Of a stretch of 64,000 bases of DNA, positions 1 through 64,000 are shown piece by piece (within the stretch, counting starts at the first letter, position 1; each line of letters starts with the position of its first letter). Both the position numbers and the translations under genes were made by a program. Where the stretch lies: positions 1-64,000 of the IMG/VR virus record IMGVR_UViG_3300009068_000031; one strand, given 5' to 3'. Under the pieces are notes generated by a model. It was not told the DNA's origin and made no database searches. It worked only from the letters and a program-made list of their open reading frames with translations. The stretch is from an uncultured virus (IMG/VR IMGVR_UViG_3300009068_000031) (lineage: Duplodnaviria > Heunggongvirae > Uroviricota > Caudoviricetes).

Positions 1-1434
1 CACACTCAAATCGTTTTTGAATGTGACTGTGTGTGGCAAGCCCAGTGCTGTGAGATAGTGTGTTAATCTGTTGTTTAAGAATGCCAAATTTTGATCTATG
101 ATCTTCTTTCTTATGAAACTGTCCTTGTTGGTCAACAGTTTTAATAAAAATTCTTGATGGTCTTTGAGTGTTTGCAAACGATTCACTTCACTCCAATCCA
201 ATTCTTGCAGTGCTTCTGTGCTCAGCTCTGTGATTTGATCCACATAAGGATTCTGTTCCAATTCTTTGTTTTTCAATGTGGTCTTGTAGGTTTCCAAATA
301 CTGTCTGTGTTCATAGGCCTCTTTGATGGTGTCGTAAAATGTATCAGGACGCTGTGCTTGTGCGCCCAGCAATTTGACTGCTTCTTCTATCACAGCAATT
401 TCATCCACAATGCTCATGTTGTAATTCACAGCATCACCATACTCTTCTTCCAGTTTCAATTGTATTTCACAAAATTTATCGTTGTGCAATTCCTGACCAC
501 ATGCATAACAAGAAGAGTTGTCATGCAAATTATCCAAATCCTGTCCTACTTTTTTGACTGTTTTGTCTGATTGCAACAGTGTTATTTCCAAACTGCTCTT
601 GTCCTTTTGTAATTGTTTTAGTTCATTGTTGAATTTGGTCCATTCTTCCAACTGTTGATGCGACACCAGTTCTTGTTCAATGTTAACTGCTTCCAACTCT
701 GTGATGGACTTTTTAAGTTTTTCAACGTCTAAATTTTTTTGTGTGTTCCAAATTTTTTCTTTGTTGCTCAATGAATTGATGGTCTCTTTGATCTTCTCAT
801 TGCTCATCTTTAAACCTTCCAAACGAGCATTCTCCATGGCTGTGTCTTCTTTGCTGACTCTGATCTTGTCTTTGAGCAATTCTGCTTTCTCGCTCAGCAG
901 TGTGATGCCCAACAATTGTTCAATGATATCTTTCTGATCACTGGCACTCATGCTTAAAAACGGTTCAGTGTAAGTGTTCAATGCCAATATGTGTTTGAAC
1001 ATGGAATGTGATAATCCCAACATGTGATTGATAGCAGCCTGTGTCATACGACTGTCTCCTTGGCTCTCATCAGTGATCTCTTGTTCACTGTCATTGATAA
1101 AGTATCTCAGTGTATTAGGACGTCTGCCCCTTTCAATACGATATTTTATACCATCTTTCTCAAAAGTTAATGTGACCAACATGTTTTTGTTGTTGGTCTT
1201 GTTGACTAAATTTTCTCTGCGTATTTTTGTGAGTGCTTCTCCAAACAAACCATAACTCAATGCATTGATCAATGTGGTTTTACCGGTGCCGTTTCTGCTG
1301 CCAGCATCATCTCCACCTTGATCCAAATTCTCTCCCAACACCAGTGTGAGTCTTTGATTGTCAAAATCCACTCCTTGGGTTTGATTGCCCACACTCATGA
1401 AATTTTTAACTGTTAGACTCTTAATTTTTATCAT
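1..1434 (-). CDS. gp46: gp46/SbcC/Rad50-like recombination endonuclease ATPase subunit (partial, runs off the left edge)
   Basis: Not in the ORF track because it is open-ended. Read by hand: ATG at 1434 overlaps the gp47 stop (ATGA). Translates MIKIKSLTVKNFMSVGNQ, Walker A GSRNGTGKTT, a long coiled coil, a zinc hook CYAC near 495-510, and KDSFIRKKIIDQNL near the left edge. Confidence 0.9.
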   Translation of the reverse strand, partial: MIKIKSLTVKNFMSVGNQTQGVDFDNQRLTLVLGENLDQGGDDAGSRNGTGKTTLINALSYGLFGEALTKIRRENLVNKTNNKNMLVTLTFEKDGIKYRIERGRRPNTLRYFINDSEQEITDESQGDSRMTQAAINHMLGLSHSMFKHILALNTYTEPFLSMSASDQKDIIEQLLGITLLSEKAELLKDKIRVSKEDTAMENARLEGLKMSNEKIKETINSLSNKEKIWNTQKNLDVEKLKKSITELEAVNIEQELVSHQQLEEWTKFNNELKQLQKDKSSLEITLLQSDKTVKKVGQDLDNLHDNSSCYACGQELHNDKFCEIQLKLEEEYGDAVNYNMSIVDEIAVIEEAVKLLGAQAQRPDTFYDTIKEAYEHRQYLETYKTTLKNKELEQNPYVDQITELSTEALQELDWSEVNRLQTLKDHQEFLLKLLTNKDSFIRKKIIDQNLAFLNNRLTHYLTALGLPHTVTFKNDLSV

Positions 1435-2438
1435 TGTAGATCTCTGTAAATTTCCAGCAGTGTATTTTTGTTGTAACTGTCTGATTCTATGGCATTGATT
1501 TCTTTGCTGACTATTTCATCCACAGATTCAAAACGAGTAATGTCCAATGTGCTGGTCATTTCATCGTCTTTTTTGCCTGGAATTAATACAATCTCTCTGC
1601 AGTTGTAATCTTTTATAAAAGTTTCTTTGATAAAGCTGGCTTCTTCATAGCTAATGTCTATGTCCAGTGTAACTTGCAAATGCATTTTGGGTTTGATAAT
1701 ATTTTTGGCATCATTCAATAGCTCGCCCAGATTAACTTTTAGATATCTGGGACAATTGAACCAGTTGATATATCTGGGAGTGCCACCATGTTCCATAATC
1801 ATCATGCCTCGTTGATCATCATTCACGTCAGCATAGTTGTGTGGCATGGGATTGCCTATGTAATGTATATTTTTTGCTGTTTGACGTTTGTGAAAATGTC
1901 CTGTGAACACATATTCTTGACTCACAAAGTCTCCAGTCTGTATCAATCCAGTGTCTGGCATCTCTATCATGGCATTCATTAAGAAGTGTGGCAATTCAAA
2001 ATGACCAAACATGTATCTACTTTTGATTTTTTTAATTTGTTTGTATTCATCACCCACCAACCAAGGCACCAAAGTAACATCATCTATGGTGGTGGTCTCT
2101 GTGACCACAGTGATGCCTGGAATAAATCTAGCAAACTCCACTGAATGAATATCTCGTTTGTCTTTGTAATATAAATCGTGATTACCAGGAAAGAAATAAA
2201 ACTTTTCAAATGCTTTGCCCAGTTTTTCCAAACATTTGATAGAAACATCCATGGTCATCAAGTTTAATGAATTTCTATTGTGATGCCAATCGCCACAGAA
2301 TATGCCTGTTTCGCAATTGTTTTGTTTGGCTTGATCAATAAACCAATCCACAAATTCTTCACAGTCTTGATTGTGTATCACACTGTTGCTTTTTAAACCA
2401 AAGTGTATGTCAGTGAACACTGCTGCTTTTTTAAACAT
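1431..2438 (-). CDS. gp47: gp47/SbcD/Mre11-like metallophosphoesterase nuclease subunit
   Basis: Motifs DIHFG, GDWHH, GNHD and GHFH; coupled to the gp46-like gene. Confidence 0.9.
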   Translation of the reverse strand: MFKKAAVFTDIHFGLKSNSVIHNQDCEEFVDWFIDQAKQNNCETGIFCGDWHHNRNSLNLMTMDVSIKCLEKLGKAFEKFYFFPGNHDLYYKDKRDIHSVEFARFIPGITVVTETTTIDDVTLVPWLVGDEYKQIKKIKSRYMFGHFELPHFLMNAMIEMPDTGLIQTGDFVSQEYVFTGHFHKRQTAKNIHYIGNPMPHNYADVNDDQRGMMIMEHGGTPRYINWFNCPRYLKVNLGELLNDAKNIIKPKMHLQVTLDIDISYEEASFIKETFIKDYNCREIVLIPGKKDDEMTSTLDITRFESVDEIVSKEINAIESDSYNKNTLLEIYRDLQ

Positions 2439-2462
2439 TCAAATATCTTCCTTTAAATTGAT

Positions 2463-2491
2463 ATTGTAAGGCAAAAACCAAAATAAGTCAA
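2463..2491 (-). promoter_or_regulatory. Host sigma70-type promoter for gp47/gp46
   Basis: Minus strand reads TTGACT-17 nt-TACAAT, followed by an AAAGGA SD-like sequence upstream of the ATG at 2438. Confidence 0.7.
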
Positions 2492-2495
2492 TCTT

Positions 2496-3320
2496 TTAGG
2501 ATTTCTTTTTAAATTCTCTATCAATGGCTTTGTCGTATGACTCTTTGTTCTGTCTGGTAAAACTAGGCATCATATCATTCATTTCCATAATATCATCTCT
2601 GATATTTTGATTTCTTTTTTCAATGTTGATGATTCTCACAAAAGAATTGGTCACTGCTGCTGTGTAGTAAGCAAATGGATTGTTGGACTTTGATTCATCA
2701 AATTGCAATCCAATCTGAGTCAGCTGCAGTATGGCCTGTCCTTGCATCTCGTCATTGTAGGTGTAACCTCTCACATTGCCTCGGGTGGCATAACGTTCAC
2801 ACAGTTTCATCCACATCATGGCCAACTTGGCAGTGGGTTTACCACTTACTTTAGTAAACTTGCCATTGTGCAAGCCACCTTCCCAATGACTTTTGCCCAC
2901 ACATGAAAGATTGTCTTTGCTGTCAAACTTCCAGTGTTGGAAGGCAGGAAAGTTTACTTTAACTTTGGAGTCTGCTGAACTCTTGGGATTTTTTTTGCGT
3001 CCAGGTTCATTGGGTATGTGATCATAGGTCATCACTCTGAACACCAAATCTTCCTTTTGAATTTTTTTATAGTCCACTTCACATTCAGACAGTTTCACTT
3101 TGGGATCCACTGCTTTGCGTCTTTCAAATTCTTCCACTGATAGTCTTTTGGCTCTGACTCTTTTGGCTTCGGCAATGGTTCTCACATTGATCTTTTCCAA
3201 TGAGGATACAATAGCATCATATCTGTGATGTTCATCTTTGAGGTAACTGCAATAGCTGTTCTTGGATTTGTGTATTTCTTCCAACAGATCTTTGTTGTTG
3301 AGGTAGTTGATTTTTTTCAT
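2496..3320 (-). CDS. gp55: gp55-like phage late-transcription sigma factor
   Basis: N-terminal NYLNNKDLL and C-terminal GYTYNDEM...FDESKSNNPFAYYT..VTNSFVRII resemble T4 gp55 motifs. The gp55-gp47-gp46 order is typical of T4-like phages. Confidence 0.8.
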   Translation of the reverse strand: MKKINYLNNKDLLEEIHKSKNSYCSYLKDEHHRYDAIVSSLEKINVRTIAEAKRVRAKRLSVEEFERRKAVDPKVKLSECEVDYKKIQKEDLVFRVMTYDHIPNEPGRKKNPKSSADSKVKVNFPAFQHWKFDSKDNLSCVGKSHWEGGLHNGKFTKVSGKPTAKLAMMWMKLCERYATRGNVRGYTYNDEMQGQAILQLTQIGLQFDESKSNNPFAYYTAAVTNSFVRIINIEKRNQNIRDDIMEMNDMMPSFTRQNKESYDKAIDREFKKKS

Positions 3321-3344
3321 CGAATTCCTTTATAATTAGCCTTC

Positions 3345-3373
3345 AGTATAAACTACCCAGTTAATTTTGTCAA
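3345..3373 (-). promoter_or_regulatory. Host sigma70-type promoter of the gp55-like gene
   Basis: Minus strand reads TTGACA (3373-3368), 17 nt, TATACT (3350-3345). SD AAAGGA precedes the ATG at 3320. Confidence 0.75.
3348..3365. promoter_or_regulatory. Dyad-symmetric operator-like motif, copy 1 (ATAAACTA-CC-CAGTTAAT)
   Basis: Matches the inverted repeat ATTAACTG-NN-CAGTTAAT also seen at 8773 and 48149; lies 8 nt upstream of a TAAATA element. Confidence 0.55.
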
Positions 3374-3379
3374 TAAATA
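3372..3379 (+). promoter_or_regulatory. T4-type late promoter (AATAAATA) for the baseplate operon
   Basis: Variant of the gp55-recognised TATAAATA in the intergenic region upstream of the ATG at 3399. Confidence 0.65.
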
Positions 3380-3398
3380 CTTGAGAAAAGGTAACCAT

Positions 3399-4247
3399 AT
3401 GCCAATAGACAGAAACGACAACATAGATCCAGCACTAGCAGTGAACAATTTTTTGGGTGGAGTGGGCAGCACTGCAGCCAACATAGCTGGAAAAGCGGCT
3501 GCTTCAGTGCAGGCTTTCACCAATCCTGCCAATCTTGTGTCAAACATCAGATCTAAATTTTTACCAAAAGATGGCATTGCAGGAACCAAAACACTCACTC
3601 AGGCCACCACAGCCACCAAACCTGGAGAAAAAGATTGGAGAGTAAAATTAAGTTTGCCTTCACACTTTGTGGGAGAAGCCATGGCACCTTTGACAAAAAC
3701 CGGAGGTTTGTGTTTTCCCTACACACCTTCCATCATTGTGAGTCACAACGCATCCTACACGCCTATTAATCCTGTACACACAAATTATACCATGAACGCT
3801 TACAACAACAGTACAGTGGATCAGATCACAATCAATGCTGATTTTTTTGTGCAGAATGCTTTGGAAGCCAGATACTGGGTGGCAGCTGTTCATTATTTGC
3901 GATCAGTGACCAAAATGAAATATGGTGAATCAAGTTCAGATGCTGGATCACCACCACCAGTGGTTTTATTGAATGGCTATGGAGATTTTGTTTTTAAAAA
4001 TATTCCAGTGATTGTGACTCAGTTTCAATTTGATCTACCTCAGGATGTGGATTATATCAGTTGCACTTTGGAAGTGCCTGAGTTGGAAGGTCAAACAGAA
4101 CAATACAACACAGCAGCATGGGCACCCACACAAAGTTTGTTGACAGTGACAGTGCAGCCTCAATATTCAAGATCTACCATTTCACAATTCAACATGGATA
4201 GTTTTATAAATGGAGAATATATCAAAAAATCTGGAGGATTTATCTAA
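3399..4247 (+). CDS. Putative baseplate tail-tube initiator/cap protein (gp48/gp54- or CIS tube-initiator-like)
   Basis: FPYTP...SPPPVVLLNGYG...IPVIVTQFQFDLP pattern and position before the LysM, hub and spike genes. Start moved to the ATG at 3399. Confidence 0.5.
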   Translation: MPIDRNDNIDPALAVNNFLGGVGSTAANIAGKAAASVQAFTNPANLVSNIRSKFLPKDGIAGTKTLTQATTATKPGEKDWRVKLSLPSHFVGEAMAPLTKTGGLCFPYTPSIIVSHNASYTPINPVHTNYTMNAYNNSTVDQITINADFFVQNALEARYWVAAVHYLRSVTKMKYGESSSDAGSPPPVVLLNGYGDFVFKNIPVIVTQFQFDLPQDVDYISCTLEVPELEGQTEQYNTAAWAPTQSLLTVTVQPQYSRSTISQFNMDSFINGEYIKKSGGFI

Positions 4248-4549
4248 TGGCCACATACAGCATTATGAGTCCTTGGCACAACACAGAAACTGTCAATGAA
4301 CAATATTTAGGATTGTTAAGCATCAGACCTGTGCCCGAAACCAGCGACGATGTTCTATACACAGTGGAAGTTCAATACACTCACAGACCAGATCTATTGG
4401 CCTATGACTTGTATGGATCCACAAAACTTTGGTGGGTATTCTCACAAAGAAATCCTGAAGCATTGAAAGATCCCATCTATGATTTGGTGGCTGATTTAAA
4501 AATTTATCTACCTCAAGGTCCTAAATTAAGATCACTATTAGGATTATAA
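4247..4549 (+). CDS. LysM-like baseplate wedge protein (gp53/P2 gpX-like)
   Basis: Pattern YTV...RPDLLAYDLYG..KLWWVF..RNP...DPIYDL...LKIYLP. Confidence 0.7.
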   Translation: MATYSIMSPWHNTETVNEQYLGLLSIRPVPETSDDVLYTVEVQYTHRPDLLAYDLYGSTKLWWVFSQRNPEALKDPIYDLVADLKIYLPQGPKLRSLLGL

Positions 4550-4550
4550 A

Positions 4551-6785
4551 ATGTCCATTATAAAAAATAATGACAACATCTCAGTACAATTCAAAGATGC
4601 TGGCGGTAACACCATTCAAAACTTCAACGGAAGAAAAACATACAAGGAACAAAGAGATGAAGATGGCGGCACTTACTATGTGGCTGCAGAGACCAGTCCC
4701 AATGTTCAAAAAAATGTATTGCACAAATTCAGCAGTTTCAACACAATTTTCACACTGAGTTGTTTGACTGTGGATGAAATCAACAATCCCTACAGTTTAA
4801 GAATCAAAACTCCTGAAAAAGTTATATTGCGAAACGGTGGATCCAGCGCAAGTAAATTTCCCACTCAATATGATAAGCCATTGGATGGCAGCAATTCAGG
4901 CACAGCTGCCAGAGAATTTTTCATCACAGATGTGGATATAAACACAGTGATATCACCCAATCCAAAAACCAAACACACCAATGCTTACAAAATAAATTTT
5001 ACTGTGATAGAACCCTACAGTTTGGGCACATTCATAGAAACTTTAAGAACTGTGGCAGCTTCTTGCGGTCACAAAAATCATACCACTGCTCCTTATTGTT
5101 TGATGATGGAATTCAAAGGGTATGATGAAACAGGCAAAATTTATAATGTGGAAGGATCCAAAAGAATAATACCTATCAAAATTGTTCAAATAGATTTTGA
5201 AGCCAACCAAGCAGGATCCACCTATGCTTGTCAAGCCACTGCATGGAATGAATTTGCTTTGGATGGAGTTATACAGTCCATCAACACAGATATCACACTG
5301 AAAGGCAGCACAGTGCAAGAAATGTTGCAGGTAAGTTTGCAAGATCAACTGAATCAAATCAAAGATAAAAGCAATCAAGACAAAGACCAAAGAAAACACA
5401 AAATAGATGATTACATTATAAATTTTCCCACACCAGAAGCATTGCAAAACAGACAAAACACAATCACACCCAGCAGTGATGCAGCAACAGCAGGCAAAAT
5501 CACACCTAATGAACAACGCAAAGTATTAGTGGGCACCAACACAGATGTTAACAGCACTCCCAAAGGACTGTCTTACAAACAAAACAAAGACTCATTGAAT
5601 GCCATAGGCGGAGTCAAACTTTTAGTCAGTTCTTCACAAGTGGAAAATGTGGCTCAAAATCTTGGATATGACAAAAACAGCAAAGTTATAGACACTGCTC
5701 AAATAGGCAAAGATTTAAACCTTAGAAAATTAAGTTTCAAACAAGGCAGCAATATTGAAAATATTATAACCACAGTGATAACTTTCAGCGAATATGCTGC
5801 TAAATCTTTGAACGACAACAGTGGAACATTTAAAAAATGGTTTAGAATATCTACCAGAACTTTCATAATCAAAGACGACGACATCATGCAAAAGTATGGA
5901 AGAAATCCTTATCTTTTTGTGTATGATGTGATACCTTATGATGTGCATGAATCATCATTTGCCAAACCCAATGTAAAAACAGAAACCAAAGATATAGAAT
6001 CACAGATTGTGAAAGAATATGATTATCTTTACACAGGAAAAAATCTTGATGTATTGGATTTTCAACTGAAATACAATTTTGCTTTTCTTGCAATATTACC
6101 CTCAGATCAAGCCAAATCCAAAAGTAGACCAGATGACAAAGACAGAGATTCCAAAGATGGCAACAATAGTTCGGACAGCACACCAGGAGACACAGCAGAT
6201 TCAAACACCGGATCGGGCACATCTTCCATGGGAGTGGTGCGTAGACAATTCAATCTATATGAAGCTATCAGCGGTTTGTCAGATGAACAAAGATTGGCTT
6301 TGGAATTCAATGAAGCAATCATACACAGCAATGCAGATTTAATCACAGTGAATTTGACCATTCTGGGTGATCCTTATTACATAGCAGACAGCGGTATGGG
6401 CAATTACTATGCATCCATCAAACCCGATGCCAATGGCAAACCATCTAAATTTATAAACAAAGATGGAGCCATGGAAGGCACTTATTCAGGAGTTTATATT
6501 GCTATTAATTTTAGAACGCCCATTGATTATGGCAGCAATGGTGAAACCATGTTTAGAGACACTGCTCAGCAAGCAGAAAGATTCATACCAGTGCCTGCTT
6601 TCAGTGGTATATATAAAGTGAACATGGTCAATAATATTTTTCAAGGTGCTGTGTTCAAACAAGAATTGCAGTGCATAAGATTACAAAATCAAGAAGTTAA
6701 GAAAAAACCAGAAAAAGACAACAAAGCATTGGGACCAGCAACTGATTTTGGAAAAGAATCTGATGGATTTACTCCAGAGTTTTAA
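4551..6785 (+). CDS. Putative baseplate hub protein (gp27/gpD-like)
   Basis: Lies between the LysM-like and spike genes. C-terminal LTILGDPY and FSGIYKVNMVNNIF..FKQEL are typical of hub proteins. Confidence 0.55.
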   Translation: MSIIKNNDNISVQFKDAGGNTIQNFNGRKTYKEQRDEDGGTYYVAAETSPNVQKNVLHKFSSFNTIFTLSCLTVDEINNPYSLRIKTPEKVILRNGGSSASKFPTQYDKPLDGSNSGTAAREFFITDVDINTVISPNPKTKHTNAYKINFTVIEPYSLGTFIETLRTVAASCGHKNHTTAPYCLMMEFKGYDETGKIYNVEGSKRIIPIKIVQIDFEANQAGSTYACQATAWNEFALDGVIQSINTDITLKGSTVQEMLQVSLQDQLNQIKDKSNQDKDQRKHKIDDYIINFPTPEALQNRQNTITPSSDAATAGKITPNEQRKVLVGTNTDVNSTPKGLSYKQNKDSLNAIGGVKLLVSSSQVENVAQNLGYDKNSKVIDTAQIGKDLNLRKLSFKQGSNIENIITTVITFSEYAAKSLNDNSGTFKKWFRISTRTFIIKDDDIMQKYGRNPYLFVYDVIPYDVHESSFAKPNVKTETKDIESQIVKEYDYLYTGKNLDVLDFQLKYNFAFLAILPSDQAKSKSRPDDKDRDSKDGNNSSDSTPGDTADSNTGSGTSSMGVVRRQFNLYEAISGLSDEQRLALEFNEAIIHSNADLITVNLTILGDPYYIADSGMGNYYASIKPDANGKPSKFINKDGAMEGTYSGVYIAINFRTPIDYGSNGETMFRDTAQQAERFIPVPAFSGIYKVNMVNNIFQGAVFKQELQCIRLQNQEVKKKPEKDNKALGPATDFGKESDGFTPEF

Positions 6786-6809
6786 AATTTATGAATACAC
6801 AGGAGCATA

Positions 6810-8309
6810 ATGTTTAGAGGTACACAAAAAAGAGATTCAACCAGAGACCAAATGGTCAAAGATCCTGGCCCATATGAAGCCATAGTGACCAGTCATCTGG
6901 ACACCAAATATTCCGGCACGCTGGAAGTGGAACTGCTCAAAGCCAGTGTGAGTGGCAATGATCCTTTTGAAGTGGGACAAAGAGTGAATGTGAAATACTG
7001 CAGTCCTTTCTATGGTATCACTTCCTATGATGGAGTCACAATGAATCGTGGCTATCAAGACAGCCAACAAAGTTATGGTATGTGGTTTGTGCCACCTGAT
7101 GTGGGCGTTAAAGTGTTGGTGATATTTGTAGAAGGCAACATCAACAAGGGCTATTGGTTTGGTTGTGTGCAGGCAGAAAATCAAAATTTTATGCTGCCAG
7201 ATGGTAGAGCTGCAACTTCATTCACTGATGTCAACGATGATCCAACATTACGAGGAAAAAAATTACCTGTGGGAGAATACAATAAAAAATTAATTGACAA
7301 CACTAGAAATTTAACTGACAGTACTAAAAACTTAAAACCCATCAACCAACGATTTGTGGACATACTGAACAGTCAAGGATTATTGGAAGATGAAATCAGA
7401 GGAATAACCACCAGCAGTGCCAGACGAGAAGTGCCCAGCAGTGTGTTTGGTATCAGCACTCCAGGACCTGTGGACAAACAGGGCAATGCCCGAGGCAAAG
7501 GCGGTAGATATTATTCTAGATTGGGCGGCAGCAGTTTTGTGATGGATGACGGTGACGATAAATTTTTGCGCAAAACATCTGCAGCTGAAGGTCCTTCAGA
7601 ATATGTGAGCAGAGAGTTGTTTGAGTTGGAAGGCGATGAAACCATACCTCACAATGAACTGGTGCGTATCAGAACCAGAACAGGTCATCAAATATTGCTG
7701 CACAATTCAGAAGATTTGATCTACATTGGCAACTCAAAAGGCACCACTTGGGTGGAATTAACAGCCAATGGCAAAATAGATGTGTATGCCAAAGACAGCA
7801 TCAGTTTTCACACAGAAACAGATTTTAATTTTAAAGCAGACAGAGATGTGAACATTGAAGCAGGTCGCAATGTGAATATTAAAGCATTAAACAATGTGCA
7901 AATGGAAAGCAATCAAAATTTAAATCTAGTGATAGGTGCTGATGGGTTTATAACCACAGGATCCAATTTAAATGTGAACAGTGCCAACAATTATTTCACG
8001 TCTACCAGTGAAACTCATATTAAAAGTGATGTTCAATACAGTTCAGGATCAAAAGCATATTCAAATTTTCCAACAGGAGGAACAGCCGATGCCACTGCAG
8101 CAGGCAGTGCTTCTATTTTGAATACATTCACTAATCCAGGAGAAAATTCAGAAAACATAATGAAACGTGTGCCACAACATGAACCTTGGCCACAGCATGA
8201 AAACTTAAATCCCAACAATGTTAGTAATGATTTAACAGACAGAGAAAATCCTAACAACATCATCGATTCCTCTTTAACTCAAATAAAGGACACTTTTACA
8301 AAAAATTAA
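6810..8309 (+). CDS. gp5/VgrG-like baseplate central spike (OB fold plus beta-helix, no lysozyme domain evident)
   Basis: GMWFVPPDVGVKVLVIFVEG OB-fold motif, RIRTRTGHQILL, and short beta repeats (NFKADRDVNIEAGRNVNIKA). AGGAG SD upstream. Confidence 0.75.
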   Translation: MFRGTQKRDSTRDQMVKDPGPYEAIVTSHLDTKYSGTLEVELLKASVSGNDPFEVGQRVNVKYCSPFYGITSYDGVTMNRGYQDSQQSYGMWFVPPDVGVKVLVIFVEGNINKGYWFGCVQAENQNFMLPDGRAATSFTDVNDDPTLRGKKLPVGEYNKKLIDNTRNLTDSTKNLKPINQRFVDILNSQGLLEDEIRGITTSSARREVPSSVFGISTPGPVDKQGNARGKGGRYYSRLGGSSFVMDDGDDKFLRKTSAAEGPSEYVSRELFELEGDETIPHNELVRIRTRTGHQILLHNSEDLIYIGNSKGTTWVELTANGKIDVYAKDSISFHTETDFNFKADRDVNIEAGRNVNIKALNNVQMESNQNLNLVIGADGFITTGSNLNVNSANNYFTSTSETHIKSDVQYSSGSKAYSNFPTGGTADATAAGSASILNTFTNPGENSENIMKRVPQHEPWPQHENLNPNNVSNDLTDRENPNNIIDSSLTQIKDTFTKN

Positions 8310-8311
8310 CG

Positions 8312-8319
8312 AATAAATA
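8312..8319 (+). promoter_or_regulatory. Late promoter (AATAAATA) 5 nt before the gp25-like ATG
   Basis: TAAATA at 8314-8319, then TTCAT, then ATG at 8325; no SD between them. Confidence 0.6.
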
Positions 8320-8324
8320 TTCAT

Positions 8325-8771
8325 ATGAGCACCAAAGAGAAAAAATTATACAAAGACATCACAGTACGAGCCAACAAAACACCCTCGGCACCTGTGGGAC
8401 CTAGAGCCTACAGAGGTGTCAGCACAGTGAATCCTGATGCCAACAGTTTTAATCTGTATGACATAGCACTGATCAAACAGGATTTGTTGAATCATTTTCA
8501 CATCCGTCAGGGAGAAAAATTAGAAAATCCTGAATTTGGTACAATTATATGGGACGCACTGTTTGAACCACTGACAGAAGACATGAAGCAAGCCATCATA
8601 CAAAATGTCACAGAAATTGTCAATTATGACCCTAGAGTGCAGGTCAATTCAGTCACAGTGGACACTTATGAGAGTGGAATTCAAATAGAATGTGATCTTA
8701 CCTATCTTCCCTACAATATTTCTGAAAACATGCGTCTAAAGTTTGATGAAAACAACGGTTTAATCAACTAG
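8325..8771 (+). CDS. gp25: gp25-like baseplate wedge/sheath initiator
   Basis: Signature IKQDLLNHF..RQGEK..NPEFGT.IWDALFEP...YDPRV. Confidence 0.85.
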   Translation: MSTKEKKLYKDITVRANKTPSAPVGPRAYRGVSTVNPDANSFNLYDIALIKQDLLNHFHIRQGEKLENPEFGTIIWDALFEPLTEDMKQAIIQNVTEIVNYDPRVQVNSVTVDTYESGIQIECDLTYLPYNISENMRLKFDENNGLIN

Positions 8772-8772
8772 A

Positions 8773-8805
8773 ATTAACTGAGCATTTAATCAAACATAAT
8801 AAATA
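8773..8805 (+). promoter_or_regulatory. Dyad motif copy 2 (ATTAACTG-AG-CATTTAAT, 8773-8790) plus late promoter TAAATA (8800-8805) for the gp6 operon
   Basis: Both elements read directly in the 54-nt intergenic region. Confidence 0.6.
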
Positions 8806-8825
8806 AGTTTAACCAATGAGAACTT

Positions 8826-11800
8826 ATGTCATCCACAGATAGATTGAACAAATTATTGCTGGCAGAGGACTGGAAAAAAGTCTATCAGAGCTTCAGAAAT
8901 GCCGATTTCAAAAGTTATGATTTTGACAATCTACGCAGATCCATGATCAATTATCTGCGTCAAAACTATCCTGAAGATTTCAATGATTATTTAGAGAGCA
9001 GTGAATATCTTGCTCTGATTGATTTGATTGCTTTCTTGGGACAAAACATTGCATTCAGAATTGACTTGAATGCCAGAGAAAATTTTATAGAATTAGCAGA
9101 ACGCAGAGAATCAGTGTTGCGTCTTGCTAGACTGTTGAGCTACAATGCCAAGCGTAATCAACCAGCCAACGGTTTATTAAAAATTGATGCCATCAGCACT
9201 TCAGAAGAGATCATAGACAGCAACAATATCAACATAGCCAATCAAACCATCATATGGAATGATCCCAGCAATGAAGATTGGTATGAACAATTTATTAAAG
9301 TGTTGAATGCAATTCTACCAGTGACTGGCAAAATAGGAAGACCCAACAAAATAGACACTGTGAATGGAATTCCCACAGAACTTTATCAATTCAATTCAAA
9401 CCTACAAGAAGTACCAGTGTTTTCATTCACAAAAACCATAGATGGCAGAAACACTGCCTTTGAAGTGGTCAGTGTGGATTTGAAAGATGGAGAATTAACA
9501 GAATTATCTCCTTTGCCCACAAACAAATTACAATTTGTTTACAAAGAAGATGGCAGAGGCAATGCCAGCAGCAACACAGGATTTTTCTTTCACTTCAGAC
9601 AAGGCACACTGCAACAAGGAGATTTTTCAGTGGACCTATCCACTCCCAATCAAGTGGTTGGATTGGATGCCACCAACATCAATCAATCAGATGTGTGGCT
9701 GTATCAACTGGACAGCAACAGCAACGAAACAGAATTGTGGACCAAAGTGAGTGCTACCGAAGGCAACAACGTGATCTACAACAGCACTGCAAAATCTATT
9801 AGAAATATCTACAGTGTGATCACTAGAACTGAAGACAGAGTCAATCTGCAATTTGCTGACGGCACTTTTGGAAATTTACCCAAAGGCAAATTTAGAACAT
9901 ATTACAGAACCAGTGACAATAGACAGTTTAAAATTGTTCCAGCAGATTTAATCAACATTGAAATCACAGTGCCTTATGTCAGTGCCACAGGCAAAGACGA
10001 AACACTCACAATCAGTTTGGCACTGCAATACACAGTGGACAACGCAACCAATTCTGAATCAAATAGTTCTATAAAAAACAACGCACCTGCCACTTACTAC
10101 ACGCAGAACAGAATGATCACAGGGGAAGATTACAATGTGGCTCCGTTGTCAGTGAATCAACAAATTATTAAAATTAAATCAGTGAATAGAATCAGCAGTG
10201 GAGTGTCCAGATACTTTGACCTGTTGGATGCTACCGGCAAATACAGCAGCACTAATTTGTACGGCAGTGATGGAATAATTTACAAAGAAAATATTAATAA
10301 TAATTTTACTTTCAGTTATGTGAGTAGAACTGACATTGAAGGAATCATTAACAATTCAATTGAACCTTTGTTGAGCAACAAAAAATTATTTAATTTTTAT
10401 TTGAACAATTTTGCTAAAATTATTACTACAGATGTGGCAACTGAATGGTATCAATCCACCAATGGCAGCAATCTCAGCACTGGATATCTTGCAGACAGTG
10501 ACAGTAACAAATTAGAAGTGGGCACTTTCACAGACAGTGTGTTAAAATATTTAGAAATTGGTGCACAATTAAAATTTACAGCACCCACTGGAAAATACTT
10601 CACAGCCAAAGGCGAATTGCTCACAGGATCCCCTTCACAATTGGGAGACAGCACAGTGCGATGGGCCACAGTGGTGAATGTGATCGACAATGGCACATTG
10701 ATTCAAAATGACAACAGCGGTCCCATAATTCTCAATGATGTAATACCCACTGATGCTGTGTTGGCTCAGATAGTGCCTAAATTTACAAAATTTTTGTCCG
10801 CAGATATCAAATTGGAAATGTTGGATCAAATATTTGCCAACAGTACATTTGGATTGAGATACGATATCGCAGCTAGAGATTGGGTGGTAATCGATGAAAA
10901 CAACCTCAATGTTTATGCTGATTTCAGCATGGGCAAAACAGGTGACATCAGCAATCAACAATTGGATGCCAGCTGGTTATTGCTGTTTACCACAGACACA
11001 GAACTGTACACAGTGACCTACAAAGGTGTGAGATATGTGTTTGAAAGCGACAAAGAGATAAGATTCTATTACGATAGCAGTGATAAAAATTACAACACCA
11101 ACACTGGCAAAATAATCAAAGACAAAATCACAGTGTTGAATATCAACAATGCTCCAGGAGTTTTGACTCCAATGTTGGACAATGTCAACTGGCAAGTGGT
11201 GGAAGAATACAAAGACGCACAAGGATATGTGGACAGTAAAAAAATAGAAATTACTTATTTTGATTCAGATGATGATGGACTGATGGACAATCCAGAATCT
11301 TTTGAAAATTTAGTATCTGCGGGCACTCTAGTGTATCAAAAAAAGATTACATCTAATGGAGTGGAAGATTTTAATTATGTGAATGCTGATAGTGAAAATA
11401 TTCAATCAATCAGCAGTGAAAACAACATTGGATCCTACAGTTCATATGACACAAATACTGTGTTTTACAACACCACCACTGGTGTTTTTAAATTATTGAA
11501 TGTGTCCACAGGAGTTTTGACCACAGTGAGTGATTATAGAGCATACAACGGTCGTGATAGTTTAAAATTTCAGTACGTACACAGCACAGACAGCTCTAAT
11601 AGAATAGATCCCAGCTCCAGCAATATCATTGATATATTTTTGTTGACAAGATCTTATGACACAGAATTCAGATCTTGGTTGTCTAACGATATTGAAAATA
11701 AACCCCTGCCACAGAGTTCTGATTCCATGTATCAAAATTTTGGCAAAGACATCAATCTAATCAAATCCATCAGTGATGAAGTGATCTATCATCCGGTGAA

Positions 11801-12242
11801 ATACAAAATTTTGTTTGGAGACAAAGCAGATGTTAAATTTCAATCAGTGTTCAAAGTGGTCAAAAACACCAATGAGGTGGTGAATGATGATGATGTGAAG
11901 GTAAGAGTGATTCAGGCTGTGAATGAATACTTTGATCTGGAGAATTGGGATTTCGGTGATACATTTTATTTTTCAGAACTCAGCACATACGTGATGACTC
12001 AACTGGCTCCAGATATAGTGACTTTTGTGATAGTTCCGGATCAAGCATCTCAATCCTTTGGCAGTTTGTTTGAAATTAAATCTGAAAGCGATGAAATTTT
12101 TATCAGTGGTGCCACAGTGGATGATGTTGAAATAATTGACGCCATAACTGCTTCAAAATTAAAATCCAGTGGGTCAATTGTCACATCTACTCCAAACATT
12201 AATGTGGGTATCAGCAGTGCTTCTTTCAACGGGAGTTACTAA
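8826..12242 (+). CDS. gp6: gp6-like baseplate wedge protein (extended, 1138 aa)
   Basis: DFDNLR..MINYL...EDFNDY.ESS, RENFIELAERRESVLRLARLLSY, FADGTFGNLP and QNRMITGEDY are gp6/gpJ-type motifs. Confidence 0.8.
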   Translation: MSSTDRLNKLLLAEDWKKVYQSFRNADFKSYDFDNLRRSMINYLRQNYPEDFNDYLESSEYLALIDLIAFLGQNIAFRIDLNARENFIELAERRESVLRLARLLSYNAKRNQPANGLLKIDAISTSEEIIDSNNINIANQTIIWNDPSNEDWYEQFIKVLNAILPVTGKIGRPNKIDTVNGIPTELYQFNSNLQEVPVFSFTKTIDGRNTAFEVVSVDLKDGELTELSPLPTNKLQFVYKEDGRGNASSNTGFFFHFRQGTLQQGDFSVDLSTPNQVVGLDATNINQSDVWLYQLDSNSNETELWTKVSATEGNNVIYNSTAKSIRNIYSVITRTEDRVNLQFADGTFGNLPKGKFRTYYRTSDNRQFKIVPADLINIEITVPYVSATGKDETLTISLALQYTVDNATNSESNSSIKNNAPATYYTQNRMITGEDYNVAPLSVNQQIIKIKSVNRISSGVSRYFDLLDATGKYSSTNLYGSDGIIYKENINNNFTFSYVSRTDIEGIINNSIEPLLSNKKLFNFYLNNFAKIITTDVATEWYQSTNGSNLSTGYLADSDSNKLEVGTFTDSVLKYLEIGAQLKFTAPTGKYFTAKGELLTGSPSQLGDSTVRWATVVNVIDNGTLIQNDNSGPIILNDVIPTDAVLAQIVPKFTKFLSADIKLEMLDQIFANSTFGLRYDIAARDWVVIDENNLNVYADFSMGKTGDISNQQLDASWLLLFTTDTELYTVTYKGVRYVFESDKEIRFYYDSSDKNYNTNTGKIIKDKITVLNINNAPGVLTPMLDNVNWQVVEEYKDAQGYVDSKKIEITYFDSDDDGLMDNPESFENLVSAGTLVYQKKITSNGVEDFNYVNADSENIQSISSENNIGSYSSYDTNTVFYNTTTGVFKLLNVSTGVLTTVSDYRAYNGRDSLKFQYVHSTDSSNRIDPSSSNIIDIFLLTRSYDTEFRSWLSNDIENKPLPQSSDSMYQNFGKDINLIKSISDEVIYHPVKYKILFGDKADVKFQSVFKVVKNTNEVVNDDDVKVRVIQAVNEYFDLENWDFGDTFYFSELSTYVMTQLAPDIVTFVIVPDQASQSFGSLFEIKSESDEIFISGATVDDVEIIDAITASKLKSSGSIVTSTPNINVGISSASFNGSY

Positions 12243-15200
12243 TGGCTTACGATAATAATCAAGAAGATTTTCCACTACCCAAAGGCAATCAAAACACATC
12301 AGATAGAAAAACTTCTAATCTACTTCCCAAATATTTTAGAACACCCACAAATACAAAATTTTTACACAGCACGTTGGATCAATTATTAAATCCAGGCACT
12401 GTGGAAAAAATCAGTGCGTTCTATGGCAGAAAAACCGCCAAAGCATTTGAGATTCAAGACAACTATATCAACGAAGTGTCAGATGACAGACAAAACTATC
12501 AATTTGAACCTGTGGTGGTTAGAAGAGACAATTTAAACAATGTGGTGTTTTACAAAGATTATGTGGATTACATCAATCAAATTAAAAGTTTATCAGGCAA
12601 TGTGGACAATCACAGCGTTTTAAACAGTCAAGAATACTACAGTTGGAATCCCAATATTGATTGGGACAAGTTTGTAAATTTTAGAGAATACTACTGGTTA
12701 ACTTCAGGTCCTGAAGTGATCACCATCACAGGCATTCAACAGCAGATTCAAAGCACTTACACTGTGCGATTGGCAGATAATTTGGACAATTATGCTTATG
12801 TGTTATCGCCAGATGGTTTGACACAAAATGCCACCATAAAATTGTTCAAAGGTATCACATATCGATTTGACATTGATACTCCTGGCATGCCATTCACTAT
12901 TAGAACTGCTAGAATTTTACAAGACAGTTATTTGTACAATGAAGGAGTGGATCAACAAAATGTGGAGCAAGGCACAACAATCTTCACAGTGGGAGTGAAT
13001 ACTCCAGACACTTTATATTATGTGTCAGCCAATGATATCAATGCTTATGGACTGATACAAATTGATGAAATAATAGAAAACAGTGAAATAAATGTAGAAA
13101 AAGAAATTATTGGTAAAAAAAGTTTCACATTAACCAACGGATTATCATTGTCCAATGGTATGAAAATAAATTTCAAAGGCAATGTAACTCCAGCCAAATA
13201 TGCTCAAAATGAATGGTATGTGGAAGGAGTGGGCGAATCAATTCAATTGATAAATGAACAAGATTTTGCAGTGCCCAACGATATTGCTGATGAAACTTTA
13301 GAATCATTTGATGATTTGGGATTTGACAAGAACACCTATGATATAGAGGACATCACAGCAGACTCAAAAGATTACATTGTGATCAAAAAAAATTCATTGG
13401 ATAAAAACCCATGGACCAGAGCCAACAAATGGGTGCATAAGTCTGTGTTGCAAGCAGTGGCAGATTACAAAAATATCACACTGGATGTGAATGAAAATTT
13501 AAGAGCAAAAAGACCCATAATAGAATTTGACAATGGTTTAAAACTTTATAAATTTGGCAGTGTGGCCAAACCATATGTGGATGTGGTGGACACATTCACC
13601 AAGGACGTGTTCAGTGACATAGAAGGAGCCACAGGTTACAATGTGGATGGAGTGGATCTAGTGGATGGCATGAGACTATTGGTCACTGCTGATCCAGATA
13701 TCCTAGTAAAAAATAGAATATTCACTGTGAAAATTATTAATTTTGGCGGAGATGGTGATCCCACCAACAAACAAATATCATTGATTGAACCAACAGATTC
13801 AGCACCGCTGGAAAATGAAGTAGTATTGGTGACCAATGGAACCGTCAATCAAGGAAAAATGTTTTATTATGATGGCGCATCTTGGAAAGAAGCTCAAGCA
13901 AAAACTGCAGTGAATCAAACTCCGCTGTTTGATGTGTTTGACGATGAAGGAGACAGTTTTTCCAATTCTGTCAAATATCTCAGCACAAACTTTTTAGGCA
14001 ACAAAGTTTTCAGTTATAGAGTGGGCACAGGAACCAACGACGTTGAACTGGGATTTCCTTTGGCATATAGAAATGTCAACAATGTGGGAGACATTGTGTT
14101 TGATTTCAATCTTCTTTCTGAAACTTTTGATTATCAATCTCAAGACACTCTTGTGACTCAATCCACAGATATTGGATTTTTAAAAAGATACAGTGACAGA
14201 ACCACTTTCAAATATGTGCATGGTTGGACCAAAGCCAAAAATTTCAGCAAACAAATGGTGATTAGGCAGTACATTGCTTCAGAACAAGTCAATGATTTTG
14301 CTGTGGATGTGTACAACAACAGTGGACTATTGAATGATTTGATTCTAAAAGTTTATGTGGATAATAAATTGTTGGATTCCAACGAATATCAAACAGTAAG
14401 TATCAATAACATTTTGTATGTGCAATTGAACAATGATTTGAACAGTGATCAGTCTATAATTTTAAAAACTCACAGTGATGCTGTAAAAAATAATCAAGGA
14501 TACTATGAAATACCAATCAATTTAGAAAGTAATCCTTTGAATGACAATCTTAATGATTTTACATTTGGTGAAGTGGTAAATCATGTGGACAGTATCATAG
14601 AACAATTGAATTCATTTGAAGGTGTAAATCCAGGTTCAAACAATTTGAGAGATTTGGGTAATTTAACTGCTTATGGAACTAAGTTTGTTCAACACAGTGC
14701 TCCAATCAATCTATCTTTGTATCACATCACAGAAAAACAAGTGAATGTGGTTAAATCTGTATCTTTTGCTCAGAAAGAATACGACAAATTCAAAAAAACA
14801 TTTTTACAAGTGGCAGAAAATTCTGGATTCAGTGGCACAGTGCGTGAGCATGTGGATGAAATAATGAAAATTATTAACAAAGACAAAAACAGCAACATGC
14901 CATTCTATTTCAGTGACATGGTTCCTTATGGTGCTGCTAAAAAATTAACATTCAAAGTGTATGACAACAGCAACATTTATTTTGCTCTCAGTCAACAGTT
15001 CAGCATGGCTCAATTGAATACCAAAGCAGTTCAGGTATATTTGAATGGTGAGCAGTTGTATCATAAAATTAATTATGAATTCAACAGTGACAATTTTTGT
15101 GTGATCAACACAGCATTAGCAGTGAACGATTTGGTGGAAATATATGAATATGAAAGCACCAACGGCAACTATGTGCCATCCACACCAACCAAATTGGGAT

Positions 15201-18200
15201 TGTATCCAAGATACAAACCACAAATATACACAGATCACACATTGATCAATCCAGTGGATGTTGTTCAAGGGCACGATGGCAGCATCATTGTGGCATATGG
15301 TGATTACAGAGATGAACTATTGTTGGAACTTGAAAAAAGAATTTATAACAATATAAAAATTGAATACAACAAAGACATAAGAAACATTTTTGACTTTGTT
15401 CCAGGAGAATTTAGAAACACAGGATATAAAACTTCCAACATTGATCAGTCTATGTCTGCTGATTTCATCAAATGGAACAGTATGGTGGGCACTTTGGATT
15501 ATACTAATAATTTTTTCTATGATGGATCAAACAGTTTTACGTTCAATCATTCACACATGCTGTCGTTTGCTGGCACTCCATTGTTGGGATTTTGGAGAGC
15601 CATATACAAACAAGCCTATGACACAGATAGACCACACAGTCATCCTTGGGAGATGTTGGGCTTCAGCGAACAGCCCACTTGGTGGAACACAGTGTATGGT
15701 CCAGCACCTTACACCAGTGACAACTTGATTCTTTGGGAAGATCTTCAGGCTGGTGTGATCAGAGAACCAGGCAAAAAAGTTGTTTACGATCCAAGATTTG
15801 TGAGAACGGATTTGTTGAATCATTTGCCCGTGAACGAGGACGGTGAACTGTTGAGTCCAATCAACAGCAACTACGCTAAAAATTTAATATTAACTCTATC
15901 ATCCAAACAGTTTAAATTTGGTGATCAAGCTCCAGTGGAAAACGCTTGGAGACGCAGTTCCAATTATCCATTTGCTCTGTTAAAGTCCATGCTGTTGAAC
16001 AGACCAGCTCACACCATGGGTGTAAATTTTGACGCTTCTAGAATTGTAAAAAATATCACGGATGAAATAATATATACCACCACTAAAAAAAGAATCACTC
16101 TGAAAGATTTAGTATTTCCCAACAGTAGAACAGATGAAAATTATGTGTTAACTTCTGGCTTGGTGAATTATATTTCAAATTACATCAAAACAGATGTATT
16201 GACCAAATATGCTGATTATCAAAACACTTTGACTGAATTAACTCAACAGTTGGGATTCAAAGTGAAAGGATTCACAGAAAAAGAAAAATTTAAATTGTTA
16301 TTGGACAGCAGATCACCACTGAATCAAAGCAATGTGTTTGTGCCTGAAGAAAATTATGATATTCATTTGAATTCCAGTTCACCTATTGATGTATTGGTGT
16401 ACAGTGCTGTAATTGTGGAAAAACTTCCAGAAGGTTTTTCAGTCAAGGGATATGATCTAACACTGCCAGAATTTAAATATTTTGCTCCCATTAAAAAACA
16501 AAATGATTCTGTGAAAAAAGTGGGTGGAGTGAGCAAATCTTATGTGAGTTGGATCTCCAACAAAGTCTACGGTGCTGGTCAGATTGTTCAGTATCAAAAT
16601 CAATTTTATCAAGCTGAAAGAGATCATCTGAGTGGCAGCAAATTTGATTCTTCTAAATTTGTCAAACTAAGTTCATTGCCCATTGAAGGTGGCATCACTG
16701 CTGTGTTCAGTAGAAACTTTGAAAAAGAAACAAGTGTATTAAATTATGGCACAGTGCTGCCCACTCAACAGCATGTGGTAGACTTTTTATTGGGCTACAG
16801 CAAATATTTAGAATCCAAAGGATTTGTGTTTGATAATTTTAATCAGAAAATCAATGCTGTGGAAAATTGGAATCTCAGTGCTCAAGAGTTCATGTTCTGG
16901 ACCACACAAAACTGGAAATCCGGAGCAGTGTTGTCATTGAGTCCAGCAGCCAATAAAATCCAATTAAAAACATCTTTTTCGGTGGCTGACAATGTGTTTG
17001 ATAATTTTTATGACTATGCAGTGCTCAAAGCAGATGGTATTAAAATTTCCAAAGAAAAATTAAGCGTGGTGCGACAAAACAACGACTTTACTTTGAGTGT
17101 GAAAAACACCAGTGACGGAATTTATTTTGTTAAAATACCTTTGATTCAAAAAGAACATGTGGTATTGATTGACAATGTTACAGTATTCAATGATGTGATC
17201 TATGATTTTGCAGCAGGGTATAGACAGGACAGAATCAAAGTGATAGGATATGTGGTGGGCAATTGGAATGGTTCCTTGAATGTGCCAGGATTCATGTATG
17301 ATGAAGTGAAAATAAGTGAATGGCAGCCATTCACAGATTACAGCATGAGTGATGTGGTCAAATACAAACAATTCTATTACAGTGCCAATCTAAACGTCAC
17401 AGGATCCAGCACATTTGATTTTGATCAGTGGACCAAACTGTCTGAAAAACCAGTCAGCACATTGAAACCCAACTTTGAATACAAAACCAATCAGTTTGGT
17501 GACTTTTATGATTTGGACACAGATAATTTTGATGTGGAGCAACAAAAACTTGCTCAACATTTGATAGGATATCAAAAGAGAGAATATCTACAAAATATCA
17601 TCAATGATGATGTGGCACAGTACAAATTTTATCAAGGGTTTTTACAGGACAAAGGCACCAAGAATGCTTTGGAAAAATTGTTTAATTCACTGGCCAGTGC
17701 CAACAAAGACAGCATTGAGTTCTATGAAGAATGGGCCATTAGAACAGGACAATATGGTGCGGCGACAGGCTTTGATGAAGTGGAATATGTGTTGGATGAA
17801 AAACAATTCAAATTGAATCCACAACCAATTTCATTGACCAACGATCTAAATCCCATAGATCCTGACTTTGTTTATAGAATCAAATCAGATGAAACTTATT
17901 TGAAATCAGAAAATTACAATCATAATCCTTTTCCTGAAAAGAATAATCTTGAAAAATACATCAAAACAGCAGGATTTGTGGATCCCAATGATGTGGATTT
18001 TATTTTAAAAAATTATGATGACATACTATCCATTGACACTGCCAAACTTAAATTTGATCAATATGTGTGGATTGGATTTTTCAAACAAAGTTGGCAGGTT
18101 TACAAACATATCAAAACAGATTATAAAGTTTTATCAGTGACTGAAGCCAACAATTTGGTCACTGTGGTAACAGATTTGTACAGCAATGTGTCTGTGGATG

Positions 18201-21200
18201 ACATAATATCTGTGAGCATACCGCAACAGAATTCCAAACAATTGTTCAAAGTAAAAACTGTGTCACTGGATCAAATAGTATGTCATAAAAACGGCAACAC
18301 AGTGTTGACCGTGAATGATGGATCTTCTCATGGATATTTGGGCACCTTTGTCAGTAACAAACTTTCAAATTTAGAATCTATCAACGCCAAGGCCCAAGAC
18401 TCGGGTGGATTCAAAAACAATGATCTGTTTTGGGTGGAAGATGACAACAATGCTGAATGGGTCACTTTAAAAAATAATAAAGTTTGGCAAAATCATCAGC
18501 AGATTGTCAACTTTAACACAGATTCTATGGCATCATATGGCACAGCCATGAGCGTGGATGGCAGCAACAATGTGATGGCAGTGTCTGATCTAAATCTAGG
18601 AATTTACATTTATAAAAGAGGATCAGATTCTGGACAGTTCACTCTGAGACAAGTGATCGATGTGCCACAAAACATTTGGACTGGCAATGCTGATTTTGGT
18701 GCAAGTTTAGACATCAGTGCTGACGGGAAATATATTGTGGTGGGAGCGCCCAAGGCTTCTCAAGTTAGAAGTTATTACAAAGGCAATTATTCAACAATCA
18801 CTGCATACGATGTGGGTGATATTGTAAAACACAAAGAACAATTGTGGAAAGTGGTAAACCCAGTGTTGGGTCAAGATCCTTCAGTGGATTTCACCACATT
18901 TGACGCTGCAAGTTTTTGGAGTGAAGTTGAATTTGATGCGGGCATAAATGCTTATCCCACAATCAAACAGATGATCACAGGCAACTATTCCGTAGCAGGA
19001 GTAAGCACTGATCATCTATTGATCCGAGCTGGCTCACAACAATACAGAGGCAGTGCAGTGGGCGACACTTTGGTGTTGTATTGGAATAATTTGACCACTG
19101 AATATCCCACTGGCAACACACCATTCAATGGCACAGCCACAGGCATTGACAAAACTTTTATTGATGGTGCTCATACCATTCAAGAGAAAGTGGATGAAAT
19201 TATCAACATAGATTTGACTCTTCTGACTCCAACAGTTGGAGACACACTCAGCACTGAAGATGCAGATGGAGAAGTTGTTTATGTATTCAGTCAAGGCACA
19301 CAGTCTATCATATATCTCAGCAATGTGAATGGAAATTTTGCTGATTCAGATCAGATCAAATTAGGCGTGTTTCCTGTGGGAGATTATACCAGAGTGATTG
19401 CAGAAGATTATGATCTCACATTGGCAGGATGGTGGTTGATCAACATACCTTCTCCTGGCACAGTTTCAGCTCAAGCTGACTCAAAAAAATCATTGGTGAT
19501 ACGAGACATTATCAAAGCGGGCGATCCTCGCACAGCTTTCTTGTATTTCAACAGTTTAGACACACAACAATCACAATCAGTATTGCCAACTATTATCACA
19601 CCTGCCAGTCAGTTAAGCATACTGACCTATGACAAGCAATTCACTATTTCAGGTTACAGTGCATTCACAGGCAGCATTGACGACAGCAGATATTTGATCA
19701 GAGCACCCAAAGCAATGAGTGATGTGCTGCCTACGGCTACCTATGATGAAGTGGGAGTTTGGTTCAACACCATACAGACAGGAGTTCCTCTATCAGTGAC
19801 AGAACCCACTGCTTTGGATCTACCTTTTGAGGATCTCAATGGTGTGAAAGAAATAATTGATGTATGGAATGGTTTTTTAAGAGTGTTGGCACAACCAGAT
19901 GGTTTGGGAACATTCTATGTGCCCACAGTGGGTGACACTGTGCAGGATGATGCCACAGGCAGTCAAGCAGAAGTTACCTATGTTAAAGTGGTGGGCTTTA
20001 ATGTATTACAGATTTATATCAAAAATAAAACTGGATCGTTCAGTGTGGGCACTGACTTTGGTCCGTCAGTCAATTTGACATTGATCGGCACGCCAAATAG
20101 AACTGTGGGAGTGATTCAACGCAGTGAATTGGAAGATGCAGTGGTGGGCTCATTGTTTGTGTTTGATCAAGGATCTGCTCTAGTTCCTACCAGCAACAGC
20201 GCATATCATTTTATAAATGGTTTGGAATATTATTTGTATCAAGATATCACACAGGATGGAGTGAGCAGAGCAGCCAGTGTGCCTTCCAGAATTAATAGAG
20301 ATTATGAACAAGTGTTCAATATTCCAGCTGGTCTTGGATATACTTCGGCATTGACCAATCAAGGATTATTCTTGATTTATGAAAGATTGACCAATGGCAA
20401 TTATGTATTGACCAGTTCTTACCTTGTGCCTAACATGAACAACGGTACAAACTTGGGTTTAAAAACTGTTTTAAGACAACACAATGCTGTGACCACGCTG
20501 TATGTGAGTTCAGCAGCCACTGCCACAGACACTGGTAAAATTTATTTTGTTAAAAAATCCAGCACACAAAACTGGAATTTGAGTGTGGATCCCAATTACA
20601 CAGGACTGTTTGATATCAGTTCAGTCTATCGTACCAATGATTTGATAGCTTATAATAATATCATATACAAGAGTTTGACCAATCAAGGACCATCCAGCTT
20701 TGTGTCTACTTTTTGGCAACCACAGACTGAAGGCATAGATTATCAAGGATATGTGCCTCATGATCCCAATGATGATTCTACTCCCACATTGGAAGGGGAT
20801 TCCACAATCAACATCAGTCAATTGCAAAATTTTGGATACACATTTGATGTGAACGATTCAGGTTCAGTGTTGGCAGTGTCCGTGATAGATTTTATAGACA
20901 GCAGTTCACCCACACAAAATAAGGTAGTGATATATAGATTGGTGAATGGCAGATATCAATATTCACAAACATTGATTTCACCAGACAGTGGAGAAGACAA
21001 CACAGATTTTGCCAATGCTGTGGCAGTCAGCAATGACGGCATGTTCATAGCAGTGGGCAGTCCGCAAGCAGATCAAACAGCCACTGATGGCGGAGTGGTG
21101 TATGTATTCAAACAAACCAATGGAGTATATGTCAATACTCAAACACTCACCAGTCCTCAACCTCAAACCACAGAAAAATTTGGAACTAATTTAGATTTTG

Positions 21201-24200
21201 ATGGTGACACATTGGCAATTTCCAGTCTCAATGGTGACATGGAGATTAATTTTTCTTTGGACACCAACAACACATATTTTGATGCTGGTGCCACCACATT
21301 CAATAATAAATTATTGGACACTGGGTCTATATATGTGTATGAAAACTTCAATAATGTATTTGTGTTTGCTGATGAATTCAGCGTGAATGATCAAGATCTT
21401 GTTAATTTTGGAAAAAATATAAAAATTAACAACAATCATGTGTATGCTTCTTTATCCAACTATCTAAATGATCACAGTTCTCCTTACACTGAAGGATTAA
21501 TTTTTGATTTTAGAAAACCAAATCTAACTCAAACATGGAATGCTCATAAAACTCCTGTGATGTCTGTTGATGTTGACAAGATAAAAGAAATTTTTCTATA
21601 CAATACAAAGAACAATAAGTTATTGCAAAAATTAGATTATATAGATCCTATTCAAGGCAAAATTGCTGGCATAGCTGAACAAGAGTTATATTACAAAACT
21701 TACTATGATCCTGCAGTGTACACCGTGGGTATCAGCGGATTGAGCATTGATGCTCAAAACAGTTGGCACAAAGAACAAGTGGGTAGATTGTGGTGGGATT
21801 TAAGCACTGTAAAATTTTATGATGCCAATCAAGGCAATATTATTTTTACAACCAATTATTGGAATAAAATATTTCCAGGTTCTTCCATAGATGTGTATGA
21901 ATGGGTGGAATCCAAATACTTGCCCACAGAATGGAATAATTTATCCGATACCAAACAAGGAATTGTTTTGGGAATCAGCGGCACAACCAAATATAACAAT
22001 TCAGTGTATGTGTCCAAACAAGTTTATGATTTTATTTCCAATAGTTTTAGCAATAGATATTACTATTGGGTTAAAAATAAAAAAACATTACCCAACATTG
22101 ACAGCAGAAAATTAAGTGCTTATGAAGTGTTTCAATTGATAGAAGATCCTAAAAAACAAGGCTATAAGTTTGTGTCGCTGTTGTCTAAAAATCAATTTGC
22201 TGTGAACAACATTGATAATTTTTTGGAAAACAAAGACACAGCAATAAACTTTAAAATTTGGACCATTAAAAATCAAGACATCAACATTCACAATGAATTT
22301 CAATTGATCAGTGAAGGAATTCCATACAGCAAACCCAAAAAAGAAATTGAAGCTGTTTGGTTCAACAGTTTGATTGGTTATGATGAACAATTCAGATCAG
22401 TGCCAGATGAAAATTTAAGTTTCAAATACAAATATGGCACATTGAGAAAACCTAGACAAGGATGGTTTGTCAATCGTATTGAAGCACTCAAACAAGTGAT
22501 TGAAAGAGCAAATGCTGTTTGTAAAACAAATTTAATCACAGACACACGTGACATCAGCAGACTGAATGAATTTGAGGAATCTCCCAGCACCATAACAAGA
22601 TTGTATGATTTAACCAAAGACACATTGGCTGACTTATCATTCGTGGGCACAGCTAACATTGAACAAGCAGTATTGATTCCTGTGATACAAAACAATAAAA
22701 TTGTTGATGTGTCTATAGTGAATCCTGGCAGAGGTTACAGAGTAGTTCCAACATATAAAATTATTGATTCACCAGGAACAGGATCAGGTGCTGAATTAGA
22801 GTTTGAAATCAACATATCAGGACAGATCACATCAGTCACAGTGAACAAACAAGGCAGCAACTACAGTGCCAACACAAGAATTGAAGTGAGAAAATTCAGT
22901 GTGTTGATACAATCAGATTCTGAAATTGGTAATAAATGGTCCATTCATCAATGGGACTCTGATTTGTTGGAATGGCAAAGAATTTTATCTCAAAAATACA
23001 ATGTTAATCAGCATTGGAGTTATGATGATTGGTACAGTGTGGGTTACAGTAAATTTACTGAAGTTAATCACACAGTGTCAGACAGCTATAAACTTTTATT
23101 AATCAATGATGAATTGGGAGATATTGTTAAAATTGAAAACGTAGGCACTGGTGGTTGGGTATTATTAGAAAAAATTGACAATCAAAATGATGTGGACTAC
23201 ACAATTAATTACAAAACCATAGGTAGACAGAATGGAACTGTGCAATTTTCTAATTCTTTATATAATTTTTCTCAATCCACTGTGGGATTCAACAGTACCA
23301 GTTATGATGTCACAGTTTATGACAATCAACCCATCACAGAAACAAGAATTATTTTAGAAACTTTAAGAGACAACATTTTTGTGGATGAATTGGAAGTGGA
23401 ATACAATAAATTATTCTTCTCCAGTTTGAGATATGTGTTTTCTGAACAATCTTTTGTGGATTGGGCATTCAAAACTAGTTTTGTCAAAGCTCAACACAAT
23501 GTGGGGGAACTTAATCAGCGTGTGGTTTATAAAAATGATAATTTATCCAATTATCAAGATTACATCAATGAAGTAAAACCTTACAAAACCAAAGTGAGAG
23601 AATACATCAGTGCTTATGAATCCATTGATAATTCCAGAGTGAATGTCACTGATTTTGATCTACCAGCCACTTATGATCCAGTATCTAAAAAAATTGTGGT
23701 GAGTTATGCCAAAGTTATCAATGATCAAATTGCAAATTCAAATATCACCAGCATTTATCCCAACAAACACTGGTTGGATAATGTGGGATTCAAAGTCACA
23801 ACAATTAAAATATCCAATGTGGGCAGTGGATATTTGGGAACTCCTACGATTACCATCACAGGTGGTGGAGGCACAGGAGCCACAGCCAAAGCATTCGTGA
23901 GCAATGGCAGATTAACACACATTCAGATAGTGGATTCAGGATCTGGTTATCTATCAGCACCCACAGTGAACATATCTGGCTCATTGTCCACCACAGGTGT
24001 GGCAGGTCAAGCAGTGGCCATATTGGGAGATTCATTGATCAAATCCACACACATCAGAGTTAAATTTGATAGAACCACTGGCACTTTATTGATCAGCAAT
24101 CTAACAAGAACAGAAACTTTTGTAGGCACAGGCAATCAATTGACATACTCTTTGAAATGGCCCATCAATCTCAAATCCAGCAAAGTCAAAGTGATAGTGA

Positions 24201-26929
24201 ATCAAAGACCTGCGTTGTTCAGCGAATATGTGTACAGTAACGAAGAAGACAACACAAAATCATACTTGAGAACTCAAGGCAGAGTAACTTTTGAACAACC
24301 ACCAGCATTGGGCAGTGCTATTCAAATTCAATATGAGATAGATGCCAATGTGTTGCAAACTCAAGACAGAGTGAATCATCTATATGAACCTATCACAGGC
24401 ATGTTGGGCAACGATTTGTCTCAACTGATAGAAGGCATAGACTACGGTGGAGTGGAAGTACGCAGCTTGTCATTTGGCGGTGGCACAGGATGGGATTCAG
24501 AACCATATTTTACCACCACTTGGGATACCTATGACACCACTTATGAAGATGAAGTGTTTAGATTGGACGGCAGTACCAACACATTTAATTTGAGTCAAGC
24601 GTTGTCTGCAGGAGCAATCTACAACATCTACAAGAACGGTGTGAGAATAGATGATCCCAACTACGGCACTGCTCAACCAGTAACCAATCCCAACGCATTG
24701 ATGAAAACCATTCAAGGTGATGGATCAACCACAGTGATTCAAATAAATGAACAATTGATACCCACAGTGGCCAATGATGTGATAGTGATACGCAAAAGCA
24801 CCAGTGATGGCAGCTTCTTGCCAGACCCAGATGCCTATGACACACTGCTGCAGGGTGGTGATCTGGCCTACAACACAGCAACAGGAATTTTATCACAAGA
24901 TATCATTGTGGATGGTGATGGATTTGTGACTCCTACCACCAGCAAAGGTCCAGAAGAATTGGTGCCAGGACAGGTATTGGACACTGTGGACATACAGGTG
25001 TATGATAGATCAGGAGAAACCGGCAGCAGAATCAACAGTTACAATTATTTAGGTGATAGCAGCACGTCTGTGTTTGCCATAGACTCATTGCCACAAAGTC
25101 AAGAAGGTGTGTTTGTGAAAGTGAACAATCAGATATTGGACAATTCAGCTTTCACCACAAACTTTGCCAACAAAACAGTAGTATTGAACAGTGTGCCAGC
25201 CAACAATGCTCAAATCAATATTATCACTATGAGCATGAATGGTGAAAAAATTGTGGACACAGATGTATTCACAGGAGATGGCAGCACATTTATATTTGTG
25301 ACCAGAGCAAAATTCAATATCAATCAATCTTCTTTTGTGAAGGTAAATGGACAAACAGCAACTTATGTGTTGGAAGAAACTGACAGTGGTTATCAATACA
25401 CCAACAAAACACTGATAAGATTTGCAGTGCCTCCAGCAGTGGGCAGTGTGATCACTTATGTGATTTACAGCAGCGTCAGCAAAACATTCAGTGAAGTAAC
25501 CTATGATGAATTCACTGGTGACGGTTCGACCATTGTGTATGATTTGAGTCAAACTCCTTTCAACCAAGAACCTTTGACACACAATGTGATAGTGAAAGTG
25601 GGCAACAATATTTTAAATGCTGGTTACAATGAAAGATTCAATGTCACAGCAGTGAGAGAATATGCTCTCAAAAGTTGGCAACAACCTTTTGGTTCAGTAC
25701 TGAGAACTGATGTAAGAGCATTTTTGAATGGTGTAGAATTAAACTCTGTGGAATATCGTTGGGAAAGTGCCAACAGCAGTGTGGTGTTGGAAGCTGGCAT
25801 AGGCACTGTGGGAGACATTTTAAAAGTGTATGTGATCAGTGACGGTGATTATGTGATAGGAGGATCTGGTGGATACACTTTGACTTTGGACACAGCACCC
25901 ACATTGGGACAAACTATTAAAGTTTGGCAGTTTACCAATCATGATGTGTTGCAGATAGAAAGAACAAATTATGATATCATTGCCAGAGACACCTTGGTGG
26001 TGGATTCCAACAATTACTTTGAATATCAAAATCTAACCAACGGTATTGTGAGATTGAGACAATCAGCTGTGGATGCACAGTATGTTTGGGTGGCCATCAA
26101 TGGCACAGTATTATCTCCCAGCGTGGATTACAAAGTGTTCAATGATCAGCAAACATTAAAGATAAAATCTACCATTCAGGCCAATGATGTGATAGATATT
26201 ATACATTTTACCGCACCTAAATATGTGTCCAAATTTGGTTTCAGACAGTTCAAGGACATGCTGAACAGAACACATTACAAACGTTTGGGCAATGACAACA
26301 AATATTATCTTACTCAAACATTGCATTGGTACAGTCAAGAAATATTATTAAGCGATACAGTGGGATTAACAGAACCAAATGTGAGTTTGGGTAGACCAGG
26401 AGTGTTGTTTATTGATGGAGAAAGAATAGAATACTTCTTGTTGTTTGCAGACAGAGTGGGTCAACTGCGCAGAGGCACACTGGGCACAGGTGTCAAAGAC
26501 AATTATGAATCGGGCACTGAAGTGTTTGATCAATCAGCATTCCAAACAGTGCCTTACAAAGATGAAACCATTACCGAAATATTCACCAGTGATGGATCCA
26601 CTGAAAACATCACTTTAAGTTGGATACCTCAGTCAGTGAATGAGTTTGAAGTGTTTGTGGCAGGCCGTAGATTGAGAAAAAACAGCATCCGTAGCTACAA
26701 TGCCACTTTGGGCATGGACAGTCCTGAAGCAGATGTGATCTTACCAGCTGAATTCAGTGTGTCAGGCACATCCACTATCTGCACTTTATTGGTGGCACCA
26801 CCAGTAAATACCAAGATTATTGTGGTGCGTAGGATAGGTAAATTATGGAACAACAGCACTCCTTTGAGTCAAACGGAGAATGACATAGCAAGATTCTTGC
26901 GTGCAAAAGAAGTGAGTTTGCCGCAATAA
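12242..26929 (+). CDS. Giant (4895 aa) virion structural protein, gp7-like baseplate wedge with accessory repeat and adhesion domains
   Basis: Coupled to gp6. Contains a gp7/gpI-like FYQGFLQDKGT motif (~17620-17660), CBM5/12-like repeats, FG-GAP-like propeller blades, NPGxGY/GSGY repeats and GDGST repeats. Confidence 0.65.
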   Translation: MAYDNNQEDFPLPKGNQNTSDRKTSNLLPKYFRTPTNTKFLHSTLDQLLNPGTVEKISAFYGRKTAKAFEIQDNYINEVSDDRQNYQFEPVVVRRDNLNNVVFYKDYVDYINQIKSLSGNVDNHSVLNSQEYYSWNPNIDWDKFVNFREYYWLTSGPEVITITGIQQQIQSTYTVRLADNLDNYAYVLSPDGLTQNATIKLFKGITYRFDIDTPGMPFTIRTARILQDSYLYNEGVDQQNVEQGTTIFTVGVNTPDTLYYVSANDINAYGLIQIDEIIENSEINVEKEIIGKKSFTLTNGLSLSNGMKINFKGNVTPAKYAQNEWYVEGVGESIQLINEQDFAVPNDIADETLESFDDLGFDKNTYDIEDITADSKDYIVIKKNSLDKNPWTRANKWVHKSVLQAVADYKNITLDVNENLRAKRPIIEFDNGLKLYKFGSVAKPYVDVVDTFTKDVFSDIEGATGYNVDGVDLVDGMRLLVTADPDILVKNRIFTVKIINFGGDGDPTNKQISLIEPTDSAPLENEVVLVTNGTVNQGKMFYYDGASWKEAQAKTAVNQTPLFDVFDDEGDSFSNSVKYLSTNFLGNKVFSYRVGTGTNDVELGFPLAYRNVNNVGDIVFDFNLLSETFDYQSQDTLVTQSTDIGFLKRYSDRTTFKYVHGWTKAKNFSKQMVIRQYIASEQVNDFAVDVYNNSGLLNDLILKVYVDNKLLDSNEYQTVSINNILYVQLNNDLNSDQSIILKTHSDAVKNNQGYYEIPINLESNPLNDNLNDFTFGEVVNHVDSIIEQLNSFEGVNPGSNNLRDLGNLTAYGTKFVQHSAPINLSLYHITEKQVNVVKSVSFAQKEYDKFKKTFLQVAENSGFSGTVREHVDEIMKIINKDKNSNMPFYFSDMVPYGAAKKLTFKVYDNSNIYFALSQQFSMAQLNTKAVQVYLNGEQLYHKINYEFNSDNFCVINTALAVNDLVEIYEYESTNGNYVPSTPTKLGLYPRYKPQIYTDHTLINPVDVVQGHDGSIIVAYGDYRDELLLELEKRIYNNIKIEYNKDIRNIFDFVPGEFRNTGYKTSNIDQSMSADFIKWNSMVGTLDYTNNFFYDGSNSFTFNHSHMLSFAGTPLLGFWRAIYKQAYDTDRPHSHPWEMLGFSEQPTWWNTVYGPAPYTSDNLILWEDLQAGVIREPGKKVVYDPRFVRTDLLNHLPVNEDGELLSPINSNYAKNLILTLSSKQFKFGDQAPVENAWRRSSNYPFALLKSMLLNRPAHTMGVNFDASRIVKNITDEIIYTTTKKRITLKDLVFPNSRTDENYVLTSGLVNYISNYIKTDVLTKYADYQNTLTELTQQLGFKVKGFTEKEKFKLLLDSRSPLNQSNVFVPEENYDIHLNSSSPIDVLVYSAVIVEKLPEGFSVKGYDLTLPEFKYFAPIKKQNDSVKKVGGVSKSYVSWISNKVYGAGQIVQYQNQFYQAERDHLSGSKFDSSKFVKLSSLPIEGGITAVFSRNFEKETSVLNYGTVLPTQQHVVDFLLGYSKYLESKGFVFDNFNQKINAVENWNLSAQEFMFWTTQNWKSGAVLSLSPAANKIQLKTSFSVADNVFDNFYDYAVLKADGIKISKEKLSVVRQNNDFTLSVKNTSDGIYFVKIPLIQKEHVVLIDNVTVFNDVIYDFAAGYRQDRIKVIGYVVGNWNGSLNVPGFMYDEVKISEWQPFTDYSMSDVVKYKQFYYSANLNVTGSSTFDFDQWTKLSEKPVSTLKPNFEYKTNQFGDFYDLDTDNFDVEQQKLAQHLIGYQKREYLQNIINDDVAQYKFYQGFLQDKGTKNALEKLFNSLASANKDSIEFYEEWAIRTGQYGAATGFDEVEYVLDEKQFKLNPQPISLTNDLNPIDPDFVYRIKSDETYLKSENYNHNPFPEKNNLEKYIKTAGFVDPNDVDFILKNYDDILSIDTAKLKFDQYVWIGFFKQSWQVYKHIKTDYKVLSVTEANNLVTVVTDLYSNVSVDDIISVSIPQQNSKQLFKVKTVSLDQIVCHKNGNTVLTVNDGSSHGYLGTFVSNKLSNLESINAKAQDSGGFKNNDLFWVEDDNNAEWVTLKNNKVWQNHQQIVNFNTDSMASYGTAMSVDGSNNVMAVSDLNLGIYIYKRGSDSGQFTLRQVIDVPQNIWTGNADFGASLDISADGKYIVVGAPKASQVRSYYKGNYSTITAYDVGDIVKHKEQLWKVVNPVLGQDPSVDFTTFDAASFWSEVEFDAGINAYPTIKQMITGNYSVAGVSTDHLLIRAGSQQYRGSAVGDTLVLYWNNLTTEYPTGNTPFNGTATGIDKTFIDGAHTIQEKVDEIINIDLTLLTPTVGDTLSTEDADGEVVYVFSQGTQSIIYLSNVNGNFADSDQIKLGVFPVGDYTRVIAEDYDLTLAGWWLINIPSPGTVSAQADSKKSLVIRDIIKAGDPRTAFLYFNSLDTQQSQSVLPTIITPASQLSILTYDKQFTISGYSAFTGSIDDSRYLIRAPKAMSDVLPTATYDEVGVWFNTIQTGVPLSVTEPTALDLPFEDLNGVKEIIDVWNGFLRVLAQPDGLGTFYVPTVGDTVQDDATGSQAEVTYVKVVGFNVLQIYIKNKTGSFSVGTDFGPSVNLTLIGTPNRTVGVIQRSELEDAVVGSLFVFDQGSALVPTSNSAYHFINGLEYYLYQDITQDGVSRAASVPSRINRDYEQVFNIPAGLGYTSALTNQGLFLIYERLTNGNYVLTSSYLVPNMNNGTNLGLKTVLRQHNAVTTLYVSSAATATDTGKIYFVKKSSTQNWNLSVDPNYTGLFDISSVYRTNDLIAYNNIIYKSLTNQGPSSFVSTFWQPQTEGIDYQGYVPHDPNDDSTPTLEGDSTINISQLQNFGYTFDVNDSGSVLAVSVIDFIDSSSPTQNKVVIYRLVNGRYQYSQTLISPDSGEDNTDFANAVAVSNDGMFIAVGSPQADQTATDGGVVYVFKQTNGVYVNTQTLTSPQPQTTEKFGTNLDFDGDTLAISSLNGDMEINFSLDTNNTYFDAGATTFNNKLLDTGSIYVYENFNNVFVFADEFSVNDQDLVNFGKNIKINNNHVYASLSNYLNDHSSPYTEGLIFDFRKPNLTQTWNAHKTPVMSVDVDKIKEIFLYNTKNNKLLQKLDYIDPIQGKIAGIAEQELYYKTYYDPAVYTVGISGLSIDAQNSWHKEQVGRLWWDLSTVKFYDANQGNIIFTTNYWNKIFPGSSIDVYEWVESKYLPTEWNNLSDTKQGIVLGISGTTKYNNSVYVSKQVYDFISNSFSNRYYYWVKNKKTLPNIDSRKLSAYEVFQLIEDPKKQGYKFVSLLSKNQFAVNNIDNFLENKDTAINFKIWTIKNQDINIHNEFQLISEGIPYSKPKKEIEAVWFNSLIGYDEQFRSVPDENLSFKYKYGTLRKPRQGWFVNRIEALKQVIERANAVCKTNLITDTRDISRLNEFEESPSTITRLYDLTKDTLADLSFVGTANIEQAVLIPVIQNNKIVDVSIVNPGRGYRVVPTYKIIDSPGTGSGAELEFEINISGQITSVTVNKQGSNYSANTRIEVRKFSVLIQSDSEIGNKWSIHQWDSDLLEWQRILSQKYNVNQHWSYDDWYSVGYSKFTEVNHTVSDSYKLLLINDELGDIVKIENVGTGGWVLLEKIDNQNDVDYTINYKTIGRQNGTVQFSNSLYNFSQSTVGFNSTSYDVTVYDNQPITETRIILETLRDNIFVDELEVEYNKLFFSSLRYVFSEQSFVDWAFKTSFVKAQHNVGELNQRVVYKNDNLSNYQDYINEVKPYKTKVREYISAYESIDNSRVNVTDFDLPATYDPVSKKIVVSYAKVINDQIANSNITSIYPNKHWLDNVGFKVTTIKISNVGSGYLGTPTITITGGGGTGATAKAFVSNGRLTHIQIVDSGSGYLSAPTVNISGSLSTTGVAGQAVAILGDSLIKSTHIRVKFDRTTGTLLISNLTRTETFVGTGNQLTYSLKWPINLKSSKVKVIVNQRPALFSEYVYSNEEDNTKSYLRTQGRVTFEQPPALGSAIQIQYEIDANVLQTQDRVNHLYEPITGMLGNDLSQLIEGIDYGGVEVRSLSFGGGTGWDSEPYFTTTWDTYDTTYEDEVFRLDGSTNTFNLSQALSAGAIYNIYKNGVRIDDPNYGTAQPVTNPNALMKTIQGDGSTTVIQINEQLIPTVANDVIVIRKSTSDGSFLPDPDAYDTLLQGGDLAYNTATGILSQDIIVDGDGFVTPTTSKGPEELVPGQVLDTVDIQVYDRSGETGSRINSYNYLGDSSTSVFAIDSLPQSQEGVFVKVNNQILDNSAFTTNFANKTVVLNSVPANNAQINIITMSMNGEKIVDTDVFTGDGSTFIFVTRAKFNINQSSFVKVNGQTATYVLEETDSGYQYTNKTLIRFAVPPAVGSVITYVIYSSVSKTFSEVTYDEFTGDGSTIVYDLSQTPFNQEPLTHNVIVKVGNNILNAGYNERFNVTAVREYALKSWQQPFGSVLRTDVRAFLNGVELNSVEYRWESANSSVVLEAGIGTVGDILKVYVISDGDYVIGGSGGYTLTLDTAPTLGQTIKVWQFTNHDVLQIERTNYDIIARDTLVVDSNNYFEYQNLTNGIVRLRQSAVDAQYVWVAINGTVLSPSVDYKVFNDQQTLKIKSTIQANDVIDIIHFTAPKYVSKFGFRQFKDMLNRTHYKRLGNDNKYYLTQTLHWYSQEILLSDTVGLTEPNVSLGRPGVLFIDGERIEYFLLFADRVGQLRRGTLGTGVKDNYESGTEVFDQSAFQTVPYKDETITEIFTSDGSTENITLSWIPQSVNEFEVFVAGRRLRKNSIRSYNATLGMDSPEADVILPAEFSVSGTSTICTLLVAPPVNTKIIVVRRIGKLWNNSTPLSQTENDIARFLRAKEVSLPQ

Positions 26930-26932
26930 ATA
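26925..26932 (+). promoter_or_regulatory. Late promoter (AATAAATA) overlapping the stop of the giant gene
   Basis: TAAATA at 26927-26932, followed by SD AAAGGA and ATG at 26952. Confidence 0.55.
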
Positions 26933-26951
26933 CAATGTACAAAAGGATATT

Positions 26952-27557
26952 ATGATAGATAAATTCAAAGAATACAACGGCACATTGATACAAGGACATA
27001 TCAAAATACACGACCCAAAAACAGGTGAAATATTGGTGAACAAACGCAATGCTATTCACTATGAAAACATGAGCATAGCAATGGCAGAAAGTTTGGCCAA
27101 TGAAGGTCAGGGATTTATCAATTCCATGGTGTTTGGTACCGGAGGTACCTATATTGATCCCACAGGTATCGTGACCTATCTAACTCCCAACAGCACAGGA
27201 ACCAACGCTGCATTGTACAATCAAACATTCAGCAAAGTGGTGGATGATCGTTCAGTGAGCAACACTGATCCAGTGAGAAATAAAATTGAAACACGTCACG
27301 TGAATGGAACCAACTACACAGATATTTTAGTCACATGTTTATTGGACTATGGTGAGCCCAGCGGTCAAGATGCAGTGGATGCAGCCACAGGCACAGAAAG
27401 TTTATATGTGTTTGATGAATTAGGATTAAGAAGTTATTCCAGTTCAGGCACAGGAAGATTATTAACACATGTAATTTTTCATCCTGTACAAAAAAGTTTA
27501 AACAGATTAATACAAATAGATTACACAGTTAGAATACAAAGCCTTTCAGGAGTTTAA
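26952..27557 (+). CDS. Putative baseplate/tail-fibre attachment protein
   Basis: FDELGL...GRLLTHVIFHPVQKS..LIQIDYTVRI resembles fibre-attachment (DUF3751/P2 gpH N-terminal-like) domains; lies between baseplate and fibre genes. Confidence 0.45.
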   Translation: MIDKFKEYNGTLIQGHIKIHDPKTGEILVNKRNAIHYENMSIAMAESLANEGQGFINSMVFGTGGTYIDPTGIVTYLTPNSTGTNAALYNQTFSKVVDDRSVSNTDPVRNKIETRHVNGTNYTDILVTCLLDYGEPSGQDAVDAATGTESLYVFDELGLRSYSSSGTGRLLTHVIFHPVQKSLNRLIQIDYTVRIQSLSGV

Positions 27558-27564
27558 TAGATAG

Positions 27565-29583
27565 ATGGCATACACAGTAAATTTTACAGATGTGGTAGGC
27601 AAAGGCAGTCTCACAGTGGATGACGGCACAGTCAATCAACAAACCAGTCTTCCTCTACCAGGACGTAACACCACATCATATGGAACCATCATAGCAGAAA
27701 ATTTTTTACATTTATTAGAAAATTTTGCCAACAACTCAGCTCCAGTAAATCCTGTGGAAGGACAACTGTGGTATGATACCACAGTGGGAGTGGATCAATT
27801 AAAAGTTTATGACGGAACTAATTTTGTTGCTGCAGGAGGATTAAAAAAAGCACCCACTCAACCTTTGGCAGGACAAAGTGTGGTAGGTGATCTTTGGGTG
27901 GACACAGACAATCAGCAATTGTATCTATTCACAGGATCTGGTTGGGTGTTGGTAGGACCAGAATTCAGTCAAGGACTCAGCACAGGAACAAAACCTTACA
28001 CCATCACAGGCACAGACAATTTAGAATACACAGTGGTATTGATTGAAGTGGAAGCCAAGCCAGTGGCAATAATTTCCACAAAAAGTTTCACACCCAAAGC
28101 CTCTATCACAGGATTCAGCAGCATACTGCCAGGATTCAATCTCAGTTCGGCTGACATTGAAGGATCAGGAGTGGGAAAATTTTATGGCACATCACAAAAA
28201 GCAGAATCTTTGATAGCAGCCAACAGTGAAGTGGTAGCAGGATCGAATTTTTTAAGAAAAGACAAAGCCAACATTGCTGATTTTTCATTGAAAATTAACA
28301 ACAATGCAGGTTTGGATGTGGGTAACACTGCCATATTCAATCTGGGAGTGGAAAGTCAAGCAGCAGTATTCAGTCATAGAACTTCAGGAGCCAACATTGA
28401 TTTTAGAGTGAATGATGCTGGCACAACCAAAACAGTATTGAGATTGGATTCCAACACCAACGTGGGTATCAATAATTTAGCACCCAGTGAAGCATTGGAT
28501 GTCACAGGCAATATCAAAGCCAGTGGCGAATTGTATGTGGATGCCGTGACAGACAGTGTCAGCGTGGGCACAGGAGCGTTGATTGTAAAAGGTGGAGTGG
28601 GCATTGCCAAACAATTGCGTGTGGGTGATACTGCAACTTTTGAAGATGATATCACAGTGAGAAATATTATAACAGTGAACAATAATACCTATGACATAGG
28701 CACTGTGACAAACAGATTTTTAAACGTTTATGCCAATTCATTTGTGGGCAACCTAGTAGGTAACGTGAGCGGTACAGTGAGTGGAGCAGCTGGAACCAGT
28801 AATAAACTTACCAGTCAGACCACTTTTCAAATGTCAGGAGATGTGAGTGCTCCAAGTTTTACTTTTGATGGACAAACTGGAGGCACAGTAAAAACTTTTG
28901 CTACCAGCATCAGTAATGGATTTATAGCCAGCAAAACTGCCACAGGCACCAGTCAAAACAGCGATGAATTTATTTTAAACAGAGTCAGTGGTACCACAGG
29001 CGTTTTTAAAATCAGTAGAGACAATCTATTTGATGCCATTGCTAAAATACCCACAGGTATGATCACACCGTTTGGTGGATCCTCAGCACCCACACATTGG
29101 TTGTTGTGTGATGGCACAGAATATGTGATAGGCACTTATCCAGAATTATACGCAGTGATAGGTTCGTCGTTTGGCGTAGCTACAGCAGGATATTTTCGAA
29201 CTCCAGATTTACGAGGCCGTATGCCTCTGGGCAAAGACAACATGGGCGGAACCAGTGCCAACAGAGTCACTGCCACAGCAGCAGACAGTGTGGGCGGATT
29301 TGGTGGTGATGAAAGCAAAGTGATTCCAGTGACCAACTTGCCTGATCACGAACACGATTTACAAGGAGCAGCAGGTGCTCAATACTATGCTGTTAGAGAT
29401 GTGCCGGGCATAGGCGCAGGAGAAACCACAGCAATCACGTATGACGCTCCCACAGGATCAGGTCAAGGATCTGCACTGCCCAGCAGCGGAGGTGTTTTGT
29501 CAGGATCTTTGGGCAATGCTCAGGATGTTATGAACCCATTCACCACAGTGAACTATATTATCTACACAGGACAGAGCAACTAA
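27565..29583 (+). CDS. Tail fibre protein with C-terminal phage tail-collar domain
   Basis: N-terminal ENFLHLLENFA...GQLWYD module shared with the next two genes. C-terminal PTGMITPFGG..AP..WLLCDG...YPELYAVIG..FRTPDLRGR is a tail-collar motif. Confidence 0.8.
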   Translation: MAYTVNFTDVVGKGSLTVDDGTVNQQTSLPLPGRNTTSYGTIIAENFLHLLENFANNSAPVNPVEGQLWYDTTVGVDQLKVYDGTNFVAAGGLKKAPTQPLAGQSVVGDLWVDTDNQQLYLFTGSGWVLVGPEFSQGLSTGTKPYTITGTDNLEYTVVLIEVEAKPVAIISTKSFTPKASITGFSSILPGFNLSSADIEGSGVGKFYGTSQKAESLIAANSEVVAGSNFLRKDKANIADFSLKINNNAGLDVGNTAIFNLGVESQAAVFSHRTSGANIDFRVNDAGTTKTVLRLDSNTNVGINNLAPSEALDVTGNIKASGELYVDAVTDSVSVGTGALIVKGGVGIAKQLRVGDTATFEDDITVRNIITVNNNTYDIGTVTNRFLNVYANSFVGNLVGNVSGTVSGAAGTSNKLTSQTTFQMSGDVSAPSFTFDGQTGGTVKTFATSISNGFIASKTATGTSQNSDEFILNRVSGTTGVFKISRDNLFDAIAKIPTGMITPFGGSSAPTHWLLCDGTEYVIGTYPELYAVIGSSFGVATAGYFRTPDLRGRMPLGKDNMGGTSANRVTATAADSVGGFGGDESKVIPVTNLPDHEHDLQGAAGAQYYAVRDVPGIGAGETTAITYDAPTGSGQGSALPSSGGVLSGSLGNAQDVMNPFTTVNYIIYTGQSN

Positions 29584-31811
29584 TGAGTTATAAAATTAAC
29601 AAAACAGATGGCACTTTATTGGTGGATTTGATTGACGGTACAATCAACACAGAATCGTCGGACATCACACTGATAGGAAGAAACTACAAAGGATTTGGAG
29701 AACTGATCAACGAAAACTTTGTGAAGATGCTGGAAAATTTTGCCAGTTCTTCTGCTCCTGCAAATCCTTTGCGTGGACAGTTGTGGTATGACACATCAGA
29801 AAATAGATTGAAAGTCTACAATGGCACAGAATTCAGCACCAATGGTATCATAGTGAGTTCCACACAGCCCAATCTAGCTGCTGGAGATATATGGATAGAC
29901 AGTTTGAACAACCAGATGAAATTTTTTGATGGTTCAGACTTGGTTTTAGTTGGTCCTATCTTCACAGAAAGCCAAGGTGTGAGTGGATTTGTTACAGAAT
30001 CTAAATTGGACACACAAAATCAAACCAGAACCATACTGAAATTTTTTGTGGGCAACACATTGATAGGAGTATGGAGTGCGGTAGAATTTACTCCAGTAAT
30101 CAGTCAATTGATTTCAGAATTGGTGTCAGGCAGTAATCCCACAGGAATAATTTATCAAGGATTTAATTTAACCAACACAGCATACAAATACAGAGGCATT
30201 GCTCTCAAAGCAGAATCATTGATAGATGGTCTGGGCAATACCATAATGGCTGATTCATTGCTGAGATCTGATGCCAATGACATCACCACTGGCACTTTAA
30301 AAATTCAAAACAACGGCGGACTCACCATAGGATTGAACGACAATCTAACTTTGAAATATGGCAGTGTGAGTTTGCCCAATGCTAGCATTATTAAAAATAA
30401 TGTGAGTGAATCAGACATATCAATCAATGTGTCAAATCCAGCAGAGGTATCAGCTGTGTACATAGATGCCACCACATACACCACATCTTTGACCACCAGC
30501 ACTGGCAGAGTGGGAATATTCAATACCACACCCACAAGAACTTTGGACATTGCAGGTGATGTGAGAATTCAAGGCAATTTAAACATTGAAGGCACAGGCA
30601 CGTCAGCCATTGTGGAAGATCTTAGAGTGGAAGATAAAACCATTGAACTGGCCACTATCACTGGAACACCTTTGGGCAATGACTCATATGTGTCAGGTGG
30701 GGGTATTGTATTAAAATCATCAGTGACTGATAAAACACTATTATGGCAATCAGGTACCACTGCTTGGAGCAGTTCAGAACACGTAAATTTAGCCACAGGC
30801 AAAGAATACAAAATAAATGGCGTCACAGTGCTGTCAGCCACTGCATTGGGATCAACCATTGCCAGTGCTCCAGGATTGACATCGCTGGGTACTTTAACAG
30901 GACCTTTGAATGTGGACAATTTAAGATTGCAAGGTATCACTCTGAGCAGCCAAAGTGGACAAAATTTACAATTACAAGCAGCCACAAATATAATTTCTAT
31001 TCAAGGTTCTGCTAGAATCACTGGATTAGGAACACCTACAGCTGCCACAGATGCAGTGAGAAAAGATTATGTGGATGGTTACTTGCCTATCAGTCTAGTG
31101 GCAGACATCACAGGATTTTCCGTATTGTCAGGTGGAGTGAATGGCAGTATTATAAGATTATTATCAGACTTGTATCCACCTGCAGGATATGCTGGAGCAG
31201 GATTGGGCATACCAGCCAGTGCTGCAGGCAGAATAGCCAGAGTACACACAGTGGAATTTGGATCTTTAACAGTGAATATTCCAGGAGCCAACATTGAATC
31301 AGCTCTGGATGAATCTTTCACAGCAGTGGATCAAACATTGAGTGCTGCTCCCAACACAGTGCAGACCATTCAAACATATCTCAGTGGTGCTGCTCTGTTG
31401 GATCCAGGCCATATACGTATCACCACACCATCAGGACATTTTTATGAAGTGGGCAACACAGTGACCATCACTGGAAGTTCAGGCACAGGAGTATTTGCTC
31501 CCACAGGATTTGATGGCACTTACACTGTGGCCAAAGTGATTGAAAACGCCATTCCCAGCACACAATTTGACATCAACATTTCAGCCACTATTCCTACTAT
31601 TGATGCAGTATCAGGTGCATTGTACACATCCAGCAGTGCTGCAGTGACCAGAACACCAGCAGTAGGTAATTCCAACAAAACTGTGCTGCAAGATGTGGCT
31701 TTTGGCCCTGTTACAGGAGCAGTTAGCACCACTGTTAGCAGAGCATTAAAACAATTCATAGTTTCAGGTGGAGCTTGGACTTTCCACAGCAATTTAACAT
31801 CAACCGTTTAA
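29583..31811 (+). CDS. Tail fibre protein (paralogue 2)
   Basis: Same N-terminal module (ENFVKMLENFA...GQLWYD). Fibre motifs VGIFNTTP..TLDIAG and PTAATDAVRKDYVD. Confidence 0.7.
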   Translation: MSYKINKTDGTLLVDLIDGTINTESSDITLIGRNYKGFGELINENFVKMLENFASSSAPANPLRGQLWYDTSENRLKVYNGTEFSTNGIIVSSTQPNLAAGDIWIDSLNNQMKFFDGSDLVLVGPIFTESQGVSGFVTESKLDTQNQTRTILKFFVGNTLIGVWSAVEFTPVISQLISELVSGSNPTGIIYQGFNLTNTAYKYRGIALKAESLIDGLGNTIMADSLLRSDANDITTGTLKIQNNGGLTIGLNDNLTLKYGSVSLPNASIIKNNVSESDISINVSNPAEVSAVYIDATTYTTSLTTSTGRVGIFNTTPTRTLDIAGDVRIQGNLNIEGTGTSAIVEDLRVEDKTIELATITGTPLGNDSYVSGGGIVLKSSVTDKTLLWQSGTTAWSSSEHVNLATGKEYKINGVTVLSATALGSTIASAPGLTSLGTLTGPLNVDNLRLQGITLSSQSGQNLQLQAATNIISIQGSARITGLGTPTAATDAVRKDYVDGYLPISLVADITGFSVLSGGVNGSIIRLLSDLYPPAGYAGAGLGIPASAAGRIARVHTVEFGSLTVNIPGANIESALDESFTAVDQTLSAAPNTVQTIQTYLSGAALLDPGHIRITTPSGHFYEVGNTVTITGSSGTGVFAPTGFDGTYTVAKVIENAIPSTQFDINISATIPTIDAVSGALYTSSSAAVTRTPAVGNSNKTVLQDVAFGPVTGAVSTTVSRALKQFIVSGGAWTFHSNLTSTV

Positions 31812-31819
31812 GATAAATA
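31812..31819 (+). promoter_or_regulatory. Late promoter (GATAAATA)
   Basis: Intergenic TAAATA followed by an AGAGGA SD and ATG at 31841. Confidence 0.55.
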
Positions 31820-31840
31820 AACTTGTAAGAGGAAAAAAAT

Positions 31841-33277
31841 ATGCCATATCAAATAGACAGATACGCAGGAACCACACTAGCCACAGTGGAAGACGGCACA
31901 GTAGACCAGACCACAAATTTAAAATTAGTGGGTAAAAACTATGCTGGCTACGGAGAAATTCAAAACGAAAACTTTGTGCATTTGCTGGAAAACTTTGCCA
32001 GTGCCAATGCTCCTTCTAGACCTTTAAGCGGGCAGATATGGTTCGATTCAGCTGCCAACAAATTAAAATTTTATGACGGTGTAAAATTCAGAACCACTGG
32101 AGGTGCAGAGATAGGCACCACTCAACCTGCTGGTTTGACCACAGGTGATTTTTGGTGGGACACTGGCAATGATCAATTGTACGCCTACAACGGCACAGGA
32201 TTTGTATTGGTTGGACCACAAGGTGTGGGCAACACAGTAACTCAATTACGCAGCAAAATAGTCAAAGACAGTTTCAACGTGAATCAGACCATCATTGAAG
32301 CAGTGGTGGATGATGAAGTAATTTTTATTGTGAGCAATGAAGAATTTACCATAGGCACAGTGGATCCATTAAATTTAATCACAGGATTTGATAGAGTAAA
32401 AAAAGGTATCACCATGGTGAACACACTGAATGCCACTGGTGGTGTGACATCATCCGATCATAGATTCTGGGGCACGGCTGCCAACTCATTAAAGCTAGGT
32501 GGAATTCCTGCTGCCAACTTTTTACAAGTGGGTGGTAATACCAATTTTGATGACACTGGATTCACAGTGGGCGCAGGCAATGATTTAAGAGTGAGCATAA
32601 TCAACGGCAATGAAGGAAGAATAATCAATGAAGTGGGTTCTGTTATTAAAATGGGAGCCAGCAATACTCACACAGTGAGCGTGACGGCTACAGGTTTTGA
32701 ACCTAGAATAGACAGTACCTATGACATAGGAACCAATGCCAACAGATTTGCCAACATTTATGCGGATAACATTTATGGCATAGCAGAAACTTCCAACAAT
32801 GTAAGATCAGGTGTGACCAATTATCCAGGCAGCACAACTGCAATGACCAATTCAGTAGCACTGAGAGATGCCAGCGGCAATTTAGCAGCAAACATTTTCA
32901 ATGGTGTGGCCACATCAGCAAGATATGCGGATTTGGCAGAAAAATATTTGGCAGATGCTGAATATCCCGTAGGCACAGTGATGGCTATCGGCGGCGCAAA
33001 AGAAATCACAGCAGCCACCATAAATTCCATTGTGGCAGGTGTGGTCAGCGGTGCTCCAGCATTTTTAATGAACGCAGAATTACAGAGCGGCACAGCAGTG
33101 GCTATCAAAGGCAGAGTGCCTGTTTTGGTCAAAGGTGCAGTGGTCAAAGGCGACAAAATTGGTACCAGCAGCACAGCAGGTATTGGTGCTGTGGTCACAG
33201 AAGGTGATTATTTTGCTGTGGCTTTGGAAGCAGACGCAAGAACAACCAACACTTTGGTTGAGTGTTTCATAAAATAA
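31841..33277 (+). CDS. Tail fibre protein (paralogue 3) with C-terminal intramolecular chaperone/peptidase G2-like domain
   Basis: Same N-terminal module. C-terminus ARYADLAEKY...GTVMAIGG...GVVS..PAFLMN...KGRVPVLVKG..KGD. Confidence 0.7.
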   Translation: MPYQIDRYAGTTLATVEDGTVDQTTNLKLVGKNYAGYGEIQNENFVHLLENFASANAPSRPLSGQIWFDSAANKLKFYDGVKFRTTGGAEIGTTQPAGLTTGDFWWDTGNDQLYAYNGTGFVLVGPQGVGNTVTQLRSKIVKDSFNVNQTIIEAVVDDEVIFIVSNEEFTIGTVDPLNLITGFDRVKKGITMVNTLNATGGVTSSDHRFWGTAANSLKLGGIPAANFLQVGGNTNFDDTGFTVGAGNDLRVSIINGNEGRIINEVGSVIKMGASNTHTVSVTATGFEPRIDSTYDIGTNANRFANIYADNIYGIAETSNNVRSGVTNYPGSTTAMTNSVALRDASGNLAANIFNGVATSARYADLAEKYLADAEYPVGTVMAIGGAKEITAATINSIVAGVVSGAPAFLMNAELQSGTAVAIKGRVPVLVKGAVVKGDKIGTSSTAGIGAVVTEGDYFAVALEADARTTNTLVECFIK

Positions 33278-33321
33278 TATCCATTATGCAATCTAAAATA
33301 ATCCTGGGACAACATTACCCA

Positions 33322-33329
33322 ACTAAATA
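33322..33329 (+). promoter_or_regulatory. Late promoter (ACTAAATA)
   Basis: TAAATA at 33324-33329, 8 nt before the ATG at 33338; no SD. Confidence 0.55.
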
Positions 33330-33337
33330 CTTTTAAT

Positions 33338-34237
33338 ATGGCAATAGGCGATCCAATTACAGCAGCAAGATACAATGTGATTCAATCCACAGTGTCCAAT
33401 GTACTGAGCACAGGATCAGGTGATTCAGGCTATGGGCAAACATTGCAGAGTTCGCAAGTGGCACAAAATCAATTGATTGAAGATGATCACATGAACACTT
33501 TGAGATTGGACATTCGCAAAGCCTATCTGCATCAGAACAATTCATATCCCACACTCACAACAGTGAGCACTGCAGACACAGTGACTGATAACACACTAAA
33601 CAATTCATATGCAACTTTTGAAACATTGGCCACCAACATCAACACCAATAGAAACACCATCAGCGCCAGCAGATTGACCACAGGCAACACAGCTTCCAGT
33701 TATGTGCGAACCGCCTCTTGGAATGCCACTCGCGTGGGCAATTTCACAGTGACATTTGCCACTGCCACTGCTGCCAGACATTTTTTCAACACAGGTGGAG
33801 CTGTGCAGATTGACATGAACATTTCTGTCAGCGTCACATCCAAAGTGAACGATTGGAATTCCTTATTTGGCACTAACATGGGCACACTGACTTTTGCCAA
33901 TGTTGCTTCCAGCAGATCAGGATCAGGCGGCACACTGTCTTCATCTGTGGCCTACACCACACTGACCACCACATTCCAAACTGTGTATACCACCAGTGCT
34001 GCAGGCACATACAGTTCCAACAATTTTAATATTCAAGTGCGATTCACTGACGTTTCCAATCTAGCAATAGAATTCCAGATCACCCTAAATGATGCTGCTG
34101 CAGGCAACATAGACGAAGATGTAGATGGCAATCTCAACATCAATGTGAACAGACGCATAGCCAACGGAGCATTGAGCGATCCTATCACCATCGCAGAACC
34201 TACTTTTGGTGCCATGAGCGGCACTGTGACTGCCTAA
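33338..34237 (+). CDS. Thr/Ser/Asn-rich putative virion protein
   Basis: 299 aa, very rich in T/S/N/A, beta-like, has its own late promoter, and is the last gene of the tail module. Confidence 0.5.
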   Translation: MAIGDPITAARYNVIQSTVSNVLSTGSGDSGYGQTLQSSQVAQNQLIEDDHMNTLRLDIRKAYLHQNNSYPTLTTVSTADTVTDNTLNNSYATFETLATNINTNRNTISASRLTTGNTASSYVRTASWNATRVGNFTVTFATATAARHFFNTGGAVQIDMNISVSVTSKVNDWNSLFGTNMGTLTFANVASSRSGSGGTLSSSVAYTTLTTTFQTVYTTSAAGTYSSNNFNIQVRFTDVSNLAIEFQITLNDAAAGNIDEDVDGNLNINVNRRIANGALSDPITIAEPTFGAMSGTVTA

Positions 34238-34270
34238 ACCATTTCACCAATCACCAAAATCTAATCAATC

Positions 34271-34315
34271 TAAATATCAACAGCAGTTGACTTTTGGCTG
34301 AAAATCTTATATAAT
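34271..34315 (+). promoter_or_regulatory. Tandem late (TAAATA, 34271-34276) and sigma70-type (TTGACT 34287-34292, 17 nt, TATAAT 34310-34315) promoters
   Basis: Read directly; AGGAG SD precedes the ORF at 34339. Confidence 0.7.
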
Positions 34316-34338
34316 TTTAACTAGGAGAATCATAAATT

Positions 34339-34671
34339 ATGCTAAACATGGAAGATAGAATCAGCACAGCCAATCAAATGGAAAATTTTAATAATCAGCT
34401 GCAGTTATTAAAAGACAAATTTGTTGACAGCAATATTTTGTTTTATCAAGGACATCAGTTCACAATCCAAGGTGATTTGTTGAGTTTGTGCAAGTCATAC
34501 ATAGACCTACACAGAACCAAAGATGTGGTGTTGTTGGATGATTATCAAACACCAGTGTTGATAAGTGATCTAACAGAATTCAATGACAATGCTTGGCACA
34601 CATATCAAACCAATCTCAATCAATATCACACAGAATATCAAACACTGATAAAAAACAAAGGAAACATTTAA
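34339..34671 (+). CDS. Hypothetical protein (weak resemblance to DUF4376-type tail accessory proteins)
   Basis: ORF with SD and promoter; first gene of the glycosyltransferase/radical SAM operon. Confidence 0.5.
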   Translation: MLNMEDRISTANQMENFNNQLQLLKDKFVDSNILFYQGHQFTIQGDLLSLCKSYIDLHRTKDVVLLDDYQTPVLISDLTEFNDNAWHTYQTNLNQYHTEYQTLIKNKGNI

Positions 34672-34674
34672 GCC

Positions 34675-35526
34675 ATGAAATCTCAAGGCATTGTGATGTT
34701 TGCTCACAATAATGAAACAGTTGATTATGTGAAGCAGGCTATTTTTGCTGCTGTGCAGATCAAAAAACATCTGCGTCTGCCAGTGACCCTGATCACTTCC
34801 AATCAAGCACATCTAAATAACAAATATAAAAAGCAATCCACGGTGTTTGATCAAGTGATAGATATCAGTGAGCATCAAACTCTTCAGACTCGAGATTTTT
34901 ACAATGGCATGGAACACAAGATCAAAGATGTATGGAAAAATCATTTAAGATCCACTGCTTATGAACTCACTCCATATGACGAAACTATTGTGATGGACAC
35001 TGATTACATAGTGGGCAATGATAATTTACTCCGATGTTTTCACAGCAAAGAAGATTTTTTAATACATCAAAAGTCCATTTACATCAATTATTTTAATCAA
35101 CCTGAATGGAAAATCAAATACATCAGTGAAACCGGCATGGAGATGTATTGGGCCACAGTGTTTTATTTTAAAAAAACTCCCAGAGTCAAACAGTTGTTTG
35201 ATCTGATTGCACATATTAAAAATCATTGGGACTTTTACAGATTCACATGGCAGATACATGAACCAAATTTTAGAAATGATTTTGCTTTCAGCATGGCCAT
35301 ACACATGTTGAATGGATATTGCAAAGGTGCATGGCCACAACGCTTGCCAGATTCGTTGTATTATATCACTGACAGAGACAAAGCAGACAATTTTGATCAG
35401 AACTGCTGGACTGTTTCATTGTACAACACACAAGGATACACAAAAACTTTGGCCAAACATATTAATCTGCACGTGATGAACAAATTCAGTTTGGACCACA
35501 TTATTGATGAGGAGTTTTCCAAATGA
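34675..35526 (+). CDS. GT-A fold glycosyltransferase (GT8/nucleotide-diphospho-sugar transferase-like)
   Basis: RSTAYELTPYDETIVMDTDY with a DxD motif; FRNDFAFSMA. Confidence 0.7.
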   Translation: MKSQGIVMFAHNNETVDYVKQAIFAAVQIKKHLRLPVTLITSNQAHLNNKYKKQSTVFDQVIDISEHQTLQTRDFYNGMEHKIKDVWKNHLRSTAYELTPYDETIVMDTDYIVGNDNLLRCFHSKEDFLIHQKSIYINYFNQPEWKIKYISETGMEMYWATVFYFKKTPRVKQLFDLIAHIKNHWDFYRFTWQIHEPNFRNDFAFSMAIHMLNGYCKGAWPQRLPDSLYYITDRDKADNFDQNCWTVSLYNTQGYTKTLAKHINLHVMNKFSLDHIIDEEFSK

Positions 35527-36371
35527 TAGATCAAGGGTTCTGTGTGTTTGCACAGCAAAATGAACAAGTGGACTATGTGAGACAGGCACAGGCATTGGCC
35601 ATGAGTATCAAAACGCACATGCCTCACAGCAAAGTGTGTTTGATCACAAATGTTAACGTCACAAAAACTGTGTCCTCAGTGTTTGATCATGTGGTGGATA
35701 TTCCTGGCATGGATGAAGCAGTGGACCAAGATTGGAAAATACAGAACAGATATAAAATTTACACAGCCACTCCCTTCAAACATTCAATAATATTGGATGC
35801 AGATATGTTGGTGTTGAGTGATATCAGTCATTGGTGGAAGTTTTTAAAAAATTATAAAATGTATTTCACCAGTGCAGTTAAAAATTATAGAGATGAATTC
35901 AGTCACAGTGATCACTATCGCAAAACTTTCACAAGCAATAGTCTGCCCAACCTTTATTGTGGTGTGCATTACTATCAAAGATGCAAAGAAAATGATCAGT
36001 TTGTAGAACTTTTGCGAGATATAGTAAGAAATTACGCAGTATTCTATAACAGATTCACTCCCAAACACACTCAAAAATGGTGCAGTATGGATGTGAGTGT
36101 GGCACTGGCCAGTAAATTATTAGGCATCACTGAAAAAATTACCAGCCGAACACCTTACGTCACGTTCACTCATATGAAACCTCATCTACAAGACTGGAAA
36201 ACAGTGCCGGATCACTGGATGAAAAAAGTAAATGTGTATCATGACATGGAAGGTCATATAAAAATTGATAATTTTCGTCAACGAGGAGTGTTGCATTATG
36301 TGGAAAATGAATTCTTAACTGATGAACTGTTTGCAATCATTAAAAAAAAATATTATGAATCAACCCAATAA
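35523..36371 (+). CDS. GT-A fold glycosyltransferase, paralogue of the preceding gene
   Basis: NRYKIYTATPFKHSIILDADM with a DxD motif; FTHMK; ATGA coupling to the upstream gene. Confidence 0.7.
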   Translation: MIDQGFCVFAQQNEQVDYVRQAQALAMSIKTHMPHSKVCLITNVNVTKTVSSVFDHVVDIPGMDEAVDQDWKIQNRYKIYTATPFKHSIILDADMLVLSDISHWWKFLKNYKMYFTSAVKNYRDEFSHSDHYRKTFTSNSLPNLYCGVHYYQRCKENDQFVELLRDIVRNYAVFYNRFTPKHTQKWCSMDVSVALASKLLGITEKITSRTPYVTFTHMKPHLQDWKTVPDHWMKKVNVYHDMEGHIKIDNFRQRGVLHYVENEFLTDELFAIIKKKYYESTQ

Positions 36372-36933
36372 CCATATGTACGTAACATTTGACCCAGAAT
36401 CAGGAAAAATCTTAGGTTGTTCAGGCAGCCAAAACAACAACAGTCTGGCCATAGACACTGCTTTGGGTGAAAAATTTATTATAGGTATGGAGTCTATACA
36501 CAAGTACAAAGTGATATATCTCAATGGTCAATATCAAATTCAAAAAGATGGAGTATTAAACTCAGTGGAAAATGTGATTCATTCTAAAAAAACTGAAATA
36601 ATCAATCACAACGTTTATAAAATTCCCAATAAAATTAAAAATCACAGTGGCATACAAATAAAATTACATTTGAATCAAAACAAAGTTGAATTCACAGCAG
36701 ACAAAACATTTAAAAAAACTTTAGAAACCATAGTTTCCAAAGAAAATCATCGTAACCACAAGTTTTATTGTTGCAAATCCAACGATGCCACACAACTGAT
36801 TAAAATATTAGATTTGAATCTTTATGAACTGCTCACTCAAGACAGTGTGCAGATAGATGTGAATGCCGAGACAAACATGGACATTTACTGTAGAAAAACT
36901 TTTGATTATTCTATTGAAAGGATTTATGCATAA
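36355..36933 (+). CDS. Hypothetical protein
   Basis: ORF fills the operon between the two glycosyltransferase pairs. Start set at ATG 36355. Confidence 0.55.
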   Translation: MNQPNNHMYVTFDPESGKILGCSGSQNNNSLAIDTALGEKFIIGMESIHKYKVIYLNGQYQIQKDGVLNSVENVIHSKKTEIINHNVYKIPNKIKNHSGIQIKLHLNQNKVEFTADKTFKKTLETIVSKENHRNHKFYCCKSNDATQLIKILDLNLYELLTQDSVQIDVNAETNMDIYCRKTFDYSIERIYA

Positions 36934-37834
36934 GATTGCTATCAAAGATTGCGATGTGGTATTTTTGAGCTTTGATGAGCCCAATGCTGATAAAAATTAT
37001 GCAGATTTAAAAAGAAAAATACCTTGGGCCAAAAGAGTTCACGGCGTGGAAGGATCAGATGCTGCACACAAAGCCTGTGCTGCTGTGTCTGACACAGAAT
37101 ATTTTTTAACTGTGGACGGAGACACACAACTAGATCCTAAATTTCTCAATATTCAACTGGATCTAAACAGCATGGGCATGGATCACACATATATTTTCAG
37201 CTGGTGTGGACATACCAACGTGAATGGATTAAAGTATGGCAATGGCAGTTTAAAATTATGGACCAAAACTTTTGTGAATGAGATGAAAACACATGAAAAT
37301 TTTTCTGGTAAGGATAATAATGAGATAGAATTTTGTTATTTTGATAAACTGTTTCAATTCAATGAAAACTATTCCACCAGTTACATCAACAGCACACCCA
37401 AACAAGCATGGAGAGCTGGATTTAGAGAAGGTGTTAAGATGAGTTTGTATAAAAATTTTAAAATACAGTCGTTGGATCAACTATGGTGGCAGAATTATCA
37501 CAGATTATTAATCTGGATGACTGTGGGTCAGGATGTGGAACATGGCATTTGGGCCATTGCAGGAGCCAGAGAAGGTTGTTATCGAACACTTTGCACCCAA
37601 TGGGATTTCAAACAAGTGAGAGATTTTAAAGTTTTAGAACAATTATGGATCAGCACCAGCAACAATAACAGTATGAATGCACAAGATGCCAAACAAAAAT
37701 GTATCTCTTTGGGTAAAACTATTAAAGAACGATTCCAAATGGAGTTTCCTACGGAACCATACGATGCAGAAAGCAGTGAATTTTTCAAAAAGGTGTATAT
37801 CAATTCACCCAGAACCATAAGAAAGACTGTATGA
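36926..37834 (+). CDS. GT-A (GT2-like) glycosyltransferase-like protein
   Basis: VFLSFDEPNAD...RVHGVEG..AAHKA...YFLTVDGD (DxD), NGLKYGNG and AWRAGFREGVK. SD AAAGGA before ATG 36926. Confidence 0.6.
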   Translation: MHKIAIKDCDVVFLSFDEPNADKNYADLKRKIPWAKRVHGVEGSDAAHKACAAVSDTEYFLTVDGDTQLDPKFLNIQLDLNSMGMDHTYIFSWCGHTNVNGLKYGNGSLKLWTKTFVNEMKTHENFSGKDNNEIEFCYFDKLFQFNENYSTSYINSTPKQAWRAGFREGVKMSLYKNFKIQSLDQLWWQNYHRLLIWMTVGQDVEHGIWAIAGAREGCYRTLCTQWDFKQVRDFKVLEQLWISTSNNNSMNAQDAKQKCISLGKTIKERFQMEFPTEPYDAESSEFFKKVYINSPRTIRKTV

Positions 37835-38538
37835 TGCACGATATATTTTTTATCAGTTACAATGAACCCAATGCAGATCAAAATTATGCTCTGTTGAAAC
37901 AAAGATTTCCATTGGCGCAAAGAGTTCACGGAGTAAAAGGCATTCAACAGGCACATATCAAAGCTGCCACACAGAGTTTGACTAAAATGTTTTGGGTGGT
38001 GGATGGTGATGCAGTGATTGAACACAACTTTATGTTTGATTATGAAGTGCCTGATAAAGATATGGATGCTGTGCATGTGTGGAGAAGTCGAAATCCTATC
38101 AATGAACTGGAATATGGTTATGGCGGAGTGAAATTATTGCCCAAAAGACTCACTATGAACATGGATCCCAACAGAATAGACATGACCACTAGTATATCTA
38201 ATAGATTTAGAGCCATGCATGAAGTATCCAACACCACTGTGTTCAATACAGATCCATTCAACACATGGAAAAGTGCTTTTAGAGAGTGTGTCAAGCTCAG
38301 CAGCAAAGTAATCGATCGTCAAGAAGACAAGGAAACTGAAAAAAGATTATTGATTTGGTGCACAGTGGGAGATGATAAACCATACGGAGAGTATGCCGTT
38401 GCTGGAGCACTGGCAGGCAGAGTGTATGGCTCAGACAACCGAGATAATTCAGACACTTTGAGATTGATCAACAACTTTGAATGGTTGCGATTGGTGTTTG
38501 TGGGACAATTTCCACACATGGAGAAAGAAATATTATGA
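37831..38538 (+). CDS. GT-A (GT2-like) glycosyltransferase-like protein, paralogue of the preceding gene
   Basis: FFISYNEPNAD...RVHGVKG..QAH...FWVVDGD, YGYGGVKL and WKSAFRECVK. Confidence 0.6.
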   Translation: MMHDIFFISYNEPNADQNYALLKQRFPLAQRVHGVKGIQQAHIKAATQSLTKMFWVVDGDAVIEHNFMFDYEVPDKDMDAVHVWRSRNPINELEYGYGGVKLLPKRLTMNMDPNRIDMTTSISNRFRAMHEVSNTTVFNTDPFNTWKSAFRECVKLSSKVIDRQEDKETEKRLLIWCTVGDDKPYGEYAVAGALAGRVYGSDNRDNSDTLRLINNFEWLRLVFVGQFPHMEKEIL

Positions 38539-39536
38539 TAGATTCCAACATTCCATTTGATAAAATTATAAACTTTGGTCAACGTACCATGCTGGACAGC
38601 AAATTATTTTCTGTGAGTTGGATCTTGGCTCGTTTTTGCAACTATGATTGTTCTTACTGCTGGCCTTATGCCAAAAGCAAACAGAAAGATCACAGACCAC
38701 TGTCAGTTTACACACAAGTGGTGGATGAAATCAAACGTCAGGCTAGACTGAATGGATTCACTGACTATCATTTCAGTTTTTCAGGTGGAGAACCCACTGC
38801 CTACAAAGATTTTTTACAATTGATACAGCATTACAGTGCTGATACTGCTCCAGAATATCAGAGTATTCACATGACCACCAACCTAAGTCCTTCGGAAAAA
38901 TGGTGGGAAAGATGGTTGGAAGCCACAAAAACATTGAACCGCAGAAGTATCACTGCCAGCTTTCATGCTGAATTCGCTGATGAACAAAAATTTGGAGATA
39001 AAATATTGCTGTTGATGAAGCACAATGTGTTTGTCACAATCAATCAAGTGATGGTGCCCGAAAGATTCACAGAATACTATGATAGATGTGCAAGACTCCA
39101 CTCCAGAGGTATCAATGTCACACTGAAACCACAGAGTGATCCCACAGCAAGTTTTATTATTGAAGGTTATACTCGAGATCAACTGAATACTTTACAAACA
39201 GGCTTCCCTCAACGCATTCAAGAAGGTGAAAATTACAAAGACTTGTTTCAAATTGAGATGCAAGATGTTCAAGGCAATAAGTATTATATGGATCAAGCAG
39301 AACGATTCAATGCTTTTGGGTTCAATAAATTCAAAGGATGGCACTGTAATGCTGGATATCAAAGTTGTATCATTAGAGAACCAAACGGAGAAGTCAAAAG
39401 AAGTTACAGTTGTCATGATGAACCACTGGGCAATATAGAACAAGGATTTAAATTGTTTGATAAACCAAGAGTTTGTGTGACTCCCACTTGTGTGAGTTCA
39501 GCAGATTCAAAAATACCCAAGGCCAAACATGTATAG
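38535..39536 (+). CDS. Radical SAM enzyme with C-terminal Twitch/SPASM-like cysteines (group A)
   Basis: CNYDCSYC, SGGEPT and FKGWHCNAG...CVTPTCVSSAD. Start set at ATG 38535. Confidence 0.85.
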   Translation: MIDSNIPFDKIINFGQRTMLDSKLFSVSWILARFCNYDCSYCWPYAKSKQKDHRPLSVYTQVVDEIKRQARLNGFTDYHFSFSGGEPTAYKDFLQLIQHYSADTAPEYQSIHMTTNLSPSEKWWERWLEATKTLNRRSITASFHAEFADEQKFGDKILLLMKHNVFVTINQVMVPERFTEYYDRCARLHSRGINVTLKPQSDPTASFIIEGYTRDQLNTLQTGFPQRIQEGENYKDLFQIEMQDVQGNKYYMDQAERFNAFGFNKFKGWHCNAGYQSCIIREPNGEVKRSYSCHDEPLGNIEQGFKLFDKPRVCVTPTCVSSADSKIPKAKHV

Positions 39537-40518
39537 ATATCAAGATATAAGAGATATTCATTTGGAAATCACCAGCAAGTGTCAAGCCAAGTGCCCCATG
39601 TGTCCTAGAAGAATCAGTGGAGGACCAATAAATCCATTTATTAAATTGGACGAAATAACTTTGGGCGTATTCAAACAATGGTTTGAACCAGATTTCATAA
39701 AACAATTGGAAAGTTTATTCATGTGTGGTAATTTGGGAGATCCCATCATATCCAAAGACACATTGGAAATATATCAATACTTGCGTGAACTAAATCCCAA
39801 CATTAGATTGGCCATGCACACCAACGGCAGTGCTAGAGATACCGAATGGTGGAAAAGATTGGCTCAATTGAAAGTAAAAGTGACATTTGGTATTGATGGT
39901 TTGGCAGATACCCATCATCTTTATAGAATCAGTACAGATTTCAATAAAATAATTGAAAATGCTCAAGCATTTATCTCAACAGGTGGAGTGGCCAAATGGC
40001 ACATGTTGGTGTTTGCTCACAATGAACATCAAATTGAACAGTGTAGAACAATGTCCAAAGACATGGGCTTTGTGGATTTCTCAATCAAACACACTTCTAG
40101 ATTCAAACAGGATTATTTACAAGTGATTGATGACATGGGTAGACCCACACACAGAATCAAACCCACTCAAACCAGTTTGGATATGATTCCGTTGTCTGAA
40201 GCCGCACAAAAACAAGTCAAACCACACATTGCTTGTAAAGCACAAAAATACAAACAGTTGTATGTGAGTGCTTGTGGTAATGTGTCGCCTTGTTGTTGGT
40301 TGGATATGGAATGGATACCACCCATGCAAGAATCTAGAGTGGATTATATGGAAAAAATTTCTAAATTTCCCAACTTACATCGCGAAACATTGAAAGAAAT
40401 ATTTGATAATGGATTTTTTTCAAAAATAGAAACACAATGGAGCACAGTGGGATTGAAAGAATGCACCAAGCAGTGTGGTTCATTTGATAAACTAGGAGCA
40501 CAATTTGTTGAAAATTAA
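39529..40518 (+). CDS. Radical SAM enzyme with C-terminal SPASM/Twitch domain
   Basis: CQAKCPMC, GNLGDP, HTNGS, FGIDG and C...GNVSPCC...CTKQC. Confidence 0.85.
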   Translation: MYRYQDIRDIHLEITSKCQAKCPMCPRRISGGPINPFIKLDEITLGVFKQWFEPDFIKQLESLFMCGNLGDPIISKDTLEIYQYLRELNPNIRLAMHTNGSARDTEWWKRLAQLKVKVTFGIDGLADTHHLYRISTDFNKIIENAQAFISTGGVAKWHMLVFAHNEHQIEQCRTMSKDMGFVDFSIKHTSRFKQDYLQVIDDMGRPTHRIKPTQTSLDMIPLSEAAQKQVKPHIACKAQKYKQLYVSACGNVSPCCWLDMEWIPPMQESRVDYMEKISKFPNLHRETLKEIFDNGFFSKIETQWSTVGLKECTKQCGSFDKLGAQFVEN

Positions 40519-41119
40519 TATACAAGACGTTTTATTTTGGATGGATGCTATCAGACAATCTGATGACAGATATCGCACATTGGAAAGTTTCTGGAAAGGT
40601 CAAATCAACAGCAAAGTATGGTTGATTGAACAATTAAAAAAATTACCCAGAGCACACAGCATGGATATTTTGATTTGTGGTGGGTGGTATGGAGTGATGG
40701 CCACACTTTTGTTCAACAGTGATCTGTATGTGAACCAAATAACCAGCATGGATATAGACAGCAAGTGTGAAAACACAGCCAACACCATGAACAAACAGTA
40801 TGAAATGTCTGGCAAATTCCATGCTATTACTCAAGACATGCTCACTTATAAAGATTACAGTCGTTATGACATGATTATTAACACAGTGTGTGAACATTTA
40901 ACGCCAGAACAATACAATGAATGGTTGAAATTAATACCTGAGGACAAAATTATTGTGTGCCAAAGCAATGATTTTGTGATTCCTGAACATGTGAACCCTG
41001 TGAAAGATTTGAATCAGTTTGTGAGCAATAGTAAACTGTATCCTATTGTGGAGCCCAGCGAATTACAAACAGAAAAATACAAAAGATTTATGATTGTAGG
41101 AAAGAAAAATGAAAAATAA
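40505..41119 (+). CDS. Class I SAM-dependent methyltransferase
   Basis: ILICGGWYG motif I, SMDID and YDMIINTVCEH; TTG start. Confidence 0.7.
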   Translation: MLKINIQDVLFWMDAIRQSDDRYRTLESFWKGQINSKVWLIEQLKKLPRAHSMDILICGGWYGVMATLLFNSDLYVNQITSMDIDSKCENTANTMNKQYEMSGKFHAITQDMLTYKDYSRYDMIINTVCEHLTPEQYNEWLKLIPEDKIIVCQSNDFVIPEHVNPVKDLNQFVSNSKLYPIVEPSELQTEKYKRFMIVGKKNEK

Positions 41120-42377
41120 AAGTTGTACATTTTGTATGCATCCATTCACAGGATTGGCCACCAGAGAAGATGGTGCTATAAAGGTGTGTTGCAGAAGTTT
41201 ACCCATCAGTAATATACAAAATGAAACCATGGAACAGGCATGGAACAATGAAAAGATGAAAGAAGTGCGACGTCAGGTGTTGAATGATGAGCGACCTGAT
41301 GTGTGTGCGCCTTGTTTTGATCTAGAAGATCAAGGAGTGCAGAGTTTGAGACAAAGACACATCAGTGATAATATTCCTGAATCTAGAATCAATCTATATC
41401 CCACGGCTTTGGACAGTTTAAAAGAAGATTATACCATGCCTTTTGAATTGCCCACTATGGAAATCAAAATTAATAACTTGTGCAACTTGAAATGTCGTAT
41501 GTGTAATCCATTGGACAGCACACAATGGAAAGACTGGAACAGTATTGTGGATCATTACAAGAAAGAAAACAATTACTTGGTCAAAGCAGTGGAAGATCTG
41601 GGTTTGACACAGGCTCCGCATGTGGATCTGTTTGAAGATAAACCACATTTTTGGGACAATTTAAAAAAACTTATTCCTCATTTTAAACGTGTGGAATTTG
41701 CTGGTGGCGAACCTCTAATGGATCCCACACATTATAAAATATTGGACCTATTGAGTGAGAATGGATCCAACATTGAGATCAAATATGCCACCAATGGCAC
41801 AGTGTTGGGCATCAAAGGTGGTAGGACTATACAGGAATACTGGCCCAAATTTAAAAGTGTGGCAGTGAATGTGAGTATTGATGGAATCTTTGACACTTAT
41901 GAATATATCCGAGGCAATGGCAAGTTCATGGATGTGGTCAACAACATAAAAATAATAAAACAAATACCCACAGTGAGTAGAATAGTGGGAGCATTCACAG
42001 TGCAAGCCAACAATATCATGCAAATAGACCGTGTGATTGATTACTTTTTAAATGATTTGGGCATTGTGTTTTACAGTCACAGAGTAAACTATCCCCGAGC
42101 ATTGAGTGCTCAAGTGTTGCCAGCAAAATTAAAAAATCAAGTGATAGACAAACTGGAAGCAATGAAACCTCGAATTAAAGATTATGCATTGGTCCAACAG
42201 CATCCAATATTGGAAAAAATTACTCTACAACAAATACAGGACAACATTAATTTTTTAAAAGCCAAAGATCTTAATCAATACTGGATGGATTGTGTGGATT
42301 TTAATCGCCGATTAGACATCACAAGAAATCAAGGACCTTTTGAAAAAATAAATCCGGAGTTTGCTGATTATGTTTAA
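41109..42377 (+). CDS. Radical SAM enzyme with N-terminal Twitch/SPASM-like domain (group B)
   Basis: N-terminal CMHPF...KVCC...CAPC, then CNLKCRMC, AGGEPL and VSIDG. Confidence 0.85.
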   Translation: MKNKSCTFCMHPFTGLATREDGAIKVCCRSLPISNIQNETMEQAWNNEKMKEVRRQVLNDERPDVCAPCFDLEDQGVQSLRQRHISDNIPESRINLYPTALDSLKEDYTMPFELPTMEIKINNLCNLKCRMCNPLDSTQWKDWNSIVDHYKKENNYLVKAVEDLGLTQAPHVDLFEDKPHFWDNLKKLIPHFKRVEFAGGEPLMDPTHYKILDLLSENGSNIEIKYATNGTVLGIKGGRTIQEYWPKFKSVAVNVSIDGIFDTYEYIRGNGKFMDVVNNIKIIKQIPTVSRIVGAFTVQANNIMQIDRVIDYFLNDLGIVFYSHRVNYPRALSAQVLPAKLKNQVIDKLEAMKPRIKDYALVQQHPILEKITLQQIQDNINFLKAKDLNQYWMDCVDFNRRLDITRNQGPFEKINPEFADYV

Positions 42378-43272
42378 AGTGGAACACTTGTATCCTCATA
42401 TCAGAAACAGTGTCAAAGTGGAATGGAATCTTGGCAAACGATGCAATTTGGATTGCAGCTATTGTCCAGCAGAAATACATGACAATCACAGTGAACACAC
42501 TGATATAGAAATACTGAAACGCACTGTGGACACATTGAGCGTTATACCCAATGTGAGAATCAGTTTGACTGGCGGTGAACCTTGTGTGCATCCACACATA
42601 GAACAGTTGTTACAACATGCCAAAAATAAAATTGGTTGGATCAATGTCACCACCAATGGTACCAGAACTGTGGAATTTTACCAAAATATTTTGGAAAACT
42701 ATATCAATCATATTGTGTTCAGTGTGCATTTGGAATCTGATTGGCTGAAGGTGATAAACACAATTATCAAGGTTTACGCACAGTCTGCCAACAAAAATGT
42801 TCTAGTGCATATGATGATGCTGCCAGGACGTTTAAAAGACGTTAAAGACGCTTGTGAGGCTCTTTTAGATGCGGGCATACGCTATGCTCTGAGACCCATA
42901 CGCTGGACCAAAACACACGATGATTTTGAAGACATGATTCATTACAGTGCGGAAGAGAAAGAATTTTTGGCAGTAAACAATCATACCCCACCAAAAAATA
43001 CTCTCATAGACAACACAGTGGAATGCAATGTGAATGATTTACTGATCAACAAAACCAATCAATTTCTAGGATGGAGTTGTATGGCTGGTGTGGAAAGTCT
43101 TATGATCAATTGGGATGGTGCAGTTCACCGAGCCACTTGTAGAGTGGGTGGCAGTTTGGGCAACATCTATCAAGGCACTTTTGCAAAACCCACAACACCT
43201 ATTGATTGTACTCGCAAATGGTGCACTTGTGCTGCAGACATAAACATAACCAAGTTGAACAATGTTGATTGA
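42370..43272 (+). CDS. Radical SAM enzyme (group A)
   Basis: EWNLGKRCNLDCSYC, TGGEP, TTNGTR and FLGWSCMAG...CTRKWCTCAAD. Confidence 0.85.
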   Translation: MFKVEHLYPHIRNSVKVEWNLGKRCNLDCSYCPAEIHDNHSEHTDIEILKRTVDTLSVIPNVRISLTGGEPCVHPHIEQLLQHAKNKIGWINVTTNGTRTVEFYQNILENYINHIVFSVHLESDWLKVINTIIKVYAQSANKNVLVHMMMLPGRLKDVKDACEALLDAGIRYALRPIRWTKTHDDFEDMIHYSAEEKEFLAVNNHTPPKNTLIDNTVECNVNDLLINKTNQFLGWSCMAGVESLMINWDGAVHRATCRVGGSLGNIYQGTFAKPTTPIDCTRKWCTCAADINITKLNNVD

Positions 43273-44242
43273 AAAAATAGATTATAAATTTAAAGAATTT
43301 AACCGTGTGCTGCAGATTGAATGGACATTGGGCAATACTTGCAATTACAATTGTTCATACTGTCTGCCCATACTGCACAACAATAGCTTTCCTTGGATAA
43401 ACCTAGATGAAAGCAAAACATTCATAGACAAACTTCACAATCATTACAGCAACCTAGGTATCACAGATTACATTTGGAAATTTGGTGGGGGTGAACCTAC
43501 ACTATACAAGGATTTTGCCGAGCTGTGTGCCTACATAAATTCCAAACCTAATAATTATATCATACCCATTACCAATGGCAGTAGAAAATTACACTGGTGG
43601 CAGGAGCATGCTAAAAACTTTTTTGCTGTGCATTTCAGCATACACCCAGAATTTGTGGATCCCAATCACATTGTAGCAGTGTGTGATAATCTGATAGAAC
43701 AAAAAATCGACAGCATCTGTCATGTGATGATGAAGCCCAACGATTGGAATAGATGTTTGGAAATAGTAGAAGTGTTAAAAAACAGTCAGCACAAACAATG
43801 GGGCATACAAGCCAAACCTTTGCATCACACTTGGGAATCAGACACTGCAGAAGAAAGAGATTTATATCCTTACACTGCAGAACAAAAACAAATTTTTCAA
43901 ACTCCTATTAGAGCACAAAACAGAATCAGTCCAAGAGTGGATTCCAAATTGAACAGAGACATGTACATGGTCACTGAGGAAGGCATCAAAGATTTTGATC
44001 CTTATTGGGCAGTTACTCATGACATTGTGGACTGGAGTGGGTTCAAATGTGACGCAGGCATCAATAGAATATACATAAATTATGACAAACGCATGTATTT
44101 GGGAGCAGGCTGTAGAGTCGAATTAAATAATTTTGTTGGAAAAAAATACAATGAAGAATTTAAATTTCCCACAAAATCAATCATTTGTAATCAAAGGAGA
44201 TGTGTATGTATCGCGGACGTACAGGTGCCCAAAAGCAGATAG
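43262..44242 (+). CDS. Radical SAM enzyme (group A)
   Basis: EWTLGNTCNYNCSYC, GGGEPT, TNGSRKLHWW and WSGFKCDAG...CNQRRCVCIAD. Confidence 0.85.
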   Translation: MLIEKIDYKFKEFNRVLQIEWTLGNTCNYNCSYCLPILHNNSFPWINLDESKTFIDKLHNHYSNLGITDYIWKFGGGEPTLYKDFAELCAYINSKPNNYIIPITNGSRKLHWWQEHAKNFFAVHFSIHPEFVDPNHIVAVCDNLIEQKIDSICHVMMKPNDWNRCLEIVEVLKNSQHKQWGIQAKPLHHTWESDTAEERDLYPYTAEQKQIFQTPIRAQNRISPRVDSKLNRDMYMVTEEGIKDFDPYWAVTHDIVDWSGFKCDAGINRIYINYDKRMYLGAGCRVELNNFVGKKYNEEFKFPTKSIICNQRRCVCIADVQVPKSR

Positions 44243-44892
44243 GATTTTTTGGAGATAGTTTTTGTTCCTATGCTGAAAAACAAAATTGGATGGGACAATT
44301 AGCAGATCATTTGGACAGCAAAGTTGTTCACAATGGAGTGGGAGGTTCCAGCTATTGGACTACAGTGATAGATTACACAAAAAACTTTGATCAATACAAA
44401 AATTTAGATTACACAGTGTTCTGCTGGACCGAACCTTACAGAATATATCATCACAAAGGAGATTTTACAGGTCCTAAAGCATACAAAAAAGACGATCCTA
44501 GATCTAAAGCAGCACAGATGTACATAGAACATTTGCGTGATTGGAACAAAGAAAGAATGGAATTCACAGCCACAGCATATTGGTTGGATCATGAATATCT
44601 CAGTAAAGTATCTGGAAAAATCATACATCTTTGGAGTTTTGGAGACATACGTATACATGATTGGCCCAAAGCAGAATTAAAAGACATTAAATTTTTACAT
44701 GATTGGAAACATGGAATAGAAATGCGTACACCTTTGTTTTATATCAGTTGTAGAACAGATTCTTTTAGACATAAATTTGAAAATCATTGGTTGAATGATA
44801 TATTTCATTTCACAGTGAATCACATGGGACCGGAAGGTGATGCTGCTGTGTTTAAGGCTATAAAAGATGTGCTAACTCAGGAAAAACTTTAG
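44206..44892 (+). CDS. SGNH/GDSL-like hydrolase or acyltransferase
   Basis: IGFFGDSF (block I), GVGGSS (block II) and C-terminal NHM. AAGGAG SD before ATG 44206. Confidence 0.55.
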   Translation: MYRGRTGAQKQIGFFGDSFCSYAEKQNWMGQLADHLDSKVVHNGVGGSSYWTTVIDYTKNFDQYKNLDYTVFCWTEPYRIYHHKGDFTGPKAYKKDDPRSKAAQMYIEHLRDWNKERMEFTATAYWLDHEYLSKVSGKIIHLWSFGDIRIHDWPKAELKDIKFLHDWKHGIEMRTPLFYISCRTDSFRHKFENHWLNDIFHFTVNHMGPEGDAAVFKAIKDVLTQEKL

Positions 44893-46276
44893 CAGCACTC
44901 AATCCTCTGATAGCATCCAATTTGTTCACATATTCTTTAAAGCCTGGCAACAATCTAGAATTATCTTTGGCTTCCATGTGCATCAATACTGCTTCCCAAC
45001 GTCTCCATCCATAAGGATTGGTTTTCCAAAAATCATCGTCCTGTCTATAATTGTGCTTCAGCCAATCTTTAAAGTCCATAAACAGTTCTCTTATTTGTTG
45101 TTTGTCTTCTTTGGGCAATATTTGTATGCTTAAAAAAGTTGGTATGTATAATAAATGCATGTTGACCAATCCTCCACCCATTTGTACCCCACCAGGCACT
45201 GTGCCCACATTTAATTTTTTAAATCCGCTCTGTATTTTCCATTTCATAAAATCAGGTAAGTGTTTGATATTAAAAATTTGTATGGCAGTGGCTAAACTCA
45301 CTTGTATGTTGTCAGGAGTATTGTCCAACATGTGTAAATTCTTTTCCACTGTGGCCCATTGTGTGGGAAAACGTATGTATTCATCACGCTGATGTGTGGC
45401 ATCCATGCTCACAGCAAATTTAACTTTTTTAAATTTACTCCATAACTGGATTAAATCTTCATCCACTAATATACCATTGGAATTATAACGCAACAATATA
45501 CGATCTTGATAACCCTGTCTTATGATTTCCTCTATAAAAGTTTTGTGTTCTTTGATCATTAGTGGTTCACCACCAGCAAAATACACCTGTTTGAGATTGG
45601 GTATTTGACGATACATCTCCTGCCAAAAAGTATCTTTTTCATGCCAGAAGTTGTTGAATTCTTTTCGATCCCATTGTATTTGATCTTTGACTTCTTTGTT
45701 TTGTAATTGTGGCATCAGTTGTTGCCAATCATTCACCCATTTGCTGCTGTCATGTGGAGAACACATCACACATTTGATATTGCAAGTGTGTCCCAAACGC
45801 AGATCCAAATACAATAATTTTTCAGGCACTGTGCCATCTTCTTGGGTTTGACGTATCAGTTCAGGCACATCCACACCATCTCGATGCCACGTGCCAGTTT
45901 CCCATATTCTTTTGCTCACCACACCCACACGTTCTTCATCAAAACACTTGCGACAACTGGCAGGTATCTGACCTTTCAGCATGGTGGTACGCACACTTTT
46001 CATATAATCATTGTTCCAAGCACTCATAGGAGTATCCACTCCAAAGTTGGCAGGTGTGCCATCTTCTTTTTTAATAATACCCACTGTGTGATCTGATCCA
46101 GCACCACTGGCATTGGCTGAACAACACAGCCTCATGTCACCATTGGGTCTGGTGGCAAAATGTATCCAAGGCAATATACAATAGGTGGGTGTGCCTGTGA
46201 CAGATTCTATTTCTCTCTGCCATTTGCCCAGTTGTGAATCTTCAGGATTCATCCAATATTCGTTATGGTCTGACAC
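44858..46276 (-). CDS. Radical SAM enzyme with N-terminal Twitch/SPASM-like domain (group B)
   Basis: CILPW...RLCC...CRKC, then CNIKCVMC, AGGEPL and VSMDA; paralogue of 41109..42377. Confidence 0.85.
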   Translation of the reverse strand: MSDHNEYWMNPEDSQLGKWQREIESVTGTPTYCILPWIHFATRPNGDMRLCCSANASGAGSDHTVGIIKKEDGTPANFGVDTPMSAWNNDYMKSVRTTMLKGQIPASCRKCFDEERVGVVSKRIWETGTWHRDGVDVPELIRQTQEDGTVPEKLLYLDLRLGHTCNIKCVMCSPHDSSKWVNDWQQLMPQLQNKEVKDQIQWDRKEFNNFWHEKDTFWQEMYRQIPNLKQVYFAGGEPLMIKEHKTFIEEIIRQGYQDRILLRYNSNGILVDEDLIQLWSKFKKVKFAVSMDATHQRDEYIRFPTQWATVEKNLHMLDNTPDNIQVSLATAIQIFNIKHLPDFMKWKIQSGFKKLNVGTVPGGVQMGGGLVNMHLLYIPTFLSIQILPKEDKQQIRELFMDFKDWLKHNYRQDDDFWKTNPYGWRRWEAVLMHMEAKDNSRLLPGFKEYVNKLDAIRGLSAAKVFPELAHLL

Positions 46277-47084
46277 TGTCTACTCCCCATTGTCGCTCTT
46301 GACACCAAAAACATTCTCCACACACGGGCACGGGCTGGCCTGGCACATAAGTCCTGTAGTCCAAGTCTCCAAAGATTTTAGGTGATGTGTCGCGGTCACC
46401 TTCACAACTGCGAGTGAGATCAAATAGGTCCATTATGCCTAATTTTTTATATTGGGCAACTATCCAATCTTTCTGCACATAAGTGAAAGGGTGACAAGCA
46501 TAGCCGCCCATGTGTGCTTTGATTAATCTGTCCAGCACTGTGTCAGACAATGTGTCGAGCAACACATCTCTGTCAGTGAGACGATGATCAAATTCTTTAT
46601 CGGGATTCTTGGTCACTCCACAGTACCAAGCATCTAATTTTTTTGTGTGAGCCACATATTCAGCATGTGCTCTCAGTTCTATTTGATTGCCACTCTTTAA
46701 TCTACCATATTCATCCACAATGCTGGGTCCTTTGGATCCCCATTCCAGTTCAGGAGCAATAAAATTTTCGTGTCTTTTGAATTTTATGCTTTTAAATTCA
46801 TCAGTCAACCAGTTATAAACTTCCATACTGTTGTGACGCTGCCAAGGTCTGGTTTTCCAACATCTAACATTGGTAATAATATGCACAGTGATATTCAACT
46901 GATTTTTGTCAATCAAATCACACAGCAGATATGCCATTAGAGCACTGTCAGCACCACCACTCACACTGACGCCAATGTTTTTCCACTGGCTGGCCAAAGG
47001 AAAATACACATCATCAACTAGATGCAATATGTTTTTGAACACACTGGTTTCGTAAATTGTTTTTAATTGCTCTGTGTTACTCAT
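46263..47084 (-). CDS. QueC-like PP-loop (adenine nucleotide alpha-hydrolase) ATPase
   Basis: PP-loop VSGGADS, TRSC, and a C-terminal zinc motif CGECFWCQER as in QueC. Confidence 0.7.
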   Translation of the reverse strand: MSNTEQLKTIYETSVFKNILHLVDDVYFPLASQWKNIGVSVSGGADSALMAYLLCDLIDKNQLNITVHIITNVRCWKTRPWQRHNSMEVYNWLTDEFKSIKFKRHENFIAPELEWGSKGPSIVDEYGRLKSGNQIELRAHAEYVAHTKKLDAWYCGVTKNPDKEFDHRLTDRDVLLDTLSDTVLDRLIKAHMGGYACHPFTYVQKDWIVAQYKKLGIMDLFDLTRSCEGDRDTSPKIFGDLDYRTYVPGQPVPVCGECFWCQERQWGVDSVRP

Positions 47085-48124
47085 AAAGTTTTTTTATTGC
47101 AGTTGATTTCGGGTTGACAAGTACAGCGTTTTCTTTCACAAATTGTGGGCACAATATCAGGGTAAAAGTTATCAGTAAAATCATGGTTAAATAGATTGAA
47201 TGAACGATTCAAATTATAAAGACGATTACCACAAGAGCCTTTGATTAATCCATGCTTGTCGATCTGTATGGTGTCCACACCCACATTGCACTGCCATCCT
47301 TCAAAATTGTTCATACTGTTCAATGAAAGATAATTTTGTAATACTCTTTTCTTTTTCTTATTGTTAAAATGTAATGTGGGAGTGGAATTAAATTTTTCAA
47401 ACCTTCTTTTTTTCCAGTTGAACAGTTGAAAAAATGATGGATTTCTTTTGTTGCAGTCACTGAGATATTTCTTTTGTTCTTCATTGTAATTCACTGTGCT
47501 GTGATAAATCTCCAACACATTTATGGCCCATTTTTTTCGGCTGGATTTTAACTGCTCCACTATGGCCACACATTTATCCCAAGCATGTGGATCCATCAGC
47601 ACGTTGGCATCCACGCTGACTCCTTTTTTGTACAACAGATCTGCCACAGCAACAATATGTGGCACGTCCACTCTTTCATGATGACAGCTCAGCATCACAA
47701 TGTCATTGTAATGACCATATTCTTCCCACCATCTCAGTGTGCGTGATCCATTGGTGCTCATGCTAATCAAACAGTTGAATTGTTCTTTAAAATATTTGGT
47801 AAATTCTCCAAAATCTTTCCATATGGTGGGTTCACCTCCTATGAGGTGCAGATAGAAATCTTTTTTGCCAATATTTTTTTTGTAGTGTTCAATGAGATGG
47901 GAAAGATTCTTTTTGATCAATTCAAGATCAGGCCAACCATGTGTGCCTTCATTGGATCCTGGAAAACAATACCAGCACTTGTAGTTGCATCTGTTGCTGA
48001 GGAATAATTCTATCCTAAAACTATCTTTTTTTTGGTTGCTCTGTATCCTGATTAACTGTTCAGATGATTGGCCAGCATTGACTGACGATTCATCACTGAA
48101 ATTTGACTGCTCGAAATTGGACAT
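47081..48124 (-). CDS. Radical SAM enzyme (group A)
   Basis: CNYKCWYC, IGGEPT, STNGSRTLRWW and FEGWQCNVG...CERKRCTC. Start set at ATG 48124, downstream of the late promoter. Confidence 0.85.
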   Translation of the reverse strand: MSNFEQSNFSDESSVNAGQSSEQLIRIQSNQKKDSFRIELFLSNRCNYKCWYCFPGSNEGTHGWPDLELIKKNLSHLIEHYKKNIGKKDFYLHLIGGEPTIWKDFGEFTKYFKEQFNCLISMSTNGSRTLRWWEEYGHYNDIVMLSCHHERVDVPHIVAVADLLYKKGVSVDANVLMDPHAWDKCVAIVEQLKSSRKKWAINVLEIYHSTVNYNEEQKKYLSDCNKRNPSFFQLFNWKKRRFEKFNSTPTLHFNNKKKKRVLQNYLSLNSMNNFEGWQCNVGVDTIQIDKHGLIKGSCGNRLYNLNRSFNLFNHDFTDNFYPDIVPTICERKRCTCQPEINCNKKTL

Positions 48125-48137
48125 AGTATGGACAGAG

Positions 48138-48181
48138 TATTTATCGTAATTAACTGCCCACATAATTTTTCACGATAAGTA
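48138..48181. promoter_or_regulatory. Divergent late promoters (minus GATAAATA 48145-48138; plus GATAAGTA 48174-48181) flanking dyad motif copy 3 (ATTAACTG-CC-CACATAAT, 48149-48166)
   Basis: Read directly in the intergenic region between the ATGs at 48124 (-) and 48187 (+). Confidence 0.6.
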
Positions 48182-48186
48182 CAGCT

Positions 48187-48870
48187 ATGCTTGACCAAAT
48201 TAATATCACATGTTCAGCCAAAGAAATTTTTAACAGTTTACCAATTTTGGATTTACCAAAAACTCAATTGAATAAACCTACTGGAGATTTTTTCTATGAT
48301 GCTTGGCAGTTGAAAGATGAATTCAAAAAGCCCGCCATTGTGGATCTGTTTGCTCAACTGGGATCTGTGGGTGAAGCAAGAATAATTGTATTAGAGCCAG
48401 GTGAAAGTTATTGTGCTCATGCTGACATAGATGACCGATACCATTTGACACTGCAAGGTGAACACAGTTATCTGTATGATTTAAAAAATTTAAAAATGTA
48501 CCCCACTGAAGTGGACAACACAGTGTATCTTATGGATGCTGGTCGCATACATTCTGCTGCTAATTTGGGATATAAATCACGCATTCAACTTGTGGTAAGA
48601 AAATTATTAAACAAAGTAGAACTAAAAGATCCGTGTTCGGTCAAAATTATAGTTAATGATCCTCCATACAATCTAAGATATTTGTTTGATCATAGTTTTT
48701 CCATAGTTTTAAATAGATTAAACAAACAAGGATGTATGAATAAATTTAAAAAAATTTCTGAAACTGAAATAAGTTTTAAAATAGAACGCACTCATCTACC
48801 ACAAGTGAACAAACTGGTAGACACTTGTGGATTTAACATAAAGGTTATGTATGATGAAATATTGGAATAA
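48187..48870 (+). CDS. Fe(II)/2OG-dependent oxygenase (Asp/Asn beta-hydroxylase-like)
   Basis: LEPGESYCAHAD (HxD), YHL and IHSAAN..RIQLV. Confidence 0.7.
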   Translation: MLDQINITCSAKEIFNSLPILDLPKTQLNKPTGDFFYDAWQLKDEFKKPAIVDLFAQLGSVGEARIIVLEPGESYCAHADIDDRYHLTLQGEHSYLYDLKNLKMYPTEVDNTVYLMDAGRIHSAANLGYKSRIQLVVRKLLNKVELKDPCSVKIIVNDPPYNLRYLFDHSFSIVLNRLNKQGCMNKFKKISETEISFKIERTHLPQVNKLVDTCGFNIKVMYDEILE

Positions 48871-49486
48871 TTTTTACAAACATGAACTGGGCACATTAGC
48901 CATTGCCAACATGGTGTATGAACCATTGATTAGTCCTGACAAAGATATATTTAAAATGAATTTTAACAGCAATCAATATTTTGTTAATTCCAATATGACA
49001 GATGACTTTAGACAAAATTGGTTTGCTAGAGAAACCAATTATATAGAAAAATTAAAAAATAAACCATATGCTCCTGAAATCTTAAACATTGATCACAGAA
49101 ATAGAACCATTGAATTCAAATGGTATGATCGTAGTCTAAGCAAACTTATACACACAGGCGAAATATCCGCAGTGCCCAACTGGCAACAACAAGTCAAAGA
49201 CATTTTGTCAGACTTATTGTCAATGAACATACACAAATCCAATCTGTATCCACACACATTTTATTTGGATGATAAAAACAAAGTTCGCATAATGGATCTT
49301 TACGGTTGTACCTGTGACGAAGATAGATATGTGTCCAAGGAATTGTTAAAATCCATATTATTTGATCCCACTCATCCTAGATTTGCTCAAAGTCTTGTGG
49401 GTGAATTGTATGACACTTTTAAATTGTATGAATTAACTGTGGAAATGAATTATGGCAATTGGCCAGGAGATTTTTTAAATGCTTGA
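48851..49486 (+). CDS. Protein-kinase-like fold protein with atypical catalytic loop
   Basis: RETNYIEKL..APEIL...IHKSNLYPHTF...VRIMDLYG follows kinase-fold spacing but lacks the canonical HxD/N. Confidence 0.5.
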   Translation: MMKYWNNFYKHELGTLAIANMVYEPLISPDKDIFKMNFNSNQYFVNSNMTDDFRQNWFARETNYIEKLKNKPYAPEILNIDHRNRTIEFKWYDRSLSKLIHTGEISAVPNWQQQVKDILSDLLSMNIHKSNLYPHTFYLDDKNKVRIMDLYGCTCDEDRYVSKELLKSILFDPTHPRFAQSLVGELYDTFKLYELTVEMNYGNWPGDFLNA

Positions 49487-50027
49487 ATATGTGGGTAACT
49501 GCAAAGATCTGATTGATTGGCACAGTGTTATAAAAAGCATTGAAGATCAACAGAGTGCTTATATAGGACCAAGACATGATGTGGGGCATCACGTGCCAGG
49601 AGTGGAAGAAGTGGCCAAACCATTGCGTGAAGCTGGCTATAAAATGAAACACGAAGGCGGCAATGCCAGTTGGGACATGTACCTACCAGGCACAAATTTT
49701 GATAAAAAGATAGCGGAAAAGTTTTGTGAATGGGTGGGAATGAGCAGCTATATCAATGCTTGGATCAGTAGAGTAAAACCTGGAGATGTAGCACCTTGGC
49801 ATTGGGATATCACCGACGATGAAAAAACTTTAGAACACAAAAAAGAAATAGTTCGATTTCATTGCCACATAAGTCCACCAGCACCAGGACATGTTTTAAT
49901 TGTGGAAGATCATTGTTTGTACAATCAAGAAACAGGAGCCACTTGGAAATGGCCCAAACGCACTTCATGGCATGCAGGATCCAATGCAGGATTAGTGCCC
50001 AAATATATTTTTAACATATGGGGATAA
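49479..50027 (+). CDS. Fe(II)/2OG-dependent oxygenase
   Basis: KPGDVAPWHWD (HxD), RFHCHI and WHAGSNAG. Confidence 0.7.
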   Translation: MLEYVGNCKDLIDWHSVIKSIEDQQSAYIGPRHDVGHHVPGVEEVAKPLREAGYKMKHEGGNASWDMYLPGTNFDKKIAEKFCEWVGMSSYINAWISRVKPGDVAPWHWDITDDEKTLEHKKEIVRFHCHISPPAPGHVLIVEDHCLYNQETGATWKWPKRTSWHAGSNAGLVPKYIFNIWG

Positions 50028-50028
50028 T

Positions 50029-50784
50029 ATGAAAGGTGTTTACGGCAAACCATACATCTGTATGGATCCTTATGTGAATATACAACAATTAAAAGACATC
50101 ACAAAAGATATTCACTATGGCATAGGCAAAGCTCACGCACATATTAGATTGAACTACGGCATAGAAAATCATGAAGAATATGTGGATGATATTAAAGGAG
50201 CCTATAATTATTGGCGTGATAAAGAAACAGATCCTAAATTAAAACAGTACGGTGCAGAGTTGGAAAAAACCGACATGGTGGGTTTTCATTACTGGTTAAT
50301 GTATCAGTATCCTGTGTACGAAGCACTGAATTATCTTGTGATAAGAGAATTTGATAGATGTATTAACGCTCCATATCTACCTTATGATGCAAATAAAAAA
50401 CCAATGTATGACTGTAGATGGACAGAAGAATCCAAGTATTTTCCATCACTGGTGGATTGGGCTAAAAAACTGCCATTTGAACCATTGGGACCAATCATAC
50501 TATTGTTGAAAAATTCTGGATTAAAAACTGTCAAACACAGAGATTGCTTTTTACAGATGGAACCCTATGAACAAGAAGAGCATTTTATATGGTTTGATCC
50601 CATGAATGTTAGATCTTTGTATGTGGAAAACGGAGACGAAAAAATACACATGAATCCCGGCAGCTCATTCTATTGGAACAATCATGATTGGCATGGCGGA
50701 GTGGAAAATACCAACAAAGTGAGTTGGTCTATGAGAATAGAAGGTATCTTTAATAAAGAATTAATGGCTCAATTAAAACAATGA
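50029..50784 (+). CDS. Putative Fe(II)/2OG-type oxygenase (WHGG group)
   Basis: KHRD...HFIW...WNNHDWHGG...MRIEG; paralogue of 56409..57215. Confidence 0.55.
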   Translation: MKGVYGKPYICMDPYVNIQQLKDITKDIHYGIGKAHAHIRLNYGIENHEEYVDDIKGAYNYWRDKETDPKLKQYGAELEKTDMVGFHYWLMYQYPVYEALNYLVIREFDRCINAPYLPYDANKKPMYDCRWTEESKYFPSLVDWAKKLPFEPLGPIILLLKNSGLKTVKHRDCFLQMEPYEQEEHFIWFDPMNVRSLYVENGDEKIHMNPGSSFYWNNHDWHGGVENTNKVSWSMRIEGIFNKELMAQLKQ

Positions 50785-51362
50785 AAAAAAAATTACAGTT
50801 TGATTATTTTCCAGTGATGCGTTCTTCTTATGTAGCCAATGAACTGGTTGCTGAAGGTAAGTTACAGGATCAATTGATACTGCAATGGAACAACTCTGTA
50901 TTGTTTGATACCATAGAATTAAGCAAGGAAACTGCTGAAAAAAAAAGCATAAGCAGAAGCGCTGAAATTGTTTTACAAAAAAACAATAACACATTGGTAC
51001 TACAAAATAAACAAAGTTGGCATGATGACAAACAAATAGAACTCACAGCTCAAATTGAGTTGATTTATAAAGATGTAGACTGGTGGTCATGTAAATTTAC
51101 CTATAACTTATCACTGTGTGATGCACAATCATTGCAATCTTTCAATGACAAATTTGGTATCAGTCAAGAATACTTCCATTTTAAACTGAATGGCGAAACA
51201 CTGATACACAATCAAAACGTGCAAGCAGGCACCACCTTGAGTGCAGAAAAAGAATTTTTTTGGCAAGGAGTCAATCCTATCATGTTTGAAATTGAAGAAT
51301 ACGGACATGGCAGCAGCATGGACAGTAGATTTATACAGATAGTGAGGTTCACAGTATTATGA
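50781..51362 (+). CDS. Hypothetical protein
   Basis: ATGA-type coupling within the operon; no motif recognised. Confidence 0.55.
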   Translation: MKKKLQFDYFPVMRSSYVANELVAEGKLQDQLILQWNNSVLFDTIELSKETAEKKSISRSAEIVLQKNNNTLVLQNKQSWHDDKQIELTAQIELIYKDVDWWSCKFTYNLSLCDAQSLQSFNDKFGISQEYFHFKLNGETLIHNQNVQAGTTLSAEKEFFWQGVNPIMFEIEEYGHGSSMDSRFIQIVRFTVL

Positions 51363-51913
51363 AAATATTAATGACCGGACATACTTCTCCCATAGGATCT
51401 GTGTTGTTTGAACATCTCAAACATCATCATGAAGTTGTGGGCATATCTAGAAACACTGGATACAATTTGAACAAATTGGAAGATATTCAACGAGTGGTTG
51501 ATCAAAGTGCGAGTTATGACCATTTTGTCAATCTAGCACACGTGGGTGATGCACAGATTCAACTGTTGATGATGGTTCATAAAAAATGGAGTGAAACAAA
51601 TAAAACAGGCAAAATAGTAACTTTTGGTACATTGGGTACTGAGTTATCAGAAGATATTTTAAAACAAGTGGGCGCTGATTTAAATTATATTAAACAAAAA
51701 ACTCATTTGGAAAATGTGCATAGGTTTTTAAGTGTTAAAACACCATTTGGTGCTCAACCTCAAAGTGTGCTGATACGAATTTTAAATTATGGTGAAAAAA
51801 CCGGAGTTAGACAGAGTGAACCCTTCTGTGATACTCAAGATATCATTCGTATTTTTAATACTGTATTGAATGAGCCTTTGTACGTCAGCACTATTGATGT
51901 AAGAAAAATTTAA
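51359..51913 (+). CDS. Short, divergent SDR-like NAD(P)-binding oxidoreductase
   Basis: KILMTGHTSPIG Rossmann start, FVNLA, and a YIKQK (YxxxK) motif. Confidence 0.65.
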   Translation: MKILMTGHTSPIGSVLFEHLKHHHEVVGISRNTGYNLNKLEDIQRVVDQSASYDHFVNLAHVGDAQIQLLMMVHKKWSETNKTGKIVTFGTLGTELSEDILKQVGADLNYIKQKTHLENVHRFLSVKTPFGAQPQSVLIRILNYGEKTGVRQSEPFCDTQDIIRIFNTVLNEPLYVSTIDVRKI

Positions 51914-52983
51914 TTTATTATCTTTCTTTTTGAACCTTTTCTTTTAACATCTAGTGTGCAGCAATGAGTTCCACCTTCCCAATATACTTCGTGACGTTGT
52001 GGCACCACATGACAATTGATGTTGAAAGTCTTTAAATATTGAAATAGTTCAGGTAAATGTTTGCCAAACAATATGTTTTTTGAATCTAAAATTAATACGT
52101 TTAAATCAAAACAAACTTCTTGTGTGTATCCTCGCCAATTAGCCAGATATTGCTCCAACCAAGCATTGGAATATCTGCCATCTGTGGCAGTGTAGTCTTT
52201 GATATAGTTGTCTATCACAACTTTGCCAACGTAGTTTTTAACATCTATTAATTTTTTATTTCTTAATGCCAAAGGCACCCATTCTATGCCAGCATGTATT
52301 ACTGTGTCATCGTCTATTAATAAAAATCCATGATCAATATGTCCGTAGTTTTTAAACACAGTATCACCAGTGTTTTCAATCAGTGTATAATCCTTACAAT
52401 TACGTTTGAACCATTCCAAACCAAAGCTAGAACCAGGACCTCTACTGTTATACAGCAAAGAATCTCCTGCTTTGAATATGGCAGCTGTGTGCCATAGCAA
52501 TTGATCTGATAATTTTTCTTGATAGATAGAGTTAGATATGTACCAATTTTCATCTATCTGAGTGTTGATTAGTTTGGGCAGAGGCTGTGAAATCCAATTG
52601 TATCCTTCTTTGAATAATTCATTAAAAATTTTCACATAACTCAACGAATCAAAATATCTATCTGTGTAGCTGGTGTAAGTTTGTATAATTTGTCTATCCA
52701 AAATCAGATATTGATCTCTAGGTACCATGGGGCACATGGGAAAATTCACTTTAAAATTAGGCATCTCTATAGATTTTGTGTATTTTAGTACTTCTGGTCT
52801 ATGCACTTTGATGTTAGAGTTTTTTATAAAATCTGCAAGATTGTTAAGGTCTTGTTTGGTTTCTTCCAGTATTCTGTTGAAACTTGATATGCTTTCTTTG
52901 GGTAAAAAATGATCCATATCTCCAGGAGCATAACAATCTCCCACAATTACTTCTTGTAATGGATCAAATTCTGTGTGTATCAT
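51910..52983 (-). CDS. Amidinotransferase (glycine/inosamine amidinotransferase family)
   Basis: EFDPLQEVIVG, PRD, GHIDH, DLNVL, and GGTHCCTLDV containing the catalytic Cys. Confidence 0.8.
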   Translation of the reverse strand: MIHTEFDPLQEVIVGDCYAPGDMDHFLPKESISSFNRILEETKQDLNNLADFIKNSNIKVHRPEVLKYTKSIEMPNFKVNFPMCPMVPRDQYLILDRQIIQTYTSYTDRYFDSLSYVKIFNELFKEGYNWISQPLPKLINTQIDENWYISNSIYQEKLSDQLLWHTAAIFKAGDSLLYNSRGPGSSFGLEWFKRNCKDYTLIENTGDTVFKNYGHIDHGFLLIDDDTVIHAGIEWVPLALRNKKLIDVKNYVGKVVIDNYIKDYTATDGRYSNAWLEQYLANWRGYTQEVCFDLNVLILDSKNILFGKHLPELFQYLKTFNINCHVVPQRHEVYWEGGTHCCTLDVKRKGSKRKIIN

Positions 52984-53534
52984 ATTAAGTATTTGTGATT
53001 AATAAACATCTGTAAAGAATATCGAATCACTTCTTGGTTGGTTATTGCTGTAACTGCGTGATCAAGATCTTTGGAATTAATTATAACTCTATTACCTATG
53101 GGTTCAACAAACTTGCCCTGTGTATCATTTTTATTTTCTTTGTAAACAAATAATCCTCCGTCATTTGTTTGCCAAACATCATTTAAGAAAATTGTTATGC
53201 CTATGTAATCCAATTCATCTTTTTCAGCATACAATCCATCCAAATGCCATCTAGCATTGTAGGGAGCTCTATTGACATGATAGCGTAGCATACTGTCGTT
53301 ATCATCCATCACTTCAGCAGACAACAACTTATTTGCCACTAAATTTTTTAATACAATAATTTTAGCAGGACCATTTAAAAAATAATAATTGCTATTTTCT
53401 AATCCTACATGATCTTTTTCTGTGCTCAGGTCGGATTTTTTAATAGCACTGATTTCGTTAGCTATTTCGTTTTGAATGGCTTTTTTTAGTTCTGATAGCG
53501 TTGCAGAGTCAAAAAAATTATCAATTATTTTCAT
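52980..53534 (-). CDS. Fe(II)/2OG oxygenase (prolyl-4-hydroxylase-like)
   Basis: IIDNFF, WHLD, IFLN..W...DGG, P.GNR and HAVT...RYSL. Confidence 0.75.
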   Translation of the reverse strand: MKIIDNFFDSATLSELKKAIQNEIANEISAIKKSDLSTEKDHVGLENSNYYFLNGPAKIIVLKNLVANKLLSAEVMDDNDSMLRYHVNRAPYNARWHLDGLYAEKDELDYIGITIFLNDVWQTNDGGLFVYKENKNDTQGKFVEPIGNRVIINSKDLDHAVTAITNQEVIRYSLQMFINHKYLI

Positions 53535-54636
53535 ATGATTCTAAATTTTGTTTAAGCACAGTAAAATATTCTTCAGTAGCATTCAAAGGCACAATATATA
53601 AATTTTTATAATTGCCTTTGCGTATCATATAGAGGCAACCAAAACGATTCAGTATTTCAAAACCTGTGCTTTGAATAGTTTTAACAGCAGTGTTTTGAAT
53701 TGTTTGATGGTTGTTCAATACCTGTTCTTTTTCCAGTATGTCCATATATTTTAAAGCACTGTTGATGCCTGACAGAGAAAAATTATAGGTGTATCCATGA
53801 TCCCAATCAAAGTTTGTGGGCAGTGTTTGATGTATTTTTTCATTGTACATGGTAATGCTCAAAGGAAAATATCCACCTGTGATGGCTTTGCCCATGGTGC
53901 AGATATCAGGTTGTATGGGCAAGTGTTTCCACCCAAAATAATTACCTGTTTTGCCTCCCCCTATAAAAATATCATCCATAATGATCAACACATCAAATGT
54001 TTGTTGAACATGTTTTAATTTTTGCCAAAACTCATTTGAGTTTGGAGTCATGTCCCCACCGTATGAACATGGTTCTACTATCACACTCATCACTTTGGTC
54101 CAATCCACTTGATCTATTTCAAAATCTCTGGCAAGTCTTGTTGCACCATGATACCTATCCATGTTGTACATGGGATTGATCATCAGTAGATCTCCAAGAT
54201 TATTGTTAAGGAAAGTGCTGCCGTGATAACTGCCCTCAAAACTTATCACTTGTTTTTTGTTATTGTTTTTCTTCACATGATGATAGGCAGAAGATAACTT
54301 TATTGCTCCTTCGTTGGCATCACTGCCTGACAATGCGAAGAAGCTTCTATATCCGCCACTCATCTTAAACAATTTATTGCTGAGTTCATAACTTGCATGG
54401 TTTAATTTTAAATCTTCAGCATGCACAATAGATTCTGCTATTTCTGGTTTGATATTTTTCATAGCATCACACACATATTGAATGATATCTGTTCTATCGA
54501 ATCCCAAAGTAAAGCAACTATAATGCAACAAAGGATCAACCTTTTTAACGCCATTCATAACAGTACCAAATTGCCAATGTTTGTCTGCTGGATGTGTGGG
54601 CTGCTGTCTGCCAGGTATAAGTCCTTTGAGAGTCAT
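53521..54636 (-). CDS. Class III PLP-dependent aminotransferase
   Basis: SGSDANEGA, SYHGST, IVEP, DDIFIGGGKTG, GKAITGGYFPLS and HGYTY. Confidence 0.85.
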   Translation of the reverse strand: MTLKGLIPGRQQPTHPADKHWQFGTVMNGVKKVDPLLHYSCFTLGFDRTDIIQYVCDAMKNIKPEIAESIVHAEDLKLNHASYELSNKLFKMSGGYRSFFALSGSDANEGAIKLSSAYHHVKKNNNKKQVISFEGSYHGSTFLNNNLGDLLMINPMYNMDRYHGATRLARDFEIDQVDWTKVMSVIVEPCSYGGDMTPNSNEFWQKLKHVQQTFDVLIIMDDIFIGGGKTGNYFGWKHLPIQPDICTMGKAITGGYFPLSITMYNEKIHQTLPTNFDWDHGYTYNFSLSGINSALKYMDILEKEQVLNNHQTIQNTAVKTIQSTGFEILNRFGCLYMIRKGNYKNLYIVPLNATEEYFTVLKQNLESYENN

Positions 54637-54644
54637 AGCAATAA

Positions 54645-55181
54645 TTATAGTATTTCAAATTGTAATTGATCGTATGTGATGGCTGAAGTGTTATCAAAAA
54701 CTTTTTTGGTTTCCACGCTGAAACAACAGTATCCGTTGGCATCTATGAGATCCTTAAAATTTATGTTTTGATGTTGTCCTTGATGATATTCCTTGCCCAC
54801 TGAGTGAGTGTATTGATTACACTTCACTGTGATACGATAGTCATCTGACACATGTTCACTGCCTTGCACACTGTTGAGTCTGATCAACTGCACATGACTT
54901 TGATACAGATAATTTATTGGTTTAAGACTCCATATAATTTTGGCCTGCTCTTCCACTGAGTGAAATTTAATATCATAATTGAATTCAAAAACGTTGATAT
55001 TATCGAACACAATGGATTTTTCTAATATTATAGGAAGATTCTCCTCTGCATCATCAATGTTGGCAAATATTTTTTGTGCGTTGTGATACACATTCAACTT
55101 GTTGATATAATTGTCATGTTGACGAGACATGTATTTTTTATTAAATTCTTTGGGGCAGGTAATACGCACTGTTCTATTCAT
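54645..55181 (-). CDS. Hypothetical protein
   Basis: Operonic ORF; start set at ATG 55181, overlapping the upstream gene end. Confidence 0.5.
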   Translation of the reverse strand: MNRTVRITCPKEFNKKYMSRQHDNYINKLNVYHNAQKIFANIDDAEENLPIILEKSIVFDNINVFEFNYDIKFHSVEEQAKIIWSLKPINYLYQSHVQLIRLNSVQGSEHVSDDYRITVKCNQYTHSVGKEYHQGQHQNINFKDLIDANGYCCFSVETKKVFDNTSAITYDQLQFEIL

Positions 55182-55791
55182 GAATATAATCTTTGAATAT
55201 TTGCACAGCTTCTTCAAATTGTAGATGTGTGTTATCTAATTTTAACAGAGTAAAACACAGTGTCCAACGATCTTCAGTCATGTTGGGATTGAATGTGCTG
55301 TGCAGTTGTCCTATGTTCATCAAACTGGGTCTATTGATCACTTGCTCATGCACCAAATCACAATCTTCTTCACGTGCTGAGTAAGCATCTGTGACCACTA
55401 TATCGGGCACCACACCCGCAATTAATATATGACTATTGTCTGGTTTGACCGGTTTTAAATATTCAGGTTGTTTCACATGCCACCATCTGGTCACACTGTT
55501 GTCTGGTCCCCAGGTAAAATTAATTTTTACAGCATTGCTTATGGTAGAGGTATCATTGTGCAGAGGTATCTTTCCACCATTTGTGGGAGTATAAAATCCT
55601 TCAATAAGATTGGATACTTTTAAATCGAAGGACTCGATCCATTTGATCACACTTTGGTCAATTGATTCTGGCAAAACATATATCATATTAGGATGATCAT
55701 AACTTTTATTAAAACATCTTGGTTTTAAATATTCAAATGGTAATTTTAAGTATCTGTGATAATAATTTTGATCAGACATAGTTTTATTCAT
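55174..55791 (-). CDS. Putative Fe(II)/2OG-type oxygenase (LHSTFN group)
   Basis: IPLHND (HxD), KINFTWG and GQLHSTFN..RWTL. Confidence 0.6.
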   Translation of the reverse strand: MNKTMSDQNYYHRYLKLPFEYLKPRCFNKSYDHPNMIYVLPESIDQSVIKWIESFDLKVSNLIEGFYTPTNGGKIPLHNDTSTISNAVKINFTWGPDNSVTRWWHVKQPEYLKPVKPDNSHILIAGVVPDIVVTDAYSAREEDCDLVHEQVINRPSLMNIGQLHSTFNPNMTEDRWTLCFTLLKLDNTHLQFEEAVQIFKDYIHE

Positions 55792-56407
55792 GTATTATGT
55801 CTTTAAAAATTTCTAATGCTTCAAAAAATTGTAATCTTTTATTATTTTTCATTAATGTAAGAGTAAGACCCCATCGATCTTCACTGCCATTATTAAATGT
55901 ACTATGCAATCTGCCTGCGTTAATTATGCTTGGTTTAGATAAAACTTTTTCATACAATAAATTACAATCTTTTTCTTCATAACACAGTGCTCTGTCCGCA
56001 TCATCAAATTCATAAACATACGTGTCAGGATTGAAAATTTCAGCATGCGGGCCTCCTTGATCTGGTCGCATCTTTGAAGAAACTGCATCAATTTTAGGCT
56101 CCCACCATCTAGTGAAACTGTTGTCTGGCCCCCAAATAAAAAGTAATTTGGTCATGTCCGACAATGTATCTGTATCGCTGTGTATGCCAATAGATCCATT
56201 ATTAGGTGCAGTGTAAGTTCCTTCAAAAAATTGAGATGTGGAAATATTAAAACTATCCAACCATTCAAGGATTCTTTTATCAACATGCTGTTTAGCTATT
56301 TCAAAAGTCATACCACCACTTGACCAGTTAGGCACTTTTAATGTATCAAAAATTTTTGGTCTATCTATGGTAAAAGGTAGATTTATAAAACGATGAAAGT
56401 TATTCAT
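55784..56407 (-). CDS. Putative Fe(II)/2OG-type oxygenase, tandem paralogue of 55174..55791
   Basis: GIHSD, WGPDNSFTRWW and GRLHSTFN..RWGL. Confidence 0.6.
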   Translation of the reverse strand: MNNFHRFINLPFTIDRPKIFDTLKVPNWSSGGMTFEIAKQHVDKRILEWLDSFNISTSQFFEGTYTAPNNGSIGIHSDTDTLSDMTKLLFIWGPDNSFTRWWEPKIDAVSSKMRPDQGGPHAEIFNPDTYVYEFDDADRALCYEEKDCNLLYEKVLSKPSIINAGRLHSTFNNGSEDRWGLTLTLMKNNKRLQFFEALEIFKDIIHE

Positions 56408-56408
56408 A

Positions 56409-57215
56409 TTAATAATTTTTTAAATGATCGATGCCTAATTTTTTTCTAAATGCATCGGTGAACACACAGTCAATTCTCAATCCATACTCTTGTTCACGAT
56501 TAATTTCTCCACCATGCCAGTCTTGATCGTTCCAGAAAGCTGCATTGGCATTGATGTAGGTTTTGTTTTTTGTTTCAGGATCCCAAATATAAAATCCTCT
56601 TTTGGTGTTATAACGTATGTGTATGAACTCATTGCGATGATCACTGTATCCTTGTTGATCACCCAGTTTGCCATCTAGATCTCTGTGTTCAAATGGTTGT
56701 CCATCATGTTCACAGTGAAAAAATATCACTCTGCCTATTTGACTGATAATGTTTTGATCCACAAGATTTTTAACCCATGTGACCAATCCAGGAAAATGTT
56801 TGCTTTCCTCTGTGAGATGTCTTTCAGAATTTCTATTATCCCAATCGCCTTCATTCCATAAAAAATAATAGATGTATGGATCTTTGGCACCCAACACTGC
56901 TTTGAGGTAGCGTGTGAATTGATTTCTTGTGCGGTAATCTTTGATATTGGCATACAAATCATCACCGTTTTTTCTAATAGGATGATCTATGGGCAGTGCA
57001 AGATATTCTTTCACAGCCTGATAAATTGGTTTCCAATTCAATTGATAACTCATGTCTTGTAGATTAAATCCTGGCGACATCCATGTGCCTTCTTTGGCAT
57101 ATTCTCTAGCCAAAGCAAATCCTCGGCAAATTTCAGGATGTAATTTCCTAAAACCTTCTATATCCAAATGTGGAGTTAAATCAATATATGGTCGGCCACC
57201 AATTCCTCTTATCAT
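56409..57215 (-). CDS. Putative Fe(II)/2OG-type oxygenase (WHGG group)
   Basis: FEHRD...EFIH...FWNDQDWHGG...LRID. N-terminus (RGIGGRPYIDL) resembles that of 50029..50784. Confidence 0.55.
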   Translation of the reverse strand: MIRGIGGRPYIDLTPHLDIEGFRKLHPEICRGFALAREYAKEGTWMSPGFNLQDMSYQLNWKPIYQAVKEYLALPIDHPIRKNGDDLYANIKDYRTRNQFTRYLKAVLGAKDPYIYYFLWNEGDWDNRNSERHLTEESKHFPGLVTWVKNLVDQNIISQIGRVIFFHCEHDGQPFEHRDLDGKLGDQQGYSDHRNEFIHIRYNTKRGFYIWDPETKNKTYINANAAFWNDQDWHGGEINREQEYGLRIDCVFTDAFRKKLGIDHLKNY

Positions 57216-57220
57216 CCAAA

Positions 57221-57236
57221 TATTTAGTGTTAAATA
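57221..57236. promoter_or_regulatory. Back-to-back late promoters (minus ACTAAATA 57228-57221; plus TAAATA 57231-57236)
   Basis: TATTTAgtgtTAAATA in the 39-nt divergent intergenic region; the minus copy is 5 nt from the ATG at 57215. Confidence 0.6.
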
Positions 57237-57254
57237 TTGAGAGCAAAATAATTT

Positions 57255-57809
57255 ATGACTTATAAATTGGTACCATATTCTGAATCGATTGATTTAACAG
57301 AATTTTATCTTCAAGCAGAATCCAAAGGATTCAAAAACAACAGTAATAAAAAAATGTTGGTGGACAGCATCTCCACAGAAAAAAAATGGAAAATTTGGTT
57401 GCTTAAATACAACAATAAAATAGTGGGGTCTACTGGCGCTCATTCTTTTCCTGAAATGGGTGAAAATAGTTTTAGAATATTGTGTAGAACTTGTGTGTTC
57501 ACAGATCAATTGCCTATCTCAAGATTAAGAACCAAAACAGGCATACTCACGCATCAAAGCGTCACTCCACAATTTTTTATTCCCACTTGTATTGAATGGG
57601 CTGGATCACAAAATAATCTTTATGTGACCACCAATGAAAATAGTGAAGGCACTCAACGTCTAGTGCATAATATTTGGGCACCCATGTTGGCAGAATCTAA
57701 ATGTTTGAAAAAAATCAATCAAATAAAATACAGAGGCACAAATCAAACTGTGTGGCAATTAAATGTTCAAGAATTTTACAAACAATTGGAAAGATATCCT
57801 AGATGGTAA
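57255..57809 (+). CDS. GNAT-like acyltransferase
   Basis: WLLKYNNKIVGSTGAH...FRILCRTCV...LYVTTN follows a GNAT topology. Confidence 0.45.
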   Translation: MTYKLVPYSESIDLTEFYLQAESKGFKNNSNKKMLVDSISTEKKWKIWLLKYNNKIVGSTGAHSFPEMGENSFRILCRTCVFTDQLPISRLRTKTGILTHQSVTPQFFIPTCIEWAGSQNNLYVTTNENSEGTQRLVHNIWAPMLAESKCLKKINQIKYRGTNQTVWQLNVQEFYKQLERYPRW

Positions 57810-58492
57810 CTGACTACGTATACTATTACAATAATGTGCCAGGCAAAGGATTGTGCAGGAACAATCTTGTGTACACCAGTCTTATCAATCAAAATAAAAC
57901 AGAATTTGTGCAATGGTTTCACAACGACACAGAGTATCACAGAGATCAAAACGAAGTGATGGATCCCATCCTAATGGAACAAAAATGGCAGAGAGAAGTG
58001 GATATGCTGCTGATGATGCATCACAATTTTCCAGAACACATTCCTGACATATTGGAACTGGACTATGACAATAAAAAAATTATCTTTGGCGTTGATGGCG
58101 TGGATTTTTGGGAACAGAGTCACACAGTGGGCATGGATGCAGTGCTGCCCAATTGGCGTGAACAGATGTTGGAGATTCTGCAAGCACACAAAACATTAGG
58201 ATTATACAAATACAGTTTACACCCCAGCAGTTATTTTGTGGTGGAAGGCAAATTAAAAAGTGTTAACTATTTCTTTTGTTATCACAAAAGCGAACCACTT
58301 ATCACTGTGCAGGATCATTTCAGTCACATATCCCAAGACAGGAGAACAGTTTTACTGCCCAAAATGCATGAACTAAATATTGACATGCACACTCCCACAG
58401 ACTTTGCCAGCTTGCAGATATTGTGTTTGGAAAGTTTTAGAAACAATTACCCTAAAGATTTTATAGATGCTGCCATAGCACTGTACAAATAA
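57803..58492 (+). CDS. Protein-kinase-like fold protein, paralogue of 48851..49486
   Basis: NNLVY, WQREV, IPDIL, PNWREQ and YKYSLHPSSY..LKSVNYF. Confidence 0.5.
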   Translation: MVTDYVYYYNNVPGKGLCRNNLVYTSLINQNKTEFVQWFHNDTEYHRDQNEVMDPILMEQKWQREVDMLLMMHHNFPEHIPDILELDYDNKKIIFGVDGVDFWEQSHTVGMDAVLPNWREQMLEILQAHKTLGLYKYSLHPSSYFVVEGKLKSVNYFFCYHKSEPLITVQDHFSHISQDRRTVLLPKMHELNIDMHTPTDFASLQILCLESFRNNYPKDFIDAAIALYK

Positions 58493-58494
58493 TC

Positions 58495-59643
58495 ATGGAA
58501 GATATAAAAACTACTAGCTTGTGTGATATCTGTTATAGACACTGTGAAGCAGTGAGAGAAACAAGAGATTCTGGAGTGTATCTAACCAAGACTTGTGCTG
58601 AGCATGGCACACAAAACATTAGAATAGAAAGAGACGTAGAATTTTATAAGCAATTACACTATGATGTTTCAGGATACACCATTCCTCATGGGATCATGGT
58701 AGAAGTCACTGACCGATGTAATTTAAATTGTCCGCACTGTTATCATAAACCTGACAATAAACAAGCTGATAGACCCATTGAACAAATATTGGATCAGATT
58801 GAACATAGATTTCATGCAGAATCTGGTGCTGTGATATTGGCTGGTGCTGAACCCACTGTGCGCAAAGACTTGCCAGAATTAATTAGACAAATCAAAGCAT
58901 TATTGAAAAGATTAAACAGACCTGAAGACGTGTGCATATTGACCAATGGAGTAAAGTTGTCTGACAGAGCATGGGTGAAAGAAATCGCTGCTGCTGGAGC
59001 CACCATGGTGATGATTGGTTTGAATCATCATTCCTATCAAGGAGCAACTGTGCATCAAAAACAACTGCAAGGCATAGACAATTGTATTGCTGAAGGAATT
59101 TTTGTGTACTATGTGGGATATACATTGGAAAGTTTGGATCATATGGAACATGTTCTGGAAGAAATACAATCTTTAGGACATAAGAGTTGGCAATACAGAA
59201 TAAGAGCCGGATCAGACATAGGTAGATCTCCTGATGAACCTAGATTTTATCTCAGTGATCATGTCAAATTGATCAAACAAATTTGTGATCGCAAAGGGTG
59301 GACTTGGGAAAAACAACCTGCTGATGATAATCTTTATCATTACATGGTGAATATCAATGGCATAACTCATAGAATTATACAATGGAGTGATGTTAAAACC
59401 ATTGACTTGGAACAATTGAAGTGTGGACCTTGGTGTGATTTCGTGCCAGGCAAACCAGTCACTAATTTTTTACATCAAATTATGTTGCGTGATGCTGCTG
59501 TGAATAAAAAAATGATACTGTATGATACTGTGCCAGCATGTTATGGTATTCAATCAAAAAATATAGATTACAAACCTTCTCAATGGACCAATCGCAGTTG
59601 GGCTGACTGTAAAATTAAACAATCCAAAACAATTCAAAAATAA
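58495..59643 (+). CDS. Radical SAM enzyme with N-terminal CxxC...CxxH metal site (MJ0619/Tes/COG1964-like N-terminus)
   Basis: TTSLCDIC...VYLTKTCAEHG, EVTDRCNLNCPHC, AGAEPT and LTNG. Confidence 0.8.
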   Translation: MEDIKTTSLCDICYRHCEAVRETRDSGVYLTKTCAEHGTQNIRIERDVEFYKQLHYDVSGYTIPHGIMVEVTDRCNLNCPHCYHKPDNKQADRPIEQILDQIEHRFHAESGAVILAGAEPTVRKDLPELIRQIKALLKRLNRPEDVCILTNGVKLSDRAWVKEIAAAGATMVMIGLNHHSYQGATVHQKQLQGIDNCIAEGIFVYYVGYTLESLDHMEHVLEEIQSLGHKSWQYRIRAGSDIGRSPDEPRFYLSDHVKLIKQICDRKGWTWEKQPADDNLYHYMVNINGITHRIIQWSDVKTIDLEQLKCGPWCDFVPGKPVTNFLHQIMLRDAAVNKKMILYDTVPACYGIQSKNIDYKPSQWTNRSWADCKIKQSKTIQK

Positions 59644-59649
59644 AATTAA

Positions 59650-60798
59650 TTAGTGTAGGTTGACCCAGGCTGCACCATCGTACACCTGTACTTTGTTGGT
59701 AGCTGCTGGTGAGGTACCACTCACCATGAATATTAATTGTCCTTTCAATGCTGTGCCATAAGCAGTTCTTGCTGTGTCATTGGCAGCGACGGCCAATCTC
59801 ACAGGACCTGCAAATTTTGCAGCACCATTCACATCCAGTGTGGCAGTGGGAGAGGTCATATTCACACCCAATTGTCCATCTGCATCAAAAACTAATCCTC
59901 GTAAGGTTGCTCCACCATCTGCAGATGTTCCAAAACTAATTTTTCCTGGTACTGCGTTTGGTCCTACAGGATTGCTGGTGTCAGGATCAATGTCAAAAGA
60001 TATAGCGCTGGAAAATCTGTAATCAGTGCCATCATAGCCATTGGCCACTATAGTGAACAATGGATCACCTTGTTGTACTGAAGTAGGAATACTTAAAGAG
60101 CCTCTGGATACTTGAATTTCAAAACTGTCACCAACAATACCATTTGTTAATGAATTAATTTCAATAGATTTGTTAGTAAGCACAGGCGATTTAATTCTTA
60201 ACCCTACTCCTAATGCTGAAGTGTTGGTGCCTAATTGTATGTTGTCTAATCCGTTCAACAGAGTCACCACGTTGTCTGTGATTACCACATCACCGTTGCT
60301 GACCACATTGGTAGCAGGGTTGGTGCTCAATAATAATGTGCCTGCTGTGCTGTACACATCTGCTTTGATTCTTTTTTGTATGGCATCCAACATTGCTGTG
60401 GAGTCATCTGCAAACACTGAACCGTTGAGATCTCCTGTGACATCACCTGACACATTGCCTATTAAATTTCCTGTGACATTGCCTGTGACATTACCACTTA
60501 AATTTCCTGTGACATTGCCTGTAAGAGCACCTGTGAATGCACCATACACATTGTCAAACCAACCTTCGGCCCATCTGTTGCCTGTGGCACCAATGTCTCT
60601 TGTGCTGTCCACATCTGGAGTAACATCTGATGCAATGCCTGAAAACGCCACAGTGCCTGTGTCCACAGCCACACCACCCAAAGTTGTACCATCACCTGTG
60701 AACAGTTTTTTGGTGTCTGTAGTGTAGATTAATTCTCCTTCTGCTGGAGTTATCAGTAATCTTTGTGCGTTTGTGCCACGTCTTATTTTGAATGCCAT
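59650..60798 (-). CDS. Tail fibre-like protein with Mtd/hyaluronidase-type N-terminal anchor
   Basis: KIRRGT...PAEGELIYTTDTKKLFTGDG, GNVTGN repeats and GVNMTSPTATLDVNG. AGGAG SD upstream. Confidence 0.7.
   Translation of the reverse strand: MAFKIRRGTNAQRLLITPAEGELIYTTDTKKLFTGDGTTLGGVAVDTGTVAFSGIASDVTPDVDSTRDIGATGNRWAEGWFDNVYGAFTGALTGNVTGNLSGNVTGNVTGNLIGNVSGDVTGDLNGSVFADDSTAMLDAIQKRIKADVYSTAGTLLLSTNPATNVVSNGDVVITDNVVTLLNGLDNIQLGTNTSALGVGLRIKSPVLTNKSIEINSLTNGIVGDSFEIQVSRGSLSIPTSVQQGDPLFTIVANGYDGTDYRFSSAISFDIDPDTSNPVGPNAVPGKISFGTSADGGATLRGLVFDADGQLGVNMTSPTATLDVNGAAKFAGPVRLAVAANDTARTAYGTALKGQLIFMVSGTSPAATNKVQVYDGAAWVNLH
60462..60522. repeat. 25-bp direct repeat (TTAAATTTCCTGTGACATTGCCTGT x2, period 36) within the GNVTGN-repeat coding region
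   Basis: Copies at 60462-60486 and 60498-60522. Confidence 0.8.
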
Positions 60799-60831
60799 AT
60801 TGTGCGTTGCTCCTAATGTCTTATTACTGTG

Positions 60832-60839
60832 TATTTATA
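60832..60839 (-). promoter_or_regulatory. Perfect T4 late promoter TATAAATA
   Basis: Minus strand reads GTATAAATACAC upstream of the SD and the ATG at 60798. Confidence 0.75.
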
Positions 60840-60870
60840 CTGAATTAACAGTATTCATCACTTAAAAGTT

Positions 60871-61185
60871 TTATTTTTTAAAGAACTTTTTGGTGTGTTT
60901 TTCAATGTCCTTTTTGACCTTTTCAGTATCCAGCCTAAAATCCACATTCTTGATGCTGTTGGTGTAGTTTTTGAACAGTTCATTCAGTGTTTGTTCCAGC
61001 CTACTGTTGGTCATTTTTTTATGACTGTTTTTGACTTTGATTTCCCATTTTTTGCCATCATTAAATGTTACTTTTATGGCCAATAGGTACTCAATAGGTA
61101 TGGCATTCACTGTGACATCATTGAACACTTCTGGCCAATGATCCACAACATTTTTGGGCAGTGATTTTTTGCCAAAAATGACCAT
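60871..61185 (-). CDS. Hypothetical protein
   Basis: 104-aa ORF in a co-oriented minus-strand run. Confidence 0.6.
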   Translation of the reverse strand: MVIFGKKSLPKNVVDHWPEVFNDVTVNAIPIEYLLAIKVTFNDGKKWEIKVKNSHKKMTNSRLEQTLNELFKNYTNSIKNVDFRLDTEKVKKDIEKHTKKFFKK

Positions 61186-61191
61186 AATTGA

Positions 61192-61770
61192 TTATTCTGC
61201 TGACTTAGTTTTTAACTCGTCTGCTTGTTTTCTCAATCGTGCTGCTTCTTTGTACAATCTGTCTGCATCACTTCTTAATTTTGCAGCCAATTGTTCATCG
61301 GTCAACACAGACTCGTTTTTCACAGATTCCACAATGGGATTCACTATGTTTCTGGCCTGTGTGTTTGCTGGTGTATCGTTGCTGGCAGTGATGGCCAGTT
61401 CAGCAATTTTTAAACCTTTTTGTTGTGCTATGGCAGCATTCAATGCATCCAAACTGATAGTGGTGAATTGATTGGGAGTCATTTCTATTTGATTGCTCTT
61501 GACTTTTTTCATCAATTTTTTCACATGGAATCTAGCCAGCATGATGGAACCATCACCCAACGGGGCACGGGCCATAGCTTCTGCTAGTTCATATGAAGTT
61601 TGACTGGCAGCACTGTGAATTAAATCCATCAGTCTTGCATGTTCATCTGCATCCAAACCGCTGGTGGGTACCACCAATGCATGTTCTGGATCACTGGGCA
61701 ATACTCTGTAGACCACTCCCACCACTTCTTTGGTGTCTTTGAATCTACCCAAATGTTTCACTTCAGACAT
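61192..61770 (-). CDS. Hypothetical protein with C-terminal coiled coil
   Basis: 192-aa ORF coupled to the upstream gene. Confidence 0.6.
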   Translation of the reverse strand: MSEVKHLGRFKDTKEVVGVVYRVLPSDPEHALVVPTSGLDADEHARLMDLIHSAASQTSYELAEAMARAPLGDGSIMLARFHVKKLMKKVKSNQIEMTPNQFTTISLDALNAAIAQQKGLKIAELAITASNDTPANTQARNIVNPIVESVKNESVLTDEQLAAKLRSDADRLYKEAARLRKQADELKTKSAE

Positions 61771-62060
61771 TATTTTTTATCTCCCACAGGTGCTGCTGTT
61801 GCTGCTGGAGCAGATTTAGCTGCTGCCGCTTGTTGAGCTTGAATGGCATTCAAAAAAGATTCAAGTTTGTTGTAGGTTGTTCCTACGGCTTGCATCTCAT
61901 TGGCTTTGAAAGCACCTCTCTGTGATGCCACGTCAATGATAGCTTTGATAGTGTTTAAATCCTGCACAGTTAAATCTCCTGATTTTAAATCAGCTTCTGG
62001 TGCTGCAGCTTTTGGTGCAGCAGTGCTGGCTGTGGCAGTTTTTTTAGTTTCTTCGTTCAT
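61770..62060 (-). CDS. Hypothetical Ala-rich small protein
   Basis: AAGGAG SD before ATG 62060; TAAATA at 62095-62090 upstream. Confidence 0.6.
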   Translation of the reverse strand: MNEETKKTATASTAAPKAAAPEADLKSGDLTVQDLNTIKAIIDVASQRGAFKANEMQAVGTTYNKLESFLNAIQAQQAAAAKSAPAATAAPVGDKK

Positions 62061-62092
62061 GTATGTTCTCCTTGTTGTATATACGAAATTAT

Positions 62093-62377
62093 TTAACTTC
62101 GATTCACATAAGGACAACTCAAAGTGAATATGGTGAGTTCTTTGGCTTCTTCAAAACCAATTTTTATCACATACTCCACTTTGTGTTCATGAGAGCTTTT
62201 GATTGTTTTTTCCAAAAAATATCTACTTTTTAAATTGATTCTAATCCAATTATTGATCTTGTCTTCCATGCCATAATCGAATTTGATTTCCAAATATGTG
62301 AAATGCGGCAGTGGTTTTTGAACTTTTCTAATACCAAAAAAGTTTAAAGGATTGGGTTCTCCAGTTTTCTGCAACAT
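62093..62377 (-). CDS. Hypothetical protein
   Basis: 94-aa ORF with TAATG coupling to the VWA gene. Confidence 0.55.
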   Translation of the reverse strand: MLQKTGEPNPLNFFGIRKVQKPLPHFTYLEIKFDYGMEDKINNWIRINLKSRYFLEKTIKSSHEHKVEYVIKIGFEEAKELTIFTLSCPYVNRS

Positions 62378-63615
62378 TAGTCTTCGTATTTGGTAGTGAT
62401 ACCAAACGGTGATTCAATTCTTTCGTTGTGATTGTTGTGTATCACAAACACGGTGTCACAGTAGTGAGGATCTCCCCAGCTGTCAAATGTGTATCCGTCT
62501 GTGAACATGATGAATTTTTTTGGTTGAATGTCATTCTTTTTCATGTACTCCCAGTTGCACATGAAATCTGTGCCACCACCACCGGTGATTTCATACTGGC
62601 TAATGTCACCATCTGTGGGACCATAGTCTTGTTCATTGTACACTTCTGTGTCAAAAGTCCACACTTTAATTCTATAATCTTTGTATTGATCCATGATGGA
62701 TTTGATTTCGCCTAAGAATATACTCAATTTTTTTTCATCAATGGATCCACTGGCATCAATGGCCACAGCCAAATCAATGGTCTGTTCAAACTGTGAACCT
62801 GGCAATACCACGCCTGTGTGCCAACCTTTGCGACTGGGTCTCATAAAACTGTAATCACTTTTGATGGTACTCTGTATCTGAGTCTGTAATATTTCTCTCC
62901 AATTCATTTTAGGATTGGTCATATTTTTTATGATTCTTTCCACTTCTTTGGGAAGATTACCAGCGCCTGTGGCTTGTGCTGATTGCAGTATGGAATCTTT
63001 GATCTCATCTCTAATTTTTCTCAATTCTTCTTTGCTGTATGCTGGTCTTTTTTGTTGGTCACCTTCTTTGCCGTCTTTTTTATCTTTACCGCCGCCGTTT
63101 TCGTCCTTGTCCCAATCCAAATGTTCATCCAACAATTGACCTAATTTTTGCAATTGTTTTTCATCATATTTTTTATAAATTTCATCATACACTCTTTCAG
63201 AACTCCAACCTTCATATTTGAAGTCTTGAAATATGGGAATGTCTTTGGGTTTTTCACCAATGTTGTCTCGCACCAATGTGTTGTTCACAATGTAATCACA
63301 AGCCACATTGTATATCTGTCTATCTCTCTGTTCATTTCTGCCAATGTGATCAAACACACAATGAAGTATTTCATGTGCTATCACAAATTCGATTTCTCTA
63401 GCAGAAAGTTTGCTAAAGAATTTTGTATTATAATAAAGATTTCTTCCATCAGTGGCTGCTGTGGGACACCATTCATCACATTCTTGAATGCCCAATCTAG
63501 TGGCCATGTTGCCAAAGAAAGGATGTCTCAACAACAATCCTACTCTTGCCACAATAATTTTATCCAATACTTCTTCTTGTAATTTGTTTAATTTTTCTTG
63601 TTTTTTAGTAGTCAT
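62377..63615 (-). CDS. DUF2201-type metallopeptidase plus C-terminal VWA domain protein
   Basis: TAATDG, HEILH (HExxH), MIDAS motif AIDASGS, GGGTDF and FTDG. Start set at ATG 63615. Confidence 0.8.
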   Translation of the reverse strand: MTTKKQEKLNKLQEEVLDKIIVARVGLLLRHPFFGNMATRLGIQECDEWCPTAATDGRNLYYNTKFFSKLSAREIEFVIAHEILHCVFDHIGRNEQRDRQIYNVACDYIVNNTLVRDNIGEKPKDIPIFQDFKYEGWSSERVYDEIYKKYDEKQLQKLGQLLDEHLDWDKDENGGGKDKKDGKEGDQQKRPAYSKEELRKIRDEIKDSILQSAQATGAGNLPKEVERIIKNMTNPKMNWREILQTQIQSTIKSDYSFMRPSRKGWHTGVVLPGSQFEQTIDLAVAIDASGSIDEKKLSIFLGEIKSIMDQYKDYRIKVWTFDTEVYNEQDYGPTDGDISQYEITGGGGTDFMCNWEYMKKNDIQPKKFIMFTDGYTFDSWGDPHYCDTVFVIHNNHNERIESPFGITTKYED

Positions 63616-63632
63616 AAGAATCTTTATTTGTA

Positions 63633-63658
63633 CACAGGGCACTCGAAAATGCCCTGTG
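63633..63658 (-). other. GC-rich intergenic RNA hairpin with a UUCG loop
   Basis: Minus strand reads CACAGGGCATT-TTCG-AGTGCCCTGTG, an 11-bp stem with one G-U pair. No U-tract follows. Confidence 0.6.
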
Positions 63659-63669
63659 AATGGTCACAG

Positions 63670-64000
63670 TTAAGCAACCTTTTGTGCGGCAATAACATAC
63701 TTGCCGTACTTTTCATGAAACTCATCGAAACATTTGATACTGTCTGGATCAATCGGTAATTGATATTGCGTAAGAGCAAGTTTAATGCCCATCACAACAA
63801 TTTCAGTATCGAAATTATCCATAGAAAATCTAAGAAATTTATTGACTTTATCATTAAACTTCTTGTCTTTCTTATCACATGCGTCTTTCAGTTCGTAGCA
63901 AAGGGAGACTGTTAAGGAATACATGGCACTGATTTCTTTAGTCTTCATTTTTTCTACCTTCCCTGACAAAATGTCAGACGGATTTGGTAGGTCCTTAGCC
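63670..64000 (-). CDS. C-terminal part of a probable MoxR-like AAA+ ATPase (partial)
   Basis: Frame stays open to the right edge (AKDLPNPSDILSGK...). The call rests on adjacency to the DUF2201-VWA gene; no Walker motifs lie in the window. Confidence 0.55.
   Translation of the reverse strand, partial: AKDLPNPSDILSGKVEKMKTKEISAMYSLTVSLCYELKDACDKKDKKFNDKVNKFLRFSMDNFDTEIVVMGIKLALTQYQLPIDPDSIKCFDEFHEKYGKYVIAAQKVA

Follow-up and report, generated by a model that had tools for sequence, protein, structure and literature searches.

A radical SAM-rich enzyme island beside the tail-fibre genes of an uncultured jumbo phage: a predicted sugar pathway with fibre proteins as putative acceptors

Gene content of the island

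The window, the whole stretch of 64,000 nucleotides analysed here, belongs to a 77.6-kb contig fragment of an uncultured T4-like/Rak2-like jumbo phage from a lake. Positions 34339-59643 hold 32 ORFs (g01-g32) in five strand blocks (+13, -3, +6, -7, +3), most of which overlap their neighbours by 4-71 nt, the widest spacers being 23 nt (g16/g17) and 39 nt (g29/g30); the extent and the roughly 30 tightly coupled genes of the initial annotation are thus borne out. The island joins two conserved phage modules and a swappable cassette: module A comprises g01-g06, module B g07-g22 and g29-g32, and the cassette g23-g28. A hydrophobic 19-mer reaching 1.6 is found in none of the 33 proteins g01-g33. The island enzymes are soluble and cytoplasmic, with no predicted transmembrane segment, and their acceptor is therefore expected to be cytoplasmic as well. 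Module A and the genes before it are as follows.

27565-34237 (+): four tail-fibre-type genes of 672 (Collar domain, 65 bits, Pfam), 742, 478 and 299 aa
34339-34671 (+): g01, 110 aa, no family match
34675-35526 (+): g02, GT8-like GT-A candidate, motif only
35523-36371 (+): g03, g02 paralogue (BLASTP 2.5e-15; hhalign 99.3%), GT-A candidate by motif
36322-36933 (+): g04, 203 aa, no family match
36863-37834 (+): g05, GT-A, g06 paralogue with N-terminal extension (hhalign 100%)
37831-38538 (+): g06, GT-A glycosyltransferase (invariant D58-x-D60; model pLDDT 91.5)

DNA is the classical target of phage glycosyltransferases. Of the four GT-A enzymes initially claimed, g06 has its GT-A fold confirmed by the predicted model and g05 by paralogy, while g02 and g03 are candidates by an invariant DxD (in g02, D108-x-D110 within LDADM, with H266, in alignment A11). 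Every top Foldseek match of the g06 model is a GT-A enzyme (SunS, RmlT, ppGalNAc-T, WrtF, TarS and PBCV-1 A64R), with weak scores (E about 2e-4, TM 0.33-0.43) and acceptors ranging over peptide, protein, teichoic acid and glycan. Among 50,697 phage records, the sole match of g05 is the cultured Ralstonia phage RsoM2USA (41% identity), whose ORF353 and ORF352 share 32% and 31% identity with g02 and g03, respectively; g03 also matches phrog_1903.

Module B consists of the following genes and is bordered by g33.

38481-39536 (+): g07, radical SAM (PF04055 52.6 bits; CX3CX2C at residue 53)
39529-40518 (+): g08, radical SAM with C-terminal SPASM (PF04055 and PF13186)
40505-41119 (+): g09, weakly methyltransferase-like (Methyltransf_25 E 0.08; 4.9e-4 in one homologue)
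41109-42377 (+): g10, N-terminal-twitch radical SAM (NF033640 N_Twi_rSAM, 323.3 bits, cut-off 170)
42361-43272 (+): g11, radical SAM (PF04055 62.9 bits)
43262-44242 (+): g12, radical SAM (PF04055 40.6 bits), g16 paralogue (BLASTP 1.2e-39)
44200-44892 (+): g13, SGNH-like candidate, motif only
44858-46276 (-): g14, N-terminal-twitch radical SAM (NF033640, 389.5 bits, cut-off 170)
46263-47084 (-): g15, QueC-like PP-loop ATPase (SGGADS; C-terminal CGECFWC, a CxxCxxC)
47081-48163 (-): g16, radical SAM (PF04055 48.6 bits)
48187-48870 (+): g17, Fe/2OG beta-hydroxylase, Asp/Asn-hydroxylase (cupin) family
48851-49486 (+): g18, minimal protein-kinase-like fold (model pLDDT 93.2)
49479-50027 (+): g19, oxygenase candidate, motif only (H108-W-D110, H138 and H165 invariant in A4)
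50029-50784 (+): g20, oxygenase candidate, g29 paralogue (BLASTP 1.5e-10; hhalign 99.1%)
50781-51362 (+): g21, 193 aa, no family match
51359-51913 (+): g22, short NAD(P)-Rossmann protein (Epimerase 22.4 bits, residues 3-64 only)
56409-57215 (-): g29, oxygenase candidate (H177-R-D179...H234 invariant in A2)
57255-57809 (+): g30, weak GNAT lead, no family assignment
57803-58492 (+): g31, kinase-fold paralogue of g18 (BLASTP 4.3e-9; hhalign 98.8%)
58495-59643 (+): g32, radical SAM with N-terminal HMPTM-type zinc ribbon, Tes/TrsS-like (PF04055 70.7, PF23545 45.6 bits)
59650-60839 (-): g33, Mtd_N fibre-like protein (Mtd_N 38.3 bits), with its upstream box

The cassette interrupts module B.

51910-52983 (-): g23, amidinotransferase (A9 profile against PDB; C-terminal GGTHCCT motif)
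52980-53534 (-): g24, Fe/2OG oxygenase (2OG-FeII_Oxy_3 32.7 bits, cut-off 27)
53521-54636 (-): g25, class III (PLP) aminotransferase (Aminotran_3 147.6 bits)
54645-55217 (-): g26, 190 aa, no family match (alignment A13)
55174-56407 (-): g27 and g28, paralogous oxygenase candidates, motif only (BLASTP 3.8e-53)

All eight radical SAM genes (g07, g08, g10, g11, g12, g14, g16 and g32) lie above the Pfam cut-off with CX3CX2C intact, as annotated. SPASM/twitch domains occur in g08, g10 and g14; in g10, the SPASM domain (residues 9-69) precedes the radical SAM core (120-297). NCBIfam matches of g11 are all under their cut-offs. For g32, TrsS (97 bits) and Tes (71 bits) both score far under the model cut-offs. 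The ATPase g15 keeps the label QueC-like through its PP-loop and CxxCxxC motifs and was rejected as a true QueC (10.9 bits against a cut-off of 22); one homologue reaches 28 bits, and g15 itself matches phrog_1550 at 2e-5.

Seven Fe/2OG oxygenases had been proposed, of which g17 and g24 are supported by profile, and g19, g20, g27, g28 and g29 are candidates by an invariant HxD...H motif. In g17, H78-x-D80...H122 and R132 are invariant, and the family profile finds the Cpz10 beta-hydroxylase (PDB 7V4F) at E 3.5e-16. In g27/g28, H78-x-D80...H164 and R175 are invariant in A8. Sequence searches of PDB gave no match of note for g19, no meaningful match for g27/g28 and none for g29, for which the nearest named Atlas cluster, viral Asp_Arg_Hydrox (score 0.96), serves as a lead. 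The metal-triad motif is absent from the alignment of g21 (A12).

The amidinotransferase, the class III aminotransferase and the two kinase-fold proteins stand as annotated. The g23 profile finds HsvA (1.9e-28), SxtG (2.1e-22), AGAT (2.2e-19) and StrB1 (6.1e-19) in PDB; for g25, every NCBIfam equivalog is under its cut-off. The top Foldseek matches of the g18 model are Bud32, CDK2, BRAF, the CurKC kinase domain, WbdD and RIO2, and the g18 profile reaches TTK in PDB at 2.9e-4. Other labels were reduced to a motif or a weak lead, namely methyltransferase (g09), SGNH (g13) and GNAT (g30). In g13, G18-D19-S20, G49 and N207-H208 are invariant (alignment A10); neither g13 nor g30 has a match in Pfam or PDB, and an Atlas cluster at rank 21 for g30 has 20% of its members with Acetyltransf_1. 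The short-chain dehydrogenase label of g22 holds for the N-terminal 64 residues only, and similar weak matches occur in three of six homologues scanned.

In agreement with the initial annotation, searches of the island and the 77.6-kb contig gave no match to NRPS/PKS, TGT/DpdA or the thymidylate synthase family and found no hydroxymethylase or other DNA-modification core enzyme. The same contig encodes GFO/IDH/MocA and Zn-ADH oxidoreductases 15 kb downstream and, at 68.0-72.2 kb, GTP cyclohydrolase I, a phosphoribosyltransferase and a weak radical SAM.

Conservation and promoter-like boxes

The best-conserved marker of the island is g14, with 261 related stretches in IMG/VR and 173 relatives in genome contigs, chiefly of Bdellovibrionota. 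Up to 80 of the 80 viral loci retrieved (59-100% identity to g14) carry the core genes; g09 is present in all 80, and also in Bdellovibrionota and RsoM2USA, and the variable cassette is found in nine. Module A lies behind tail-fibre genes in all three genomes checked: the window; a 216-kb relative, G001, where it occupies 72.4-79.7 kb and is headed by a g01 homologue (35%); and RsoM2USA, where ORF353-347 follow structural ORFs 364-356. In G001, modules A and B are 66 kb apart and B still abuts a g33 homologue, as it does in seven of eight relatives; those with the homologue at the cluster edge include G005, L017, L035, G001, G002 and G003, and it is absent in G004. Both modules stay by fibre genes even when apart. 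Only the closest relative retains the N-x-S/T-rich pentapeptide repeats seen in g33. Fibre and virion genes had been placed on both sides of the island; upstream, PHROG tail-fibre, tail-protein and virion-structural matches and baseplate genes are present, and downstream, g33 is the only fibre-like gene.

Module B of G001 contains a full-length NDP-sugar epimerase/dehydratase and has a PTPS/QueD gene 6 kb away; other parts of the genome encode UDP-glucose dehydrogenases and a cytidylyltransferase. Moreover, a sub-core of g05/06, g07, g08, g09 and the N_Twi radical SAM is found in chromosomal clusters of Bdellovibrionota, the label borne by 68 of the 77 loci listed. Adjacent homologues there share 29-55% identity, with 37-44% for g05, 49-55% for g07 and 36-40% for g08; g07 has no match among the 50,697 phage records. 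These clusters are GT2-rich and include GNAT, SIS, QueC-like and Asp/Arg-hydroxylase genes (three loci scanned). A literature search found no paper on their function.

Promoter-like elements are located as follows.

34270-34276 (+): CTAAATA box at the island head
34287-34315 (+): TTGACT-N17-TATAAT, sigma-70 consensus, 24 nt before g01
48138-48186: divergent g16/g17 junction, inverted pair of late-like boxes TATTTATCG ... CGATAAGTA
57216-57254: divergent g29/g30 spacer, CTAAATA 6 nt before g29 and TTAAATA 19 nt before g30
60832-60839: TATAAATA box, 34 nt upstream of g33

T4-late-like boxes ((A/C/G/T)TAAATA or TAAGTA) are thus present at all five operon heads, and precede structural genes as well, with ATAAATA 22 nt before the gene at 31841 and CTAAATA 9 nt before the tail-fibre-type gene at 33338. 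Positions 2496-3320 encode a gp55-like late sigma factor. Of 23 unique regions upstream of g17 homologues, 17 carry both g16/g17 boxes, the forward box having a background of 0.17% of random 30-mers, and TTAAATA is retained upstream of g30 homologues in four loci (L008, L017, L049 and L035). In L010 and L033, the g01 homologue (54% identity) is preceded by both CTAAATA and the sigma-70 element. The strict sigma-70 consensus has only three sites in the window, the island head among them, and this type is also seen ahead of the gp47-like and late-sigma genes; some island genes may accordingly be expressed early. The proposed late regulation is hence partly supported by the boxes and qualified by the sigma-70 consensus.

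A predicted sugar pathway and its alternatives

The explanation favoured here, tentatively and with a probability of about 40%, is that the island encodes a predicted cytoplasmic pathway in which an unusual sugar or short glycan would be made and put on fibre proteins, the putative acceptor. The sugar used, the sequence of reactions and the acceptor are inferred as follows. Module B, with its eight radical SAM enzymes, Fe/2OG hydroxylases, two kinase-fold proteins, QueC-like PP-loop ATPase, methyltransferase-like protein and short Rossmann protein, and the cassette, which would add an amidinotransferase, a PLP aminotransferase and three further oxygenase-type proteins, would act on nucleotide-sugar-like precursors through oxidation, amination or amidination, methylation, phosphorylation and radical rearrangement. 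Module A would supply four GT-A-type glycosyltransferases, which would then move the unusual sugar(s) onto a phage-made cytoplasmic acceptor, most probably virion fibre proteins, namely the upstream tail fibres and/or the Mtd_N-like g33.

This fibre-glycan reading is favoured by the GT-A fold of g06 with its paralogue g05 and the invariant DxD of g02/g03, by the sub-core common to GT2-rich Bdellovibrionota clusters, and by the NDP-sugar genes of G001; the glycan-building and tailoring chemistry initially proposed is in line with these. Further points are the linkage of both modules to fibre genes even when apart, the late-like boxes shared by operon heads and structural genes, the lack of hydrophobic segments in all proteins, and the wide recurrence of the core genes. 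Against it stand the sigma-70 element at the head, the weak fold matches of g06 and the poorly kept g33 repeats. In addition, adjacency to fibre genes may simply reflect a recombination hot spot, as which the hypervariable regions of T4-like phages are described in passages of PMC7029224.

A free aminoglycoside-, aminocyclitol- or nucleoside-like glycoside, directed during infection at host, competitors or defence and not attached to the virion, is an unlikely product, although the nearest solved relatives come from such pathways (Cpz10 from that of caprazamycin; HsvA, SxtG and StrB1), every protein is soluble, the class III aminotransferase, kinase-fold, methyltransferase-like and SGNH-like proteins suit natural-product tailoring, and the contig has oxidoreductases 15 kb downstream. 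The island lacks any exporter, scaffold synthase or gene for self-resistance, and the conserved linkage of both modules to fibre genes, the late-type boxes shared with structural genes and the GT2-rich bacterial counterparts, which resemble glycan loci, also argue against it. It is quite unlikely that the enzymes remodel the envelope glycans of the infected host (O-antigen, LPS or capsule) so as to block superinfection by other phages. Such a block has been proposed in passages of PMC7029224 for glycosyltransferases of the pelagimyophage host recognition cluster, within a view of GT8-rich, radical-SAM-bearing hypervariable islands beside the tail fibres of pelagi- and cyanomyophages. The GT8-like appearance of g02/g03, the GT2-rich homologous clusters and the variable cassette (nine of 80 loci), which suits diversifying surface selection, agree with that view; but no membrane segment is predicted in any of the 33 proteins, island family searches found no undecaprenyl-phosphate transferase, flippase, polymerase or ABC exporter, and late-type boxes imply expression near lysis.

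Hypermodification of phage DNA (or RNA) bases, such as glycosylation or a 7-deazapurine type, for restriction evasion is improbable. The genes for DNA modification in T4 belong to the early or middle classes, but the island boxes are late-type; g15 is QueC-like but under the QueC cut-off. GTP cyclohydrolase I and its neighbours on the contig, the PTPS/QueD of G001 and the existence of Campylobacter phages with 11-12 radical SAM genes would fit such a role, as would DNA as the classical glycosyltransferase target named in passages of PMC7029224. However, TGT/DpdA was found in none of six records (the contig itself and five relatives, each 20-59% complete), the one thymidylate-synthase-family gene of G001 is full-length (354 bits) beside DHFR, like canonical ThyA, and GT2-rich clusters of bacteria have the sub-core too. 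Equally improbable is RiPP-like maturation of a peptide or structural-protein segment through cross-links, phosphorylation or elimination, and S-/O-glycosylation. The SPASM/twitch domains, the glycocin S-glycosyltransferase SunS as best fold match of g06 and the likeness of the g18 model, among many kinases, to a class III lanthipeptide synthetase kinase domain are in its favour, but the island has no small precursor ORF (spacers of 39 nt or less), its family searches gave no PqqD/RRE match, and maturase NCBIfam models all score 18-52 bits against cut-offs of 300-850, so that the RiPP-like coat of the initial annotation is not sustained. The amidinotransferase, aminotransferase and Cpz10-like enzyme point to small substrates instead.

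Cpz10, the nearest solved relative of g17, acts on a free small molecule, a glycyluridine nucleoside intermediate in the caprazamycin pathway, and those of g23 (HsvA, SxtG, AGAT and StrB1) also use free small molecules, which counts against fibre glycosylation and equally against the peptide modification once drawn from Asp/Pro-type hydroxylases.

Gene content of the island and its surroundings

The source contig is 77,629 bp long and is rated by IMG/VR as about 20% complete, the window being its first 64 kb. Upstream of the island, Pfam/PHROG-type matches identify a gp46/47-like nuclease pair and a gp55-like late sigma factor, and baseplate genes (gp53-, gp5-, gp25- and gp6-like) are found there as well, followed by an exceptionally long ORF and then by four tail-fibre-type genes. 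The features used below are:

2496-3320, minus strand: gp55-like late sigma factor (phrog_12791, E 6.5e-74), with a sigma-70 consensus (TTGACA-N17-TATACT) ahead of it
12242-26929, plus strand: one ORF of 4895 aa, lying between baseplate-wedge and tail-fibre genes, with CBM_5_12 and FG-GAP matches
34339-59643, five strand blocks: the island, 32 ORFs (g01-g32)
59650-60798, minus strand: g33, a fibre-like Mtd_N gene
62377-63642, minus strand, with 3670-4773, minus strand, of L001 (a stretch of the same contig): DUF2201 metallopeptidase/VWA protein beside a MoxR-type AAA ATPase
8007-12189 of L001 (contig 68007-72189, beyond the window): in a row, a weak radical SAM match (28.8 bits), GTP cyclohydrolase I, a HIT protein and a phosphoribosyltransferase

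The positional counterpart of the 4895-aa ORF in the cultured Ralstonia phage RsoM2USA is a virion-confirmed protein of 2541 aa (PMC8504454). The PHROGs label of the DUF2201/VWA protein, 'HNH endonuclease', is at odds with its Pfam domains. The row at contig 68007-72189 may belong to a separate deazapurine- or pterin-type nucleotide pathway; PTPS/QueD is also encoded in G001, a 216-kb viral relative. This relative has T4-type Gp23 and Gp20, its capsid protein being 67-70% identical to those of the Rak2-like jumbo phages Phosso, GAP32 and CBB. In loci L083-L093 this relative further has Fe-S assembly genes of its own (for two IscA-like proteins, IscU/NifU and a ferredoxin), which fits a phage with 12 radical SAM enzymes, as well as heme oxygenase with bilin reductase, ribosomal protein S21, ClpB, DnaJ, ClpS, peptide deformylase, TctA/TctC, a porin, OmpA, a sulfotransferase and an APS-kinase-like protein.

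The initial annotation placed about 30 tightly coupled genes in the island, correctly in both number and coordinates: neighbouring ORFs mostly overlap, and the two divergent spacers measure just 23 and 39 nt. Its count of eight radical SAM enzymes is exact, as eight proteins score above the Pfam PF04055 gathering cut-off (39.2-70.7 vs 29.5 bits), each with exactly one CX3CX2C motif. Two of them, g10 and g14, reach 323.3 and 389.5 bits against NCBIfam NF033640 (N_Twi_rSAM; curated cut-off 170), while the remaining six give at most 57 bits or no match. In both, a SPASM match (residues 9-69 in g10, 33-111 in g14) precedes the radical SAM core (120-297 and 162-344), and in the family alignment A7 four cysteines (33, 51, 108 and 111) of this NF033640-type, twitch/SPASM-like Cys-rich N-terminal domain are invariant. 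All other NCBIfam radical SAM models, including those for RiPP maturases, MoaA, viperin and QueE, remain far below their cut-offs for the island proteins. We know of no reaction assigned to NF033640, and the matches of an exact-phrase literature search on N_Twi_rSAM concern other enzymes, none of them this family.

Among the partner enzymes, several labels are well founded. The class III aminotransferase is g25 (Pfam), and the amidinotransferase is g23, whose profile matches HsvA (1.9e-28), SxtG, AGAT and StrB1 (6.1e-19) and whose alignment A9 has an invariant GGTHCCT, presumably the C-terminal catalytic Cys motif of amidinotransferases. Both kinase-fold proteins are likewise retained, since the AlphaFold model of g18 (pLDDT 93) is a minimal protein-kinase-like fold, nearest to Bud32, CDK2, BRAF, the lanthipeptide-synthetase kinase domain, WbdD and RIO2, and g31 is its paralogue. 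The seven Fe/2OG-type oxygenases are borne out at family level for two: g24 is a 2OG-Fe(II) oxygenase (32.7 bits; Pfam cut-off 27), and g17, used as a profile with 18 homologues, matches the caprazamycin beta-hydroxylase Cpz10 (E 3.5e-16) and keeps the HxD...H triad. In the available text of PMC9814697, Cpz10 hydroxylates a glycyluridine nucleoside intermediate. The other five (g19, g20, g27, g28 and g29) are candidate oxygenases by an invariant HxD...H, without a Pfam or PDB sequence match.

Of the four proposed GT-A glycosyltransferases, g06 is upheld by fold and g05 by paralogy, whereas g02 and g03 are candidates by their DxD motif; in g06, D58-x-D60 is invariant, and the top structure-search matches of its AlphaFold model (pLDDT 91.5) are all GT-A enzymes. 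The QueC-like ATPase g15 has the PP-loop SGGADS and CxxCxxC motifs, but scores 10.9 bits against the QueC Pfam cut-off of 22, and of six homologues one reaches 28 bits, in a match confined to its last 60 residues. The remaining labels are leads at the level of motifs or weak matches: a GDS motif for the SGNH candidate g13, a weak GNAT lead for g30, and weak methyltransferase and Rossmann matches for g09 and g22 (the proposed SDR), respectively. Family searches gave no assignment for g01, g04, g21 and g26, and profile searches against PDB sequences returned nothing usable for g29/g20, g19, g30, g05/g06, g13 and g27/g28, a Tako8 match of g27/g28 being taken as spurious. AlphaFold models cover the folds of g06 and g18; five of the oxygenase labels, like those of the SGNH, GNAT and methyltransferase candidates, are of motif level. 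In an all-against-all hhalign comparison covering 234 of 253 pairs among 23 non-radical-SAM families, only g02/g03, g05/g06, g18/g31 and g20/g29 were linked; besides g20/g29, the oxygenase candidates are thus not detectably inter-related at a probability of at least 70%. A hydrophobic segment of membrane-helix type was found in none of the 33 proteins g01-g33.

Modules, fibre-gene neighbours and transcription signals

The island consists of module A (g01-g06) and module B (g07-g22 and g29-g32), the latter harbouring a swappable cassette (g23-g28). In G001 the two are separate. Homologues of g01, g02, g03, g05 and g06 lie at 72.4-79.7 kb with two NF033640 genes, directly behind tail-fibre genes, and those of g07-g11, g13-g19, g22 and g29-g31 at 145.4-163.5 kb, bordered by ThyA/DHFR on one side and by a g33 homologue at 174.7 kb on the other. 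In RsoM2USA, ORF353-347 are homologues of g02, g03, g05, an NF033640 gene, g06 and g09, and directly ahead of them, in the available text of PMC8504454, stand baseplate and virion-confirmed structural ORFs (ORF364-356). This phage alone has a g05 homologue among 50,697 phage records. Module B is bordered by the Mtd_N gene g33 in the window, in the larger relatives G001, G002, G003 and G005, and in loci L017 and L035; in G002 the gene directly adjoins g29- and g31-like genes, and in the relative G004 it is missing. Occurring at separate loci with fibre neighbours of their own, each module thus keeps its own fibre-gene neighbour, and conservation of the neighbourhood, which the initial annotation had proposed as a check, holds in most of these relatives. 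In the window, the modules happen to be joined, filling the gap between the tail fibres and g33.

Pentapeptides of the (T/S)GN(V/L)(T/S) type, rich in N-x-S/T, are repeated about nine times in g33, around residues 88-128. These sequon repeats were rejected as a conserved target, being kept in G005 only and not in the homologues of G001-G003, and collagen-like GXY runs, considered as a hydroxylation target, occur in none of 17 flanking proteins.

That the phage encodes a gp55-like late sigma factor provides a rationale for T4-late-like boxes before six genes: ATAAATA occurs seven times in the window, and in six cases a gene on the same strand starts 2-34 nt downstream. At least five of these six genes are structural (the gp25-like gene, the 1138-, 201- and 478-aa genes, and g33); the sixth is an ORF at 3381, where the distance of 2 nt casts doubt on the annotated start. 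The seventh occurrence lies 25 nt within the annotated 5' end of g16. At the g16|g17 junction stands an inverted pair of boxes, TATTTATCG ... CGATAAGTA. Of 23 unique homologous regions, 17 have both boxes (background of the forward box 0.17%); these sequences share descent and are not independent. CTAAATA precedes g29 by 6 nt and TTAAATA precedes g30 by 19 nt, and upstream of g01 CTAAATA is followed by a perfect TTGACT-N17-TATAAT, both of which are kept in a relative at 54% protein identity. Of the strict T4 late box TATAAATA the window has a single copy, before g33, against three expected in the window; a reading of the island as not late, drawn from this rarity, was withdrawn, because shorter conserved boxes stand at the operon heads. 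A generic sigma-70 and terminator scan of 44000-61000 stayed at chance level (64 found vs 68.7 expected). The boxes at the operon heads suggest late-type transcription of all five units, and early-type transcription also for the first. The initial description of the island as late-regulated is plausible.

Relatives in viruses and in Bdellovibrionota

In IMG/VR, relatives of g14 were found in 261 stretches, of which 80 loci, 59-100% identical, were kept; all viral records are genome fragments. As these loci are often incomplete and some counts are inflated by cross-matches between radical SAM paralogues, the following frequencies are to be read accordingly: g09, g10, g12, g14 and g16 were found in all 80 loci, g07 and g11 in 79, g08 in 74, g05 and g06 in 61, g15 in 57, g17 in 53, g18, g19, g22, g29 and g31 in 28-39, and the cassette g23-g28 in nine. 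Gene order and orientation are reshuffled from relative to relative. The five larger relatives have 7-12 radical SAM matches each, with 2-8 NF033640 copies above cut-off per contig, as against none in 14 control genomes. Among the 50,697 phage records, 24,962 bases of the island gave no megablast match, g14 matched RsoM2USA and two Vibrio phages only, and g07 matched none of them. An apparent 386-bp insertion in g14 relatives (match of 1802 vs 1416 bp) can probably be put down to an additional alignment segment that extends into the adjacent radical SAM gene, as in one relative g14 ends at 11416 and is followed by the g16 homologue.

DNA nearly identical to window positions 44000-53999 turns up in metagenome runs of 2017-2024 from freshwater and lakes (20 rows, 17 studies), a recurrence that points to persistence of the phage in lakes. 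At least half of the sampled words are present in 17 runs, and two of these 17 may be the source. Metatranscriptome contigs of two lake studies (X19 and X20) contain short pieces at 95-99+% identity, covering g01, g03, g07, g08, g13, g14/g15, g15, g16 and g22; as DNA carry-over is possible and neither strand nor timing is given, they were set aside as evidence of expression. Two contigs assigned to cellular metagenome-assembled genomes (MAGs) have g14 homologues and resemble pieces of such phages that were sorted into cellular bins: L094 (3.5 kb, labelled Thermoplasmata), with 74% identity in g14, and L095 (4.9 kb, labelled Crocinitomicaceae), with 59% identity and with g17-g19 homologues alongside.

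A search of genome contigs, with one genome per species and the g14/g10 alignment as the query, found 173 relatives, and 68 of the 77 loci listed carry Bdellovibrionota-type labels. Many of the loci so labelled belong to contigs 0.1-3 Mb in length, and one comes from an isolate genome. Adjoining homologues are 43-49% (g14), 49-55% (g07), 36-40% (g08), 37-44% (g05/g06) and 29-35% (g09) identical, and the g17-g19 and g29-g31 families were not found beside the bacterial g14/g10 relatives. The three bacterial loci scanned are rich in GT2 enzymes and have GNAT, SIS, QueC-like and Asp/Arg-hydroxylase-like genes as well as further NF033640 copies; several GT2 enzymes take the place of the GT8-like pair of the phage. 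A literature search for a paper describing such GT2-rich radical SAM clusters in Bdellovibrionota found none. Outside Bdellovibrionota, as judged by its Gammaproteobacteria label, a 108-kb MAG contig (L159) has a module-A-like block in which homologues of g02, g03 and g05 and two N_Twi radical SAM genes follow one another.

Proposed function and comparison with known systems

The reading we prefer, with a probability of roughly 0.4, is that the island is a cytoplasmic pathway for building and editing an unusual sugar or short glycan, with virion fibre proteins as the most probable acceptor. A sugar or glycan is indicated by the four GT-A-type transferases, by the sub-core shared with bacterial GT2-rich clusters, by NDP-sugar enzymes in or near the cluster of relatives, and by the set of tailoring enzymes; a cytoplasmic location by the lack of membrane machinery; and fibre proteins by the two independent conserved fibre-gene linkages together with the late-type boxes. 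The enzymes would build the sugar or glycan and edit it by oxidation, amination, amidination, methylation, phosphorylation and ester handling, after which it would be installed on the fibres. It is conceivable, and put forward more tentatively, that a widespread clade of aquatic jumbo phages has its own multi-step pathway to a new, heavily edited sugar, made by N-terminal-twitch radical SAM chemistry with enzymes shared with predatory Bdellovibrionota and displayed on fibres as a receptor-binding or shielding glycan, the amidino/amino cassette varying the decoration between strains.

Other products have to be weighed against a fibre-borne glycan. The nearest solved relatives of g17 and g23 favour a small-molecule product, and yet a free small molecule seems unlikely. 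Remodelling of the host envelope, the published reading of the related pelagimyophage host recognition cluster in the available text of PMC7029224, is quite unlikely here, and any membrane component is absent from the island. Hypermodification of DNA or RNA appears improbable: neither DpdA nor a hydroxymethylase was found in six incomplete records. The DpdA/TGT family PF01702 has no match in the own contig or in any of the five relatives, records that are 20-59% complete and do not cover whole genomes, and the thymidylate-synthase family PF00303 has none in the own contig (a 77.6-kb fragment); G001 has a single 354-bit ThyA beside DHFR, a second, divergent hydroxymethylase not being found. The initial statement that the island lacks DNA-modification core enzymes therefore agrees with the own contig, a record about 20% complete.

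RiPP-like maturation, the alternative form of the coat that had been proposed initially, is equally improbable: the island has no precursor gene in its free spacers (at most 39 nt) and no PqqD match or recognition domain, and maturase models score far below their cut-offs. If the glycan reading is true, the island would surpass in elaboration every virus-encoded system for glycan tailoring so far seen in phages and would provide the first biological role for the large radical SAM family NF033640. It would also bear on host recognition or defence evasion by giant phages in lakes and seas, with relatives in at least 261 viral contigs, and would connect phages with a glycan locus of predatory bacteria that is as yet unexplored. 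Even with a free metabolite or nucleic-acid modification as the outcome, eight radical SAM enzymes and about seven oxygenases within a single set of operons promise new enzymology, and part of the question is testable, since the cultured RsoM2USA has module A.

GT-rich hypervariable islands beside tail fibres have been known since 2020. The host recognition cluster (HRC) of pelagimyophages and cyanomyophages is a large hypervariable island in the T4-like structural region, where tail-fibre genes are mixed with GT8-type glycosyltransferases and sugar-nucleotide enzymes; the available text also mentions radical SAM proteins and an Asp/Asn beta-hydroxylase in genomes of these phages, and proposes modification of the host O-chain as its role (Zaragoza-Solas et al. 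2020, PMC7029224). The present island, too, is hypervariable and combines tail fibres and glycosyltransferases inside a structural module, as it lies behind baseplate and tail-fibre genes, g23-g28 are variable and gene order is shuffled, and G001 shares S21, peptide deformylase and Asp/Arg-hydroxylase genes with HRC phages, as far as these are described in that text. However, the present carrier belongs with the Rak2-like jumbo phages, its enzyme genes (eight for radical SAM enzymes and about seven for oxygenases) are packed far more densely than in the HRC as described there, and the island splits into two modules, each with its own conserved neighbours. O-chain modification is not favoured here, since the island is without any membrane protein.

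Phages with multiple radical SAM genes have been known since 2010: the T4-like Campylobacter phages CP220 and CPt10 have 11-12 of them, five in an exchangeable module (Timms et al. 2010, PMC2853527). In the search of 50,697 phage records, these phages had no detectable homology to g14 or g07, and, unlike the island, oxygenase or glycosyltransferase partners are not described in that text. In the literature searched, no description was found of an NF033640-centred core, of its division into one module of glycosyltransferases and another of radical SAM enzymes and oxygenases, each with its own link to a fibre gene, or of the kinship of the phage core with Bdellovibrionota clusters.

Virion glycosylation systems resemble the island in having virus-encoded soluble GT-A enzymes beside structural genes, and the structure search with the g06 model lists PBCV-1 A64R at rank 33 (E 8.9e-4). 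Modification of virion proteins has been demonstrated experimentally for PBCV-1 A64R and in mycobacteriophage systems, whereas here we infer it; to our knowledge, known viral virion glycosylation systems are without a radical SAM or oxygenase array. The caprazamycin and streptomycin pathways share with the island the likeness of g17 to Cpz10 and of g23 to StrB1, with aminotransferase, kinase and methyltransferase partners, and no other enzymes specific to nucleoside or aminoglycoside antibiotic pathways were recognised in the island. In contrast to those pathways, the island is set among phage structural genes rather than in a bacterial biosynthetic gene cluster with resistance and export.
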